Shown: piece by piece, positions 1 to 64,000 of the stretch | How the letters are laid out: each line of letters begins with the position of its first letter | Position numbering within the stretch: position 1 is the first letter of the stretch | Source of the DNA: Mytilus trossulus | Taxonomy: Eukaryota | Reading direction: 5' to 3' | DNA: 64,000 bases | NCBI RefSeq assembly: GCF_036588685.1 | Contig: NC_086374.1 | Location: forward strand, 90,396,001 to 90,460,000 | Made by a program: the position numbers and the translations under genes | Notes under the pieces: model-generated | Told to the model about the DNA's origin: nothing | Database searches by the model: none | The model's input: only the letters and a program-made list of their open reading frames with translations

Positions 1-246
1 AAATGTTCTTTCCAGCATAAAATGCACTGGCAGTGGATGTCCTCAACCAATCTCGGGTTCAATTGAAAAAGTTATAATCAACTGCTCTATCAATACACAT
101 CGCTATATGTCCGCCGATTACTAGATATCACACAGGTTCCCGTAAAATTTTACGTCTTTAAACAAACTCTCTGAAGCCACAATGGAAAAGTGATTGTTGT
201 ATGCGTCAAATGTTCAAGCAGCCAGGTCAGCCGGGATTAGCATTAA

Positions 247-847
247 GGGCATACAATACAGTTACAGGGAAGGTAATGATGTTGCTAACTTAATATGTTA
301 TTTTCGTGACGTCAAACTGTGACATATCAGGAAAAGATGCATTTTACGACTGATTTTTATCATTCAAACTGATTTAATTTAAAAACGAGTTCATGGTCCC
401 CTATTTTTCAAAACTGCAATTTGTTTCATTTTGCAAGACGATTATGTGACCCAAATTTTATAAAACTGTAAATATAGGAATTTTTTTTTATTTTGATAAA
501 CATGCAGCAAAAAATGATGTTTTTTCCGCAATTCATGAACATTTGATAAATATGAGTTATTTCTTTTTTAGGATACTTATAAAATACAGAAATAACGATT
601 ATTTAACAAAAAACAATTTGTGTTTATCTTTTACAACAAAACAGTTATGTCTTTCTTTCGAAAAAGAAATTATGGCCACAAATCTGAATTTTGAGCAAAT
701 ATTCAAAATTTCTACCTCATTTCTTAAAAAGAAGCACATGAAGGTATATTTTTTATTACATATTTGATTTAATCAGGTAAAAAATAGCCTATATATGCAA
801 ATATTCATGAACTTTTAAATACAGGATCAAAACTGTGTTGTATGCCC
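247..847. mobile_element. Non-autonomous DNA transposon with TTAA TSD (Kolobok-like)
   Basis: TTAA|GGGCATACAATACAGTT ... AACTGTGTTGTATGCCC|TTAA: 17-bp TIR with one mismatch, purine-purine terminus. Confidence 0.8.
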
Positions 848-1443
848 TTAAGGTGTATACACCCTATCACTGTTCCCTACTTCATCGCTTGACCAAAGAA
901 TCTGGCCCACTTGAATTTTGACGTCATACTTCAATCATTTTTTTCGCTTGTGGTGTCAAGAGATTTTCTTTAATCATGTTAATGATGCCAGAATTTTAAG
1001 GGAACTTTTGTGATACCCAGTAATGGTGGACAAATAGTGATAAGTGTATCCTCTATGGTTGTAATAGGGGATGAATTATATTTATAACTAATTTATTTTG
1101 CCAAATGACATAAATGCAATAATTTGATAATTTAATGGTAAATTTTGGTGCATAACGATAAAAAATGGACTAAATTTGATGAATGAAGTTAAATTCTTTC
1201 GGAAAATTAGCGATGACAGCAATTTGACGAAAGAAGAACTTGTAATTCGTTTGGGAAATATTGATGACGGCAATTTGATGTAAACATACATTTTTAAAAA
1301 GAAGATGTGGTATGATGCCAATGACACAACTGTCCACAAGAGACCAAAATGACACAGACAATAACACATTAACAACTATAGGTCACTGTACATTGTATGT
1401 TACAATATTTAGTTCATTTCTCATCAGGTTAAAGGCTACCAAT

Positions 1444-4400
1444 ATGGCTGCCGGGGGTATGGAGCCAATGGACTTAGAAGGAAACTCCTCCCCTACTGAT
1501 GAACAGGACAGCAAATATGGCTGCCTTGCTAATTTTAAAATAGATAAAAAGATAGGAAAGGGACAGTTTTCTGAAGTATATAGAGCTATTAATAAAATAG
1601 ATGGCAGTGTTGTAGCATTGAAGAAAGTTCAGGTAAATATTTATAAATTGTAGAACTGACACTCATTTCACAAAATATCTTTAAAAAAAAATACTTGTAC
1701 AATTCAGTCATACAATTTTTATACGAAAAGAGCCACTGGTGATTAAACTGTTTGTAGATTAGGAAATGAATACTGGGTTTAGGCCAAAGAGACAACAACC
1801 CATCCAAAAAGCCCAAAATTGTATTGATGTGAAGAGAAAAGCATGAAAATAAGAAAATGTGGAATGATTGCCAATGAGATAGCTATCCTGTGTCCAAAAG
1901 GTGTGGATGTAATCAAATATAGGTTACTGTACAAACCTTCAATAGTGAGCAGAATTATACAGTATGGTCGCTGTTAAAATCCTCAGCATGACAAAATATG
2001 AAACCATTGGCAATATCTAAGATTTGTGACAAACAATATACATGTACATGATTTACAGGAAAACATAAATTACAGACAGTAACAAACTACAACCAGCAGG
2101 TTTCTGACATTTATCTAATCAAGACTGACAGTTTATATCCCTTTCAAATTAATTCAATAAACATAAACACTGCATTTTAAACTAATAAATGAATGATTTT
2201 AAAATAAGTTACACATAATACTTCTTTGAGCATGTTTAATTTTAGTTATACTATAGGCAGACTGCATCATCAATTAATGAACTACATATTTTAGAATCCT
2301 AAATACAATTTGTTTTCAATTTATATGATAATGTTGAAGTGTGATTGTACTGTTACAGTTTCTATGTACAATGTACATATATAAATTCAGAATTTACAGT
2401 AAAACCTTTATGTTTTAGATATTTGAAATGATGGACGCCAAAGCCAGACAGGACTGTATAAAGGAAATAGGTCTTTTAAAGGTAACATCAGTTTGATTCT
2501 GTATGTGAAATAACGGAAATGTGAGAAATATTTCATTTGGACATTAATAGTATACAAATAACCTAAAGTTTGCATTCCTGTTCTGTTATTGTTTTGACAT
2601 TCAACCAGTGATTTTGCTAGCGCTTGTCTCTTTCGTATTTTACGAAAAGGTTTTCGAAATGACGAAAATATTTCATATCAATTTCGTCACTTAAATTTGG
2701 AAAGTGTAAAATTATTTACACATCAAAATACTAGAATTCTACCTGTCTTTATGTTTCTGACAAGTTTATGACCCTCAGGTAATTAACGTTTACCAAAGGT
2801 TTTAAAAGTTTCGATGACATGTAATCCGCCTATCGCCAATCAGATGGGTCACTAATCCCTTAATTATTATTATAAAACCTCATAAATGACCATCATAATA
2901 ATTTATTTAAGTTAAATCAAACAGTCAGCATTTCATTTTAATCATTTCTCACAATTCTGTCGTATTTTCGTCATTTGAACAAAATTGATAATCTCCCAGG
3001 ACATTTCAACTTTATTTTAATTTCAATATTTCCCTTACGATCATAATTTGCAGTTTGCTTGTCGTAGTTTCGTCATATTAACGTATTTTCGTCATACTTT
3101 CTATAAATCTTCATCAAAAACTTTCGACAACTTTCATTAAAAAGAATGAACTTTATTCAAAACGTAAATATTATCACTTGTAAACAGGTGCTTCCTGTTC
3201 TATGTATTGCGCATGCGTAAAAGTTCGTAGATGAATCCGGTTTTATTCTGAAATTATTATTCAATTGTCACTTCCCGTTTTCATTTCATTTCGTTTAAAA
3301 ATCGAAAGTAAACGTGATCTACAGTCTACAATCATTAGAATCGTCACATTAAGTATAGATGCAGATCCTTCTATCCAATATTAAAGAAATTGAGACCAAA
3401 TAGATATTTAAACGTATTTTCAAGGATATAAATGATTGTGAAGTGAAAAAGTCGTTACAAGTTCATTTGTGCTGTGGTTTAAAAAATAGAGGCCTGACCC
3501 AACTTTTGTTGATCAGGGGTGTGCCCTGAAAATAACTGAAGTGAAGTTGTGAACCATATTACCAGATCTCTGTTCTTATCTTCATATCTTAGCATCACAT
3601 CAGTCAATTCATTCAATATTGCCAATAACTGCCTATATTAGCAATCCTAAAGTCTTCAAAGATCCTAGACTAGTCCTTTAAGGACTTGGACATATATGTA
3701 TAGCTAGTTTGATAATCATCCTAGACCCCTTGCTATTATAAAAAATAAGGCTGATTTTTATCACGCGCAAAAGTGACTAAAGCCCTCAAAATCCTAGCTG
3801 AAACCCTGCATTCAACTCAACTATTTATTAAACTAGCTATGGTAAAGGTATAAACAAAAATACTGAACTTCAAGGAATATTCAAAATGGATACTACTTTA
3901 TCAAATAATATCTTTATAGATTGTTCTTTAATGTCTTGGTAATGAAGTTTTACTTTATATAATGCATTGAAAATGGATTGCAATGTGATCTACATGTATG
4001 AATAATTTAATCTGTCTGTCTGTCTGACTGTCTGTCAACCATCTGTTTGTACGTCGGTTTGTCCATCAGTCTGGCAAATCAGTTTTCCACACTTCTTTTC
4101 ATCGTGCTTGAAGGTATATTGATTCGAATTATGGTATATATGGTTTTATAGTGACAAGTTACAGATCAAGTTCAAATTATGTTCTGGTCTGATGATTTTG
4201 AGCAGTTATGGTCCTTGTACTTAGAAATTCCCTCAAATAATCAGTTTTCCACACTTTATTTTGTCATGCTTGAAGAAATTGATTTGATAATTGGTATATA
4301 GTTTTATCATGACAAGGTATTTTCATTATCAGACACGCATTCATTATCATTGAACTAGTATATATTTGTTTAGGGGCAGCTGAAGGTTGCCTCCAGTTGC

Positions 4401-7400
4401 GTGAATTTCTCGCTACATTGAAGACCTGTTGGTGACCTTCTGCTGTTTTTTTTTTTCTATGGTCGGGTTGTTGTCTCTTTGACACATTCCCCATTTCCAT
4501 TCTCAATTTTACTACATGTTTATATTATTAAAATCGTCTTAACTTTTTTTTTCAGCAACTGAATCATCCAAATGTGATAAAGTACTTGTCTTCATTTATT
4601 GAAAACAATGAGTTGAATATTGTATTAGAATTGGCTGATGCTGGTGACCTGTCCAGAATGATTAAAGTAAGTTCCAGTAGAATAATGGTATTCATATTGT
4701 GTTAACATTGGCTGACATTGTTGATTTGTATAGAATAATCAAATTGAGTTCCAGTAGAATAAAGTTCTAAAGTTTTCAAAAGTATATTATTTTAGAATGT
4801 ACAATGTAACAAAGGATAAGAAAAGAAATTATAACTCGCACAACTTTGAATCATTTCGTCATTGTGTAATAATTAACACAAAGTGTTTGTAATGATTGCC
4901 ATAATAAATCAAATCTAAAGAAAATATACAAAATATTCTATAATTATTATATAGTTATGTATGAAAGACATTACAATTTGGCCACAATTACTTTCTTTTT
5001 ATAAAATAACAACCTATTAAGTTCTTTTTGGTCACATTTATAGATTTTGAATATACTATAATGTTTTTATAATTTTCAGCATTTTAAGAAACAGAACCGA
5101 TTAATTCCAGAGAAATCTATATGGAAATACTTTATACAGATCTGTAGTGCTTTAGAACATATGCATTCCAAGAGAATTATGCACAGAGGTCAGTTCATAA
5201 GGGATTCACACTGCATTTAAAAATACTATTGAAAGTATGTGCATCTGTTGTATACTGACAGATTTTTCATCAAACTAATATTTCACGGAATGCTCATCAA
5301 ATTAGTTTGGTACCCCAAAAAAAATGTGAATCTTATAATTATTAGAATCAAAATTACGATCAATTGTATTGATCTTTACTATGATTATCAATTTTCAGTG
5401 ATACTTTTAGGTGCAGTGTATATATAGATTCTACCACTCCCATCAATATGATACATTATAACTATTTGAGTATCTCAGGGTGCTATAAACAGTTTCGTAT
5501 AAAAAAACTAGGTGTTATTCCCCAACTAAAAATAACCATGGAGGGAAACCCCTGTTTATTTACTCAATTGGTGCAAAAGTATCATGTTTTTTGTGTTTGA
5601 TTGTAAAAATTAGTTAATTAGCTTTCAATTAAAACAGTTTGAATGATTGAAATAATTTTAAAAATTATATTAACTTTACATGTTTTGAGGGGAGACAACA
5701 CTGTAAACATCCTTTTTTTTGTGGCAGTGAAAATTGAAAACTTATTTGCAGCCATTGTAGCTCTTTTCGGAGCAGGAAACCGTATCCTGAAACAAGAATT
5801 TTTTGAAAGGCCAGGTAAAAACCTACAAATTTCATACAGTATTGATTATGAAAAATGTGCATGGATCATGTCTTCATGGCTGTGCACATGACCTGGTTTC
5901 AAGTTTTTTCTGTTAAAATTATACCTTTTTTCCCCCGTGTTCATTGGATGGAATTTTTTTAATAAATTAAAAGTACACATTACTTTTATTTCATTATAAA
6001 CTAGAGAACATTCTGACTCCAGTGATATCTAGTTTTATACAAGTATCTTTATTAATCAGTCCCCCACAAAGGGTCACTTATGCATGGTCCCTCAAAATGT
6101 GACGTCATAGAAAAATACTGTTGATTGCACCCTCAATAATAACAATTTGCATTCTGTGATTCTGATATCAAATGAATATATATTTGTGTGTAGCTTTACT
6201 CAGAATCACAATGATTCACTTCACATTATATATATAGTTGTTTTGAAAAATCGGAATAAAAAACACACACAATATTTTCTGAATTTTCAGTACTCACAGA
6301 ATATATGAAAGCAAATTTTGCAAACAAATCTTGATTCAATGTGAAATATGATTTAATGGAACAACAATTTTCTAGTCATCTGTTTATGTGTGAGGATAAT
6401 TGATCTCCACTGAACTTCATAAAGTAATAAAACATGTCACTAGTTTTTTTTTAAAGAAAACACTAGCATTGTACTTACCTCAAAATGATCTTTTTCAGAT
6501 ATAAAACCAGCTAATGTATTTATAACTGGTCAGGGTGTGGTCAAGTTGGGAGATCTTGGACTTGGAAGATTTTTTAGCTCAAAGACCACGGCAGCTCATT
6601 CCTTGGGTAAGAAAATTGTTTCAAATAATGTATATCAGTTTTATGTGATGAATTGAAAGTGTCAGTTAATGAAACTCATAGTTCATAGCACATGTCTTGT
6701 TCCTTAAGATTATAGTGCTTACATCTTTAAGCCATAGCTTTAAAAAACTTGGTTCTATATAAAAAAATAAGGTGATGCAGTATAATTGTTAGAGGGACAA
6801 ATATTCACCAAAGACTAAGTGATGAAGTTTGTCATCTTCGTAAAACTTAACATCCAGTGGCAAATATTTCATGCATGTCCAGGACAAGAACAAATTAAAA
6901 AATTAATAATAAATACAATATATAGTCGTGTAATAGATGCTGTCAGGGATGGAAATATGGACTGCCAATTAAAAATTAGGGTTTATTGGATAGGCAATAA
7001 AAAATAAATTGCAACAGGCCATTATTGGACCCTCAAAGATTTTTTTGCAAGGGTTCTGAAAATGCAGTTCATAGCACTCTATCTACACAAGCCATCAGAT
7101 TAAAGGTGACCAGACATGTCTGCTAACTTTAACATCTCTAACAGCCAATGGTCTCCCCACTTTAGCAAGGGTTTTACTACTGAAGAAGACAAAAGTGACC
7201 ATATTTCTATTCTCCATCACCCTTGGAGAAATTAAAGTTGAAAGTTAGAAAGTGAAGTATTCATACTTTTTTTTTAATTTATGACTTTGAATATAACTAT
7301 TAAGAAAATCCAGGTTCATTTGGCAGATGTTCTATAATAAAGAAAACTTACATGTACCAGCAAGAAAGTAGCTATCAAAAATACAATATAAACATTAAAA

Positions 7401-10121
7401 GGTGTAAAAACAATATATACTTGTAAAACATGAAAGGTAATGTATACAGATGTATACAGATGCTGTTATGTTGTACAGCTCAAAATTTTAATTTGAAAAT
7501 GTGTTTGGGTTAAACCAGTTAGAGAACACAAATCTCTAGCTTTACACATTTTGATCATATGTGTTAAGTAAAACACACAGTGTACATAGACAATTGATAA
7601 TGAGGTAGATTTATTTTGATTACAGTTGGTACCCCCTATTATATGTCTCCAGAGAGAATACATGAGACAGGTTATAACTTCAAGTCTGATATGTGGTCAC
7701 TTGGATGTTTACTCTACGAGGTAAGATTAAACTGAAGGAATAAAAATTATCATTCACCTGAAGTGATTTTGTTACTTACGTCATTTACAATCAGATTTTC
7801 AAATTGATCAAAGTAAAAAAAATATATTTGCACATAAAAAAAATCTACATATTTAGAACAAATTTAAGACTGACTCAAAGTAAATAAACTGTCATGACAG
7901 GTGTCACAATATGTTTTAATCATATTGTTTATATTTATTTTGTATGCTTCTGAAAAGCTTGAAAAGAATGCAGTTAACCTGGTTTTGCGTGTTATTAGGT
8001 CTATATAACAACTGCCCTAGATTTATGCTGTTTACCAACTAAATAAATCGGTGACTTAAGCCATCAGAATCCTTGCTTAAATCAATTAACCTACCTGTAT
8101 ATAATTTATTATGAAACACTCTGAAATTTTTCTTAAAATAGTATTTTAATGCCAAGACAACTCTATTCACAAACACTTTTTTTAAAAGTTAAAAATCGTA
8201 AACTAAATAATAAAGGGGCACTAGCTGTCAAATTCATGGTCACCGATATTTGATTCATAACAATGTAAAACATTTATCCAAACTATAAAAGTCTAAAATA
8301 AATAGTTTACAGAGCATGGGGTAGATAATATATAGATTCGTTTTCGTTTGTATTTTAGTCCAGACACTATTTAATTAACTATCGATTTGACCTCATATGA
8401 CCATATAAGCGATGTAAACATAAATAAAGATATGAATAGATTAAACCAACACATGCAATTAGATTTTTATAGGTCTGTTTGATTTTATATTATACGGTAG
8501 ATTAAAAATAAATGGTTCTCATTGCTTTTAACCGTATAAGAATGATTTTATGTGCATCGAATTAGTATTCAAATGATTTACCGTAGTTTCACTTTCACTG
8601 TTGAAATTCTTTTTCTTTAAATATCCAGTACACGTACAACATGTACAATCTCTAGCATGGGGTTAAATTGAAGTTCACATGAATACGGATTTAAAGAGGT
8701 CGACTCATTCACTTTCAAGTGAATTACTAATTATCAATGTTTCTTAGTGTAATTTGACAAAATTTAACCTTTTTGGCTGCAAAAAGCGAATTGTTATTTC
8801 ACTATTTCACTTTCATTATTGATTGAACGAAAAAAATCGAACTTTAGATTTTTTATATATCTCATAGCTAGTGCCCCTTTAAAAAGAAGATGTGATATGA
8901 TGATTGCAAATGAGACAACTCTCCAAAAGAGACCAAATGACACAGAAATTAACAATTATAGGTCACTATACAATTTTCAACAGTGAGCAATGTATATAAA
9001 TTATTAAATGTCAGCAAAACTAAGAACAATATCAGTTTATGTTTAACAGTTCATCTGAAGTGAGATTATGCAGAAAAACTCAGAAAGATCTTGTTTTGTT
9101 GATATCTGGAAAAAATATATATTGTTCTTTTTTAAGATGGCAGCTCTGCAGTCACCTTTCTATGGAGACAAGATGAATTTGTACTCTTTGTGCAAGAAAA
9201 TAGACCAATGTGATTATCCCCCCTTGCCATCTGATGTTTATAGTGATGAGGTGAGTTATTTTCCTTTATAGTTTATCTCCCTTTGACATTTTTTGTGTTT
9301 GCTATCCTGTGTTCAAGCCAGGATTTCATAAGGACAGAGTGCCAATCCTTGAAATTATAATATGAAGTATATTGGTTAGTCATAACAAAAAAAACAAAAA
9401 ATATCATCAATCTTTAGAAGTAGTGGAAACTGAAAAGAAAGGGTGCTGGCCAAGGAAAACTATATATATGTTAGATGTTTGTTTTAATTATGGAGAATTT
9501 TCACAAATTGCAAATGCATGTACCTGTCTATTGTTGTTGCGGCGAAAATACCAAATGGACATTCAAACTCATGATGAGATCATCAGTTGAAAAAAAAATG
9601 ATGCCATGGCTAAAAAAAAGAAGAAAAAATCCAACAGTACACAACATTTAAAACTACAGACTGACCAAAACAAACCCAAAAAATATCTAAACTTCAGTTC
9701 TGTCTGGGGTTTTATAGTGTCATTTGATTGCTGTCTCATTGTCATTTATTTCAAATGTTTTTATTTATGAGCACAAATACAAGTCAATATTTGTATAATT
9801 ACAGCTTAGAAATGCGGTAGCCTTATTTATTAACCCAATACCTCTGTATAATTACAGCTTAGAAATGTGGTAGCCTTATGCATTAACCCAATACCTGACC
9901 AGCGTCCAGACATTACATATGTATACAATGTGGCCCAGATGATGTATGACCATTACACACAGCCAGCATTGAATCCATCCCCCGTTGACCAACAACAATT
10001 ACAGTTACAACTTCAACAACAACAGCAGATACAACAACAACAACAGTTTCCACAGCAACAGTTACCACAGCAACAGTTGTCACAACAACAACAAATTGAA
10101 CAACAAAAACAAGTAGCTTAA
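1444..10121 (+). CDS. NEK7: NIMA-related Ser/Thr kinase, NEK6/NEK7 family, 8 coding exons, ~350 aa, with C-terminal polyQ tail
   Basis: Exons joined by hand with GT-AG sites and consistent phase: 1444-1632, 2419-2481, 4556-4666, 5080-5188, 6499-6606, 7626-7720, 9137-9250, 9858-10121. Motifs [45 protein letters not shown] (NEK6/7 variant of DFG), [18 protein letters not shown]. Probably co-orthologous to vertebrate NEK6 and NEK7. An acceptor AG at 1426-1427 implies a non-coding upstream exon. Confidence 0.96.
2606..3808. mobile_element. Non-autonomous hAT-like DNA transposon in NEK7 intron 2
   Basis: Exact 8-bp TSD CATTCAAC (2598-2605 and 3809-3816); imperfect TIR CAGTGATTTTGCTAG / CTAGCTGAAACCCTG; many subterminal TTTCGTCAT-like motifs. 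Confidence 0.8.
4604..4762 (+). repeat. Degenerate 77-bp tandem duplication of the NEK7 exon 3 end plus donor site
   Basis: 4681-4743 translates [21 protein letters not shown] versus the real [21 protein letters not shown]; both are followed by AGTTCCAGTAGAATAA; donor GT is TT in the copy. Confidence 0.85.
8214..8878. mobile_element. Non-autonomous DNA transposon at a TTAA-type site (Kolobok-like), NEK7 intron 6
   Basis: 13-bp TIR AGGGGCACTAGCT / AGCTAGTGCCCCT flanked by ATAA and TTAA. Confidence 0.75.
9792..9896 (+). repeat. 53-bp tandem duplication of the NEK7 last acceptor plus exon start
   Basis: TGTATAATTACAG|CTTAGAAATGYGGTAGCCTTAT..ATTAACCCAATACCT occurs twice; AG dinucleotides at 9803-9804 and 9856-9857. 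Confidence 0.92.
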
Positions 10122-10275
10122 GCAGATGTTTTTAACAGTCTCTGTGATATTTGGAGTGCATTATCTTTGATTGATATTGAGAACTTTGAAGGATGATTAA
10201 TTACAATAAGATTAAGAACTGAATGATATTTTTGAACGACAAAATGAAAAAGCATATGAACAATATTTGTTTTAC

Positions 10276-10487
10276 TACTGTGGATTCATTTATTTTCGTG
10301 GGTACCAATTTTTCGTGGATTAAGAAAAACTTGCATTTTGGTGGATATTTGATTTCGTGGTTTTGCTGAAGTCTGCATACAAACCTATAAAAATTTATCA
10401 TTCGTTGAACATTAAATTTTGTGGTTTAACTGTGCCCACGAAATCCACGAAAATTGGTATCCAACGAATAATAATGAATCCACAGTA
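10276..10487. mobile_element. Palindromic MITE with TA ends (Tc1/mariner-like) just 3' of the NEK7 stop
   Basis: TA|CTGTGGATTCATT ... AATGAATCCACAG|TA with long imperfect inverted arms; same family as 56981-57192. Confidence 0.8.
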
Positions 10488-11431
10488 TTTTAATAGGAGT
10501 TTAATGTGTTAGATACTTACTCTGTGTATCATTTCTGTTTTCTATTCAAATCAAAACCTGCTAAGGCTATTCAAATGTTTGTTTCTCAAATCCCCATATT
10601 TATTTTGTTGGTATTGGTTGGGAGTAGTTATTACTTAGCTATTGTATGCATGGTGTTCAAATTCACTGATGTTTGCCCCTTGGAAATCTTGTTGTTTCGC
10701 CTTGTGTTGCATTGAGATTTTTATAGTTAAGTGGGAAACTCTGTTCTAGAATACACATGAAAGCTGAAATAACTTTTCAGTCCTTTGTTAGGTTCCAGGG
10801 AAGTAACCCTATACTTACCTTTTTGGTTATACAGATTTTCAAAGTAGGTAAATTAAAAAGAAATGTTAAGAAAAATAATTATAGTAGTATTTATTCCAAA
10901 ATGTTTGATCTTTGGTATTGAGAAACAAACAGTTTTAACTAGTCTTAAGTTCTTTTTTTCATAAAAACCAAACAAGGGTTCAAAATTGAACATTTCTTTA
11001 ATCATAATAATTTTCTCATCAAACAAACAAAATCATGTCTCTTAAAAGTTTTGAAAAAAAGCCTTAGAACCATAGAAAGATTTATTTAGGAAGGAAGTAA
11101 GTCTTTGGAATATCAACATTTAGTAGCTTTCGTAATATTGTGATCTTAGTAAAATAGACAAAACTGTGATTTGTTGTAATTATGTTTTACGGTTGTAAAG
11201 TGTCATCTCAAAAAATCATTTGTGACCTTTGAACAATCCTAAAAATGTCCAAATGAATACACTGACAAATTCATATAAAAACATCTTGATCCATAAAACC
11301 TAGTTTGAATTCATATTCTAAAGGTTTTCTTAAATAGTAAATCTCTGGTCACACATGAGATTTTGAAATGATTTCAAATATAAATTTTAGAGGTTGTTGT
11401 TTTGCCAAAAGTTTGTGTCCTTCCCAATTAT

Positions 11432-11540
11432 TAGAATTTTAACCCACCCCCTTGAGTGTGATTGAATCTGTATCTCATTGTGAGTAGAATTTTATCCCCA
11501 CCACCTAGAGAGTGATTGAAACGGTATCTCATTGTGAGTG
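11432..11540. repeat. Two-copy ~54-bp tandem repeat
   Basis: AGAATTTTA.CCCACC...GTGATTGAA...GTATCTCATTGTGAGT occurs twice. Confidence 0.8.
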
Positions 11541-14500
11541 TGTAGTTGAAGTTCCCATTTATCACAATATTTTTGATATATTATCTTCATTTAGTGTGAA
11601 ACATTTTAGTTATTACACAATGTATTGTGATTGACTTAATCATTGTTGTAAAAGTCACAGAAGTAGTATTTCATGTTAGAATTTATGCATTCTTCCAGGA
11701 ATTTTTTTCAGCCAAGGAATTCCTGTGATCTATCTATTTTATCTTTATATTGATGTAGAAATAATTTTAACATTTAAGGGAGATAATTCATGAATGTATT
11801 TATCTGTTTACACTTTCTAGTACCACTTATTAAATATAGATGGAATTTTGAGATTACCACTCTGACAGCCATGGGGGCATTGTCAGTGATGATAATATTC
11901 TAGATGCATAGGGTAGCAATCCTATTGAACTGATATTCCATTTCTTTTGTTTCGTTATACAACACCTTGGAAAGAAATGGGTCCAGCTCTTGTATTCAAT
12001 ATTCTTATTAATCTTGTTGATAAAATTTCTGGGCTTGATCTTAAAAATATGAGATCCAATCAAGCTGTGTAAGTACGTATAATCAAGTTTATTCCGAATA
12101 AAATATCAGTACAAAAAAATTATTTAAAAGTCATTGGGTTTTAATTAATCTGGCAGGTAGAGGCTTTTTTGGACGATTAATGCATTTCCATTAAGACATT
12201 TAGTTGAAACCCCCTTTAAACCTAGGTTGAAACCTCATGTTGTTAAGTCTTAAGAAAGCATGGCTATCATGAAACTGTATTGTTGAACAAAAAATATGTA
12301 CCGGTATATATGGTGACTCCAGTTAAGCTCTTGTTTGCTTGTACCACCAATATCAGGCAAATGCTTGGTTATTGCTGTCGAGTCAAAATAGTTTTTATGT
12401 TAACAAATTTGTGTTGTGGCTCATTACAGTCTCATTGTTAATTTTCACTGTTTTCTATGTTTATCAAATGTACTGGCTGTATTATACTACTGGAGGTTTA
12501 CCTGTTGTGAGTCAGTGGATTGTTGAAAGAGTATGTTATATAGTTTATTATTGTTGAAATCTTTATTGAAAGACATAGTAATTTATTGTAAACATAGTCA
12601 TTTATTGTAAGACATAATAATATATTAACATTAATTACAATTAAATGTTGTTATATATAAGTGTGTTATTACAAATGTATTATAATTTATTTCAAGAAAA
12701 AAAAACCAGTGTAAACAGATTTTATTGTAAAGGATATGGTTACTATTGTATTTTAAAATGTCACTTTTTAGACACACTCTTATTGAAGTGTAGATATTTA
12801 AAAAGAAATTTGTTTTTTCTCATTTAATTTCCCTGTTGATGAGAAACTGATGAATAAGTAAGGATAAACTTAGATAGCATATATTTGTACAATAATTTTA
12901 TTTTCAGTGCTAATTCTTTTATCTAAAACAAACATACGTCATTGTTTAAATTAGATGCGTTGTGTTCAAAGTAAAAATCATTCTATATACCTTAATTGTT
13001 TAATGGATGTCATAAATGTACTTTTACTTACAAATTTTGGGCAATATAGAATATGTTTATATGGCATCTATATGAGAAAGGCAGTTTTTACCTTAACTCG
13101 ATCAAGATAATTCATTGTCTATGCATACTATGATTGGTTTTCTTGGGTCCTGTGGGCATTAGTTTAACCAATGTACAATATTTGAAGGTGTCTGAAGAGC
13201 ACCTCAACCAAGCAAAGATGCTTAACTTGTTTTTTCAACCTATTTCAGTAGGTCTACTATTTAGCTTTATGTTTATAGGCTATTTTAGATTTTGAAAATG
13301 TTTTTGATCTCATCTTGTTCATGTTATTAGATTTCAATCAGCACTTACTGTAAATTCAATAACTAGTACTTGCATTTGATTTTGTAGAATGAACTCAAAT
13401 TTGAGATTATTAATTGCCATTTCTGAAAAATCTTCATTCAGTGATATAAATCAAATCAGATATAATGCAAGTTCTTATTATTGCGATACTCATCCAGTCG
13501 CATTATTGGCAGTAATAAAAACCTTGCAATAATTTAGTAATTTACATCAATATACATTTCTGAACCATGGTGTTAAAGTACAGCATATTGTCTCTCTTCT
13601 AACTCAATGTTAGAAAAAAGAAATTATATTCATGGAATCAAAGATGTGATGAAATCCGTCCAGTTTGTCTTTTGATAGCTTCTACTTTATTATTTTTGCA
13701 TGAATTTTATTAGATATTTTTCAATCATGTTTATGTGATAAATATAAACCACATTAATTTCATCTTTTAAAATTATTGTGAAGATCTACAATGGAGATCT
13801 TTTTTCATAAACAAATTAAACATAATCATCACAAGACTTGTACATGTGCACAAATCAGATCCAGTCATGTTTCACATTTTATTACCCATCCCCCTTTTTC
13901 CAAGGAAAGGACTGATAGCTTCACAATGTGATTTTTGTTCTTTAGGGCTGAAGATTTTTTTTTTACACTTTATAATATACTGATCTACTTTGTAAGAACG
14001 ACAACGGCTTTGTTTAGGCCTGAAATAAATAAAAATGCCAATTAAAGTTCTAAAATAAAGTCCTATTTAAAAATCTCAGCATTTTCTTCATAGCATTGTG
14101 AAATTATAATGAAAAGCTTAGTTTGAATGGTGTATCTTGCTACTCAGCCCTCAATTCTAGCATGAGAGATGATAGATGATCATAGATGAGGACTTACTTT
14201 CTTCAGGTTTTTTGGTCCCCCTTTTTCTCATTTTTCAAATTCTGTTTTGGAAAGCTACTTATCATGTTAAAATATTCCCTTAGGTTTGATGTTTGTTTGG
14301 ATGACAATAAAACGCCTGTTATCATACCTTGTCCTTTGCGTTGAATAATATAAGTGAGAAAAATTGGGAAAAAATAATACCTGATATGAATTACCCGCCT
14401 GTATTGATGTAAATTTTCTCCTGTTATCAGCTTGAGCAGATTTTCTGTATATTATTTTGTTTTTGTTATGAGAGAGTGGAGAACATTCCTTTGATGATTT

Positions 14501-14734
14501 GTTATTTATTTTGAATTGTTATCATGTACACAGTACATAATATATTTCTGGTAAATTTGTGCAATTTTGTAAATATGACACATAACATTAGATGTGAATA
14601 AAACAGATTTAAGATTCCCTTATGCAGTTTTTTTTGTTGTTTTTTCATTTACTAGAAGCAGGATTGTTTCATTTGTTTTGTTGGTACTTAATGCTTCTTA
14701 CAGTGACCATGGCCATATCAAGGTGGCTAGTTTT

Positions 14735-15340
14735 TGTCTCGCTTGATAGAGAAAAAAAGAGAGACATAGGTATGTGGTTTCCGGCTTCAGCGACGGTGGC
14801 TTCAACAATGTATTAGTTTGTGATAGGTCTAGTTTATGATGAACCACTAGTGGTAAGTCAAAGATCTTTGATATGTAGTTGTTTTAGTATCTCATTACCA
14901 TGGAGATTATTTGGCCCCACCCCCTCAGTTCTGGTATATTGACTTTCAAAATTTGTCTAGTTTTCATGTATTAGTTTGTGATTAGGTCGGTTTATGGGGA
15001 ACCACTAGTGGTAGGCCAATGATATTTTGTATGCAGTTGTATTAGCATTGACACATCTCATTTCCATGGAGATTATTTGACCCTGACCTCTCAGTTATGG
15101 TTTATTGATTTTGAAATTTTGCTTAGTTTACATTTATTACTTTGTGTTAAGGCTTGTTTAAAGGGAACAACTTATGATAAGTCAATGGTATTGGGTATGC
15201 AATTGAATTAGCATTGGCACATCTCAAATCTATGGAGATTGTTTAGCCATGTACCTTCAGTCATGATTCATTAAAGTCTTGCTATAATTTTAATTTTAAC
15301 ATGTGCATTATTGAAATTACAAATAGTGAAACATATCTCT
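14735..15340 (+). mobile_element. Degenerate Helentron-type non-autonomous element (HINE-like) with about three ~160-bp internal repeats
   Basis: ATGTATTAGTTTGTGAT...GAACCACTAGTGGTA...CCATGGAGATTATTTG recurs near 14808, 14966 and 15131; preceded by GTCTC..GAGAC inverted motif and a GC-rich GGC tract. Confidence 0.5.
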
Positions 15341-17230
15341 GTGATACCAGTTTATTTTTCTGATTTACTTGATGAAGTTTAATAAGGAAAGAACCAAGTT
15401 GTACATATTTGCGACGATTTATATTCGCGTTATTTTTCTACTCGCGAAAGTCGCGAAAATAAGTTGGCTCACAGTATTCAAACTCATCAGTTGAAAACAA
15501 ACGAAACATGCCAATTCAAAAGACGAAAAACGATAAAAAAAAAAAAGACCAACAACAGTATATAAAAGACAGCATAGAAGATTCAAGACTAAGCCTAAAA
15601 CATGAGCTAATTTTTTGTGCTCCAGGCTGGGTAGGCATTTCTTGTTTCAATTATTGTACCCGTCGTGTTGCTCATGTAAGTAAAAACTTGGTGATACGTC
15701 TAATTTAGTAGGTCACACTTTTGGAAAAGAGAACAGAATGTAGTTACAACAATGGAACATGTCCTTTGTCATCTTGAAACAATTAACCAACTTATGATAG
15801 CGATCTTTAAATTTCGAAGGGATACTTTCAACTTCACCACTTGTAACTCGTAGTTTCATAGCTAAGGGTTAGGGTTAGAGGCAACCTCATTCAAGAATAT
15901 CGTGCTGCAAAATGCAAGTTCTGAAATATTGTATCAAGTGGGAGATATACTAGTATATACTCTATATGAAAGTTTTACTGCAGTGATGAAATGTTGCTTC
16001 TTAGAAATGGAAAGTTGACAACTGGGAACCTGAAATTATCTCTTTCAATCGACCAAGTATGTTGCTAATGATGAATTTTTTAAATGGTAGAAATTATATC
16101 TTTTTCAAGATTACACGTGAGCTTCAGAAAGGGGTAAATCCGTCCCCTACTCAGAGGCCCTCTGTCGTAGTGCTGCAGTGACATTCAGACCCCTCGCAGA
16201 GGTCCACGCGTACAGGTATGAAAGGCCTCAGTGCTGTACTTTTTTTTACTTTCGAACTTTTATATCTGGGCGTCACTGGCCATTGTTATATTATACTTCG
16301 TTTCTGTGTGTGTTACATTTTAAGGTTGTGTTTCCGTTGTGTCGTTTATTTTCTCTTACATTTCAGTGTAAATTCACATTACTATAAGACGTGTCACGGT
16401 ACTTTTCTATCCGAAATTCATGTACTAGTATTTGGTTTTGATGTTATATTTTATATTCTCATCGAATTTTGTCTAATGCTTAGTCCGTTTTTGTGTGTGT
16501 TACATTTTAATGTTGTGTCATTGTTCTCTTATATTTAATGCGTTTCCCTCAGTTTTAGTTTGTTACCCCGATTTTGTTGGGTTTTTTTTCCATAGATTTA
16601 CGAGTTTTGAACAGCGGTATACTACTGTTGCCTTTATTGCTTGCTACACCACTGGTTTTTATTAGTTCTGTTTACTAATGCTTGTCTATTGGTCTTTTTC
16701 TTTTTTAGTTATGTCGTTGTCAGTTTATTTTCGCCTTATGAGTTTTAATGTCCCTTTAGTATCTTTCAACTCTCTTTTAGTGCCTCACTGGGTTTTGTGG
16801 TTGTGACCCTTCTAGATTTTCATATACTTGTATATATTATTGTTCAATGAGGAATCAGTCGTCATTGTCTAAGTAAACTTTACCTGGGGACATTTCAAAC
16901 TTCTTTCTTCGTGTCAGAAAATATTTAAGTTTAAGCACTGAAAATGTGTCATATAAAGCGATGCATGCAGGTGACATTTAAAATGCAATTTCAGACTGGA
17001 AAGAAAACAGTATGCTTAGTTACAAGAATTTTGTTTAATCACTGTTGTTCAAATGCAGCAGAACATTAGTAATCTTTTATTTCAAACGTTTTTTTGTAAA
17101 AATGAGTAAATAATCGTTACAGTTGTGTGACTAATAGAGGTTAATTATTTCCAATACAGTATTTAGTTCATACAATACATTACTAATACATGTACCTTAT
17201 AGAATAAAGTTCTATTAAAATAAAATCGAT

Positions 17231-18478
17231 TTAACTTTTAAATGATCTTGGCGTGGATCTTGCAGTAGATTTTGGTGTTCCAACGCGTCCAATGTGTGCC
17301 ACTTTTTGCTGAATTGATCCAAGGCGAGTTGTAGATTTGACTAAATCATACGGATATTCAACAGTTATGTCAATCGATTTTAATCTAGCCGATACCATTT
17401 TGATCTCGTCCTCCATGGCCTTTGTCTGCATGCGAATGGCTGCTAGTTCTTGCACTGCCTGAGTATTACCAGAATTTTCTTGGATGCTGTCCAAGAGCAT
17501 TTTATAGAAATTCAATGTGTTATTCTTTGTTTTGAATGTCTTTGCTTCCTTTTCGAGTTCTGTTTGTTTTTGTGTGTGGAATGCATCGAGTTCTGTGGCC
17601 AAATTATCTTCCAATTCATCTAAATGGGTATTTATCTTTTCTCTAAATTCTCGAAGTCTTCCCTGCTCAAATTTCAATTGGTCATCCAGTTTCTTTTTAT
17701 TTTGCATTCGACCTTGAAAAAGTTTCTCCGTTTCAGTTTCTAAAGTGTCTACGGCTTTACGCAGCCTCATAGTACTAGGGTCCATTTTTATATTGATAGC
17801 AACTTGATGTAAAAGAACTACAGTGCAACCTTTATGCATGACCTTTGCACAAATCGGACAGCATGGCGTCCATTCCTCTTTGCAGAAATGAGTCATTTCT
17901 TCATTATGATGGTATTTACATTTGCGAACGAACTCAAAATTTCCAGGAGTAAGCATCTCTTTAAGCCTAACAACCGGATGTCGGAGTTTAGTTGTTGTTA
18001 AATCTTTATGATAGTCAGCATGTTCATCACACAGAGCCTGAGCACAGTAGCCACACCATGAAGAAGCCTTGGATTCCCTTCCACGTTCCTTACAACGATT
18101 ACAAGATGGCGAAGACGCACATTTTCTACTCATCAATGTAGAAATTAATGTACTAGTTGGAAGATTCTCGGCAAATTCTTTAGCAGACATATTCGAAACA
18201 GTGGCGGCAGGCATTTCGCAAACCGGACAGGAAACATGCGAAGAAGATTTTGTATCCTTAATTTGTTGAACATATAACTCTATACAAGATTCACAGAATG
18301 AATGAATGCACGGTAAATGTTTAGGACAACACATGTCCTTCTTGCACAAATGACATGTTGTAAGATTGAGAATGGACTCAAATGGCGTCTCGGACTTCCT
18401 GCTTTGGACAGAAGCAGACGAATGCTGCCTCTTCTTTAGATGTGGTCCTTTTGACGTTGTAAAGATTGCGCTCGACAT
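17231..18478 (-). CDS. TRIM/RBCC E3 ligase A (RING, B-box1, B-box2, coiled coil; no C-terminal domain), 415 aa, single coding exon
   Basis: C3HC4 RING CHLC..LPCIHSFCESC..CPVC; B-box1 CNRC..WCGYCAQALCDEHADYH; B-box2 CKYH..FCKEEWTPCCPIC..H..C; long heptad region. AATAAA on - at 17076-17081. Confidence 0.92.
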   Translation of the reverse strand: MSSAIFTTSKGPHLKKRQHSSASVQSRKSETPFESILNLTTCHLCKKDMCCPKHLPCIHSFCESCIELYVQQIKDTKSSSHVSCPVCEMPAATVSNMSAKEFAENLPTSTLISTLMSRKCASSPSCNRCKERGRESKASSWCGYCAQALCDEHADYHKDLTTTKLRHPVVRLKEMLTPGNFEFVRKCKYHHNEEMTHFCKEEWTPCCPICAKVMHKGCTVVLLHQVAINIKMDPSTMRLRKAVDTLETETEKLFQGRMQNKKKLDDQLKFEQGRLREFREKINTHLDELEDNLATELDAFHTQKQTELEKEAKTFKTKNNTLNFYKMLLDSIQENSGNTQAVQELAAIRMQTKAMEDEIKMVSARLKSIDITVEYPYDLVKSTTRLGSIQQKVAHIGRVGTPKSTARSTPRSFKS

Positions 18479-18782
18479 CTTTTCTTGCTGTCCACCTATT
18501 TTGAAACAAATTTACTGTAATTCGGTCCTCAAAATCTTCCTTATTGATTTTAATATATGAACAATGTGTCAGCATTATATGTACGTAGACAAAACTTGTA
18601 GCCTTTCTGAAATTACTGATCCATATTAAGAGTAACAAATACAAATATTGAATTAGTTCGATGCCCATGAGTGATATGAGCAAGTGGAATTTAATATTTT
18701 GATATTGTTAACACATTGATATCTTTGCCGTTTTAAATTTTATTTTGTTTTACTTCTGTCTTTCTTTACATAAATGATTGTC

Positions 18783-19887
18783 CCCGTACGAAATAAGTAG
18801 TAGGATTCCACCCAGACACTAGTAGGAATGAAGTAGGAAACCACATAGATTCAAAGATTCTATATAGAAAGTAGACGGACATGGAAAATGAACAAAAGTC
18901 TGACTGGATTTTTTAATATTCCCACTTCAAAAATCCTACTACCTAGGTGGAATTGTTAAAGTCTGTATAGATTTTTTTTTGTTTTGAAAATCTGAGTTGA
19001 TTATTTATTTTCCTACTACATGTTTATGATTCCTACCAGAATTTATTTATAAATTCCTACCAGAAAATATTTCTACCTGGAAAGTTATCTTGAACTGGAT
19101 TCCTGTTTGCAAATGACACACATTTTGCAATGTTAAATGCAAGCAAGTTCCAGTTCACAAATTCAAAAGTTGGAGGGGAAAGATTGAAAAATTGTGTTGG
19201 AATACAATGATGCAAGCTAGGGTCACACAACGTAACAATGTAGAAATGTAAGAAAATGTGGATAATCAAGACTAAAGGTAATTCTTATACATTCAAGATG
19301 ATTGTTTTGTATCTGCCTGCCAAAAGTATTTAGTAATCAATTAATAATTCATTAATAGTGCATAATCTTACTCATTATTTGTTCTTTAAACTAATTTAGA
19401 TCTACATGTTCTTTATGTATAACACTTTCTATAGCTTGCATACATTACATGCAGTTTCCTTAAACATTTCAAAAGTCTATTTTTTTTAAAAAGGAATTGA
19501 TTCCATGAATGTCCTTTGCTCTTTGTTGTTGAGATTCAAACTTATCATTGACCCAGTTGTGTATTTTTGAATATACACTTACATTTTGTATATTTTTAGA
19601 TTCCTACTAGAAAATATTTTTTTCTGGGTGGAATTTTGAAAAATTCCTACCAGGTTTTCTAGTAGGAATTTTATTTTCCTACCAAATTATTCCTGCTAAT
19701 TTGCATATTCCTGGTAGGAATATACAATATTCCTACTAAGAAATTCCTGCTAATTTAAATTTTTCGCCTATTTTCCGTGTGGATTCCTACTACTGTCTGA
19801 CTGGAATATCACTTTTTTCTGGTAGGAATTCAAAGCAAACTTCCTACTATATTCTGTGTACATTCCATACAGATTGTTTCATACAGG
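18783..19887. mobile_element. Degenerate TIR element with subterminal TAGTAGGAAT / ATTCCTACTA repeats (possibly CMC/EnSpm-like)
   Basis: Ends CCCGTACGAAATAA / TTGTTTCATACAGG; the CCTAC motif recurs many times in both orientations near each end. Confidence 0.45.
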
Positions 19888-19956
19888 TCATACTTTGTAT
19901 TTCTTACTTTTAATGGTATGATCAAAATGATGTGAATATTAATCTTGGCCAGATAT

Positions 19957-21486
19957 TACGGGGCGCCGAATGGGACTCTTGTGGTTTTGTACAAAATTCA
20001 ATTCTGTCATAACAAAATCATTTTTGTCTTACAAAACTATGTGCTACAGATTTGTTTTGTGAGAACTTCAATTTTGTGATGACAAAATTCATTTGTGTAG
20101 ACAAAATTCATTTTTGTCATGACAAAATTCATTTTTGTAGACAAAATTCATATTTGTCATGACAAAAGTCAATTTTGTCTTAAAGGTATGCAAATATAAA
20201 CATATTTGCCTACAAAATTGACTTTTGTTACCTGATATGGAAATTAAATCACAAAAGTCAATTGTGTACGGTAAGATTCAATTTTGTGAGACAAAATTGA
20301 CTTTTGTGAAACAAAATTAACTTTTGTGAGACAAAATTGACTTTTGTGAGACAAAATTGACTTTTGTGAGACAAAATTGACTTTTGTGAGACAAAATTCA
20401 ATTTTGTCATTTTTGTTGAGACAAAATTCAATTTTGTCATTTTTGTTGAGACAAAAGTCAATTTTGTTAATTTTGATGAGACAAAAGTCAATTTTGTAAA
20501 TTTTGTTGAGACAAAAGTCAATTTTGTTAATTTTGTTGAGACAAAAGTCAATTTTGTTAATTTTGTTGAGACAAAAGTCAATTTTGTCAATTTTGTTGAG
20601 ACAAAGGTCAATTTTGTCAATTTTGTTGAGACAAAAGTCAATTTTGTGACGACAAAATTCATTTTTGTGATGACAAAATTCAATTTTGTAACAACAAAAT
20701 TGACTTTTATGAGACAAAATTGACTTTCGTGAGACAAAATTGACTTTCGTGAGACAAAAATCAATTTTGTTGAGACAAAATTCAATTTTGTTGAGACAAA
20801 ATTCAATTTTGTCATTTTTGTTGAGACAAAATTCAATTTTGTTAATTTTGTTGAGACAAAATTCAATTTATTCAATTTTGTTGAGACAAATTCAATTTTG
20901 TCAATTTTGTTGAGACAAAATTCAATTTTGTCAATTTTGTTGAGACAAAATTCAATTTTGTCAATTTTGTTGAGACAAAATTCAATTTTGTCAATTTTGT
21001 TGAGACAAAATTCAATTTTATCAATTTTGTTGAGACAAAATTCAATTTTGTCAATTTTGATGCGACAAAAGTCAATTTTGTCAATTTTGTGTAACAAAAG
21101 TCAATTTTGTGTAACAAAAGTCAATTTTGTGTAACAAAAGTCAATTTTGTGTAACAAAAGTCAATTTTGTGTAACAAAAGTCGATTTTGTATGCAAATTA
21201 GTTCACAGAAACCAAACTAAACTAATTTAAATACCAAATTGACTTTTGTCGCTCAATTTTCAATTTAGGTAACAAAAGTCAAGTCTGTGTAACAAAAATG
21301 AATTTTGTCATGACAAAAGTGACTTTTGTCCGCTGATAGATAATTTTGTATGACAAAATTTCAAATTTGTAGTATGATACAAATTTTGTTAAACTGAACT
21401 CATTTTTGTTGAACAAAAGTCACTTTTGTCCGTACAAAATTGAATTTTGAGTACAAAACCACAAGAGTCCCATTCGGCGCCCCGTA
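19957..21486. mobile_element. Foldback-like non-autonomous DNA transposon filled with palindromic 20/30-bp repeats
   Basis: Perfect 36-bp TIR TACGGGGCGCCGAATGGGACTCTTGTGGTTTTGTAC; direct repeat GATAT on both flanks; interior made of GAGACAAAATTCAATTTTGT variants. Confidence 0.9.
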
Positions 21487-21944
21487 GATATAGAGTAGAA
21501 GTTAAAACTTCTAAATTGTCCAAAATTATGCTTCGTAAATTTCAAAGCACCTTATTTATTATAATTATCACATTCAATTTTGTATATAAATCTTGTGAAC
21601 AATGGCGAAAATCTGCGATATTCTGTATTCACTAAAAAACTGATTGGATGAATAAAATTATACTTGAAGTCTTTGTTCATTATCACTTCAGTTAAGTTTA
21701 AAATGTCAGCCTAGTTTGTACATTTTATATTTTCAAGTTTTCGTATCTTGTCGAAGCCAAGAGAACCTAAAGTGATCGTCATAAATTATATAATGAGTGT
21801 AAGTTACGTTTGAAAATCAACCTTAACTTGGCACATTTTTCAACATCAAATGCACAAAGTTATCACTTAATCTTCAAAATAATGGTAGGAAAATTTGTCT
21901 CCTGTTTGTTCCGTTCATAATTGTCATTCTCCCAGTCGTTAGTG

Positions 21945-22895
21945 AATACATGGATTGTCAGTGTGTGCATGGATTGTCAGTATGTACATAGATTGTCAGT
22001 GTGTACATGTATTGTCAGTGTGTGCATGGATTGTTAGTATGTACATAGATTGTCAGTGTGTACATGTATTGTCAGTGTGTGCATTGATCGCCAGTCTGTA
22101 CATGTATTGTCAGTGCAAACATGGATTGTCAGTCTGTACATGGATTGTCAGTGTGTACATGTATTGTCAGTGTGTGCATTGACTCGCCAGTCTGAACATT
22201 GATTGTCAGTGTATACATGGATTGTAAGTGTGTACATGGATTGTCAGTCTGTACATGGATTGTCAGTGTATACATAGATTGTCTGTGTGTACATGGATTG
22301 TCAGTGTATACATGGATTGTCAGTGTGTACATGGATTGTCAGTGTATACATGGATTGTCAGTGTGATCATGGACTGTCAGTGTGTACATAGATTGTCATT
22401 TAATACATGAATTGTCAGTGTGTACATGGATTGTCAGTGTGTACATGGATTGTCATTGAATACATGAATTGTCAGTGTGTACATGGATTGTCAGTGTGTA
22501 CATGGATTTTCAGCGTATACATGGATTGTCAGTGTATACATGGATTGTCAGTCTGTACATGGATTGTCAGTGTGTACATGGATTGTCAGTCTATACATGA
22601 ATTGTCAGTGTGTGTATGGATTGTCAGTCTGTTCATGGATTATCTGCGTATATATGGATTCTCAATGTGTACATGGTGTGTCAGTGTGTGCATGGATTTT
22701 CAGTGTATACATGGGTTGTCAGTCTGTTCTTGGATTGTCTGTGTATTAATGGATTGTCTGTGTTAACATGGATTTTCTGCGTATATATGGATTGTCAGTG
22801 TTAACATGGATTTTCTGCGTATATATGGATTGTCAGTGTTAACATGGATTTTCTGCGTATATATGGATTGTCAGTGTGTACATTGATTGTCAGTA
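21945..22895. repeat. 19-bp minisatellite (CATGGATTGTCAGTGTGTA)n, about 50 copies
   Basis: Visible 19-nt periodicity; the distal end carries three copies of a 38-bp dimer. Confidence 0.95.
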
Positions 22896-22910
22896 CACCT
22901 TTTTATATTT

Positions 22911-24220
22911 TTAGCTCACCTGGCCCAAAGGGCCAAGTGAGCTTTTCTCATCACTTGGCGTCCGGCGTCCGGCGTCCGTCGTCCGTCGTCGTCCGGCGTT
23001 AGCTTGTACAAAAATCTTCTCCTCTGAAACTACTGGGCCAAATCAAACCAAACTTGGCCACAATCATCATTGGGGTATCTAGTTTTAAAAATGTGTGGCG
23101 TGACCCGGTCATCCAACCAAGATGGCCGCCACGGCTAAAAATAGAACATAGGGGTAAAATGCAGTTTTTGGCTTATAACTCAAAAACCAAAGCATTTAGA
23201 GGAAATCTGACATGGGATAAAAATGTTCATCAGGTCAAGATCTATCTGCCCTGAAATTTTCAGATGAATCGGTTAACCTGTTGTTGGGTTGCTGCCCCTG
23301 AATTGGTAATTTTGAGGAAATTTTGCTGTTTTTGGTTATTATCTTGAATATTATTATAGATAGAGATAAACTGTAAACAGTAATAATGTTCAGCAAAGTT
23401 AGATTTACAAATAAGTCAACATGACCGAAATGGTCAGTTGACCCCTTTAGGAGTTATTGCCCTTTATAGTCAATTTTTAACCATTTTTCATAAATCTAAG
23501 TAATCTTTTACAAAAATCTTCTCCTCTGAAACTACTGAGCCAAATTAATCCAAACTTGGCCACAATCATTTTTGGGGTATCTAGTTTAAAAAATGTGTGG
23601 CGTGACCCGGTCAACCAACCAAGATGGCCGCCACGGCTAAAAATAGAACATAGGGGTAAAATGCAGTTTTTGGCTTATAACTCAAAAACCAAAGCATTTT
23701 GAGGAAATTTGACTTGGGGATAAAAATGTTTATCAGGTCAATATCTATCTGCCCTGAAATTTTCAGATGAATTGGACAATCGGTTGTTGGCTTGCTGCCC
23801 TCCAATTGGTAATTTTTAAAGAAATTTTGCCGTTTTTGGTTATTATCTTGAATACTATTATAGATAGAGATAAACTGTAAACAGCAATAATGTTCAGCAA
23901 AGTAAGATCTACAAATAAGTCAACATGACCTAAATAGTCAATTGACCCCTTAAGGAGTTATTGCCCTTTATAGTCAATTTTTAACAATTTTCATTAATTC
24001 GGTAAATTTATGTAAATTTTTAACAAATATTTTTCTCTGTTACTAATGGGCAAGGTTCATTATAGATATAATTGTAAGAAGCAAGAACGTTCAGTAAAGT
24101 AAGAACTTGAAACACATCACTATCACCAAAATACAATTTTGTCATGAATCCATTTGTGTCCTTTGTTTAATATGCACATAGACCAAGGTGAGCGACACAG
24201 GCTCTTTAGAGCCTCTAGTT
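22911..24220 (+). mobile_element. Helentron-associated non-autonomous element (HINE; DTC84/Pearl-like architecture) with ~2.3 internal ~505-bp units
   Basis: 5' subterminal GCTCACCTGG with nearby inverted copy, (CGTC/CGTCCGG)n microsatellite, tandem core repeats, 3' CCAAGGTGAGC and hairpin AGGCTCTTTAGAGCCT, T-rich insertion site. Confidence 0.85.
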
Positions 24221-24479
24221 ATTTTCGTTATCAGGACAGCTTTGAAAAAGAACCGATATAGGAAGTAGATACAGGGAAAATACATTCCATTAGAATATTC
24301 AACATGAAAAAAAAAGAAAAATTACAAAAATACCTCTTTTCCAAGAAAATTGAAAAACGGAACGTCCCTTATCAAATGGCAAAATCAAAAGCTTAGCCGT
24401 CTTTTTTTTTTGTCTCATTATGAAAGAATGAGTATAACGATGTGTACTTCATGTGAGACACATGAACTCTATTGCTTTG

Positions 24480-25445
24480 TTTTATATAAAAAAAAAAAAG
24501 GTCAACGTTGATAAAAGTTCCTTGTATAAGGGAGGAATAAATCATACTTTGTTAAAACAACTCTGATTAAAAAAAACATCCCCTGAAATTGACGTCAAGA
24601 TGCTTGATTTCTTTATTGTTAATAAAAAAAATTAATTTCGAGGACAACAAATCTGCGTTCCCATGGGAACCAAATGTGTTCCTCTTCTTATGCCTCTCAC
24701 TAAATAATTTAAGTTTGGTTATTAAGCTGAACACATATATCCCATCTTCCTTGTAATAGAAGATACAACTGATTCAGTTAAGTTGACCCAAAATCTTGAC
24801 GCATCTAGAAATTCAAAATTAGCGTCGTTTGAGAACAAAACTTTACGACAAAAGAGATGATTTTAGTTTTCCAATTGTGAACTTTATATTTTATGAGCAA
24901 CATTCCAGCAGCTCCTGCATACGGAGTATATATCTCCCGTTTGAATCGATATGCCAGAGCTAGAGTTTCCTATTATATTTTGCTTGCTAGAGGGTTTCTG
25001 CTCATAAGTAAACTATTGAACCAACAATTTTAATAGGTGATGATGAAATCGTCCTTTCGAAAAGAATTATTGACGCCATCACGAGTTGGTTGACCATTAT
25101 GAAATATCTGTTTCACAGATGACGACGAATATATTCAAATCGTCGTTATCACAATTCCGTCCCCCTTCTTAAATGTGACCTACCGAATAAGACTTCGACG
25201 AGTTAGTACTGATATAAGCAACATGACGAGTGCCACATTTGGATCAGGATTAGCTTACCCTTCTAGAGCACCTAAGATTACCCAAGTTTTCTGTGGGGTT
25301 TGTGTTGCTTAGTATTTTGTTTTCTTTATGTTTTGTGTATCGTTGTTGACTTTTGGTCGTTTTCTTTTCTTTCTTTTTTTTGCCATGGCGATGTCAGTTT
25401 ATTTTCGACTTATGAGTTAGGATGTCCTGTGCTATCTTTTCTCGT
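24480..25445 (+). mobile_element. Decayed Penelope-like retroelement (RT C-terminal half plus 3' tail)
   Basis: Remnant peptides VPMGTKCVPLL, RTKLYDKRDDFSFPIVNF and SNIPAAPAYGVYISRLNRYARA with frameshifts; tail homologous to 40533-40908. Confidence 0.75.
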
Positions 25446-26128
25446 CTACAAGTTTAGCCGTGATTTTCTCAATTTGAAAAGTTTCAAATTTTTCATGCCG
25501 GTGCCTAGTAAAGCCGTCTATACTGTGTAGTTTTCTCATTTTTAAAGGCCGTACGGTGCTGATATCCACATCTTTTGAACTCGTGTGTATAGTTGTCTCA
25601 TTTGCAATCATACTCTATTTTCTTAATTTCATAATGAATACATATAATAAAGACTTTCGTGTAAGTATAAAGAAAACATTACTATTTAATCTTTTTTTTT
25701 TCTTAAAAATTAACACAACAGATAAAAACACTTCAACCAATAAAAACTTAATTTAGTCGCACAGTTTTATATTTAAAAAAACTTTTAAACTGCAACTACC
25801 ATATTTTTTCATTACAAGATTTGTTTGAAATAAAGTTATAAGTACGAAATTTAAATCAATTCCAATACCAGCAACTTTCATAAAAAATAAGGCTAAAAAC
25901 AAGTTGAAAAAAAGCGGTGTTCCTTTATATTGACACATTGTAACAGTATTTGGTTCTTTCAAAAGTTCCATTTGCTAAAGACATCTTTGGACTTCTTCTC
26001 ACATCATTGGCTAGGTGAATCGTTTTTGTTTTTTTTAAATTCGCTTTGATTAACGTAAACAATGGCAGTTTTATAAACTTTAAATTATATGGCAGTAATC
26101 ATTTAAAGCATATAGCAACAGTATATAT

Positions 26129-27382
26129 CTAATTATAAAGAGTACTTTTCGACCTTCTGAGTGACCAGTGTCCTAGTCCTAAATTACGACCAAATTCTTT
26201 AATATGGACGGAACCCATTTTTGGCAGTGCTTTTTCCAAATCATGTACCGGTTGAACAGATAAGTTCGTACGTTTCAAGGTTCTCTTTCTCTGCTGTATA
26301 TCACAGTTTATATTTTCTGTTTGTTCTCTCAGTTTAGCCAACTCTGTAACGGATTGGAGGCTGGTTGATTTTGAATGAATAGCCTCTAACATTAGTTTAT
26401 AATATTTTACTGTCCGTAGTCTTGTATCAATGATCATTTTCTCATTTTCTAAATCGCTTTTAACCTTTTCATATTTTGACTCTAGTTCTCCATTTAAGTT
26501 TTGTTCTATTTCATCTAGGTATTCGTCCATAACTTTACGGAAAATTGAAATGTTATCTTTTCCCATTTGGAGTTGTTCGTCTAATCTTTGTAAATTACGT
26601 TTTCTATCATCTGAAAGCTCTTGAGATTCAGTTTCAAGAAAGTCTAGTTTCGGATCTAATTCCTTCGTAGTATGATTTCCTTTAATTTCCGGGGCAACTT
26701 CTGATATCTGTAGCACGCCTTTATTAAGGAAATAGCAGGTTCTGTGCTGTATTTTCCCACAAATGTTACACGTTGTTGTCCAGTCACGAGGACAAAAGTA
26801 CGCCATGTCCTCTTTTGGATGATGAACGCACTTTTGATAAGGGAATCTCAGCTTTGTAGCATCTTGTAGATCTGTCGTAGGGTGGTAGATCTTCATTGTG
26901 GTTAGCTGCCGATGCAAATCCATGTGATCGAAACATAACGCATTTGCACAGTATCCACACCACTTCACAGCCTCCCTTGTGCAACCATCATTAAAATGAC
27001 AAACCTTTTGTTCAATGGCTGGTTCACATAACAGAGTGGAACACACGGTACCAATTGGTAGGTTTTCTGCGTACGATTTAGCGTTTAGTTTGCCTAATGT
27101 TTGGAACACCATCATTTTGCATTCTGGACAATGTATTTCTATCTTTCCCGGAGAATCCTTGATAATTTTCTCCACATATTTTGTCAGACATGGTTCACAA
27201 AACGAATGCAAACAAGGAAGGCACTTAGGTACACGGATTTGTTTGTCACAAAGGATACAGAGTAGAATATCCACCACTTTCGCTTTATCGTCTGCTTCTG
27301 TATCAGTAATTTCCGGCTCCTCAGCCACAATATTTACAGGTTCTTCTTTTGGAGGTTCGTCTTTCGGCTTCTTGGACGCCAT
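26129..27382 (-). CDS. TRIM/RBCC E3 ligase B (RBCC only), ~417 aa, single coding exon
   Basis: RING CILC..LPCLHSFCEPC..CPEC; WCGYCANALCFDH; CVHHPKEDMAYFCPRDWTTTCNIC; coiled coil. The first ATG is at 27382 (track start 27397 is TTG). Confidence 0.92.
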   Translation of the reverse strand: MASKKPKDEPPKEEPVNIVAEEPEITDTEADDKAKVVDILLCILCDKQIRVPKCLPCLHSFCEPCLTKYVEKIIKDSPGKIEIHCPECKMMVFQTLGKLNAKSYAENLPIGTVCSTLLCEPAIEQKVCHFNDGCTREAVKWCGYCANALCFDHMDLHRQLTTMKIYHPTTDLQDATKLRFPYQKCVHHPKEDMAYFCPRDWTTTCNICGKIQHRTCYFLNKGVLQISEVAPEIKGNHTTKELDPKLDFLETESQELSDDRKRNLQRLDEQLQMGKDNISIFRKVMDEYLDEIEQNLNGELESKYEKVKSDLENEKMIIDTRLRTVKYYKLMLEAIHSKSTSLQSVTELAKLREQTENINCDIQQRKRTLKRTNLSVQPVHDLEKALPKMGSVHIKEFGRNLGLGHWSLRRSKSTLYN

Positions 27383-27813
27383 GTTGGACGTAACCAATGG
27401 ATATGTTGCATACTGCCATTTAGGTTTACAGAAATATTGATGAACGATAAAGGTCTCTTCGTATGGTTATTTGACTTTATGTAGGTCTCCATTGTAACTT
27501 GACGAATTGTTTAAATCTTATCTACATAGTCCTTAGTAATTTAGTAAACGGTTGGTGTTTAAAACAGTAAACGTATTCTATAGCAGACACGAACTAAACT
27601 GACATATAATATCACTAAATGTATTTGAAATTAACTTAAGGTATTTAATGTTATTTAATATTTGAAAATTACAAAAGAATTGATTATAACTCGTATTAAA
27701 TAACGATGAAATGCATTGGAAATAAATATGTATAACTAAGGTTAATACCTTTTATACCGTTACATAAGCTGTTCATCTTTTTTTTTTATAAATATATAAA
27801 ATTTACTTGATAT

Positions 27814-28130
27814 GAAATGCATGTTTAACCCCGCCACATTATTTATGTATGTGCCTGTCCCAAGTCAGGAGCCTGTAATTCAGTGGTTGTCGTTTGTTTA
27901 TGTGTTACATATTTGTTTTTCGTTAAATTTTTTTATATAAATAAGGCCGTAAGTTTTCTCTTTTTTGTTTTACATTGTCACATCGTGGCTTTTTATAGCT
28001 GAGTATGCGGTATGGGCTTTGCTCATTGATGAAGGCCATACGGTGACCTATAGTTGTTAATGTCTGTGTCATTTTGGACTCTTGTGGACAGTTGACTCAT
28101 TGGCAATCATACAACATCTTCTTTTTATAT
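27814..28130. mobile_element. Abundant interspersed repeat; partial opposite-orientation copies near 1299, 1850, 8883, 42836 and 43266
   Basis: Shared block AAGAAGATGTGGTATGATTGCCAATGAGACAACTNTCCACAAGAGACCAAATGACACAG..AACAACTATAGGTCAC occurs at least six times in the window. Confidence 0.75.
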
Positions 28131-28328
28131 ATATATCTGTTTGACGAATTCCTAACGTATTTTTTACCAAGACTCTGAGCTTACTGACAATAATCAATAA
28201 TAAAGACAAATTAAAATAAGAAAACTAAACATTTAAGAATATTTATACATAATTTAAATAAATATCTCTTAATAAATTAAGTTTTGAGCAACTTTAATGC
28301 CAAGTGCTGCACATGCTGAACAAATGAA

Positions 28329-29933
28329 TTACAGAGTGGATTTTGATAGTGATGTCCCCTTAAATAGGTTGGTTTTAGATCTGATTGGTGGTGGTACTGG
28401 TGCAAGTTTGTAGGCTGATATTTCCCGCCTTTGTAGAGATCCCATTTTATTGATTTGTTTGAAATATTCTGCGTAGGTTGTAATTGATACTTCAAAAGTT
28501 TTGGCTTTTCTTTTAAAGGTATGGATATCACCTTCAACGTTTTTAGTTTGGTCCCTAAGCTGCGACATTTCAGTTATTGCTTGGGTATCTGGCGAGTGTA
28601 TGGTTATATTTTCCATTAGGTTTTGATAGTGAACGACAGTCCTCAGTTTAATTTCCGCTTTGTCTCTTTCTTCTTCTAGATCTATCCGTGTGCGCTCGTA
28701 AATCTCGGTAAGCTCGTCATGAAGGTCATCTTCCAGCTGGTCAAGGTGATCGTTGATGTTTTGTCGTATTGTAGAAATACTTTCACGACCTAACCTCAGC
28801 TGTAACTCAAGTTCATCAAGATTTTTTATTCGGTCATCGGAAATTTCTTCGGCTTCTTCACGTAACGTATCTAGTCGTTTCTTTAAAGTTTTAGCATGCT
28901 TACTGTCTTTTACTCTTACTGCAGCGACCGGAAGTGGTACGACACTTCCTTTCTGATTGTCGCATATCTTGTGCAACATCTTACGGCAAACATGGCAACA
29001 CGGAGTCCATTCCTCTTTACAAAATAAATGCAGATCTTCTTTCTTGTGAAAATGACACTTTTGATAAGGGAACATTAAAGTGTTTGATTTTCCTCTAATG
29101 TCATCTAGGCTCACCGTTGGATGGCGCTGTTTTATTGAAGTTAATTGTTTGTGGTATTGAACATGCTCTTCACAAAATGCAAGTGCACAGTAACCACACC
29201 AAGACACTGCTTTATTTAAATCACTGTTACATACATTACAAAGTCTTGTCCTTGCTGCCTTTTTGCTAAGAACCGTCGAAATCAGCGTACTTGTAGGCAG
29301 AGATTCGATATATTCCCGAGCATTAATTCTGTTCCTTGATACAAGAACTACAGCATGGCATAATGGACACGTGATCGTTGTTGTTTTCGAACGGTCAATC
29401 AATTTTTTAACATATGTTTCTAGGCAAGATTCACAAAAAGAATGCAAACATGGCAATATCTTTGGCATTCGCATATTCTCGGAACAGAGTGGGCATTTGA
29501 CTAGAAGAAACTGAGCCTCTTTTTGGTCATGAGAAGGTCCGTTGAGTTCAAGATCTAACGAAACCTCAGTCGTTGCACGTGACAATGATGTGCCACTTCT
29601 TTCTCCGTCAGTTCGAGGGGAATTCTCTTTGCTATTTATATCACCATTTAATATTGAATCTTTTAATTCTTCTACATTTTCGTTTACACTAAAATTCCTC
29701 GTTTGTTCCGTGTTACTATCATCCCTCGTTTCAATTGGTTCTTCTTTGTTTGTACCTGGTGGATCTTTTGAATTTCGGGATTCACCATTCTGACTAGATG
29801 TTTTGAACTGTTGCATATCCGCTCCATCATCTGGTTGTTTACCAGTGACTTGATCATACAGATTGTTCTCCAAGTGATCTGCTACTGTTTCTTGATGAGT
29901 AAGAACATTATATTGCTGTACTTCATCAGCCAT
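28329..29933 (-). CDS. TRIM/RBCC E3 ligase C (RBCC only, ~145-aa acidic disordered N-terminus), 534 aa, single coding exon
   Basis: RING CPLC..LPCLHSFCESC..CPLC; WCGYCALAFCEEH; CHFHKKEDLHLFCKEEWTPCCHVC; coiled coil. Confidence 0.92.
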   Translation of the reverse strand: MADEVQQYNVLTHQETVADHLENNLYDQVTGKQPDDGADMQQFKTSSQNGESRNSKDPPGTNKEEPIETRDDSNTEQTRNFSVNENVEELKDSILNGDINSKENSPRTDGERSGTSLSRATTEVSLDLELNGPSHDQKEAQFLLVKCPLCSENMRMPKILPCLHSFCESCLETYVKKLIDRSKTTTITCPLCHAVVLVSRNRINAREYIESLPTSTLISTVLSKKAARTRLCNVCNSDLNKAVSWCGYCALAFCEEHVQYHKQLTSIKQRHPTVSLDDIRGKSNTLMFPYQKCHFHKKEDLHLFCKEEWTPCCHVCRKMLHKICDNQKGSVVPLPVAAVRVKDSKHAKTLKKRLDTLREEAEEISDDRIKNLDELELQLRLGRESISTIRQNINDHLDQLEDDLHDELTEIYERTRIDLEEERDKAEIKLRTVVHYQNLMENITIHSPDTQAITEMSQLRDQTKNVEGDIHTFKRKAKTFEVSITTYAEYFKQINKMGSLQRREISAYKLAPVPPPIRSKTNLFKGTSLSKSTL

Positions 29934-32903
29934 TGTTTATAGCTTATTCCAATATTTAAAATCCGTTAAAAAAGAAAGTTGTTACCGGAGCTTAAGAGCA
30001 GATCATTGATATGAGGAACAGTTAAGGTAATTTACAGAACACTTTTATTGAGTTTGAGAAAAAAAACATACTTGATATAATTTCCCTTGAAGACAACAAT
30101 AAAATTGAGAATGAAAATGCATTTATGTCAAAGGCTTTTTGTCGACAGACACGTGCTGAAATGCTTCTTAAGAAAATCAAAATAAATTTTAACTTCCTTT
30201 TACGACCCTCTTTAGTATCCATTAGTAATATGTTGTCAAAAACAAGTTACTATCAAGAACAAAAATATTTTTTAAAACTATTTTCCATTTCAGTAATTAA
30301 TTGGAACAAAGGTATTTAATTGTTTTATTTCAATGTATGAATGAAAGTTTAATCAGCAAAGACAAAAAGTAAAGTTTAACGGCATTTCAGTGTTACGGAC
30401 AATAAACTTCACCATTTCAAATTGAATATGAATACAAGAAACTAATACTATACATTTACTTACTTTTTTCGAGCTATTTATTGACACGACTTTCGTTAGT
30501 GGAAACATGAATATAGAGCCCCTCTCAATATACATCAGCATACATAAGTTATAACCAATATGTCAACATAATGATAAAATCACGAAGAATAAATCGAAGC
30601 TTACCTTACTAGAGCGCATGATAGTCAAACATACACAATACTGCAAGCACTGATTAAAATAGTTCATCTCATAATTTTAATCTTTCCAAGGGAATGCTAA
30701 AAGTAATTATTTCATTTTCTTTGTAGTGTTCAATTTTCTTTTCGTTTTGTCATTTGATGTTGTACATGACTTGAAACTGCACGTGTAGAATGAACATGAC
30801 GAGGCAAGCTCAACGTGTTGTCTTTAACATCGCATCATTTCATTACTTATACGTTTATCAATTTATATGTCGATGCTTTATCTTGGATTCATTAGTAAAA
30901 ATGACCCTGCATATACATTGTTGTGTCCATTAAGCTATTGCCGGTTTACATAAAGGATACTTTATTTAATTGACAATTCTAACTAACAGTATAATATCAC
31001 CAGATCAGAGGGACCATGCATGCACAGACAAAAATAGAGTTAATTTGATAAAGAATGACACATTGCATTTCTGATATTCAATGAAGAAACTAAATAAAAT
31101 GAGTTAGAACACATATTTAACGCTCGAGTTGCATTTCTGTAAATATAGACTATGCAATTTCCCGAAGAACTTCCTTTGCTGCTGAATCTGTGCCACTTTT
31201 ACTTTGAAGTTTTGTAAAAAAAAATATATATAAGAGAATGGAAATTTGACATGCGCTACAATTTTATTCAAAGGTCAAAACATAGGGCTGTGCGGCATAT
31301 TTTCAACATTTATATGCCCTGAACTTGTTAGAGTTTAAACTTGACTAACATTATGTACAACACTACCTTCACTTTGTGCCTACATCAGGATAATATAATG
31401 GTAATAGTCTTAAGTTATGTCTCTATGGGATGAAACATATCCGGGAATCAGTACGTGAACAAATCGAGTTATCTATGACTCCAAAAGAGGCGTGGTTTTG
31501 AGAAACAGCTGTATTTACATAGTAACTTATATATAGTTCTTGAACTATACTTAGATGTTTGACGAAAATCAAACTCATATAGAACAGATTAAGAAAATAG
31601 AAAAAAAAACAAACGAACAATATTACACAGAAACTTAAAAATTGATTAAAACTAACAAAACTATATAAATAGCAAGGTTGAAATTTTGGTGTTTCAGTAC
31701 TTGCTAAATACCACCACTTCTGACAACCGTAATGATACTCATGAAGTAGACTTCGGTTGACATATAACGTATGACAATCATTTAAACATGTATGCTTGTG
31801 AACTAAACGGCTTGGATCCCAACTTAATTCTATTTGTCAATGCCACGAATGAACAAAGATGGTGGATGTTGGCCTGTAATATATCGGTTGTCATCTATGA
31901 AACATATTTTAAAATATATATCTAGTATCAGTTGGAACCCTTTTAAACATTATCATATACATGCTAACTACGCTGGGATGACCTATAGTTGTTCACAACT
32001 GTTTATTATTTAGTTGTTGTCTCTCCTTTGACTAAATTCGCAGAATTAGAGACATCTGGAATATAATTCAGCGGCGGCGGCTGTGGCGGCGTAAACTTTT
32101 TTTCATATAGCTTTACGTTTTAGAAGTTTGAAGTGGGAATGAATCGTAACTCTTGGCTAGCAAAGATGGGTTATCGCAGACTTCTTTACACTTAAGCTGT
32201 TGGACGTGTTCTCATTTTAGTTTGAGAGAACATGGCTGTGTAGTTTGAAACGCTTTGAGCTACGGTGGCATTCAGTTATTGAGACTTCTCCGAGAAAGGA
32301 ACGTTTTCTTGAAATTTATTTTGTTGCTAAATACTTATTTGACAAGTCTACCCATAAATATACAGTTGATATGTTGTGTTGTCCGCCATTGTCCGAGATT
32401 CCTTTTTTTTGGGGGGGGGGGGGAGGTAGTTGGTTTGCTTTCTGTCATATTTGTTGTTTACTCATTGATGTAATTTAAATCTTGCTGGTGGTGCCCTCTG
32501 TTGAATTGATATACACTTTTCTAGATCTGGGCCTTTCATAGCTTACTATACGGTTTCAGTTTTGAAACCGTAATGTGTATGACCACTAACTTTTCAAATC
32601 TTTTTTGTTCGGTATTATTGGGGTTTTGTCTCATTGGAAATCATATCACATCTCTTAAGCTATTTTATTCGGTCTTATGTGGTTGCATTTTCACTTTTTT
32701 TATTTTAACACTGATTATAAATTTTCTCTTTCTGCAAGAAAATATGATTAGAAGAAAAAACGTAAAATAGTAAAATAACTGTTTTATAGCAAATACATAT
32801 TTAGCCTAACAAATATAAACATATTGAAAAAAGAATTGTAAAGAGAAGACAAATTGTTAATCTCAAAATATATGTAACTCCGCAATGTGAACGTCCAAAT
32901 ATC

Positions 32904-34259
32904 CTATTGCTGTGATATTCGTGGAGATATGTTGAACTTTACACCCGCACGAGGCGAAGACATTTTTGACAAAACGCTCATTTGACGTGATGGCGACTGG
33001 GAATTACGTAATCTAGAATATTTAGGCGCTACAACTCCTATCTTGAAAATGTTCTTAAAAGTCTCGTGACTTAGACTAACTTGAATCGCAATCTTTTGAA
33101 GTTTATATTTATCTAGTCTTAGCTCATCTTCCAATCTGTGCGCATTGTGTCGGATATCAGCCAGATTAGAAAGCGATTGTATGTTGGAAGCATCTTTTAG
33201 AACAACTGAAAGCATGGTTTTATACATCAAAGACGTTTGATGTTTCATGTCAACTATATGGGCTTCGCGCTCCAGTTCCTTTAATTTTTCACTGTGCACT
33301 TGGTCTAACTCGTGACACAGTTGTTGTTCAAGATCATCTAATTGTTTGTTGATCTGAAGACGGAACTCTTTGATGTTTTCTTTCTCCAAACTCACTTGTT
33401 TGTTCATAGATTCGATATTGCTAAGGATGTCCTGCCTCATCTTCTCTGTGTGTGTCGATATGGATTCTAGTTTTCTTTTCAAGTTAGTAATCTCGCTGTG
33501 AGTTTTGATGGTTGATGTGTCGTGTTCGATCAGACAAGTGTTACACATTCCATGGAGTCGTTTGGAGCAAATATTACAACAAATGTTCCAATGGTCATTA
33601 CAAAATAACTTCATGTCCTCTTTTTCATGATATTTACACTTCTTAGATGCAAATCCAATATCCGGGTTCTTAATGACCTCATCAACATCAAAGACGGGAT
33701 GTCGGTTGCTAGTCAACGAAAGGTGGTATTCTAAATGTTCATCGCAGAGAGTCTGTGCACAATACGCACACCAGTTATCGGCCGTAGTGTCACGCCCGTG
33801 TTGTTTGCAGCGTTTACACTTTTTCTGGTGTAAATCTTTCTTACTTAGAAGTGACGAAACCAACGTACTGACAGGTAAACTTTCCGCAAATGTTTTTGTT
33901 TCGTCTGAAGCCCTTGGTACGGATATATGGTACTCACATGTTGGACAAACCACGTGCATGTTGGTCGATTGCGCCTTTTCTTGTTTTATGTGCTTTGTAA
34001 TACATGTTTCACAAAACGTATGAAGACAGGGCAAATGCTTCGGTGAGCACATGTCTTGTTTGCAAAGGTTACATACCACAAGGTCATTCACCTCTGCAGG
34101 ATCCATGTTGTCACCCTCAGATGCAGTCGATTTCTTTCTCGAATCCCTTTTCTTGCCTTTCCCCAGATCTTGTGCTTTAGCTGATCCTTTTTCCAATTTA
34201 GTAGTCTTTGGCAACTTTTCACTCTGTTTGATAACGTCATTTTTCTTAACAGAAGACAT
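32904..34259 (-). CDS. TRIM/RBCC E3 ligase D (RBCC only, Lys-rich N-terminus), 451 aa, single coding exon
   Basis: RING CNLC..LPCLHTFCETC..CPTC; WCAYCAQTLCDEH; CKYHEKEDMKLFCNDHWNICCNIC; coiled coil. Confidence 0.92.
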   Translation of the reverse strand: MSSVKKNDVIKQSEKLPKTTKLEKGSAKAQDLGKGKKRDSRKKSTASEGDNMDPAEVNDLVVCNLCKQDMCSPKHLPCLHTFCETCITKHIKQEKAQSTNMHVVCPTCEYHISVPRASDETKTFAESLPVSTLVSSLLSKKDLHQKKCKRCKQHGRDTTADNWCAYCAQTLCDEHLEYHLSLTSNRHPVFDVDEVIKNPDIGFASKKCKYHEKEDMKLFCNDHWNICCNICSKRLHGMCNTCLIEHDTSTIKTHSEITNLKRKLESISTHTEKMRQDILSNIESMNKQVSLEKENIKEFRLQINKQLDDLEQQLCHELDQVHSEKLKELEREAHIVDMKHQTSLMYKTMLSVVLKDASNIQSLSNLADIRHNAHRLEDELRLDKYKLQKIAIQVSLSHETFKNIFKIGVVAPKYSRLRNSQSPSRQMSVLSKMSSPRAGVKFNISPRISQQ

Positions 34260-35993
34260 CTTTCTGATGGCTTAAATCTAAACAGTCAGATAATGCGTAC
34301 TATTGAATACCAGTACTGTTATCAAATCACTTCACTGCTTTGAAGTGAAAGTGATACATTACTTTGTCGCCAATGATTTACAAAGTGTCTTTATATATTA
34401 ATTTCTTTAGTTTATAATTATGTATTGTTCTAAGCCAGATACACCGGATGCCTCATTTCATTTCAATACACAAGTATTCTAAATCAATGGAAAACGTTTA
34501 CTTTCAGTTTATTTATTGACTATAATAGTAATGTATAGAAAGGTTAAGATGTCCTATATAAAAATCTTTGACCGTGTCGTTAAACATGATGTATTCAATT
34601 GTTCAGAACAAGCCTCCTCGCGTCACTCATTTTAAAAGAAAGAAATATTTGTTGAAATATGAGATGCGTGAATAAAATTGATAAAGGATTGATATTAAAG
34701 TTCCTTTATTTGGTAATTTTGTTTAAGAAACATAATGTGTTTCAGTATAAGAAAATTCTTTTACAACTGCTCTTTCTTTTTATGTTTCTCGCCAGCCTCC
34801 TTCAGACAGAAAGATAATTGATTTCCGCAAAACTGGAAAAGATTTTTTGTGTCTTGAATGGATGATGGATTTGACAAGGACAGTAGAAGCACCTGAAATC
34901 TCTTTCGTTTTTTGTTGGATTCATGTTGCTCAATCTTTAGTTTTCAATTTTTTGTTGTATTTTCGTCGTTTTTTTATTATATTTTTGCCATGGCGTTGTA
35001 AGCTTGTCTTTTGGACATTCCTTTGATGTTTTCCGCCTATCTATATGTTTCATATTACTGTGAATATACGGTGTTGTGTAGTGGTTTTTTATTTCTTGTC
35101 CAGTGTTTTTTTTATACAAAGTTGTCTTGTTATCATTCATACCCTATCTCTTTGTTTATCAACTCATTTGCTGTAGCTACCTTACATGTATGCTTCTTTT
35201 CATTACTGTCCGTAACTTGTATGTACATACAACAATTGAGAAATTCAAAATAAAATGTCTAAAACAAAATCGTTTTGAGTGTAATACGTCTTGTTGAAAG
35301 TTTCTTTTCTTTCAGCTCATAGACATAATTTTGCCTTGTGACCGTGTGATGTTGTCAACGTTTTTTCATGCTTCATTCCTTAAAAATAAAATTTTAAATT
35401 AAATTATAAGGACTGACTGCAATATGTTTAATGTCATTTCGAAATAACCCCAAAAATGTGTTTGTACACTTTTAAGTAAGTTTATCATTGTGCACTACAT
35501 TTTTGATATTAATTGAAATAGGCAGAAAACTATTACCCAGTCATTCATTTAATAGAATAAAACACTCATGACTATATGTGCTTCTGCGCTTCATTTAACA
35601 TGTGAATTTGTTATAAATAAAGACAAAAGTGGTATACCGCTGTTCGAAATTCATTTATCGATTGAGAAAAAACGCATTAAATATAAGAGGAGAACAACGA
35701 CACAACAGAAACACAACATTAAAATGTTACACACACGGAAACGAGCTATACTATAACATTATGACAATTTTTTTGACTTGGTATATGACATTTTAAGAAA
35801 GAAAAACACTTTTACACCCATAAAATTACAAAAAGAAGCAAATCCTAAACAAAACCAATGTACATAGTTTTATTTTGATCTTTTCTAACAAGAAAACATG
35901 TCCTACAGTTAAAAACAACGATAAAAACTAAAGTATTAAAATTTTCAAACAAAATGAATTGTCTTTAACAAGAGATTACACATCTTCGCAATG

Positions 35994-37973
35994 TTATAGC
36001 AATGTGATGGCATTATTTTCATACGACACGAACATCTTTCCAGCATTTGGAATTAATGCAATTGGCTTCCGGAAATGTGGATCCTCGGGCGTCATTATTT
36101 CTAACAGGTTTGCCTCGGGGGATACTTGGTGAACATTGTTTGAATGAAATCCACAGACATACACGTGACCTTTTGAATCGATAGCAACACCCATTGGAAG
36201 TTTGAGATGTTTATGTGAGTATTGGAAAATATTGACTCCGTCCATATTGACGCAATTGAGAGTTCCGCGTTCGGATGAGTCGGTGTAGTAGATACGACTA
36301 TCGTCTGCCACGGCAACATACTTTACTTTATCTCCCTTAGTAGATATTGACTTCTCATGCATAAGTTTATGCTCTTCGGTGATATCCCATATGTCTAGCT
36401 TTGACTTACAAGCCACGATTAACTTTGTTCCTGTACTTGCCAGACCATATCCTTTATCCGTTGTTTTATAGAAATGTTTTAACTGCTTTTCCAATGAAAT
36501 GTTTCCTATTTCAATCAGTTGAATTTGATTGTCCTTCGGAAAAGTAATAGCTACGACATCGCGGTTTTTCTTTTGAGGAAGTAGTGCTACGTCAAAAGGA
36601 TTACCCGGAAGTGAAAATGTCAAAGTGGTGTCTCTCTTTCCGTATTCTGTATAGGAACGAAGTTCTTTTCCTCTGTTGTCAACCAAGAACAAGTTGGAAT
36701 TTAAACTTATTCCTCCAGAAATGAAACTGCATTGGAATTTCAAGGCTAAAAACTTATTTCTTCTTTCTCTCTCAATTACTGTGCTATGAGCAGTATGGAC
36801 ACTAACCTTTCTTTCTTCTTTGCCTTCGATTTTAGGTTTTGTTTGCCTCACTTTCACCTCGGCAAGCTGGGTGATATTACCTGTCACGTCGAGTGGAATT
36901 ATATCCACTTCACTTTTGGAAAGCATTGATTTTTTATGGTAAACATGTTCATCTAGTATTTTGACCTGTTCAATAAGTTTTTCTACTTGATGATAAGCTT
37001 GTGCATCGGTGGTAGATCTGCCAACAGCTTCGGCAAGTATTTTATAATGATCGAGTGTGGCGTCTTTGTCTTTGAAACTTTTGATATCGTTATTCATATC
37101 TTCTATCTCTGCAGCATGTGCTTTACTAAGTTCGTCTTTCAGTGTTACCTCTAAGCTGTCAAGATGCTGATTAATTACGTCTCGCAGTGTCTTGATCGCG
37201 GCCTCTTTTTGGGTCTTTTGATTGTTTAGATCTGTTATATTTTGCTCTCTATTCTTGATAATATTGGCTACTTCCGTTTTCATCTTGTCAACTGCCGTGA
37301 CACCGAATGTATTCTTCATTGCATCTACAGCATGTTTAATGTCTGCTATCCGACACTCACTATGGTGTAAAGAACGACAGTCACTACAGCAAAGTTTTTT
37401 GTGATCCATACAATATTTCTCCAATTTTTTACGTCCATGTTTTTGCTTGGTGCAAAAAGTTGGTGGATATACTAATGATGGATCTTTCTCAATTTCCGAA
37501 ATCGCGTTCACTTTGTGTGTATCACGTGGTGTCATTGCATTATGGCGGACAGCATGCTCCTCGCACATGGCCTCTGCACAATAAGCACACCATGATGCAG
37601 CGTCTGTCTTTTTATTGTTTATCTGGCATGTTTTACAAACCTTTGTTTTCAGTGCATCCTGTACCATTAATGCCGATATAAAGTGATCTGTTGGAAGTTT
37701 GTTGACCAGGCTGTTGACATCCTTTGTGCGAGCGTCAGGAAGTGGAGCTATGCAGATAGGGCATTTCAGCTGTGCCGTAGAATCTGTATCTAAAGCTGAT
37801 TTAAGATTCTTAATAATACAGTCCTCACAGTAGGAATGTAGGCATGGCAGCTGCTTCGGAGCTGTGTACGTGTTTTTGCAAAGATGACATTTTGTCAAGT
37901 CTACTCCATGGCCTGCTTTTGACTTCGAACCATTCACAGAAACAGTAGTTGGTCTCGACACATCAGCTGCCAT
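35994..37973 (-). CDS. TRIM-NHL-like E3 ligase E (RBCC plus NHL/beta-propeller), ~659 aa, single coding exon
   Basis: RING CHLC..LPCLHSYCEDC..CPIC, two B-boxes, coiled coil, then repeats such as LKLPMGVAIDSKGHVYVCGFHSNNVHQVSPE (NHL-type blade). The first ATG is at 37973 (38000 is TTG). AATAAA on - at 35869-35874. Confidence 0.92.
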   Translation of the reverse strand: MAADVSRPTTVSVNGSKSKAGHGVDLTKCHLCKNTYTAPKQLPCLHSYCEDCIIKNLKSALDTDSTAQLKCPICIAPLPDARTKDVNSLVNKLPTDHFISALMVQDALKTKVCKTCQINNKKTDAASWCAYCAEAMCEEHAVRHNAMTPRDTHKVNAISEIEKDPSLVYPPTFCTKQKHGRKKLEKYCMDHKKLCCSDCRSLHHSECRIADIKHAVDAMKNTFGVTAVDKMKTEVANIIKNREQNITDLNNQKTQKEAAIKTLRDVINQHLDSLEVTLKDELSKAHAAEIEDMNNDIKSFKDKDATLDHYKILAEAVGRSTTDAQAYHQVEKLIEQVKILDEHVYHKKSMLSKSEVDIIPLDVTGNITQLAEVKVRQTKPKIEGKEERKVSVHTAHSTVIERERRNKFLALKFQCSFISGGISLNSNLFLVDNRGKELRSYTEYGKRDTTLTFSLPGNPFDVALLPQKKNRDVVAITFPKDNQIQLIEIGNISLEKQLKHFYKTTDKGYGLASTGTKLIVACKSKLDIWDITEEHKLMHEKSISTKGDKVKYVAVADDSRIYYTDSSERGTLNCVNMDGVNIFQYSHKHLKLPMGVAIDSKGHVYVCGFHSNNVHQVSPEANLLEIMTPEDPHFRKPIALIPNAGKMFVSYENNAITLL

Positions 37974-40532
37974 TTTGAAAATACCAGGTTCAAAATACAA
38001 ATTGGTATTTTACCTAAGTCATTATATAAAGTTAAATTCTTCGTTGTAATTTAGTATATATACAATAACAATAGTTTAAACAATCAGCTCCCGTTTTATC
38101 TACGTCATCTTATACATTTTGAATACGTTTTGATTCAATATCATCTCCTTTATTGAGGGTCTTTATGAAACGATTCAATATATCAATGCAGAGCAGTACA
38201 TAGTCTTCTAACTGTGTAAATTAACTCATCATAGATACAAGGGTTAAATTTTGTATCCTCACCAGACGCACGTTCCGTCAAATTTGTTTTAATCATAGTT
38301 GATAGAAATAAAGACAACAGTAGTATACCACTGTTCAAAAGTCATAAATCGATTGAAAGAAAAAAAAATCCGGATTACAATCTAAAACCATGAGAAACAC
38401 TATAAGAGGAAAACAACGAAATAAAAGAACACAAAAGTGCAACAAAAACAAATAACAATGCAACAAACATTTACTTATTTGAAGGATTCATACAAATATT
38501 TGAAACGATTTTCAAAGTTAAATTTGCTTAATCGATAAATCCTTATCGACATACAGACCCCCTCTAATGCAGCCAAGCCTGGAAGATATATAACAAACCT
38601 TTGCCATGCAACAATTATAAATGAAACCTTAACAGAGTATGGCACTGCTGATCTGTCATTCGGATCTTTAAATTTAAAGTACAGTTAATGGTGTGATGAG
38701 AAGATTGTATGTATTATTTTTCAATGACTTGGTAATATAATACATATTGTGCATGCCATTAAAATTATTAAAATGTAGTTTGACAGATGAGTAATCTTGT
38801 AAAAGGTCTATCGTGACTACAAGTCCCTCTAACCTTCAATACTTTAATCATTTAATTTATATACAATGTATATGTTGGTCTTAAACATACATGTATTGTA
38901 TTGTTTCGTGAAAGAAAGATAAAGATACGTCTTGTTAAGTATTTCATAGTTTCTCACAGTAAAATATCGTCTTAACCATACAGCATACTTTCATGTGAAA
39001 ATGTCCCAAACAACGAATGCATCAATAATAACTCGGTATTATTTTTAATTTGCTTATTTAGAATACTAGGATCTTAAATAAAGATTCATCATAAGGAAAA
39101 CCCCACAAAAATAAACTGAGGTGCTTCGAAATTGGACGTGATCCTAAGCCACTTTTAGCACACACCTTGCAAGCTTAGGAACCGTAACTCTAATTGTCCT
39201 TGGGGTATTTTTAGGGAATATATCTCTTATAAAATTAATAGTATATTGTGAAGTATGCTTTATTTCGTTTGATGTGCTTGAGCATTTGTTTTGGTAATTT
39301 GCTAAAGGTTTTCCGTTTAGAAATTTCCTCGGTGTTCGGTATTTTTGGGATTAACTTTTTCAGATGTTTTTAAAAATCTTTTTATATAAATATCATGGTT
39401 TGAAAGTCCCTAAGCAAATGACAAAATCAAAAGTTCAAACACATCAAACGAATAGATATCTGACTTTTTTCATATGCAGAAAATGGTGGATTAAACCTGG
39501 TTTTGAAGCAAGACAAACAGACACAATAGGTAAAAATGTCAAAACTAGGCACAACATTCAAACATTGTGTCACAATTTCAATCACTACAAAAACAAACAA
39601 CTATCCAATCAAAGAAAATCAAGAAATGTCTATTGAAAATATATTTACTGAAGACATAACTCCAGAAGGTTACGAGGACTTTCTAAATTGGTGTCAGTAC
39701 GGTGGATTCTATTGGAAAGTTGTCTAATTGGCAATACAATATACATGTTCCAAGACGAGGCTATGTAGGATATTTGATGTGATATGATATAGACTATATA
39801 CGTATATGTTGTTAAACATTTGGTTAATAAAGAATTGACTAATGTTTAGTTTTAGCTTGTTGTTTTGTTATAAACGAAGCCGTTGGTTTTTATTTCACTA
39901 AATGTTTCACATTTTGTCATGTCGAGTATTTTATAGCTCACTTTACGTATGTTTATTTTCTTTCTTCTACGTTGAGATCATTGCGGTGGCCTATGTATAC
40001 TTCATTTGTTGAATAGTTGTGTAATTGGCATAACATGTAACACCATATTACCTTTTCCTTGTATATTTTATATTGTCATTGAACCATTGTAAAAAGTGAA
40101 ATCACAAAAATACTGAACTCAGAGGAAAATTAAATCGGAAAGTCCCTAATCACATGGCAAAATCAAATGACAACAAACATCAAAAACGAATGAACAACAA
40201 CCGTCATATTCCTGACTTGGTACAGGCATTTTCAAATGTAGAAAATGGTGGATTAAACCTGGTCTTATAGCGCTTAACCTATAACTTTGTACGACAGTTT
40301 CATCCAATTCCGTCTGCGTGAACTAAACAGACATAATAAATAAAATAGTTAAAATATGGGTACATCAGTCATCATCGTGTTACAATTTTAAAAGAAATAC
40401 TTTTGCTTTTTTGACGTCAGAAAATTTATACGTCACATATTTTTGTCATTCAGTGTTTATACAAACAATTTTTAAAAATTTACATGGGCAATGTTAGTAT
40501 GCAGGGTTAAGAAATCAAAAGTATGTTTAGTA

Positions 40533-40908
40533 CGCCATCACGAGTTGGTTGACCGTTATGGAATAACCGTTTCACAAATGATATCGGATATGTTCCTTAC
40601 GTCGTAACTACAATCCCCTTCCCTTTCATGAATTTGACCTACCGAATAAGACTATTTACCGGATTTGTAATCACATAAGCAACACGACGGGTGCCGCATG
40701 TGGAGCAGGATCTGCTTACCCTTCCGGAGCACCTGAGATCACCCCTAGTTTTTGGTGGGGTTCGTGTTGTTTATTCTTTAGTTTTCTATGTTGTGTCATG
40801 TGTACTATTGTTTTTCTGTTTGTCTTTTTCATTTTTAGCCATGGCGTTGTCAGTTTGTTTTAGATTTACGAGTTTGACTGTCCCTTTGGTATCTTATGTC
40901 CCTCTTTT
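40533..40908 (+). mobile_element. 5'-truncated retroelement tail insertion with ~24-bp target-site duplication
   Basis: Homologous to 25074-25445; flanked by AAGAAATCAAAAGTATGTTTAGTA (40509-40532) and AAGGAATTAAAAGTATGTTTAGTA (40909-40932). Confidence 0.75.
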
Positions 40909-41369
40909 AAGGAATTAAAAGTATGTTTAGTATACAGGGTTAAGAAATAAAAAGTATGTAATAATTTTATTTCAGAAACAGACCAAGATTTTAAATAGTC
41001 CAAAAGTTCTATAGAATTAATTAGAATCCATTTCACTACTCGAAAAAATAATGTTGACGTGTGTGGTTCCACGTATTTTCTAATTTATAATAGAAATATA
41101 ACATAGTGACATACCATAGAACAATAACATATTGATAGACTCTTTTAAAGTACAAAGTAACGTTATAAGAACCAACGAAACACAAAATGTCGCACATACA
41201 AAACACACCAGGAAAAATGAAAGAAAACACAACCACATTGACGGGAGCTATAAGTACTGAGCCACGTTAAATGAATATCACAGAAAACAATCCAACAGTA
41301 AAAGATATTTTATTCATAGAACAAAGACTAATGAAAAAACAATATAAAACGTTGTTAAAATGATAAACA

Positions 41370-42060
41370 ACGTCAGTACGAAGAATCTGTACATCAATAC
41401 AATCATGTACTATTTGTGAAGTTGATACGGAATATTTATCAACAATGTTTTGTACCTTCCGGTGAACTATTTTTTAGAGAAAGGACGAGACGTTCTTCGA
41501 CATATCCCTGGTTCATCAACTTTCTGCTCAGACACGTTTAACAAAGTCTGAGTAGGAGCTGCAAGCTCTTGAATATCTCATTAATTTGGAAATGTATATC
41601 CCATATGCAGGTGAGGTTGGTATATTGCTGTTAAGGATTTATAATTACAAAATTGTCATAGATTCGTGTACTGAGATGACTGTGTATATTAAATTCGAGA
41701 TATAAGTCTAAAAATGGGAAGGAGGAAGCCGTGTCTGTTGTTTCTTTAATTTCTAGTTCTGGGGGATATATTAATGGAACCCAATCAGAAAAATTCGGAT
41801 TGTTTATGGAAAGAACATCATCAATATATCTGAAAGTGAAATTAAATAATCTGACTTCTTTGTTCCTCTTGCTTTTGACAAGTGTCTGAAGGAACTCCGA
41901 TTCATATTAAAAAAAGAAAAGGTCGGCAAGGAGAAGCGCACATTTTGTTCCCATAGGGATGCCGACAATTTGTTGAAAAAGTCTACCTCCAAACTTAACA
42001 AATAAGTTGTAGGTAAGAAACTACAGCATACTGATCACTTGTTCTTATGTGTAGCATGTA
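41370..42060 (-). mobile_element. Decayed Penelope-like reverse transcriptase; non-coding tail probably extends to ~40090
   Basis: Minus-strand peptides LFQQIVGIPMGTKCALLLADL and NFTFRYIDDVL (catalytic YIDD), interrupted by stops and frameshifts. Confidence 0.8.
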
Positions 42061-42949
42061 ACTTTCTTATACACGAATACTACATTCATGTTCTGACATT
42101 CACACAATATTTAGGATGGAGATGGGAATAGTAAATGTTATAAGATGTATGCGTTTGCCATTTGATTAGTGACTTTCCGCTTTGAATTTTCTTCGGAATT
42201 CATTATGTTTGTGATATAACTTTTTTAGGGTATTTTATAATGGGTAATATGATTTCAAGTCAAAACAGAATTAAAAAGTTACATGTTATATTGTTCTGTA
42301 TATTTTTCTTTGTACATTTGACATCCTTTCTGCTTAGTTCAAGTTTGGTAATATATGATTATGTCGTAGTTTGGTATGTGTACATCCCAGCATAGTGTCA
42401 CTGTGCAATTGTATTGTTTTGTATTGTATTGTATTTTATTTTTGTTCATGTACTTTGGCTTTAGAATGTCAATATGCCATTCTGTTTTTCTTTGTTGAAA
42501 TAGTTATTTGGTATATGTTATATAGTGATTAAGATTATAACCTAATGTTGACTGCTGTATACTACCCCAATAATACCTATTTTGTCTGGGTTTTTTTTCT
42601 GTTTTTGGAAATATGTGTACCAATTCTTTTTTCAATTTGTTTGATATGTTTTAGCTTTTGATTTTGCCATTTGATAAAGGACTTTCCGTTTTGAATTTTC
42701 GTTGAAGCTCGGTATTTCTGTTATTTTACTTTTTACCAATGAGGCAAATGAAACTCATGAATTAAAAAAGGACCGAACAAATTATTGATAAAAAATAAAA
42801 AATAAAAGTAGATAATATCAACATTATAATACATATATGTGTTATGATTGCAATTGAGTCAACTATCCACAAGAGACCAAATGACACGCATACGTTTTAA
42901 CTGATTTGAAAAATAAACAGCAGTCAGTGTTGAAGTTTAATATTTTAAC

Positions 42950-43885
42950 TAGTGTTGTCAAATCGTACACTTTTGCCTAACCGGTTACTCGGATAATCGT
43001 TCGACCGATTAACCGGTTAATCGGTAGTTTTAAGTTGTCGTTTGAAAGCCTTTTCAATAGTACCATACATGTACACATAGTTATAAGATGTGGTATAAGT
43101 GTCAATTTGACAACCTTTCATCCAAGTCATAATACTACGATTAAAGAATTGAAGTTTGTCCTTTGGCATTATAAGGCTTGTCTGTGAGGATTCCAGGAGA
43201 AGTTTGGTTTTTGATAAACAAATACACCGTATCAACTATAGCATTTGTACCAACAACAAAAAAAAAGATATGGTATGATTCCCAATGAAACAATTGTCCA
43301 CAAGAGACTAAAATGACACAGAAATTAATAACTATAGCTCAACATACGACCTGTTTCTTTACTGTGTTTGCTTGTTTCGTTAAGCATGTTACTCGTACTA
43401 TCACGTATACCTTGAGTACATTAATATTAGTTTGCATTTCACACTTTTTAAGGCAGCATTTCGTTTAAAGAAAGACTAAACCTTGCACTACTGAGTTTAC
43501 ACATTTAGATGTTTACACAATATTAGATCAAAAACGAAATAATGAACTAATTAGTAAAATTTAATCGCATCTCTGATTTAAAGTTATTGTTAAAAAAACA
43601 TGTTTACCGATCATGTTTCTTTAAGGTCCTGCCCCGAGCTCTAATTAATTTTATGTATTTAGGATCAACAATAGCAATCAATATACTGGACAATTGATCT
43701 GTCAAATAAATAACTACGACGACATTTTTAAAATAAAACCTAACTATTTAATGATTTCCATGCAAATTTATATCAAAACTATTAAAATTGAAAAAAAGTC
43801 CGGTTAACCGGTTAGCGTTTTTGGTATTCGGTATTCGGTCGTTCGACCGGTTAACCGGTTAACCGGTTAACCGTTGACAACACTA
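42950..43885. mobile_element. Non-autonomous hAT-like DNA transposon
   Basis: 12-bp TIR TAGTGTTGTCAA / TTGACAACACTA; exact 8-bp TSD ATTTTAAC (42942-42949 and 43886-43893); subterminal AACCGGTT palindromes. Confidence 0.9.
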
Positions 43886-44535
43886 ATTTTAACCACTTAT
43901 ATACGTGAAGAATTCATTGTTGTACAAGTATATGAAGAAGACAATTGCCGAATTTTAACCTTCGTCGTTACATGTTATGGATTGAGGTAACATATGAACT
44001 GAAGCATAAACTATAACTGATGTACTAAACACAATTTCCTTTCTTTGAGACCAAGCTGTGAAACAAGCCTACACGCTACTACTTAACATAATAAAGCTTC
44101 AGACCAAACAAACAATTATTCACTTTCATTGAAAAGTTGGACGCATTTTTTTTAAGTGCAATCAAGGATTTGTAAACTTAACTTACAATACAAATCCTTT
44201 GTGCAATACCTATTGTAAATTTTCTAACTATTGGCAAACTGAAAGACGCTTCACGACAGATCTACAAATTGATAACATGCATAACATTATCGAGCTGCAG
44301 ACCAAATAAAATAATCCTCGCTTTCATAGAAGGAAAGAAAACTTTGACGACAATTTTTTCTACGAAAGGTCCGGAAAGACGGAATGACAGATTTTACAAC
44401 TTATTTGTGTACATCAATGAGGGAGCAATATCGCGACATAAATCATCGATTTACATCTAAACTTAGGTCTACAGTGGATTTTGTAATCTTTTTATTTGAA
44501 CAAATACACAGCACACCAATCGAGAGAGTACAGTG

Positions 44536-46863
44536 TTAATACAACGACGTAATTTTGTGTTTGTCATATGTCACAAAGATTTTACCATCCATTTCAATGA
44601 GAAATAACGGTTTGTTGAAGTGTGAATCTTTAGGCGTTGTCACTTTCATAAGAACACCCTCGGGACTTATCAAATGTATATTATTCGAGTAGTATGCAGC
44701 GACATACACATTCCCGCTTTGATCTAAGACTAGCCCCATTGGCATCCGCAGATTATGATGACTATAAGAAAATATATTGGTGCCATCTAAAGTTGTGCAA
44801 ACCACTGAACCTTTGTCTGCTGAATCAGAATAATAAATCCTGTTGTCGGCTGCACAGACGTAGTTAACGTGATCCCCTTTGGTCAATATGCTTCTCTCGA
44901 ACATCAAATTATAGTCCTCGTCCATTCGCCATATTTCAAGCTTTGTATGACATGCAACTATGATATATCCATCCATATAAGATATTCCGTAACATTTTCC
45001 ATTGGTCTTATAATAAGCTCCTTTTGTATTGTGGTCATCTCCGAATTCCAGAACTTGCAATCGATTTTTTAGGGGAATTGTGGCGATCACCATTAGAGTC
45101 GAGCGTCGAGGTGGCAGAACTGTGACGTCAAACGGATTTGCTTCCTGTTCCGATTTGAACGAGAAAACCTGTTTTTCTTCTCTGTGACCTTCTATTGAAT
45201 AACCGCGTATTTCTTTCCCACGATTGTCAACCAGAAGAAGTGACGACTTCAATGAACACCCTCCTGTTATTTTACTGCTGGAATATCTTAGAACAAGAAA
45301 GGTACTGCCCTTTTCCCGCCGCGGATGGAGAAGTTTAGATCTTGGTGTTAGGATTCCGCTGTGTTTTGGTCGTGCTTCAAATGCTGGAGGAGGAGTAATC
45401 GGCCTTTGATTGATTTCTACTTCTGCCAGCTTTCCCATGTTTCCAGCTAAGTTATTGGAAACAACAACAAAATCTGTGCGTTTGAGTTTCGATATTCTAT
45501 GGTGCAAATTTTCGTCCAGGATTTTACACTGGTGTCTAATTTTAGCAAGCTCTGTCAACGCTAAGACATCTGATGAGTTCTTCAAGACACTATCTAATAA
45601 TAGCTTATAAAAGGAAACACTTTGTTGTTTATGTTCAAAAAGTTGGACTTCCTTTTCAATCTCTTTTGTCTTTTGACGATGAATTTTATCAAGATCATCC
45701 ATCATACTACTCTCTAGTTTGTCCAAATGTTCATTTATTTGTTCGCGCATTTTTTTAACAGCTTTTTTCTCTTCTGATTTTTGGTGCTCAAGGTCATCAA
45801 TATTTCTCCTCCTGTCTTGGAGAATATGTTCTGAATGTGATCCCATAATTTCTAAATCCCCAATCAGCCTGGTTGTTTCTGGTTTATTCTTTACGCTAGA
45901 TGCGGCCAATTCCAAAGATTCGACATCGCATAACTCGTGACTTGATTTCCAGCAGATCTCACAACAAGGAAATTTATGATCTTGACAAAAATATTTAATT
46001 CTTTCGTATTCATGAACATTACATTTTCCGGAAGTTTCCGCTATCTGAGGATTTTTCTCGATTTGTGACATCTTAAATACATGATGTATTGATGGTGACG
46101 TCAGAGCGTTGTGGTAAGACAAATGTTCAGGGCACAACGTTTCTGCGCAGTAAGAGCACCATGAGTCGGCTGATGTTCTCTTTCCAGTATTGTTGCAAGG
46201 TTTACATTGCTTTTGTTTGATCTGTTTCTGTACCAACAAAGACGAAATGAAAAGACTCGGTGGTAAACTTTCAGCAAAAACTTTGGCGTCAACGTTATTG
46301 CGCGAATTTGAAACCGGAATTTCGCACACTGGACATCGAATTTGACAATGCGGATCCTCATCTTTTAAGTTTGCCACATTGGAGGAAATACAACCCTCGC
46401 AAAACGCATGGAGGCATGGAAATTGCTTCGGCGCCGTCATCTCCTTGTCACATATTGGACAAACCATTAAATCTGATTTTAAAACGTCGGCCATTGATTT
46501 AGCAGAAATTGGTCTCACTGGTCTGTTTGTCCCATTGTCATGTTGTGGACTGATACCTCCAATTGGATATGAAACTGATTTAGATCCATTTGGTGTCATC
46601 TTGTCGGGAGTGTGTCCTGGTTTCTCTTCAAATGATGGTTTTAAATCCATACTTCCGGTGGTTTCACCAGCATTTGTTGGCATGTTCGTTGCCGATCCTG
46701 TCTCATTCTGTTTTGTCCCATTAACAGGCATAGTGCCATTTTTTTGGTTACTCATACTGTTAATGCTATTGTCTGATGTCTTTAACACGTTCCCATGATT
46801 CACTGGGAAAGGCACAGGACCACCAATTCCTATCTTATCTGAAGAACGAATGCTGGCAGACAT
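44536..46863 (-). CDS. TRIM-NHL-like E3 ligase F (disordered N-terminus, RBCC, NHL/beta-propeller), 775 aa, single coding exon
   Basis: RING CPIC..FPCLHAFCEGC..CPVC, WCSYCAETLCPEH, CNVH..FCQDHKFPCCEIC, coiled coil, LRMPMGLVLDQSGNVYVAAYYSNNIHLISPEG. Propeller is clearly paralogous to gene E (LVDNRGKE, NPFDV, SI.TKGD). AATAAA on - at 44491-44496. Confidence 0.93.
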   Translation of the reverse strand: MSASIRSSDKIGIGGPVPFPVNHGNVLKTSDNSINSMSNQKNGTMPVNGTKQNETGSATNMPTNAGETTGSMDLKPSFEEKPGHTPDKMTPNGSKSVSYPIGGISPQHDNGTNRPVRPISAKSMADVLKSDLMVCPICDKEMTAPKQFPCLHAFCEGCISSNVANLKDEDPHCQIRCPVCEIPVSNSRNNVDAKVFAESLPPSLFISSLLVQKQIKQKQCKPCNNTGKRTSADSWCSYCAETLCPEHLSYHNALTSPSIHHVFKMSQIEKNPQIAETSGKCNVHEYERIKYFCQDHKFPCCEICWKSSHELCDVESLELAASSVKNKPETTRLIGDLEIMGSHSEHILQDRRRNIDDLEHQKSEEKKAVKKMREQINEHLDKLESSMMDDLDKIHRQKTKEIEKEVQLFEHKQQSVSFYKLLLDSVLKNSSDVLALTELAKIRHQCKILDENLHHRISKLKRTDFVVVSNNLAGNMGKLAEVEINQRPITPPPAFEARPKHSGILTPRSKLLHPRREKGSTFLVLRYSSSKITGGCSLKSSLLLVDNRGKEIRGYSIEGHREEKQVFSFKSEQEANPFDVTVLPPRRSTLMVIATIPLKNRLQVLEFGDDHNTKGAYYKTNGKCYGISYMDGYIIVACHTKLEIWRMDEDYNLMFERSILTKGDHVNYVCAADNRIYYSDSADKGSVVCTTLDGTNIFSYSHHNLRMPMGLVLDQSGNVYVAAYYSNNIHLISPEGVLMKVTTPKDSHFNKPLFLIEMDGKIFVTYDKHKITSLY

Positions 46864-49499
46864 ATTGGAACATGGAAACAGTAACTAATTGGCGATCAAA
46901 TATGTTTATACCTTAGATTGATTTAAAAGGCGACATTTGACAAATATGTTGTCATACATGAGGCAAATTAGATTACTATCTCGATTTATTGTTCTATACT
47001 TTAATCGTGATCAATCAAACCTGATCGTTTCCGTTTGTACCAACGTTGATCCAATAAAAAATAACAACTTAAAAGGAGAAGAACAAAACACAAACACACA
47101 AGCATATCAAAGCCATTTTATAGTATAAAAATACTGTGAAATGAGAAAAATTATAAAAATCGTAGATATTTGATTTTGTAGTTTTTCAAAAGTTTGCATA
47201 TAAGAATTATTTTAATTCGTGGTTCATCTAGACATGAAATACATTGAATTAAATTAATTAATCTATCAGTATGATCTGTCAGTTCCCACTGTATTTAGTA
47301 AACTAGGAATTGATAGTAATTAGTAAAAACGTGTTATTTTATGTATATTTATGTTGATATAACACATAAAAACGCAAAAATGTGGTAAACAAAAATAAAA
47401 ATATATAATGGATTTTGGAAGAAAAAAATGAGGTATAGAAAAGTGTCAGGTCCCCCAAGCACACATGTTTACCCCAGTGAGCTGGCAGTAATCATATGGA
47501 TTGAAATAAATAGATCATATCTAGATATTTCCAAGACAAAAAGGAAAGGCTAATTTGATTTGACTTCAGTTAACTTTCTTCATATGCTAGATAATGTCAT
47601 TATGTCCGTTCCAAATAACTAACTCTATTTAGAATATTTACGGCTTATTTATCGTGCACATTTTTATCACCATAGTCGATCCAATTTTTGTTTAATTTAA
47701 AACGTGAGACCATCGTTAAGTTTGTCATTGTATACAAAATACAGATTGGACCTCTTTAAACCAGATTGTGTGCAAATTAATCTAGATCATCATGTGTCTA
47801 TTGTTTCAATATAACTCCATGTTACTGCGTATTAATTACTAGTCAAGATTTAAAATTTATAATTAAAGAAGTAATATATTTAACACTTGAAAAAAAATAT
47901 ATACTATAACTACCCTCTTTTGAACAAAACCATTCTCATAAAACAATTTTAAATATAAAAAAGAGAAAATTTTGTTATTTCCTGTTTTTAAATGAAACTC
48001 GCTGTTGTAAGACTTCACAAATATATTTTTGTTAATTGTATATCAATTCTTTAATTTAATTTTTTTTTTTTATTCTTGCTCATGAACATGAGGATGAATT
48101 TATCACTGTTATCGGAGTTTTATCAGAAAGATAATGGAACAAGACAATTAAAATCATCTTCCGTCTTGTCTTTGAAACATCGGACAAAACACTATGCATC
48201 GAAAAGTTCTCGCAAATCGTCCCGAATTTGTTTTAACTATTTTTCACTGGACATTGAGCAAACAATAAACAACCCAACCCACTGTTCAGATAAATTCAAA
48301 CAGACATGGAATTAAGGCAAAAAACAACACCAAACAGAGTATTACCATATCTTCTAACAAAATGTAAATGAAAACGTTGTATACCCATATCTTTTGACAA
48401 ATTGATATGCATTCACCAACTTTCATCGGAGTATACAAAATAATAAATTGCTGTGCTGAGGGCAGCTGGAAACGACCCCAGAGCTCAAACCCTAAACAGT
48501 TGTGGCAAAAATGGACACAATAATAGCACTTGAGACAGGTCTTAATTTGTATTGTAATTAAATATTTGACACATAATAGGTTTCTGACACAGAATAACTG
48601 TAGTCAAAGAACTTAGAATTGATTATATGATTTGAATTTATATTCAACGAATTGCTTTTGTTCACTTCACTATGACATTTCAAATTGTTTCCCTCAAGAT
48701 ATGGTCATATTACATAATCTCAAATTTCTAATGAAGTTTGCAACCATAATTACCTTTATTTTACTTTAAATGAGATTGAATGCCTTCCTTATACTGCTTT
48801 AACATTGTTGTGATTGTCCCTTTACCAGGAAACCCTTGTTTCCCCCTTTTTTGCCTCCAATTCCTAAATGGTTTGAGCCATATTCCCCCAAGGTCAATCC
48901 TAACCATCCCTTTGTGGTATGGAATCTTGTGGTATAATTTCAGAGAGATTCATACACTTAAGCACAAGTTATTGTCTGGAAACTACTATAATGTTTATTT
49001 GGGCCCCTTTTTTGGTCCCCCATTCCTAAACTGTTGGGACAATAACCACAAATCAATCCCAACATTCCTTTTGAGGTTATGAACCTTGTGTTTAACAAAT
49101 TAAATAAAGAAAATAAGGAAAAACAGTAAAAAATAATAAAGAATCCAGACCCTCATAAATATTGTGTTTCTGTATAACCAGTGCTATATTATTTGATAAT
49201 ATTCAGAATAAAGAATCATTAAAGGTCATATCCAACCATTTCAGATGTGAAAATAACTGGAACCCTGCTTTTAAGTGGTAATTCTATTTATAGCAGTTTT
49301 GACATGTGACACATGGGTGAAAAAAGGGGAGGGGGGGGGGGGCTTGTGTGCCTTTTGAGCTGTTTAGATTCAACATATTTCTTGCCTATATAAAGTCACA
49401 CATACAGGAGCCCATTTTGTTTTTTAATATTTGCCTTTCTTAATACATCCATTTCTGTGAGGAGCTGGTTATTATTTGGGGATGACACCTGTTGTACAA

Positions 49500-50160
49500 C
49501 CTTTTACTCGAACCTGCAACGTTTTCTTGTCATTGATGCCGGCAGCATCCACAAATATTCACTCTGTGGTTAAAGTTTTTAAAAATTTAATAACTTTCTT
49601 AAACTGTTCTTTTGGACAAACTTGGACAGAAGCTTGTTTATGAACATAAGATAGAATCCTGAAATAAATTTTGTGAAACAAAAATTCCTGTTTTTCTGAA
49701 TTTAATTTATAAATGGACTTAGATTTTAGGCCAGTTAACATTACATTCACTCTGTGGTTAAAGTTTTTAAATTTTGATGATTCTTTTAAAATTTACCTGG
49801 ATTTCTGCCAGTTCACATATCATTTACTCTGTTTAATTTTTGAAATTTTAATAACTTTTTAAACTATCCTGAGATTTCTACCATACTCTGACAGAAGCTT
49901 ATTTATGATCATAAGATAGTATACAGAAGTAATTTTTTTAAAACAAAAAAACATGTTTACATGAATTTATAAATGGGCTTAGGTTGTCTGCCAGTTAACA
50001 TTATATTACATAGTCTGCACTCTGCAGTTAATTTTTTTAAATAATTTATAAGATTCATAATCCATCCTGCATTTGTACCAAACTTTGACAGAATCTTCTC
50101 TTACAATTGAAAGATAATATCTAGAGGAAAGTTTTTTATAATTTTACCTCCATTTTTGTT
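49500..50160 (+). repeat. Degenerate ~190-bp tandem repeat, possibly a HINE core
   Basis: CACTCTGTGGTTAAAGTTTTT and GACAGAAGCTT..TTATGA.CATAAGATAG recur about three times. Confidence 0.55.
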
Positions 50161-50229
50161 AACTGTAAATCTATTATGGGCATTTCCCTATCATACTAAA
50201 AACATAGACAACAGCAAAAGAAAGCTTAC

Positions 50230-50621
50230 GGGAGCTGGCTTCTCGGTTTCAAAGTAATTAACTTTTCAAAACACTAGTATATACTGATAGGGGACTAATA
50301 AAGAAATCCAAAAAGCAAAAAAAACTATATAGGTCACCGTGCTTGTTTTTGAGATATTAGCCATTGAAAATTTGGCGGGACAATATTCTCTCTTGACTTT
50401 TCATAGCTTTATCATTGACAAGTTTAAGTTCTCAAAAACTATTTAAAAATAATTAAAATTTTATAAGACTTTAACAGATGACTTATCATTATGCATGTAA
50501 AAGATTTTCTCAAAGAAAAATGGGGGTCACCGGGCAAATTTTTTGAAGGCATTCAAATGGATAAAACCAAAGGATTCCGAAAATCTGACAAAAAAATCAA
50601 AAACATGACAAGCCAGCTTCC
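50230..50621. mobile_element. Short TTAA-type MITE (Kolobok-like)
   Basis: TTAC|GGGAGCTGGCTT ... AAGCCAGCTTCC|TTAA. Confidence 0.6.
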
Positions 50622-50832
50622 TTAATATGAAGAAAAGAAAAGAAGGTACAAAAAAAGAGAAAAAAAATACATTAAATAAATTTCATGTGGCTTATGGAAC
50701 TGGTAGTAATCCTTTCCTCCACACTGAATGTCTGAATAATACTCATAGATGAAAAACAGCAATAAAAAACTTTTATGTTGCTTTTTGATACTGTCAAGTG
50801 CAGTAGAAATTTTGTGTCAAGACTAAATACAC

Positions 50833-50838
50833 TTTATT
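50833..50838 (-). promoter_or_regulatory. Probable polyadenylation signal of XAB2
   Basis: AATAAA on - about 260 nt after the stop codon. Confidence 0.5.
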
Positions 50839-51095
50839 CTTTTCTTTTCCATTAAACCGGGAATAGTATTGATAAAAAGACATGAACTGTGTTTACATAA
50901 TGTTTAATCATACTTTAGGCAATTTATGACTGTATCTCATCAGTAATTAAAGATTTAAGTCTAACAATCTTGAAATAATGGCAACTCAGTTACCAAAATT
51001 TGACAAAATTTTCATGTATAAATGAGATGAAATAACTTCCACTGATGCAATGTCTACATAGTTATCTCCCTTTGTTGAATTATAAACAAGTTCTT

Positions 51096-54000
51096 TCAGT
51101 CCTCCTCTTCTGGTGCTAATCCACCAAAAACTTCTGTCGGTACATGTTGCACTTGTACTTCTGTAATTAAAAAAAATAGTAGAAGCCTTTATTTTACATG
51201 TATTTTATAAATAAGACTTTGTCAAATTCATGTTCTTAGATTAAAAATGAATTTTCTAATGTCTCTTATCTAAACCTATATGGTAAAATGTATGCGTGTT
51301 TTCAAACTATGATTATAGCAATCACTCAAAAATTCATAATTTATATTAAAAAATATGTACAGAAAGTTGTAATTCTGCTTCAAAAGTAAAGACAAAAAAA
51401 AGCTCATAGGGGTACCCAACACTTAGACTAAAATAGATTTTTTAGTTAAATTTTCAAACAAAATTGAACAAAATAAAAACTTTGACCTGTTTTAACTACA
51501 CATTACACAGAAATCTTTTCAGTTTTTAACCAAAACAAAATTTCAATCATTGAGGAGTTTGATTTCTCTTTTATGAATAATATGTGATTAAATGTTCAGC
51601 TTATTTTTACTTTTAGCACCCTTATGTTTTCTAAAGAACCTTAAATCTCTTCAGGTGTTTTTAGAAGATAATTGGTATGAAGTTGTGTACAATAATAGTC
51701 TACCTTCAACGTTCTCATCCTCATCACTTGAGAAATCAGAATCAATGTTGATTTCATCAGGATTTGTTGTTTTAGTCATCTCTCCTAACTCTTCATCTGT
51801 AGTATTACTCCTATAAATAATACACAAAAATGTTTTCGATTAATTGTGTTAATATCTATTCAAAAATTAACAAACAGGATTTCTCTTGTTATATTTTAGT
51901 TGTTATTGGTTTAAACTAACTTTAATTTAACATTGTACTAGTACATGTATAACATCAGAACAGGAATTTACATTCATTAATATGAAGTGCATAATGTCTC
52001 TATCAGAGTTCTAAATAGGGGAAAAAACTGAAAATCACCAAAAAATTCAATAGGAAAGTCCATAATCACATGTCAAATCAAATGACAAAAACACATCAAA
52101 CAAATGGACGACAACTGTCATACAGAAAAAACATACTAATCTGGTTTTCATATACAAATCCCTAAGTACAATATTTATACCTGACAAATAGAATATTTTT
52201 ATCTGGTTTGGGTTGATCACGTAAGGATTCCTCTGCCAATTGTTTAGCTTTCTCTTCTAATCTCTTCATGTCATCTGTTGATTCTATAAATAGAAAAACA
52301 CATGTCAATATCTGAATACCCATTGTATCGTCTGTCTATCATGGTTAAGTACTAAGGATGAAGCATCCTCTATGAGATACAAATTTTCCTTGATTTTGTG
52401 GGCAAATTTAGTTTTCTATGTTGTGTTTAGTGTACTGTTGGTTTCTTTACTTTTAGCCATGCCATTGTCAGTCTATAATTCAGACGTGGGGTCAATTACA
52501 TTGGAATGTAATTAATTAAATTACACATTACATTGCAAAAATGATCAATTACATCAATTACACATTACACTGTTTTTGAAATGTAATTAATTAAATTACA
52601 ATTACTTTACTAAAGTAATTAATTAAATTACACATTACATTTTGTTATGGTATTTTTTAACAATATTATACATGTATAAAATATTCATGTAAGCATAGTT
52701 TAAGCATTGCATTTGATAATCATTAGTTATTTTAATGTTTTGTCATTTAGTCTGAATCTCTCTGGTCTGAACACTTTGACATCAATTCTAAATAGCTTTT
52801 TTTAATGCGGCAGATATTACTTGATCAGAACATGGAAGCTCTATGATCAGAAGATCATCATATTGAAAGGAGGGGGAATTCGTTCCTATTAACTTGACAA
52901 TACATCAAGGGGTATTTTGACATCTCAGAAATGAGGTCATTTAAATCAAACATAATATAAATAAAGATATTATACATAAATCATAAATATTTTTTTTTTA
53001 CATTAAAAATATCAAAAAGTGTGCTTGTCACAATATTGAAAATAAATTTTAGTACAAATAATGTATGTATAATGTCTAAATATTAGCAATATTTAAATTT
53101 GCTAATTAGATAAAAATACATGAAACAGTGGCATTGCCCCTTGACATTTTAATCTGATTAATTGCTGTTTGTTAATTTTGTTTTTACAGCTGTTAATTTT
53201 TATTTCTACAATCCTTTTTGTGTATACTAATTTGACAAAATGATTGTGTGCAGTGATTTTAAGTTTTAAATGAACTGTCTAAGAAAGATTTTTCACAGTG
53301 ACACTTTTTATTTGGTTTTTGTTTAACAGGATGATTAATTACTTATCAATCTTTTTAGTTAAAAAGATCTTTCTTAAGAAATGGACACTCGTATATGATT
53401 CTCACATTTTTTTAAAATTTATAATAATTATTAAAACAAAACATCTGTAGGTCAAATAAATATTATTATATACATTGTAACTTCAGTATAAATTACAGAC
53501 TTCATATATATATATATATGTATTAAAAAAGTATGTGATATCAATATTTGAAAAACAAGTATTATTTCACAATTTCTTTTATTAAACACAAATTCTTATC
53601 TTTAACACCATAAAAGTATATGTAATTCAAATGTAATTCAAAAGTAATTGAGCATTACATGCTTTTTTCAATGTAATTAATTAAATTACCATTATATGTA
53701 ATTGAAAAAATGCTCAATTACACATTACATTCAATTACATTGAAAATTGTAATGCATTACACTTAATTACCATTACATTTTCAATTACCCCAATATAGAC
53801 TCTATATTATAAGTTTGAATATCCCTTTGATATCTTTAAACTCTCTTATAAATGTTCAATTAAATACAAAATTTATATAATCTTGTATGCCGACTTTGGC
53901 AAAGCCATGAAATCACATATCCTTGAAAGTGCATGTTTTGATTTTAATTAAAAAAGTTAACCTGGATTATCTCCCTTGGCCCCTGCTGCAGCAGCTAACA

Positions 54001-57000
54001 TCTGTGACGACATGAAGTTCACCTAAAAAAATCATAGAATTGTTATACAGATCATCTTTTAAACAATAAGTTAACAAGAACATGCAACACAAGAAAATCA
54101 TATTTAATTACACTGTAATTAAGTTAACACAACAAATTGTATTCAATTACACTGTAATAAAGTTAACACAAAAAAATCATATTTAATTACACTGTAATAA
54201 AGTTAACACAACAAATTATATTCAATTACACTGTAATAAAGTTATCACAAAAAATCATATTTGATTACACTGTATTAAATAAAGTTAAAACAACAACAAA
54301 GAACCTTATTAACCACTGCATCTTGGGTAGTTTATGACAATGTCTCTTCCACAAAGTCTGCATGTTCAACTTTGTGAAAAAGACTAACCATGATCGATTT
54401 TGTATGCTGATAATCCTTTAGATTAAGTTTTAATACAAGGATGAAAATGTGGTCAAGGACAACAGACATATGACAGACACAAGTTTTGTATTATAACACA
54501 TTTTTACACTAGATTTGAAGCATCAAGGTCTTCTACCTCCAAAAAGCCTAATACATATAGTTGTAATTTGTCTTGCATTCTGCGACTTTTATTGCAGACA
54601 AGACAAAAAGATTTGTTGGCCTTTCAAGAAATGGATATTGTGACACTAACATGTGTATTATACCTAGCTTGTACACTTCTCTTTACACTTAATATTTCCC
54701 TGACTTTATCTAACCTGTCTATTACACATATACCTGTCTATTACACAAATCACTCATCTGTCTATTACACACATCACTCACCTGTGTATTATACATAGCT
54801 TGTACACTTCTCTTTATACGCAACATTTCCCTGACTGTATCTAACCTGTCTATTACACATATACCTGTCTATTACACACATCACTCACCTGTGTATTATA
54901 CATAGCTTGTACACTTCTCTTTATATGTAATATTTCCCTGACCGTATCTAACCTGTCTATATCACATACACCTGTCTATTACACACATCACTCACCTGTG
55001 TATTATACATAGCTTGTATACTTCTCTTTATACGCAACATTTCCCTGACCGTATCTTCATTACCATGTTTAATCTCAAACTCTTTCCACACTTGCCAGAA
55101 GTTAGGAGCTACCTACGAAATACATAATTATGAATTAACAATATGAAATATCACATATAAGAATAAATTGAAATAGCAAAATAAGTGATAGAACTACTAT
55201 TTTTTTTTGGTCTTTTTGTTAGTAAATTTTTGTACTTTAGGTGTACAGCAGAAAAATATCATGTCTCATTTAAAACCAACATTGAAAATTAAAAGTTATA
55301 AACATATTCATTTTTGGTTGTTGTAAAAAGCTTCATTTACTTAGAATAAAAAGTTCTAGCGCTATTATAGTACTTACTCTAGGATCACAGATTTGTGATG
55401 CATGAGAATAGATAGCTCTAGCTCTGTCAATCTCCCCTAACTTCCTCTCCAAATCAGCAAATCTTATACACATCTCTCTGTAAACAGTAAATATAAAGTA
55501 TATACATGTGTAATACCATATTGCACTTCATACTGTCTATGAGAACAATATTTAATTTAAAGGTGTACAAATTTACTATGCTTTAACAATCAAAGTTACC
55601 ACTCTTGAATAATTTAAATAGATAGGCTTTACTAATATTAAGTACATGATGTACAAGTAAATATATATTTTACGCTTTACTAATGTTAAGTTCATGATGT
55701 ACAAGTAATTATATATTTTACGCTTTACTAATGTTAAGAACATGATGTACAAGTAAATATATATTTTACGCTTTACTAATGTTAAGTTCATGATGTACAA
55801 GTAATTATATATTTTACGCTTTACTAATGTTAAGAACATGATGTACAAGTAAATATATATTTTACGCTTTACTAATGTTAAGAACATGATGTACAAGTAA
55901 ATATATATTTTACGCTTTACTAATGTTAAGTACATGATGTACAAGTAAATATATATTTTACGCTTTACTAATGTTAAGAACATGATGTACAAGTAAATAT
56001 ATATTTTACGCTTTACTAATGTTAAGAACATGATGTACAAGTAAATATATATTTTACGCTTTACTAATGTTAAGTACATGATGTACAAGTAAATATATAT
56101 TTTACGCTTTACTAATGTTAAGTTCATGATGTACAAGTAATTATATATTTTACGCTTTACTAATGTTAAGTTCATGATGTACAAGTAAATATATATTTTA
56201 CGCTTTACTAATGTTAAGTTCATGATGTACAAGTAAATATATATTTTACGCTTTACTAATGTTAAGAACATGATGTACAAGTAAATATATATTTTACGCT
56301 TTACTAATGTTAAGTTCATGATGTACAAGTAAATATATATTTTACGCTTTACTAATGTTAAGTACATGATGTACAAGTAAATATATATTTTACACTTTAC
56401 TAATGTTAAGTACATGATGTACAAGTAAATATATATTTTACGCTTTACTAATGTTAAGTACATGATGTACAAGTAAATATATATTTTACACTTTACTAAT
56501 GTTTTAAAGTACATGATGTACAAGTAAATATATAAATATATAAGTCATATTCTTCCTGTTGAAGAGTTTGTAATATAGACATGTTACTCACCGGGCTTGT
56601 TCATCAGGTAAAACTTCCAAAGCTTTTTCATAAATAGGTCGTGTATATGTCACACCATAAATCTCAGCTGCTCTTTTTATATACACATTAAACATCTATA
56701 AATAGAAATGTTATCATGTTTTTAAGGTAATGGTATATATTCTGCATAGTAAAAGTTTTAAATCATTAAATCATTAAAATGTCAAGTTATCTTGCTATTT
56801 AAGACTTTCTCATTCAAACAGCCATGGATGTAAAAAATTTAAATCAAAACATAGCGATTATACAAGGATAAGGCTATGGTATAACAAAATTTATTGCAAA
56901 TGCAAATTCTAAGAACAAATTTTAATCCTTATCATGCTTGGGAGGAAAAACATGGCTTTCGGTCTTAGAACTTTACACAGTACTGTGGATCCATTATTAT

Positions 57001-60000
57001 TCGTTGGACACCAATTTTCATGGATTTCGTGACAACAGGTGAACCACGAAATTAAATGTTCAACAAACACCAAATTTTCCATAGGCTTGTATGCAGATTT
57101 TGGCAAAACCACGAAATTAAATATCCACGAACATGTAAATTTTTCTCAATGCACGAAAATTGGTACCAACGAAAATAAATGAATTCACAGTAATAAAGTA
57201 CAAAACTTGTGCTTCAAATACCAAATCCAGTATTTTGATTGGTTGATTTCGGAGTATGTAAGATAATCATGTGTACAAGGTTGAGAGGGGATGAAGAAAA
57301 GGTTAAGGACTTCTCATATGCTTTCATTGTTCTTACATTGTAGTTTGAAGTCTATACATGTACCCTAGATCAACCATGGTTAAACAAAGTATGACATTTT
57401 ATCATCTCTTGCAAAAACTAAATTGATGAGTAAAAATCTTTTTATTGTGTTACCTCATATCTTTCTTCTGGGAGTACAGCTTTTGTAGCTCTGTCATACA
57501 CAGCCATGGCATGTCTGGCTAATCCATGCTCCTCTTCTAGCTTGGCATATAATAAAAAGATAGCTACAACAGGAAAGAAAAAGAAATAATCAATTGTGAA
57601 GACAGCATAACATAAATAATGAGAATTTTTAAGGCTGTGTCTTAAATTTTTGCATAAATGCCATGCACATTTAAATGCAAAAAATGCACTTACGACAAAT
57701 TCACCATCACTATACATGGGATTATTAATCTTGTGTAATTGGGAATTATAAATTCAGCTTCAATATGGCCTAAATGTTTAATGTCAATATATGTCAATAA
57801 AAGTCTATACAAAAACAATCCAATATATGGTGTGATATTTTTATACACATCTGTATACTACTATATGTTCATATTTCTGTACAACATAAACTATTCTTCC
57901 TTTAACAAATTTTCTTGCATAAAGTCAATTCTAATGCAACATAGTTTGTAATATTCACTTTGATTGGTTAATGTCACTAGTTTTCATGGCATCAATTCAG
58001 AATTGATGTTATGAAAATGTACATGCAAGCGCACATGACTAATGACATATTTTAAATATATGATTTGACGTTGTATTCTGTCAGTTTCATTAGAATGGTG
58101 ATAACAATATTGTATTCAAAGTACAGAGGGCACCAATTGGTGATTTGATGGTCGCAAATACCTGTATACTGGCTCCCCTAATAATTCGCTAGTATTACTT
58201 TAATTTACAACGATCAAATCACCAATTAATGTTGTCAGGGCTTAAAATATAATACAGTTATCTCCTAATTCTATTTATAAATAAAAAAGATAAAACAAAA
58301 ATCTAAGGACAAAAAAACAGAAAGTAATCAAGAGGTCGACATTTGCCTTTATTCTGAGACAAGTGTCAACACAAAATTCAACGCTTTAAATCAAGTCTCC
58401 AAAAGGTTTTTTTTAATGATTCTTTTTAGAACAGGTGAGAGTAATTATACATACATAGTGAGTATGGTCTTGAGGAAAAGATGAAACATCGTCGGAAGGG
58501 GACGATAAATGGCTGAACCGTGTTAAGAGAGAGCCATATCATTTGCACGTTAAAGACACCCTTGTAGATTTCAAAAGCAGACTAATGCACTCACACCCTC
58601 AAAGTGATAGGGATTAATATAAGTTGCAAAACTTGTTTCCCAATCCACTATAAATAAATATGTTTAAGGTGGCTCCTGGGTACAAAAATTTCAGCAAAAA
58701 AGTAAACCTTTATTTTTTCATTACAAGTTATATTTATTACACTATTAGTTATTACTTTATGATATAGTACAACTAGAGGCTCTAAAGAGCCTGTGTCGCT
58801 CACCTTGGTCTATGTGCAATATAAGTTGCAAAACTTGTTTCTATGTAGGACTCAAATCTATGGCGGGTTCCAAATCTATGGCAGATTCCTAATCTATGGC
58901 AGATTCCTAATCTATGGCAAATGTGACGTTACAAACGCCAAACAACTCAAATCTATGGCAGATTTTTGTTTTTCTCCAAATCTATGGCAGATCTAATATA
59001 TAACGTCACAGTTCAATAACGCCATATTACATTGTCGCCGCCGCAAACGATGGAGGAACCCATAGATTTGAACACTATTCTAAATGACAACAATTTGACG
59101 ATGGTTTACATAAAGATGTGACCCATTATCCAGAAAAGGGACACAATGTGATGAACGAGGACACCGCTTTTTTCAGTAACGGATATTTCAGAAAAGGAGT
59201 TATTATAGTAAACATTTTATTGTCTACGGTTGGCAAAGCTTATAAAGTGAAACATGAAATTAACGGATACCAATTTTATTTAGATCGTCATAAAATAAAA
59301 AAGATGCCATAACGATGAATAACATATTATTTGAACATTCAAACAGTTCATTTTTATTAATCCTCCTTTTTTTATTTATTAAAAATCCTTCTTCTTGTTT
59401 GTTAAGGGACTTACCGTTCATTACTAGTTGGTTAAATGAAAACACAGATTTGAAAATTTTTATTTTTACAAGGCACATCATTTCAATCTTAAAGTTTGTA
59501 TTTATGTTATGAATTCATTATTTACGTTTTTTTTTTTGCCGTTATGATTTTGTTGACCAGTATATACTGTTTATTTCACAAATGTTTGTAGACATGATTC
59601 CGTTGTCGCGCATGTTCACTTGTTTAAATAATGCAAGTTAATGGTCGTATGTGTACTGCATTATTTTCCATTTGCAATTCATTTTCCATAGACTTGGACA
59701 CAATAAAAATCCGCAAAAGATTAGGAAATTACAAAACTTGCCATAGATTAGGATGGTAAATAATCTGCCATAGATTTGGGATTGCATGACGTCACATTTG
59801 CCATAGATTAGGAATCTCCCATAGATTTGGAACCACCCATAGATTTGAGTCCTACATATTAAACAAAGGACACAAATGGATTCATGACAAAATTGTATTT
59901 TGGTGATGGTGATGTGTTTGAAGTTCTTACTTTACTGAACGATTTTGCTTCTTACAATTATATCTATCATGAACTTTGCCCATTAGTAACAGAGAACTAT

Positions 60001-63000
60001 ATTTGGTAAAAATTTACATAAATTTACCAAATTAATGAAAATTGTTAAAAATTTACTATAAAGGGCAATAACTCCTTAAGGGGTCAATTGACCATTTAGG
60101 TCATGTTGACTTATTTGTAGATCTTACTTTGCTGAACATTATTGCTGTTTACAGTTTATCGCTATCTATAATAGTATTCAAGATAACCAAAAACGGCAAA
60201 ATTTCTTTAAAAATTACCAATTGGAGGGCAGCAACCCAACAACCAGTTGTCCAATTCATCTGAAAAATTCAGGGCAGATAGATATTGACTTGATTAACAA
60301 TTTAACTTCTTGTCAGATTTGCTCTAGATGCTTTGGTTTCATAGTTATAAGCAAAAAACTGCATTTTACCCCTATGTTCTATTTTTAGCCGTGGCGGCCA
60401 TCTTGGTTGAATGGCCAGGTCATCGGACACATTTTTCAAACTAGATACCCCAAAGATGATTGTGGCCTAGTAGTTTCAGTGGAGATTTTGTAAAAGATTA
60501 CTTAGATTTATGAAAAATGGTTAAAAATTGACTATAAAGGGCAATAACTCCTAAAGGGGTCAACTGACCATTTTGGTCATGTTGACTTATTTGTAGATCT
60601 TACTTTGCTGAACATTATTGCTGTTTACAATTTATCTCTATCTATAATAATATTCAAGATAATAACCAAAAACAGCAAAATTTCCTCAAAATTACCAATT
60701 CAGGGGCAGCAACCCAACAACCGATTGACCGATTCATCTGAAAATTTCAGGGCAGATAGTTCTTGACCTGATAAACATTTTTATCCCATGTCAGATTTCC
60801 TCAAAATGCTTTGGTTTTTGAGTTATAAGCAAAAAACTGCATTTTACCCCTATGTTCTATTTTTAGCGGTGGCGGCCATCTTGGTTGGTTGACCAGGTCA
60901 CGCCACACATTTTTTAAACTAGATACCCCAAAGATGATTGTGGCCAAGTTTGGATTAATTTGGCCAAGTAGTTTCAGAGGAGAAGATTTTTGTAAAAGAT
61001 TACTTTAATTTACGAAAAATGGTTAAAAATTGACTATAAAGGGCAATAACTCCTAAACGGGTCAACTGACCATTTTGGTCATGTTGACTTATTTGTAGAT
61101 CTTACTTTGCTGAACATTATTGCTGTTTACAGTTTATCTCTATCTATAATAATATTCAAGATAATAACCAAAAACAGCAAAATTTCCTCAAAATTACCAA
61201 TTCAGGGGCAGCAACCCAACAACCGATTGACCGATTCATCTCAGAGCAGATAGATCTTGACCTGATAAACATTCTTATCCCATGTCAGATTTCCTCAAAA
61301 TGCTTTGGTTTTTGAGTTATAAGCCAAAAACTGCATTTTACCCCTTTGTTCTATTTTTAGCCGTGGTGGCCATCTTGGTTGGTTGACCAGGTCACGCCAC
61401 ACATTTTTTAAACTAGATACCCCAAAGATGATTGTGGCCAAGTTTGGATTAATTTGGCCAAGTAGTTTCAGAGGAGAAGATTTTTGTAAAAGATTACTTT
61501 AATTTACGAAAAATGGTTAAAAATTGACTATAGAGGGCAATAACTCCTAAACGGGTCAACTGACCATTTTGGTCATGTTGACTTATTTGTAGATCTTACT
61601 TTGCTGAACATTATTGCTGTTTACAGTTTATCTCTAACTATAATTATATTCAAGATAATAACCAAAAACAGCAAAATTTCTTCAAAATTACCAATTCAGG
61701 GGCAGCAACCCAACAACCGATTGACCGATTCATCTGAAAATTTCAGGGCAGATAGATCTTGACCTGATAAACATTTTTACCCCATGTCAGATTTGCTCTA
61801 AATGCTTTGGTTTTTGAGTTATAAGCCAAAAACTGCATTTTACCCCTATGTTCTATTTTTAGCCGTGGCGGCCATCTTGGTTGGTTGACCGGGTCACGCC
61901 ACACATTTTTTTAAACTAGATACCCCAATGATGATTGTGGCCAAGTTTGGTTTGATTTGGCCCAGTAGTTTCAGAGGAGAAGATTTTTGTAAAAGTTAAC
62001 GACGACGGACGACGGACGCCAAGTGATGAGAAAAGCTCACTTGGCCCTTCGGACCAGGTGAGCTAAAAATCAACCCAAAAAACTGATTCGGTTTGGCCCC
62101 AGATGACTTTTATAATGTTTAACTCATTGAAAAGCTCCAAATTATCTCCCTTTGGCGCAAAAATATTATAATTTGATTGGTGGTGGTTGGTTAATAAAGA
62201 TTGCTTGAACATTTAAATGAAATATCCAATTTAAAATGTATGCAAGGTGTGGTCATATAAAAAGTGCCTCCCCCTCCTATTTTTACTTTGGGAACAGCCC
62301 TGAGGAGAATAACATCAGAGTAGTGTATCATACCTTTAGCAAACTTCTGAGGACAGTTTTCCAAGCATTGTTCAAACAAATCTCTAGCTCTTTCTAATTT
62401 AGTACCTTCCTAGAAAAACAAAATGTAAGAAATTCCTTTGATTCAATTATACTCTAGCTTCTAGTAGAATAAATTTCCATCAATAATTCAACACAGTTAT
62501 TCCTAAACTAATGCCAAAAACAACCATTATTATTTCAGTATAAAATATGATTAAACAAAAATTCCATGGAATTGTTTTATTGTCATTGATGACTAAGCCC
62601 AGTTTTTATTGATTCAACATTAAATATGTAGAAAAAAATATGAAAAATCCTACAAACTAACCACATACTGTAAACCAACTTATTTTCGCGAGTAGAAAAA
62701 TAATGCGAATATAAATCGTTGTGAATATGTCAATCTCTGATCTTTACTTAATAAACTTCATCAAGTAAGTCAGATAATTGCGAAATTAAAAAGCCACAAA
62801 GTGGTCAAAAAAGGGTTAAACGCAAAATAAAGTATCCGCGAAAATAAGTTGGTTTACAGTAATTGAAAATTTTTAACATGATTTTCAAAAAAACAACCTA
62901 AATACCTGCAACAAACTAACATTTAATATTGACTTACATATCGTTCTATAAACTTAACCAAGTAAGTGTTCCATATGTCGTACACATTTGGCCATTTAAA

Positions 63001-63138
63001 CAGAGCAATTCCTTTCTCATAGCCTTTGAAAGCCTCTTCAAAATAATTATTTTCTTCTAAAAACAATCCATAGTTAATAATGATTTGTGGTGTGGCTATC
63101 CGTAGTTCTATAATTCTGTCATAAACAGCTTTACACGT
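51096..63138 (-). CDS. XAB2: Pre-mRNA splicing factor SYF1/XAB2 (HAT/TPR repeats), C-terminal 347 aa; 5' part lies outside the window
   Basis: Exons in transcript order: 63138-62938, 62409-62334, 57563-57454, 56695-56592, 55477-55378, 55112-54996, 54022-53962, 52283-52181, 51810-51704, 51160-51096 (TGA). All GT-AG and phase-consistent. Peptides [81 protein letters not shown] and VPTEVFG match SYF1 as recalled. Confidence 0.96.
52481..53798. mobile_element. Degenerate TIR element with ATTAC/GTAAT subterminal repeats (possibly hAT-like) in an XAB2 intron
   Basis: Ends CAGACGTGGGGTCAATT / AATTACCCCAATATAG; dense AATTAC(AC)ATTAC arrays at both ends; interrupts a common repeat tail; no exact TSD. 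Confidence 0.55.
54085..54295. repeat. ~39/40-bp minisatellite, about five copies, next to an XAB2 acceptor
   Basis: AAGTTAACACAA.AAAT..TATT.AATTACACTGTAATA in alternating variants. Confidence 0.85.
54645..55056 (-). repeat. ~107-bp tandem array made from the 3' end of an XAB2 exon plus its donor site (real exon plus three copies)
   Basis: AGATACGGTCAGGGAAAT...TATAATACACAG|GTGAGTGATGTGTG with exon-end positions 54996 (real), 54889 and 54782, and a decayed copy at 54651. Confidence 0.93.
55627..56533. repeat. 48-bp minisatellite, about 19 near-identical copies, filling most of an XAB2 intron
   Basis: (TTTACTAATGTTAAGWWCATGATGTACAAGTAAWTATATATTTTACGC)n. Confidence 0.97.
56981..57192. mobile_element. 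Palindromic TA-MITE, same family as 10276-10487, opposite orientation
   Basis: TA|CTGTGGATCCATT ... AATGAATTCACAG|TA. Confidence 0.8.
58470..58660 (+). mobile_element. Possible SINE fragment (Nin/Deu-domain-like)
   Basis: GGGGACGATAAA...TGCACGTTAAAGACACCC resembles the conserved central domain of Nin/Deu SINEs as recalled; not verified. Confidence 0.35.
58771..62066 (-). mobile_element. Second HINE copy (family of 22911-24220) with ~4.3 internal ~505-bp units, interrupted by a TIR element
   Basis: Reverse-complement match of both ends (AACTAGAGGCTCTAAAGAGCCTGTGTCGCTCACCTTGG; GACGACGGACG...CCAGGTGAGCTAA) and of the core repeats. Confidence 0.9.
58844..59856. mobile_element. Non-autonomous TIR DNA transposon (TGT...ACA ends, TA duplication) nested in the HINE
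   Basis: TIR TGTAGGACTCAAATCTATGG / CCATAGATTTGAGTCCTACA, extended by repeated AATCTATGGCAG motifs; empty site GTGCA-TA-TTAAAC is seen in the other HINE copy. Confidence 0.9.
62666..62861. mobile_element. TA-MITE; partial reverse copy at ~15350-15476
   Basis: TA|CTGTAAACCAACTTATTTTCGCG ... CGCGAAAATAAGTTGGTTTACAG|TA. Confidence 0.8.
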
Positions 63139-63151
63139 CTGAAAAAATACA

Positions 63152-63219
63152 AATATTTATAGCGTCAAGAAGAAAAATATAATTATATTTATAGCGTCAA
63201 GAAGAAAAATATAATTATA
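63152..63219. repeat. Two-copy 33-bp tandem duplication next to an XAB2 acceptor
   Basis: ATATTTATAGCGTCAAGAAGAAAAATATAATT occurs twice, starting about 12 nt from the AG. Confidence 0.85.
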
Positions 63220-64000
63220 TACAGTCAACTCTCGTTAACTTAAATCTGACAAGATAGTGACAAAAAATTTGAATGAACTGAAGTTTGACTCATGGGTTGC
63301 TGGTTGGATATCAAGGGGAGACAATTTAAATTGGCACATAATAAAACCTGTTGAGTATCCTGTTGACATGTACTTTGTTATAGTGGACATAGATTCAAAG
63401 AATGTTTTTTTTTATTTCAGGGGAAGTTTATGTTTTCTGTATATCTCAAAACTCTTTATTTTTTTAACATTTGGTAACTTTTTATCTTTTTTAACAGACT
63501 ATAACAATGGACTAGTAAAACATTGAATACATCAAAAACATCTAAAACATATCAGCACAGTAACAGGAAATGTAATTTGATATAAAGAAACATCTGTATG
63601 CCTTTGAGAGTCACTTATTCTATTGTCACATATGGCTAATCATTAGTTCTTTTCAATTCAATAGTTAATAAAAGTTTTCTCAGACATTAACAGCTTTTAT
63701 TGGGTATGATGACCTCAACATAAGAGTATTACTTTTCCCAAAAATTTTATTATACTTTTTTTATGAACCCATGTTGTTCCATTTCAGAACATTAAAAGGG
63801 TTTGGCAATCAAAGGAATATTAAGTGTAACAATGTTCATGTGTGACTGAATTTGAAGTCTCATTGGTGTCTGTGTTCAAGGTTATATCTCATAGTGTTTG
63901 TCCTTCATGTAATTTCATATTTGTTGTAGATCTTTCATTGTCTCTTTATTTTCAATCACAACTTTTTCTGAATAGTGTCATGTTTACCATCACCTTATTT

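Follow-up and report, generated by a model that had tools for sequence, protein, structure and literature searches.

INTRODUCTION

In TRIM2, TRIM3 and TRIM71, the NHL domain is preceded by a filamin domain. Elsewhere in the TRIM family, pseudoligases exist and can repress their paralogues (PMC11992055, accessible portion), and the RING substitutions TRIM25 L17R and TRIM32 M24R reduce activity at a site where the inactive TRIM28 carries Arg (PMC6487577, accessible portion). The linchpin is a residue other than Arg in 30 of the 66 human TRIMs (excerpts of PMC13591260), and TRIM8 and TRIM32 are active without a linchpin Arg (PMC13769585; excerpts of PMC11992055). Trace activity remained in RNF38 R454E, and XIAP Y485E was just marginally weaker than wild type (excerpts of PMC12326332). 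TRIM8 is active with UBE2N (PMC13769585), for which the acidic residue D21 of TRIM21 is required (PMC6776665). A 2026 review lists the function of ligase-dead TRIMs and the in vivo relevance of TRIM heterodimers as open questions (PMC13591260, excerpts).

A CLUSTER OF SIX TRIM GENES

The window analysed here is a stretch of 64,000 nucleotides from the mussel Mytilus trossulus. An initial annotation described six intact, co-oriented, single-exon TRIM ORFs, and we confirm all six on the minus strand, together with the following neighbouring features:

1426..10121, plus strand: flanking multi-exon protein kinase gene with Pfam Pkinase exons, convergent with the array
17231-18478, minus strand: g1, ATG-to-stop ORF of 415 aa; RING, B-box1, B-box2 and coiled coil (RBCC) with a basic Ser/Thr-rich tail, no propeller
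19990..24000, no strand: spacer between g1 and g2 with satellite and repeats (arrays of 20-30 nt and 19 nt units, 500 nt duplication)
26129-27382, minus strand: g2, ATG-to-stop ORF of 417 aa; RBCC only
28329-29933, minus strand: g3, ATG-to-stop ORF of 534 aa; RBCC only, with a long acidic N-terminal extension
32904-34259, minus strand: g4, ATG-to-stop ORF of 451 aa; RBCC only
35994-37973, minus strand: g5, ATG-to-stop ORF of 659 aa; RBCC and a six-bladed NHL-like propeller at about residues 418-658
44536-46863, minus strand: g6, ATG-to-stop ORF of 775 aa; RBCC and propeller, with a long N-terminal extension
51651..63156, minus strand: flanking multi-exon Syf1/CRNKL1 HAT-repeat gene, upstream of and co-oriented with the array, extending past the window

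We take the kinase to be NEK7-like, and the HAT-repeat gene is presumably XAB2-like. Transcript contigs suggest that the kinase gene has a long 3' UTR past position 10121. No pseudogenes were found in the window.

By Pfam, structure models and ligand patterns, the array genes belong to the TRIM/RBCC family. A C3HC4 RING match is present in all six (below the curated cut-off in g1), B-box matches are weak and found in five, and the ligand patterns of RING, B-box1 and B-box2 are kept throughout, with every zinc ligand present. Two shared signatures had been noticed earlier. The B-box1 motif WC[GAS]YCA occurs in all six genes and in none of 137 background representatives, and the LP[TIVP]...S.L-like motif in all six and in one of the 137. 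Oyster members carry relaxed forms of the B-box1 motif (WCSECA, WCKYCA, WCYFCT).

As first described, the C-terminal propeller is confined to g5 and g6. A six-frame search with a propeller profile, covering the window, 10 kb on each side and 40 kb around a distant seventh gene, gave nothing else above noise, and neither propeller remnants nor orphan propeller exons were found behind g1-g4. The six-bladed, NHL-type propeller is recognized by its fold, and its sequence repeats fall below the Pfam threshold (NHL match in g5, E 0.054). The best Foldseek matches of the propeller were to the NHL domains of TRIM2, Thin, Brat, TRIM3 and TRIM71 at 13-16% identity. The g5 model has a mean pLDDT of 82.3 and a disordered linker at residues 385-407. 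In the g1 model, the tail (377-415) is disordered and a helix ahead of the RING is predicted at low confidence. With an RBCC and no folded C-terminal domain, g1-g4 have the composition of class V TRIMs.

AN OLD BIVALVE SUBFAMILY

A seventh member, L006, also lacks the propeller and lies 58 Mb from the array on the same chromosome (32.44 Mb). The trees, which took in sequences gathered in this analysis only, place the six array genes and L006 in one clade (support 100/97) and the five propeller-less genes in another within it (96/96). A quick tree with relatives, carrying SH-aLRT support only, recovers the subfamily (100), the propeller-less clade (97) and its sistership to g6 (95). Thus, the proposal of a single local family stands as to common descent but not as to a strictly local, monophyletic array, since the distant L006 nests among the six.

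A profile search of 1.84 billion representatives returned 13 matches of at least 306 bits, after which the score drops to 242. Named matches come from Mytilus, Magallana, Crassostrea, Ostrea and Pinctada, and also from Saccostrea; full-length g6 relatives are present in NCBI and Logan. Propeller-bearing members occur in mussels, oysters and pearl oyster, whereas propeller-less relatives with a taxon name are from Mytilus only. Every short gene is matched one-to-one by relatives that are 65-76% identical to it and stop at about the same point. Another organism naturally encodes a fusion of two RBCC units like g3, both propeller-less, and not a propeller-less unit joined to a propeller-bearing one. 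A scan of metagenome DNA for orthologues gave 33 loci, none of them orthologous (long matches at 24-33% identity). Literature searches turned up no paper about the cluster, though subscription papers and unsearched supplements may contain tissue data.

We infer a single loss of the propeller, in a g6-like copy. A stop within the basic linker probably truncated this duplicate ahead of the propeller, after which the shortened copy would have multiplied in the mussel lineage. The retroposed local founder suggested at the outset is superfluous because single-frame coding is the rule in the large TRIM family of this genome. Among 23 other TRIM loci fetched from the genome, 21 are likewise unbroken single frames, and the lack of coding introns is therefore not specific to this locus.

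Long retention of the genes, another early suggestion, is supported by conserved orthologues and by a variant pattern indicative of purifying selection. Coiled coils are identical at 126-136 of 138 positions across Mytilus species, and the 21 variants listed for g2 comprise 20 synonymous changes and one missense change.

RING DOMAINS WITHOUT TWO E2~UBIQUITIN RESIDUES

The subfamily also differs at the RING surface for E2~ubiquitin. A hydrophobic residue after Cys2 is found in none of 21 subfamily members; by comparison, it is present in 95 of the 125 background representatives that could be parsed and at 20 of 22 other TRIM loci of the genome. Three further orthologues lack it as well. The linchpin Arg occurs in one of the 21, versus 77 of 125 and 21 of 22. 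These sites align with TRIM28 R69 and the arginine of CPVCR in TRIM2 and TRIM3, and the best RING matches include TRIM2, TRIM3 and TRIM56. The residue after Cys2 and that at the linchpin site are K46 and E88 in g1, D46 and K89 in g2, S151 and H193 in g3, K67 and E109 in g4, K33 and I75 in g5, and D139 and E181 in g6. Across the seven genes of this genome, Arg is never the linchpin, Glu takes its place in four, and five have Lys or Asp after Cys2. A linchpin Arg is present in the Ostrea member and in the second unit of the two-RBCC fusion.

Both residues are also absent from 23 of the 125 background RINGs, and the 21 members form one clade, so the RING change amounts to approximately one evolutionary event. 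The RING is conserved as well as the B-boxes between orthologues (38-43 of 55 positions for g1 and 44 of 55 for g4; for g3 and g6, identity is meaningful only for RING and linker jointly). Judged by sequence, these RINGs have the diverged E2~Ub interface of pseudoligases, and the subfamily's lack of two activating residues is new here.

TRANSCRIPTION AND UPSTREAM REGIONS

Contigs from four transcript runs were examined for g1-g5. Kinase contigs with GT..AG joints occur in all four and show RNA in each run, and some DNA is possible; the contigs report presence and are no measure of co-expression. Contigs cross all four stops of the propeller-less genes unspliced, which bears out the expectation that these genes are transcribed and do not splice to later domain exons. 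They include a contig at 17034-18585 in run X24 for g1, contigs of X1, X2 and X24 for g2, of X24 and X4 for g3, and of X2 and X24 for g4. For g5, X24 has a contig at 35992-37971. Among the pieces listed, X4 has long ones on g3, one short piece on g2 and none on g1, g4 or g5. No GT..AG joints inside the TRIM ORFs appeared among the 15 listed of 246 and the 15 listed of 150. The intact, conserved propeller-less genes are thus represented among transcript contigs.

A 5' exon shared by the array has no support, since in g1-g4 the contigs continue without splicing for 17-107 nt ahead of the ATG. The co-regulated module of the initial annotation was not borne out: in the 600 nt upstream of the seven genes, neither X-box, Fox, CRE, NF-kB and ISRE motifs nor shared 7-9-mers rose above background, and the top shared words are frequent AT-rich strings. 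A role in testis or cilia is likewise unsupported. The oyster g6-like gene appears in the tables for gill and for gonad, where no effect of sex is marked, and the other oyster gene in that for gill alone (accessible supplementary tables of PMC12040131). The accessible supplements of PMC11556341 and PMC13070813 have no rows for these genes.

PREDICTED COILED-COIL PAIRING

A heterodimer between array members is structurally plausible, with g6-g4 the only pair so predicted. This coiled-coil complex scores 0.62, compared with 0.00 for the best of three controls, and was predicted without use of the supplied alignments. Of 78 solved pairs, 51 attain the score mark, as do 2 of 108 mismatched ones; for eukaryotes, the counts are 39 of 65 pairs that have no like complex, 71 of 105 overall and 2 of 126 unrelated pairs. 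Prediction runs share at least 82% of contacts, and partner pLDDT is at least 72. Solved TRIM coiled-coil dimers exist, so this score may reflect likeness to them, and it is silent on which member binds or whether homodimers win.

POSSIBLE FUNCTIONS

With about as much doubt as conviction, we favour a model in which this old, conserved subfamily, whose RINGs lack both E2~ubiquitin residues, supplies scaffolds with weak or no catalytic activity, predicted to dimerize by way of the coiled coil. Here, g5 and g6 would use the propeller to recognize a target. A dimer with a propeller-less partner would contain half as many propellers and gain a basic Ser/Thr-rich tail, and would thereby tune how avidly the complex binds, where it lies or how it clusters, and not its ubiquitin output. 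It had been proposed that the propeller members are working ligases tuned or amplified by the short ones, and this is disfavoured because g5 and g6 themselves lack both canonical residues.

Alternatively, and somewhat improbably in our view, each blunted RING protein might act as a solo homodimer in its own tissue or stage, leaving the cluster as a record of tandem duplication and any capacity to heterodimerize as a leftover. The RBCC identity among paralogues of just 27-42%, the absence of a common upstream motif in 600 nt of the seven genes, the persistence of L006 58 Mb away with its own orthologues, and the propeller in all named oyster members fit this account. Moreover, a review raises such a reading for human pairs, whose heterodimerization capacity may be a relic (PMC13591260, excerpts). 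However, array order is the same in M. edulis and M. coruscus, as read from neighbouring accession numbers, contigs of five genes come from the same three runs, and the predicted g6-g4 heterodimer and the natural fusion of two RBCC units also point towards partnership. Less readily, we could see the proteins as active ligases that use a non-canonical route (a UBE2N-only or SUMO-type E2), with propeller-less members dampening or amplifying the propeller members. The retained zinc ligands, the conserved RING, the low-confidence helix before the g1 RING, the cationic linchpins of g2 (Lys) and g3 (His), and the activity of TRIM8 and TRIM32 would agree with this unlikely proposal. Yet the two sites were lost together, often to opposite charge, and the acidic residue matching TRIM21 D21 is found in g3 only of the seven, compared with 86 of 125 background RINGs.

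A fast-turning immune array, in which the short members would be truncated copies heading to loss, is highly improbable and largely refuted. The larger TRIM-propeller family of the genome does have arrays that include broken and truncated copies (L008 and L014 carry stops, and L012 is short), and in a dermo-tolerant family an oyster member shows a 1.86 log2-fold increase (adjusted P 0.047; accessible supplement of PMC9892467). Nevertheless, the similarly ending one-to-one relatives, near-identical coiled coils, synonymous g2 variants and pseudogene-free window all speak against decay. A further and quite doubtful possibility is that a bivalve pseudoligase clade became mix-and-match in mussels. 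The blunted propeller receptors g5 and g6 would join propeller-less partners, of which g2 and g3, having regained a cationic linchpin, would supply whatever catalysis there is, and g1, g4 and L006, with their acidic linchpins, would silence it. If so, sensor and enzyme would sit on separate TRIM chains, and the two-RBCC fusion might be the fixed form of such a pair.

The cluster offers a natural test set of seven old paralogues, which differ in whether they have a sensor and in their linchpin residue (Glu, Ile, Lys or His), and the same genome provides at least a hundred canonical relatives as controls. It is one slowly evolving clade within an otherwise fast-turning TRIM family. It also serves as a caution that bivalve genes automatically named 'E3 ligase TRIM33/56/71-like' may not encode ligases, nor even full-length proteins.

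COMPARISON WITH KNOWN SYSTEMS

Like the TRIM-NHL proteins of class VII or subfamily C (TRIM2, TRIM3, TRIM32, TRIM56, TRIM71, Brat, Mei-P26 and Thin), g5 and g6 have an RBCC followed by a six-bladed propeller. They differ in lacking a filamin domain in the linker from coiled coil to propeller (g5 model and Pfam), in the low propeller identity and subthreshold NHL match given above, and in their single coding exon. In addition, TRIM2 and TRIM3 RINGs have the Leu and Arg that array RINGs lack.

The short members g1-g4 and L006 resemble the class V protein TRIM8 in their RING, two B-boxes, coiled coil and disordered tail and in a non-Arg linchpin (PMC13769585). However, the TRIM8 tail is 200 residues long, compared with about 40 in the short array members, and the active TRIM8 keeps the Leu after Cys2 that they lack. 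The likeness is convergent because the short members probably derive from a propeller-bearing neighbour within molluscs.

Pseudoligases and class VI RINGs (TRIM6, TRIM15, TRIM22 and TRIM51; TRIM24, TRIM28 and TRIM33) share with the array an intact zinc fold and an altered E2~Ub surface, and the position after Cys2 is charged in most array RINGs, as it is in TRIM28 (R69). Pairs of paralogues, TRIM49-TRIM51 among them, resemble the pairing proposed here (accessible portions of PMC11992055 and PMC6487577). Known pseudoligases are inactive by assay, whereas inactivity of the array is predicted. Moreover, the whole clade is changed, including sensor-bearing members, and so would hold no canonical active partner within the cluster; it has neither PHD-bromodomain nor PRY-SPRY.

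Another comparison is with the expanded single-exon TRIM-propeller family of the same genome (automatically named TRIM2/3/33/45/56/71-like), which has the same architecture in an unbroken single frame. That family keeps CxxC-L-E and CPxC-R, uses Cys as the fourth B-box1 ligand, and includes recent copies and broken genes. The array subfamily, in contrast, uses His as the fourth B-box1 ligand and consists of old one-to-one orthologues with no broken copies.

A conserved TRIM subfamily

The six minus-strand genes g1 to g6 and L006, a seventh, propeller-less member in the same genome, belong to a real and conserved subfamily whose members are TRIM proteins in architecture but, judged by sequence, not canonical ligases. 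All six open reading frames of the initial annotation are present where it placed them, and its restriction of the propeller to the two upstream genes holds, as only g5 and g6 continue into this domain.

17231..46863, minus strand: six single-exon TRIM genes, g1 (17231) to g6 (46863)
44536..46863, minus strand: g6; its database record (739 aa) begins at the second Met region, while the other Mytilus g6 records begin with the first Met and have 775-776 aa
55626..56534: 48-nt array, 19 copies, with a spurious 312-residue ORF, in introns of the Syf1-type gene
60038..61942: tandem repeat of 494 nt (roughly 4 copies), also intronic in the Syf1-type gene

In the g5 structure model (mean pLDDT 82.3), the propeller resembles NHL domains, with 13-16% identity to those of TRIM2, Thin, Brat, TRIM3 and TRIM71. 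The last part of the g1 model, residues 377-415, is a disordered tail. Both motifs proposed as family hallmarks are true subfamily markers, since of 137 representative TRIM relatives outside the subfamily (the background) none has WC[GAS]YCA and one has the LP motif. The flanking genes are intron-rich as described: on one side a multi-exon kinase, presumably NEK7, whose last exon codes for a poly-Gln tail, and on the other a Syf1-type HAT-repeat gene, which we take to be XAB2. Contigs from sequencing runs tile several kb beyond the last coding exon of the kinase (window 10121-14900), which suggests a long 3' UTR directed at the 3' end of g1.

In a tree from which the broken loci L008 and L014 were excluded, g1-g6 and L006 form one clade (100/97), and the five short genes (g1-g4, L006) form a clade at 96/96. 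A quick tree with relatives added recovers the short clade (97) with g6 as sister (95). The claim of one local family thus stands as to common descent but not as to locality, since L006 (L006:1420-2718, G000:C2:32.44 Mb) sits elsewhere on this chromosome, at a distance of 58 Mb. L006 is solitary, with no further TRIM in the 40 kb fetched around it, and has its own orthologues. Because the short genes form one clade sister to g6, the propeller appears to have been lost one time. Their tails stop approximately at the propeller start in the alignment, and these ends would fit a stop codon within the linker.

Distribution

Against a profile of the six genes, 13 representatives score at least 306 bits, and the next one falls to 242. 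Members occur in Mytilus, Magallana gigas, Crassostrea virginica, Crassostrea angulata, Ostrea edulis, Pinctada imbricata and Saccostrea, and every species-assigned member outside mussels is propeller-length. Short members were found solely in Mytilus and in further records of 65-76% identity, one set for each paralogue, which probably come from other mussels. In M. coruscus the accessions follow the array order (CAC5373493-98), as they do in M. edulis (CAG2222046-52); M. galloprovincialis and M. californianus keep it in part. For g1-like and g3-like proteins of one source, the longest contig is 19,890 bases in each case, which hints that the linkage extends more widely.

P0011 (CAG2222047.1), annotated beside g1 in a single M. 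edulis assembly, copies the C-terminal half of g1 over 184 residues and may be a partial duplicate or an assembly artefact. P0088 (ENA, 481 aa), a propeller-type member, breaks off soon after its propeller begins and finishes in unrelated sequence, perhaps a sign of an intron in a different species.

Lack of introns and transcription

A g1 search of the M. trossulus genome gave 101 scored matches out of 1612 candidates. Among 23 other TRIM loci fetched, 21 have an unbroken RING-to-coiled-coil frame, and in 19 of those 21 this frame also runs on into a propeller-type end. The lack of introns is therefore family-wide, and the local retroposed founder invoked to explain it is unnecessary; a much older retroposition may be its source. 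Loci L008-L028 (G000 C10, C11) make up large, young arrays in which the TRIM-propeller genes are single-frame and have canonical RINGs; they include near-identical copies and some stops. L029 (G000:C6:14.83 Mb) is a single-frame TRIM with a C-terminal domain of another kind, presumably PHR-like. TRIM family classes are described in PMC3503706, and a table of expansions in bivalves lists B-box and RING orthogroups (PMC8382680).

Four sequencing runs supplied contigs for comparison with positions 24500-44400 and 1000-19900 of the window. All four runs contain RNA, because their contigs skip kinase introns at GT..AG. Unspliced contigs span the stop codon and extend over 31 letters to either side of it in g1 (X24), g2 (X1, X2, X24), g3 (X24, X4) and g4 (X2, X24), and nearly all of g5 lies within one X24 contig. 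These contigs speak against the short genes being spliced onward or untranscribed, and g1-g4 are real genes. No propeller remnant or orphan exon was found behind them by the propeller profile. The longest Logan contig is 5,367 bases for both P0062 (g4) and P0068 (g5), a length close to the 5,070 bases that g5 to g4 span; such a contig might derive from DNA or from read-through transcription.

RING sites

TRIM RINGs are described as engaging E2~Ub through a hydrophobic residue after Cys2 and a linchpin after the last Cys (excerpts of PMC6487577, PMC4864278). We located both by alignment to solved TRIM28, TRIM2 and TRIM3, with 12 of 137 background representatives unparsable (n=125). The hydrophobic residue is present in 0/21 subfamily sequences versus 95/125 background RINGs and 20/22 other loci of the genome, and the Arg linchpin in 1/21 versus 77/125 and 21/22. 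The residues are K/E in g1, D/K in g2, S/H in g3, K/E in g4, K/I in g5, D/E in g6 and N/E in L006, and orthologues of the short genes retain the same states or charge class. Among the seven genes, g3 alone keeps the acid equivalent to TRIM21 D21 (PMC6776665). Several points caution against reading too much into the subfamily change, which corresponds to about a single event on the tree.

Both sites are also absent from 23/125 background RINGs and from most distant TRIM contigs of a metagenome scan; in the background, a RING that has lost one site tends to have lost the other too (counts 70, 25, 7, 23; Fisher P 2e-6 with no correction for kinship). Distant TRIMs on metagenome contigs (L047-L079) share PKHLPC, carry a Gln linchpin in 28/28 parsed RINGs, and likely represent an independent blunted-RING group.

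Possible roles

Our best reading, held with about even confidence, is that these proteins are pseudoligase-like scaffolds whose long members are tuned by short partners. Non-canonical but active ligases, implied by the initial annotation, seem unlikely. Published cases nevertheless urge the same caution about the RING change: the Arg linchpin is missing in 30/66 human TRIMs (PMC13591260), TRIM8 functions with UBE2N (PMC13769585), Glu at the linchpin leaves RNF38 nearly dead and XIAP barely changed (PMC12326332), and restoring Leu alone does not revive TRIM28 (PMC6487577). Decaying immune copies are the least credible account. Among variants listed for g2 in one run, 20/21 are synonymous, and slow one-to-one evolution leads us to prefer a fixed cellular role over an arms race. 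As for expression, supplementary entries place one oyster relative in gill and gonad, sex effect unmarked, and another in gill alone (PMC12040131), the latter being weakly raised in a dermo-tolerant family (PMC9892467).

That the genes are simply independent paralogues is appreciably less probable than tuned scaffolds. As to the proposed co-regulation, no common motif was found in 600 nt upstream of the seven genes. No paper on the cluster was found in the open literature. The predicted g6-g4 complex (B-boxes plus coiled coil) is antiparallel and scores 0.62 versus 0.00 for the best control, with contact agreement of at least 82% and partner pLDDT of at least 72. The score mark is reached by 51/78 solved and 2/108 mismatched microbial pairs, and by 71/105 solved and 2/126 unrelated eukaryotic pairs. 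Because TRIM dimers are already solved, the prediction reflects likeness rather than binding, and it does not discriminate between homo- and heterodimers. A natural fusion also exists: P0270, P0294 and P0304 (ENA and JGI, 940-961 residues) each join a pair of g3-like RBCC units, both complete, within a single frame; unit 2 has an Arg linchpin (CPSCR). These records belong to a cluster of 45 members. TRIM51-TRIM49 offers a precedent of an inactive-active paralogue pair (PMC11992055).

Follow-up and report, generated by a model that had tools for sequence, protein, structure and literature searches.

In the mussel Mytilus trossulus, the last 61 nt of exon 19 of SYF1 (XAB2), together with the 5′ splice site that follows them (the donor), are repeated three more times within intron 19. 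This raises the question of whether the copies divert SYF1 pre-mRNA into forms that carry a premature stop, as a sequence-only reading had proposed when it suggested that the array might act as a copy-number-dependent poison switch, or whether they leave with the intron. The locus lies on the minus strand of a 64,000-nt stretch of contig NC_086374.1 (positions 90,396,001 to 90,460,000; hereafter the window), in whose coordinates positions are given unless a locus is named. We consider it likely that the repeat forms a tandem minisatellite, with a first unit that reaches from the end of exon 19 across the donor, that the mRNA uses this first donor, and that the copies are neutral passengers removed with the intron.

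The array starts inside a coding exon of SYF1

The identity of the host gene, proposed from the letters of the window, holds. Exon 19 matches human SYF1 703-737 (PDB 5mqf) with an E value of 3e-17, and both of its flanking junctions are present in RNA contigs. Mapping SYF1 with the adjacent genome stretches gives 23 exons and 22 introns, and translating the 23 mapped exons yields a protein with no difference from M. trossulus SYF1 (P0003, 844 aa). Elsewhere in the window, 46884-44539 on the minus strand is a single open frame of about 780 codons, whose cysteine patterns resemble those of RING, B-box and coiled-coil (TRIM-like) proteins; this assignment is putative.

Tandem Repeats Finder (TRF) recovers the repeat of exon end and donor, whose units occupy 54645-55056 (Table 1). 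TRF reports a period of 107 (3.0 copies, 92%) at 54732-55056 and a period of 131 at 54644-54902. The 107-nt unit consists of the 61 nt of live exon and the first 46 nt of the intron. As the first copy overlaps the exon end and the splice site and the units follow it in tandem, the array is a boundary-spanning minisatellite. In a DNA search of the genome, the array stretch gave a single match.

Table 1. Features of SYF1 exons 19 and 20 and of the array in intron 19. Changes are differences from the live sequence over the 67 positions of exon end and donor; a slash marks the splice point.
Feature	Position in window	Strand	Length	Details
SYF1/XAB2 coding exon 19 of 23	54996..55112	-	117 nt	VAPNFW...MYNTQ; last 61 nt belong to unit 1
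Live 5′ splice site of intron 19	54990..54998	-		CAG/GTGAGT; 973-nt joint in X4, X7, X13
Intron 19	54995-54023	-	973 nt	
SYF1 exon 20, acceptor of intron 19	53962..54022	-		VNFMSSQML...; starts at 54022
Unit 1	54950..55056	-	107 nt	live donor after the exon end, then sub-repeats of 24 and 19 nt that end in CAG/GT at 54971 (+24, in frame) and 54952 (+43)
Unit 2	54843..54949	-	107 nt	exon-end copy, 4 changes; identical pseudo-donor after 54889; additional CAG/GT at 54864 and 54845
Unit 3	54712..54842	-	131 nt	exon-end copy, 2 changes; an additional 24-nt sub-repeat, its GT now AT; pseudo-donor after 54782 identical to the live one
Unit 4	54645..54711	-	67 nt	partial, decayed; 10 changes; donor now CAT/GTTAGT
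First in-frame stop on read-through, TAG	54957..54959	-		after 12 codons

Two of the intronic donor copies are identical to the live site, as the sequence-only reading had stated, and one has decayed. Of the sub-repeats, which that reading took for re-amplified donors, six keep their GT and one is dead. The 24-nt sub-repeat is identical to the exon end at 14 of 18 nt, and this likeness marks the 24- and 19-nt units as an older duplication of the exon-intron boundary, which was thus duplicated at two scales.

Reading through the live donor meets TAG at the place that had been predicted, 68 nt upstream of the nearer identical donor copy and 175 nt upstream of the farther one. A stop upstream of an exon junction typically leads to nonsense-mediated decay (NMD). 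If this junction rule applies in Mytilus, it would take in the products of donors beyond +39, whose use would remove the last 111 residues of SYF1. It would not take in those of the +24 pseudo-donor, which is in frame and stands before the TAG, so that its use would add eight residues and would not be poison.

The stop and the intact donors are as expected by chance

Within SYF1, the first in-frame stop comes within 12 codons in 11 of the 22 introns and within 35 codons in 18 of them, with a median of 13. The 12-codon stop of intron 19 is therefore no closer than stops elsewhere in the gene. At a divergence of 3-7%, a 9-nt donor would stay intact by chance with a probability of 0.53 in copy 2 and 0.73 in copy 3. 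At this divergence, chance alone would be expected to leave donors intact; the donors of copy 4 and of one sub-repeat are gone. Among the animals compared, the poison region shows neither conservation nor a mark of selection, as the units vary, copy 4 has decayed and the retention of donors lies within chance.

Scored with a matrix built from only the 21 other SYF1 donors, the pseudo-donors reach 6.6-9.4 bits, within the range of real donors (9.4 for the two identical copies and 8.0-9.2 for five sub-repeat sites). Since they score as high as the live site, it must be position, and not weakness, that keeps them quiet.

The copies appear to predate a change in the live exon

All three intronic copies have G, for Val, where the live exon has A, for Ile. 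Among the 120 homologues listed (of 850 found), 113 have Val here, and human SYF1 reads SVQA. Of the 11 members of the Mytilus cluster, 10 carry Val, those of M. edulis, M. galloprovincialis and M. californianus among them. The only member with Ile is the M. trossulus protein, P0003. Most simply, the copies would predate a Val-to-Ile change of the live exon; the suggestion that they preserve the ancestral allele is supported by these counts.

RNA contigs use the first donor

We compared four RNA-type and four DNA-type runs, taken from 24 listed runs that all consist of assembled contigs. Three of the four RNA-type runs (X4, X7 and X13) show directly that the main mRNA is spliced at the authentic site: they contain the 973-nt intron only, at contig depths of 222, 73 and 111, and match the Ile exon with zero differences. 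A joint of a distal donor to exon 20 is absent from the contigs of these runs, in which rare forms are lost during assembly and NMD is active, so that minor use of distal donors would not show.

In the fourth run, X20, a contig carries a joint of 54018-54778 that resembles use of the donor at 54782. We rejected this explanation and read the contig as normal mRNA of a Val allele placed on copy 3, because it ends at 54835, within the shared part (equivalent to 55049 in the live exon), because it overlaps by exactly 30 nt two contigs at 55020-55070 that continue into unique exon, and because the depths of these two exon contigs add up to that of the joint contig (6.33 + 9.9 = 16.2). The contig also has four differences in exon 20. 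Its overlaps place the main mRNA of X20 at the authentic site as well. Once X20 is explained, the joints predicted by the sequence-only reading, from 54889 and 54782 to 54022, are absent from the contigs of all four RNA-type runs.

Two contigs, 54732-54867 in X4 and 54630-54804 in X13, run unspliced through the copy-3 donor and could stem from pre-mRNA or DNA. The array contig of X4 has a depth of 21.5. Both alleles of the unique intron, at 11.3 and 10.3, sum to 21.6, and the mRNA reaches 222; these depths suggest, as a rough indication, that RNA with an extended exon is not abundant in this run. Stretches 54890-54944 and 55110-55329 have no RNA cover, and we draw nothing from them. We also considered the copies as new exons or micro-introns spliced through CAG/GT and rejected this, as there is no pyrimidine tract, inclusion of a 64-nt pseudo-exon would break the frame, and joints of this sort are absent from the contigs. 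Collectively, the live, first donor dominates, although the contigs do not show that the others are never used.

An array that leaks without being regulated, where noise in splicing would send a few percent of transcripts to the nearest pseudo-donors, is unlikely. Such leakage would yield in-frame products from the +24 site, and stop-containing transcripts from later sites that are degraded. It would fit the strong scores of the pseudo-donors and the account given by Borensztajn et al. (2006, PMC1557585) of human 6-16 (IFI6) and CBS, where the first two, proximal pseudo-sites are used; for CBS, PMC1395315 cites an association of repeat number with lower enzyme activity. A truncated M. galloprovincialis SYF1 model of 740 aa (VDI49690.1, P0123), which ends in VSDVFNR encoded by intron 19, is also consistent with leakage. 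However, this ending could be due to intron retention, distal splicing or a gene-model error, and the first and last of these explain it as well as distal splicing does. Moreover, the contigs of X4, X7 and X13 lack a distal joint, depth over the array in X4 shows no excess, and the eight-residue insertion expected from the +24 site is absent from all 11 members of the Mytilus cluster.

The array varies between animals

In X1, DNA contigs agree at every position with copies 3-4 and their junctions (54490-54736, 54775-54867 and 54838-54892). Copies of the exon end are also present in the DNA contigs of X3, X14 and X8, which carry other organism labels, and the head-to-tail junction of units is present in X3 and X14. 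The units themselves differ: X14 has a head-to-tail unit of 88 nt that lacks the 19-nt sub-repeat, and the sub-repeats of X4 vary in another way. Organism labels thus share the array while its structure varies, and it has persisted, a point against neutrality.

At 54633-54683, X4 contains a second allele with five differences around copy 4, which leaves the reference at 54683. To judge from the sequence at this point, it suggests a different end of the array.

Contig depth over the array exceeds that of the flank in each DNA-type run (88 versus 29 in X1, 146 versus 33 in X14, 46 versus 8.5 in X8 and 38 versus about 6 in X3). We did not accept this three- to sixfold excess as a measure of copy number, because the flanks may be single haplotypes.

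Whether in RNA-type or DNA-type runs, the whole array is not spanned by any single contig, as might be the case if it were an artefact of assembly. Nevertheless, an artefact is barely credible, as the units carry distinct substitutions, the X1 contigs are identical to copies 3-4 with their junctions, and the head-to-tail junction recurs in X3 and X14.

Boundary duplications are common in this genome

We searched splice sites for duplications with a k-mer test, followed by inspection by eye. In SYF1, 5 of 44 splice sites were flagged and four were real: the acceptors of introns 3 and 8 and the donors of introns 5 and 19. The flag at exon 14 was a partial chance match without a donor and was discarded. 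As a control we used 84 of 212 myosin and kinesin matches, those in 60 loci (one was without a locus), which provided 160 ends with enough flank. The test flagged six of these 160 exon ends, of which five, at three donors and two acceptors, held up by eye; the flag at the 3′ end of L064 is a single hit. In this control, the ends of matches mark exon ends approximately, and duplicates occur among the genes. SYF1 is somewhat richer in such duplications than the control genes, which speaks against a neutral reading, but the excess is not significant (Fisher p 0.10, or 0.06 on raw flags). The k-mer test replaced TRF, which in 30 myosin loci had reported a lone array, close to the edge of a match (L035, 5′ end).

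The layout seen at SYF1 intron 19 recurs in these motor-protein genes. At the 3′ end of the match in L047, a kinesin, the last 60 nt or so of the exon recur once, with an identical donor, 120 nt downstream, and at the 3′ end of the match in L025, a myosin, there is a single duplication of exon end and donor about 50 nt downstream. In the kinesin L064 (1170-1640, plus strand), the acceptor and about 110 nt of exon are triplicated with AG intact; L057 (minus strand, 3′ end of match) is a near-identical kinesin copy of L064 on another contig, in which a donor is repeated.

The other duplications within SYF1 are of both kinds. The intron 5 donor (L002:5772-5973, minus strand) has a 46-nt unit in 4.4 copies that spans the exon 5 donor; CAG/GTA survives in four downstream copies, and the first of them is identical to the live donor. 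At the intron 3 acceptor (L002:6470-6802, minus strand) there are two upstream copies that include about 30 nt of exon 4, at offsets of 114 and 224 nt, and AG is lost in both. The intron 8 acceptor (L002:2790-3230, minus strand) has two old, diverged copies, with the first 60 nt of exon 9, at 263 and 350 nt upstream, and these keep AG. Intron 3 suggested that acceptor copies lose AG while donor copies keep GT, an idea that L064 and L044, where AG is kept, contradict. SYF1 introns hold further tandem arrays in the window, at 55626-56534 (48 nt x 19), 54086-54279 (39 nt x 5) and 60038-61942 (494 nt x 3.9).

These data bear on the poison switch, by which the level of SYF1 or the number of units would shift splicing to distal donors and NMD would lower SYF1. 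SYF1 is a core spliceosome protein, the TAG lies upstream of the distal donors and of further junctions, so that the products would fit the junction rule, and the array is common to several organism labels. Yet the RNA contigs show no distal use, the stop and the intact donors match chance, and the same layout is found in unrelated genes. Poison elements are, as the papers on them describe, typically highly conserved, whereas this array varies between animals and decays, and no report of XAB2 autoregulation appears among the literature matches listed. The proposal of the sequence-only reading is thus not supported, and a regulated switch is highly improbable.

Known arrays of the same kind

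The SYF1 array is real and ordinary for this genome, and its kind is already known from human and lancelet genes. According to Borensztajn et al. (2006, PMC1557585), intron 7 of human F7 contains a 37-bp variable-number tandem repeat (VNTR) whose identical pseudo-donors are functional and unused while the upstream site is intact, and repeats in LMNB2 and PDGF are silent, with only the first donor in use. In VNTRs of the F7 type so described, as in SYF1, the first unit spans the boundary, identical intronic donors follow and the first donor is used; F7-type arrays vary between individuals, and in SYF1 the structure of the units does. LMNB2, with a 100-bp unit, is closest in unit size, whereas F7 has 4 nt of exon per unit compared to 61 nt in SYF1. 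Unlike F7, where donor choice is reported from experiment, the SYF1 array has nested sub-repeats that are older donor copies, few units, and a mollusc splicing factor as its host.

The mirages of lancelets (Adh3 and the globins BflGb6 and BflGb9), which in the account of PMC3087553 leave regular splicing undisturbed, are likewise tandem duplications of boundaries in an invertebrate, at donors and acceptors, and are described as unstable in length. Their units measure 10-160 bp, a range that includes those of SYF1, and their hosts are cephalochordates; ours is in a mussel. We found no literature on a Mytilus minisatellite at an intron splice site or on this locus, and nothing relevant on mussel NMD or mussel SYF1 among the matches listed. 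Unproductive splicing through poison exons is described for the splicing factors SRSF3, TRA2B, SMNDC1 and RBM39, which resemble SYF1 in the type of host and in that an alternative site would give a premature stop. Unlike the poison exons in these descriptions, the SYF1 array is a recent, variable repeat without conservation, and neither feedback nor use is among its observed features.

A model for the origin and silence of the copies

We infer an origin by slippage and unequal exchange, a first-come choice of donor, and neutrality. A short slippage duplication of the exon-intron boundary would first have produced the 24-nt sub-repeat; a larger duplication would then have copied 61 nt of exon with the start of the intron, and unequal exchange would have altered the length of units. 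The duplication presumably took place while the exon still coded for Val, and the live exon would later have changed to Ile without conversion of the copies. The first donor probably prevails because it is encountered before the others and bounds an exon of normal size; experiments show this for human F7, and we suppose it for mussels.

It is very unlikely that the array serves as an expression dial or feedback loop by diverting a share of SYF1 pre-mRNA, according to unit number or SYF1 level, to stop-containing forms. If it did, a repeat would have become the means by which a core splicing factor autoregulates, and this within a single genus. On the present evidence, the array is a clean invertebrate example of donor competition. 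It also sets a trap for alignment: normal transcripts of sister species fit copy 3 better and mimic use of a distal donor, since the ancestral Val codon survives in the copies. Such duplications are found at about 3% of the exon ends sampled in the genome of this mussel.
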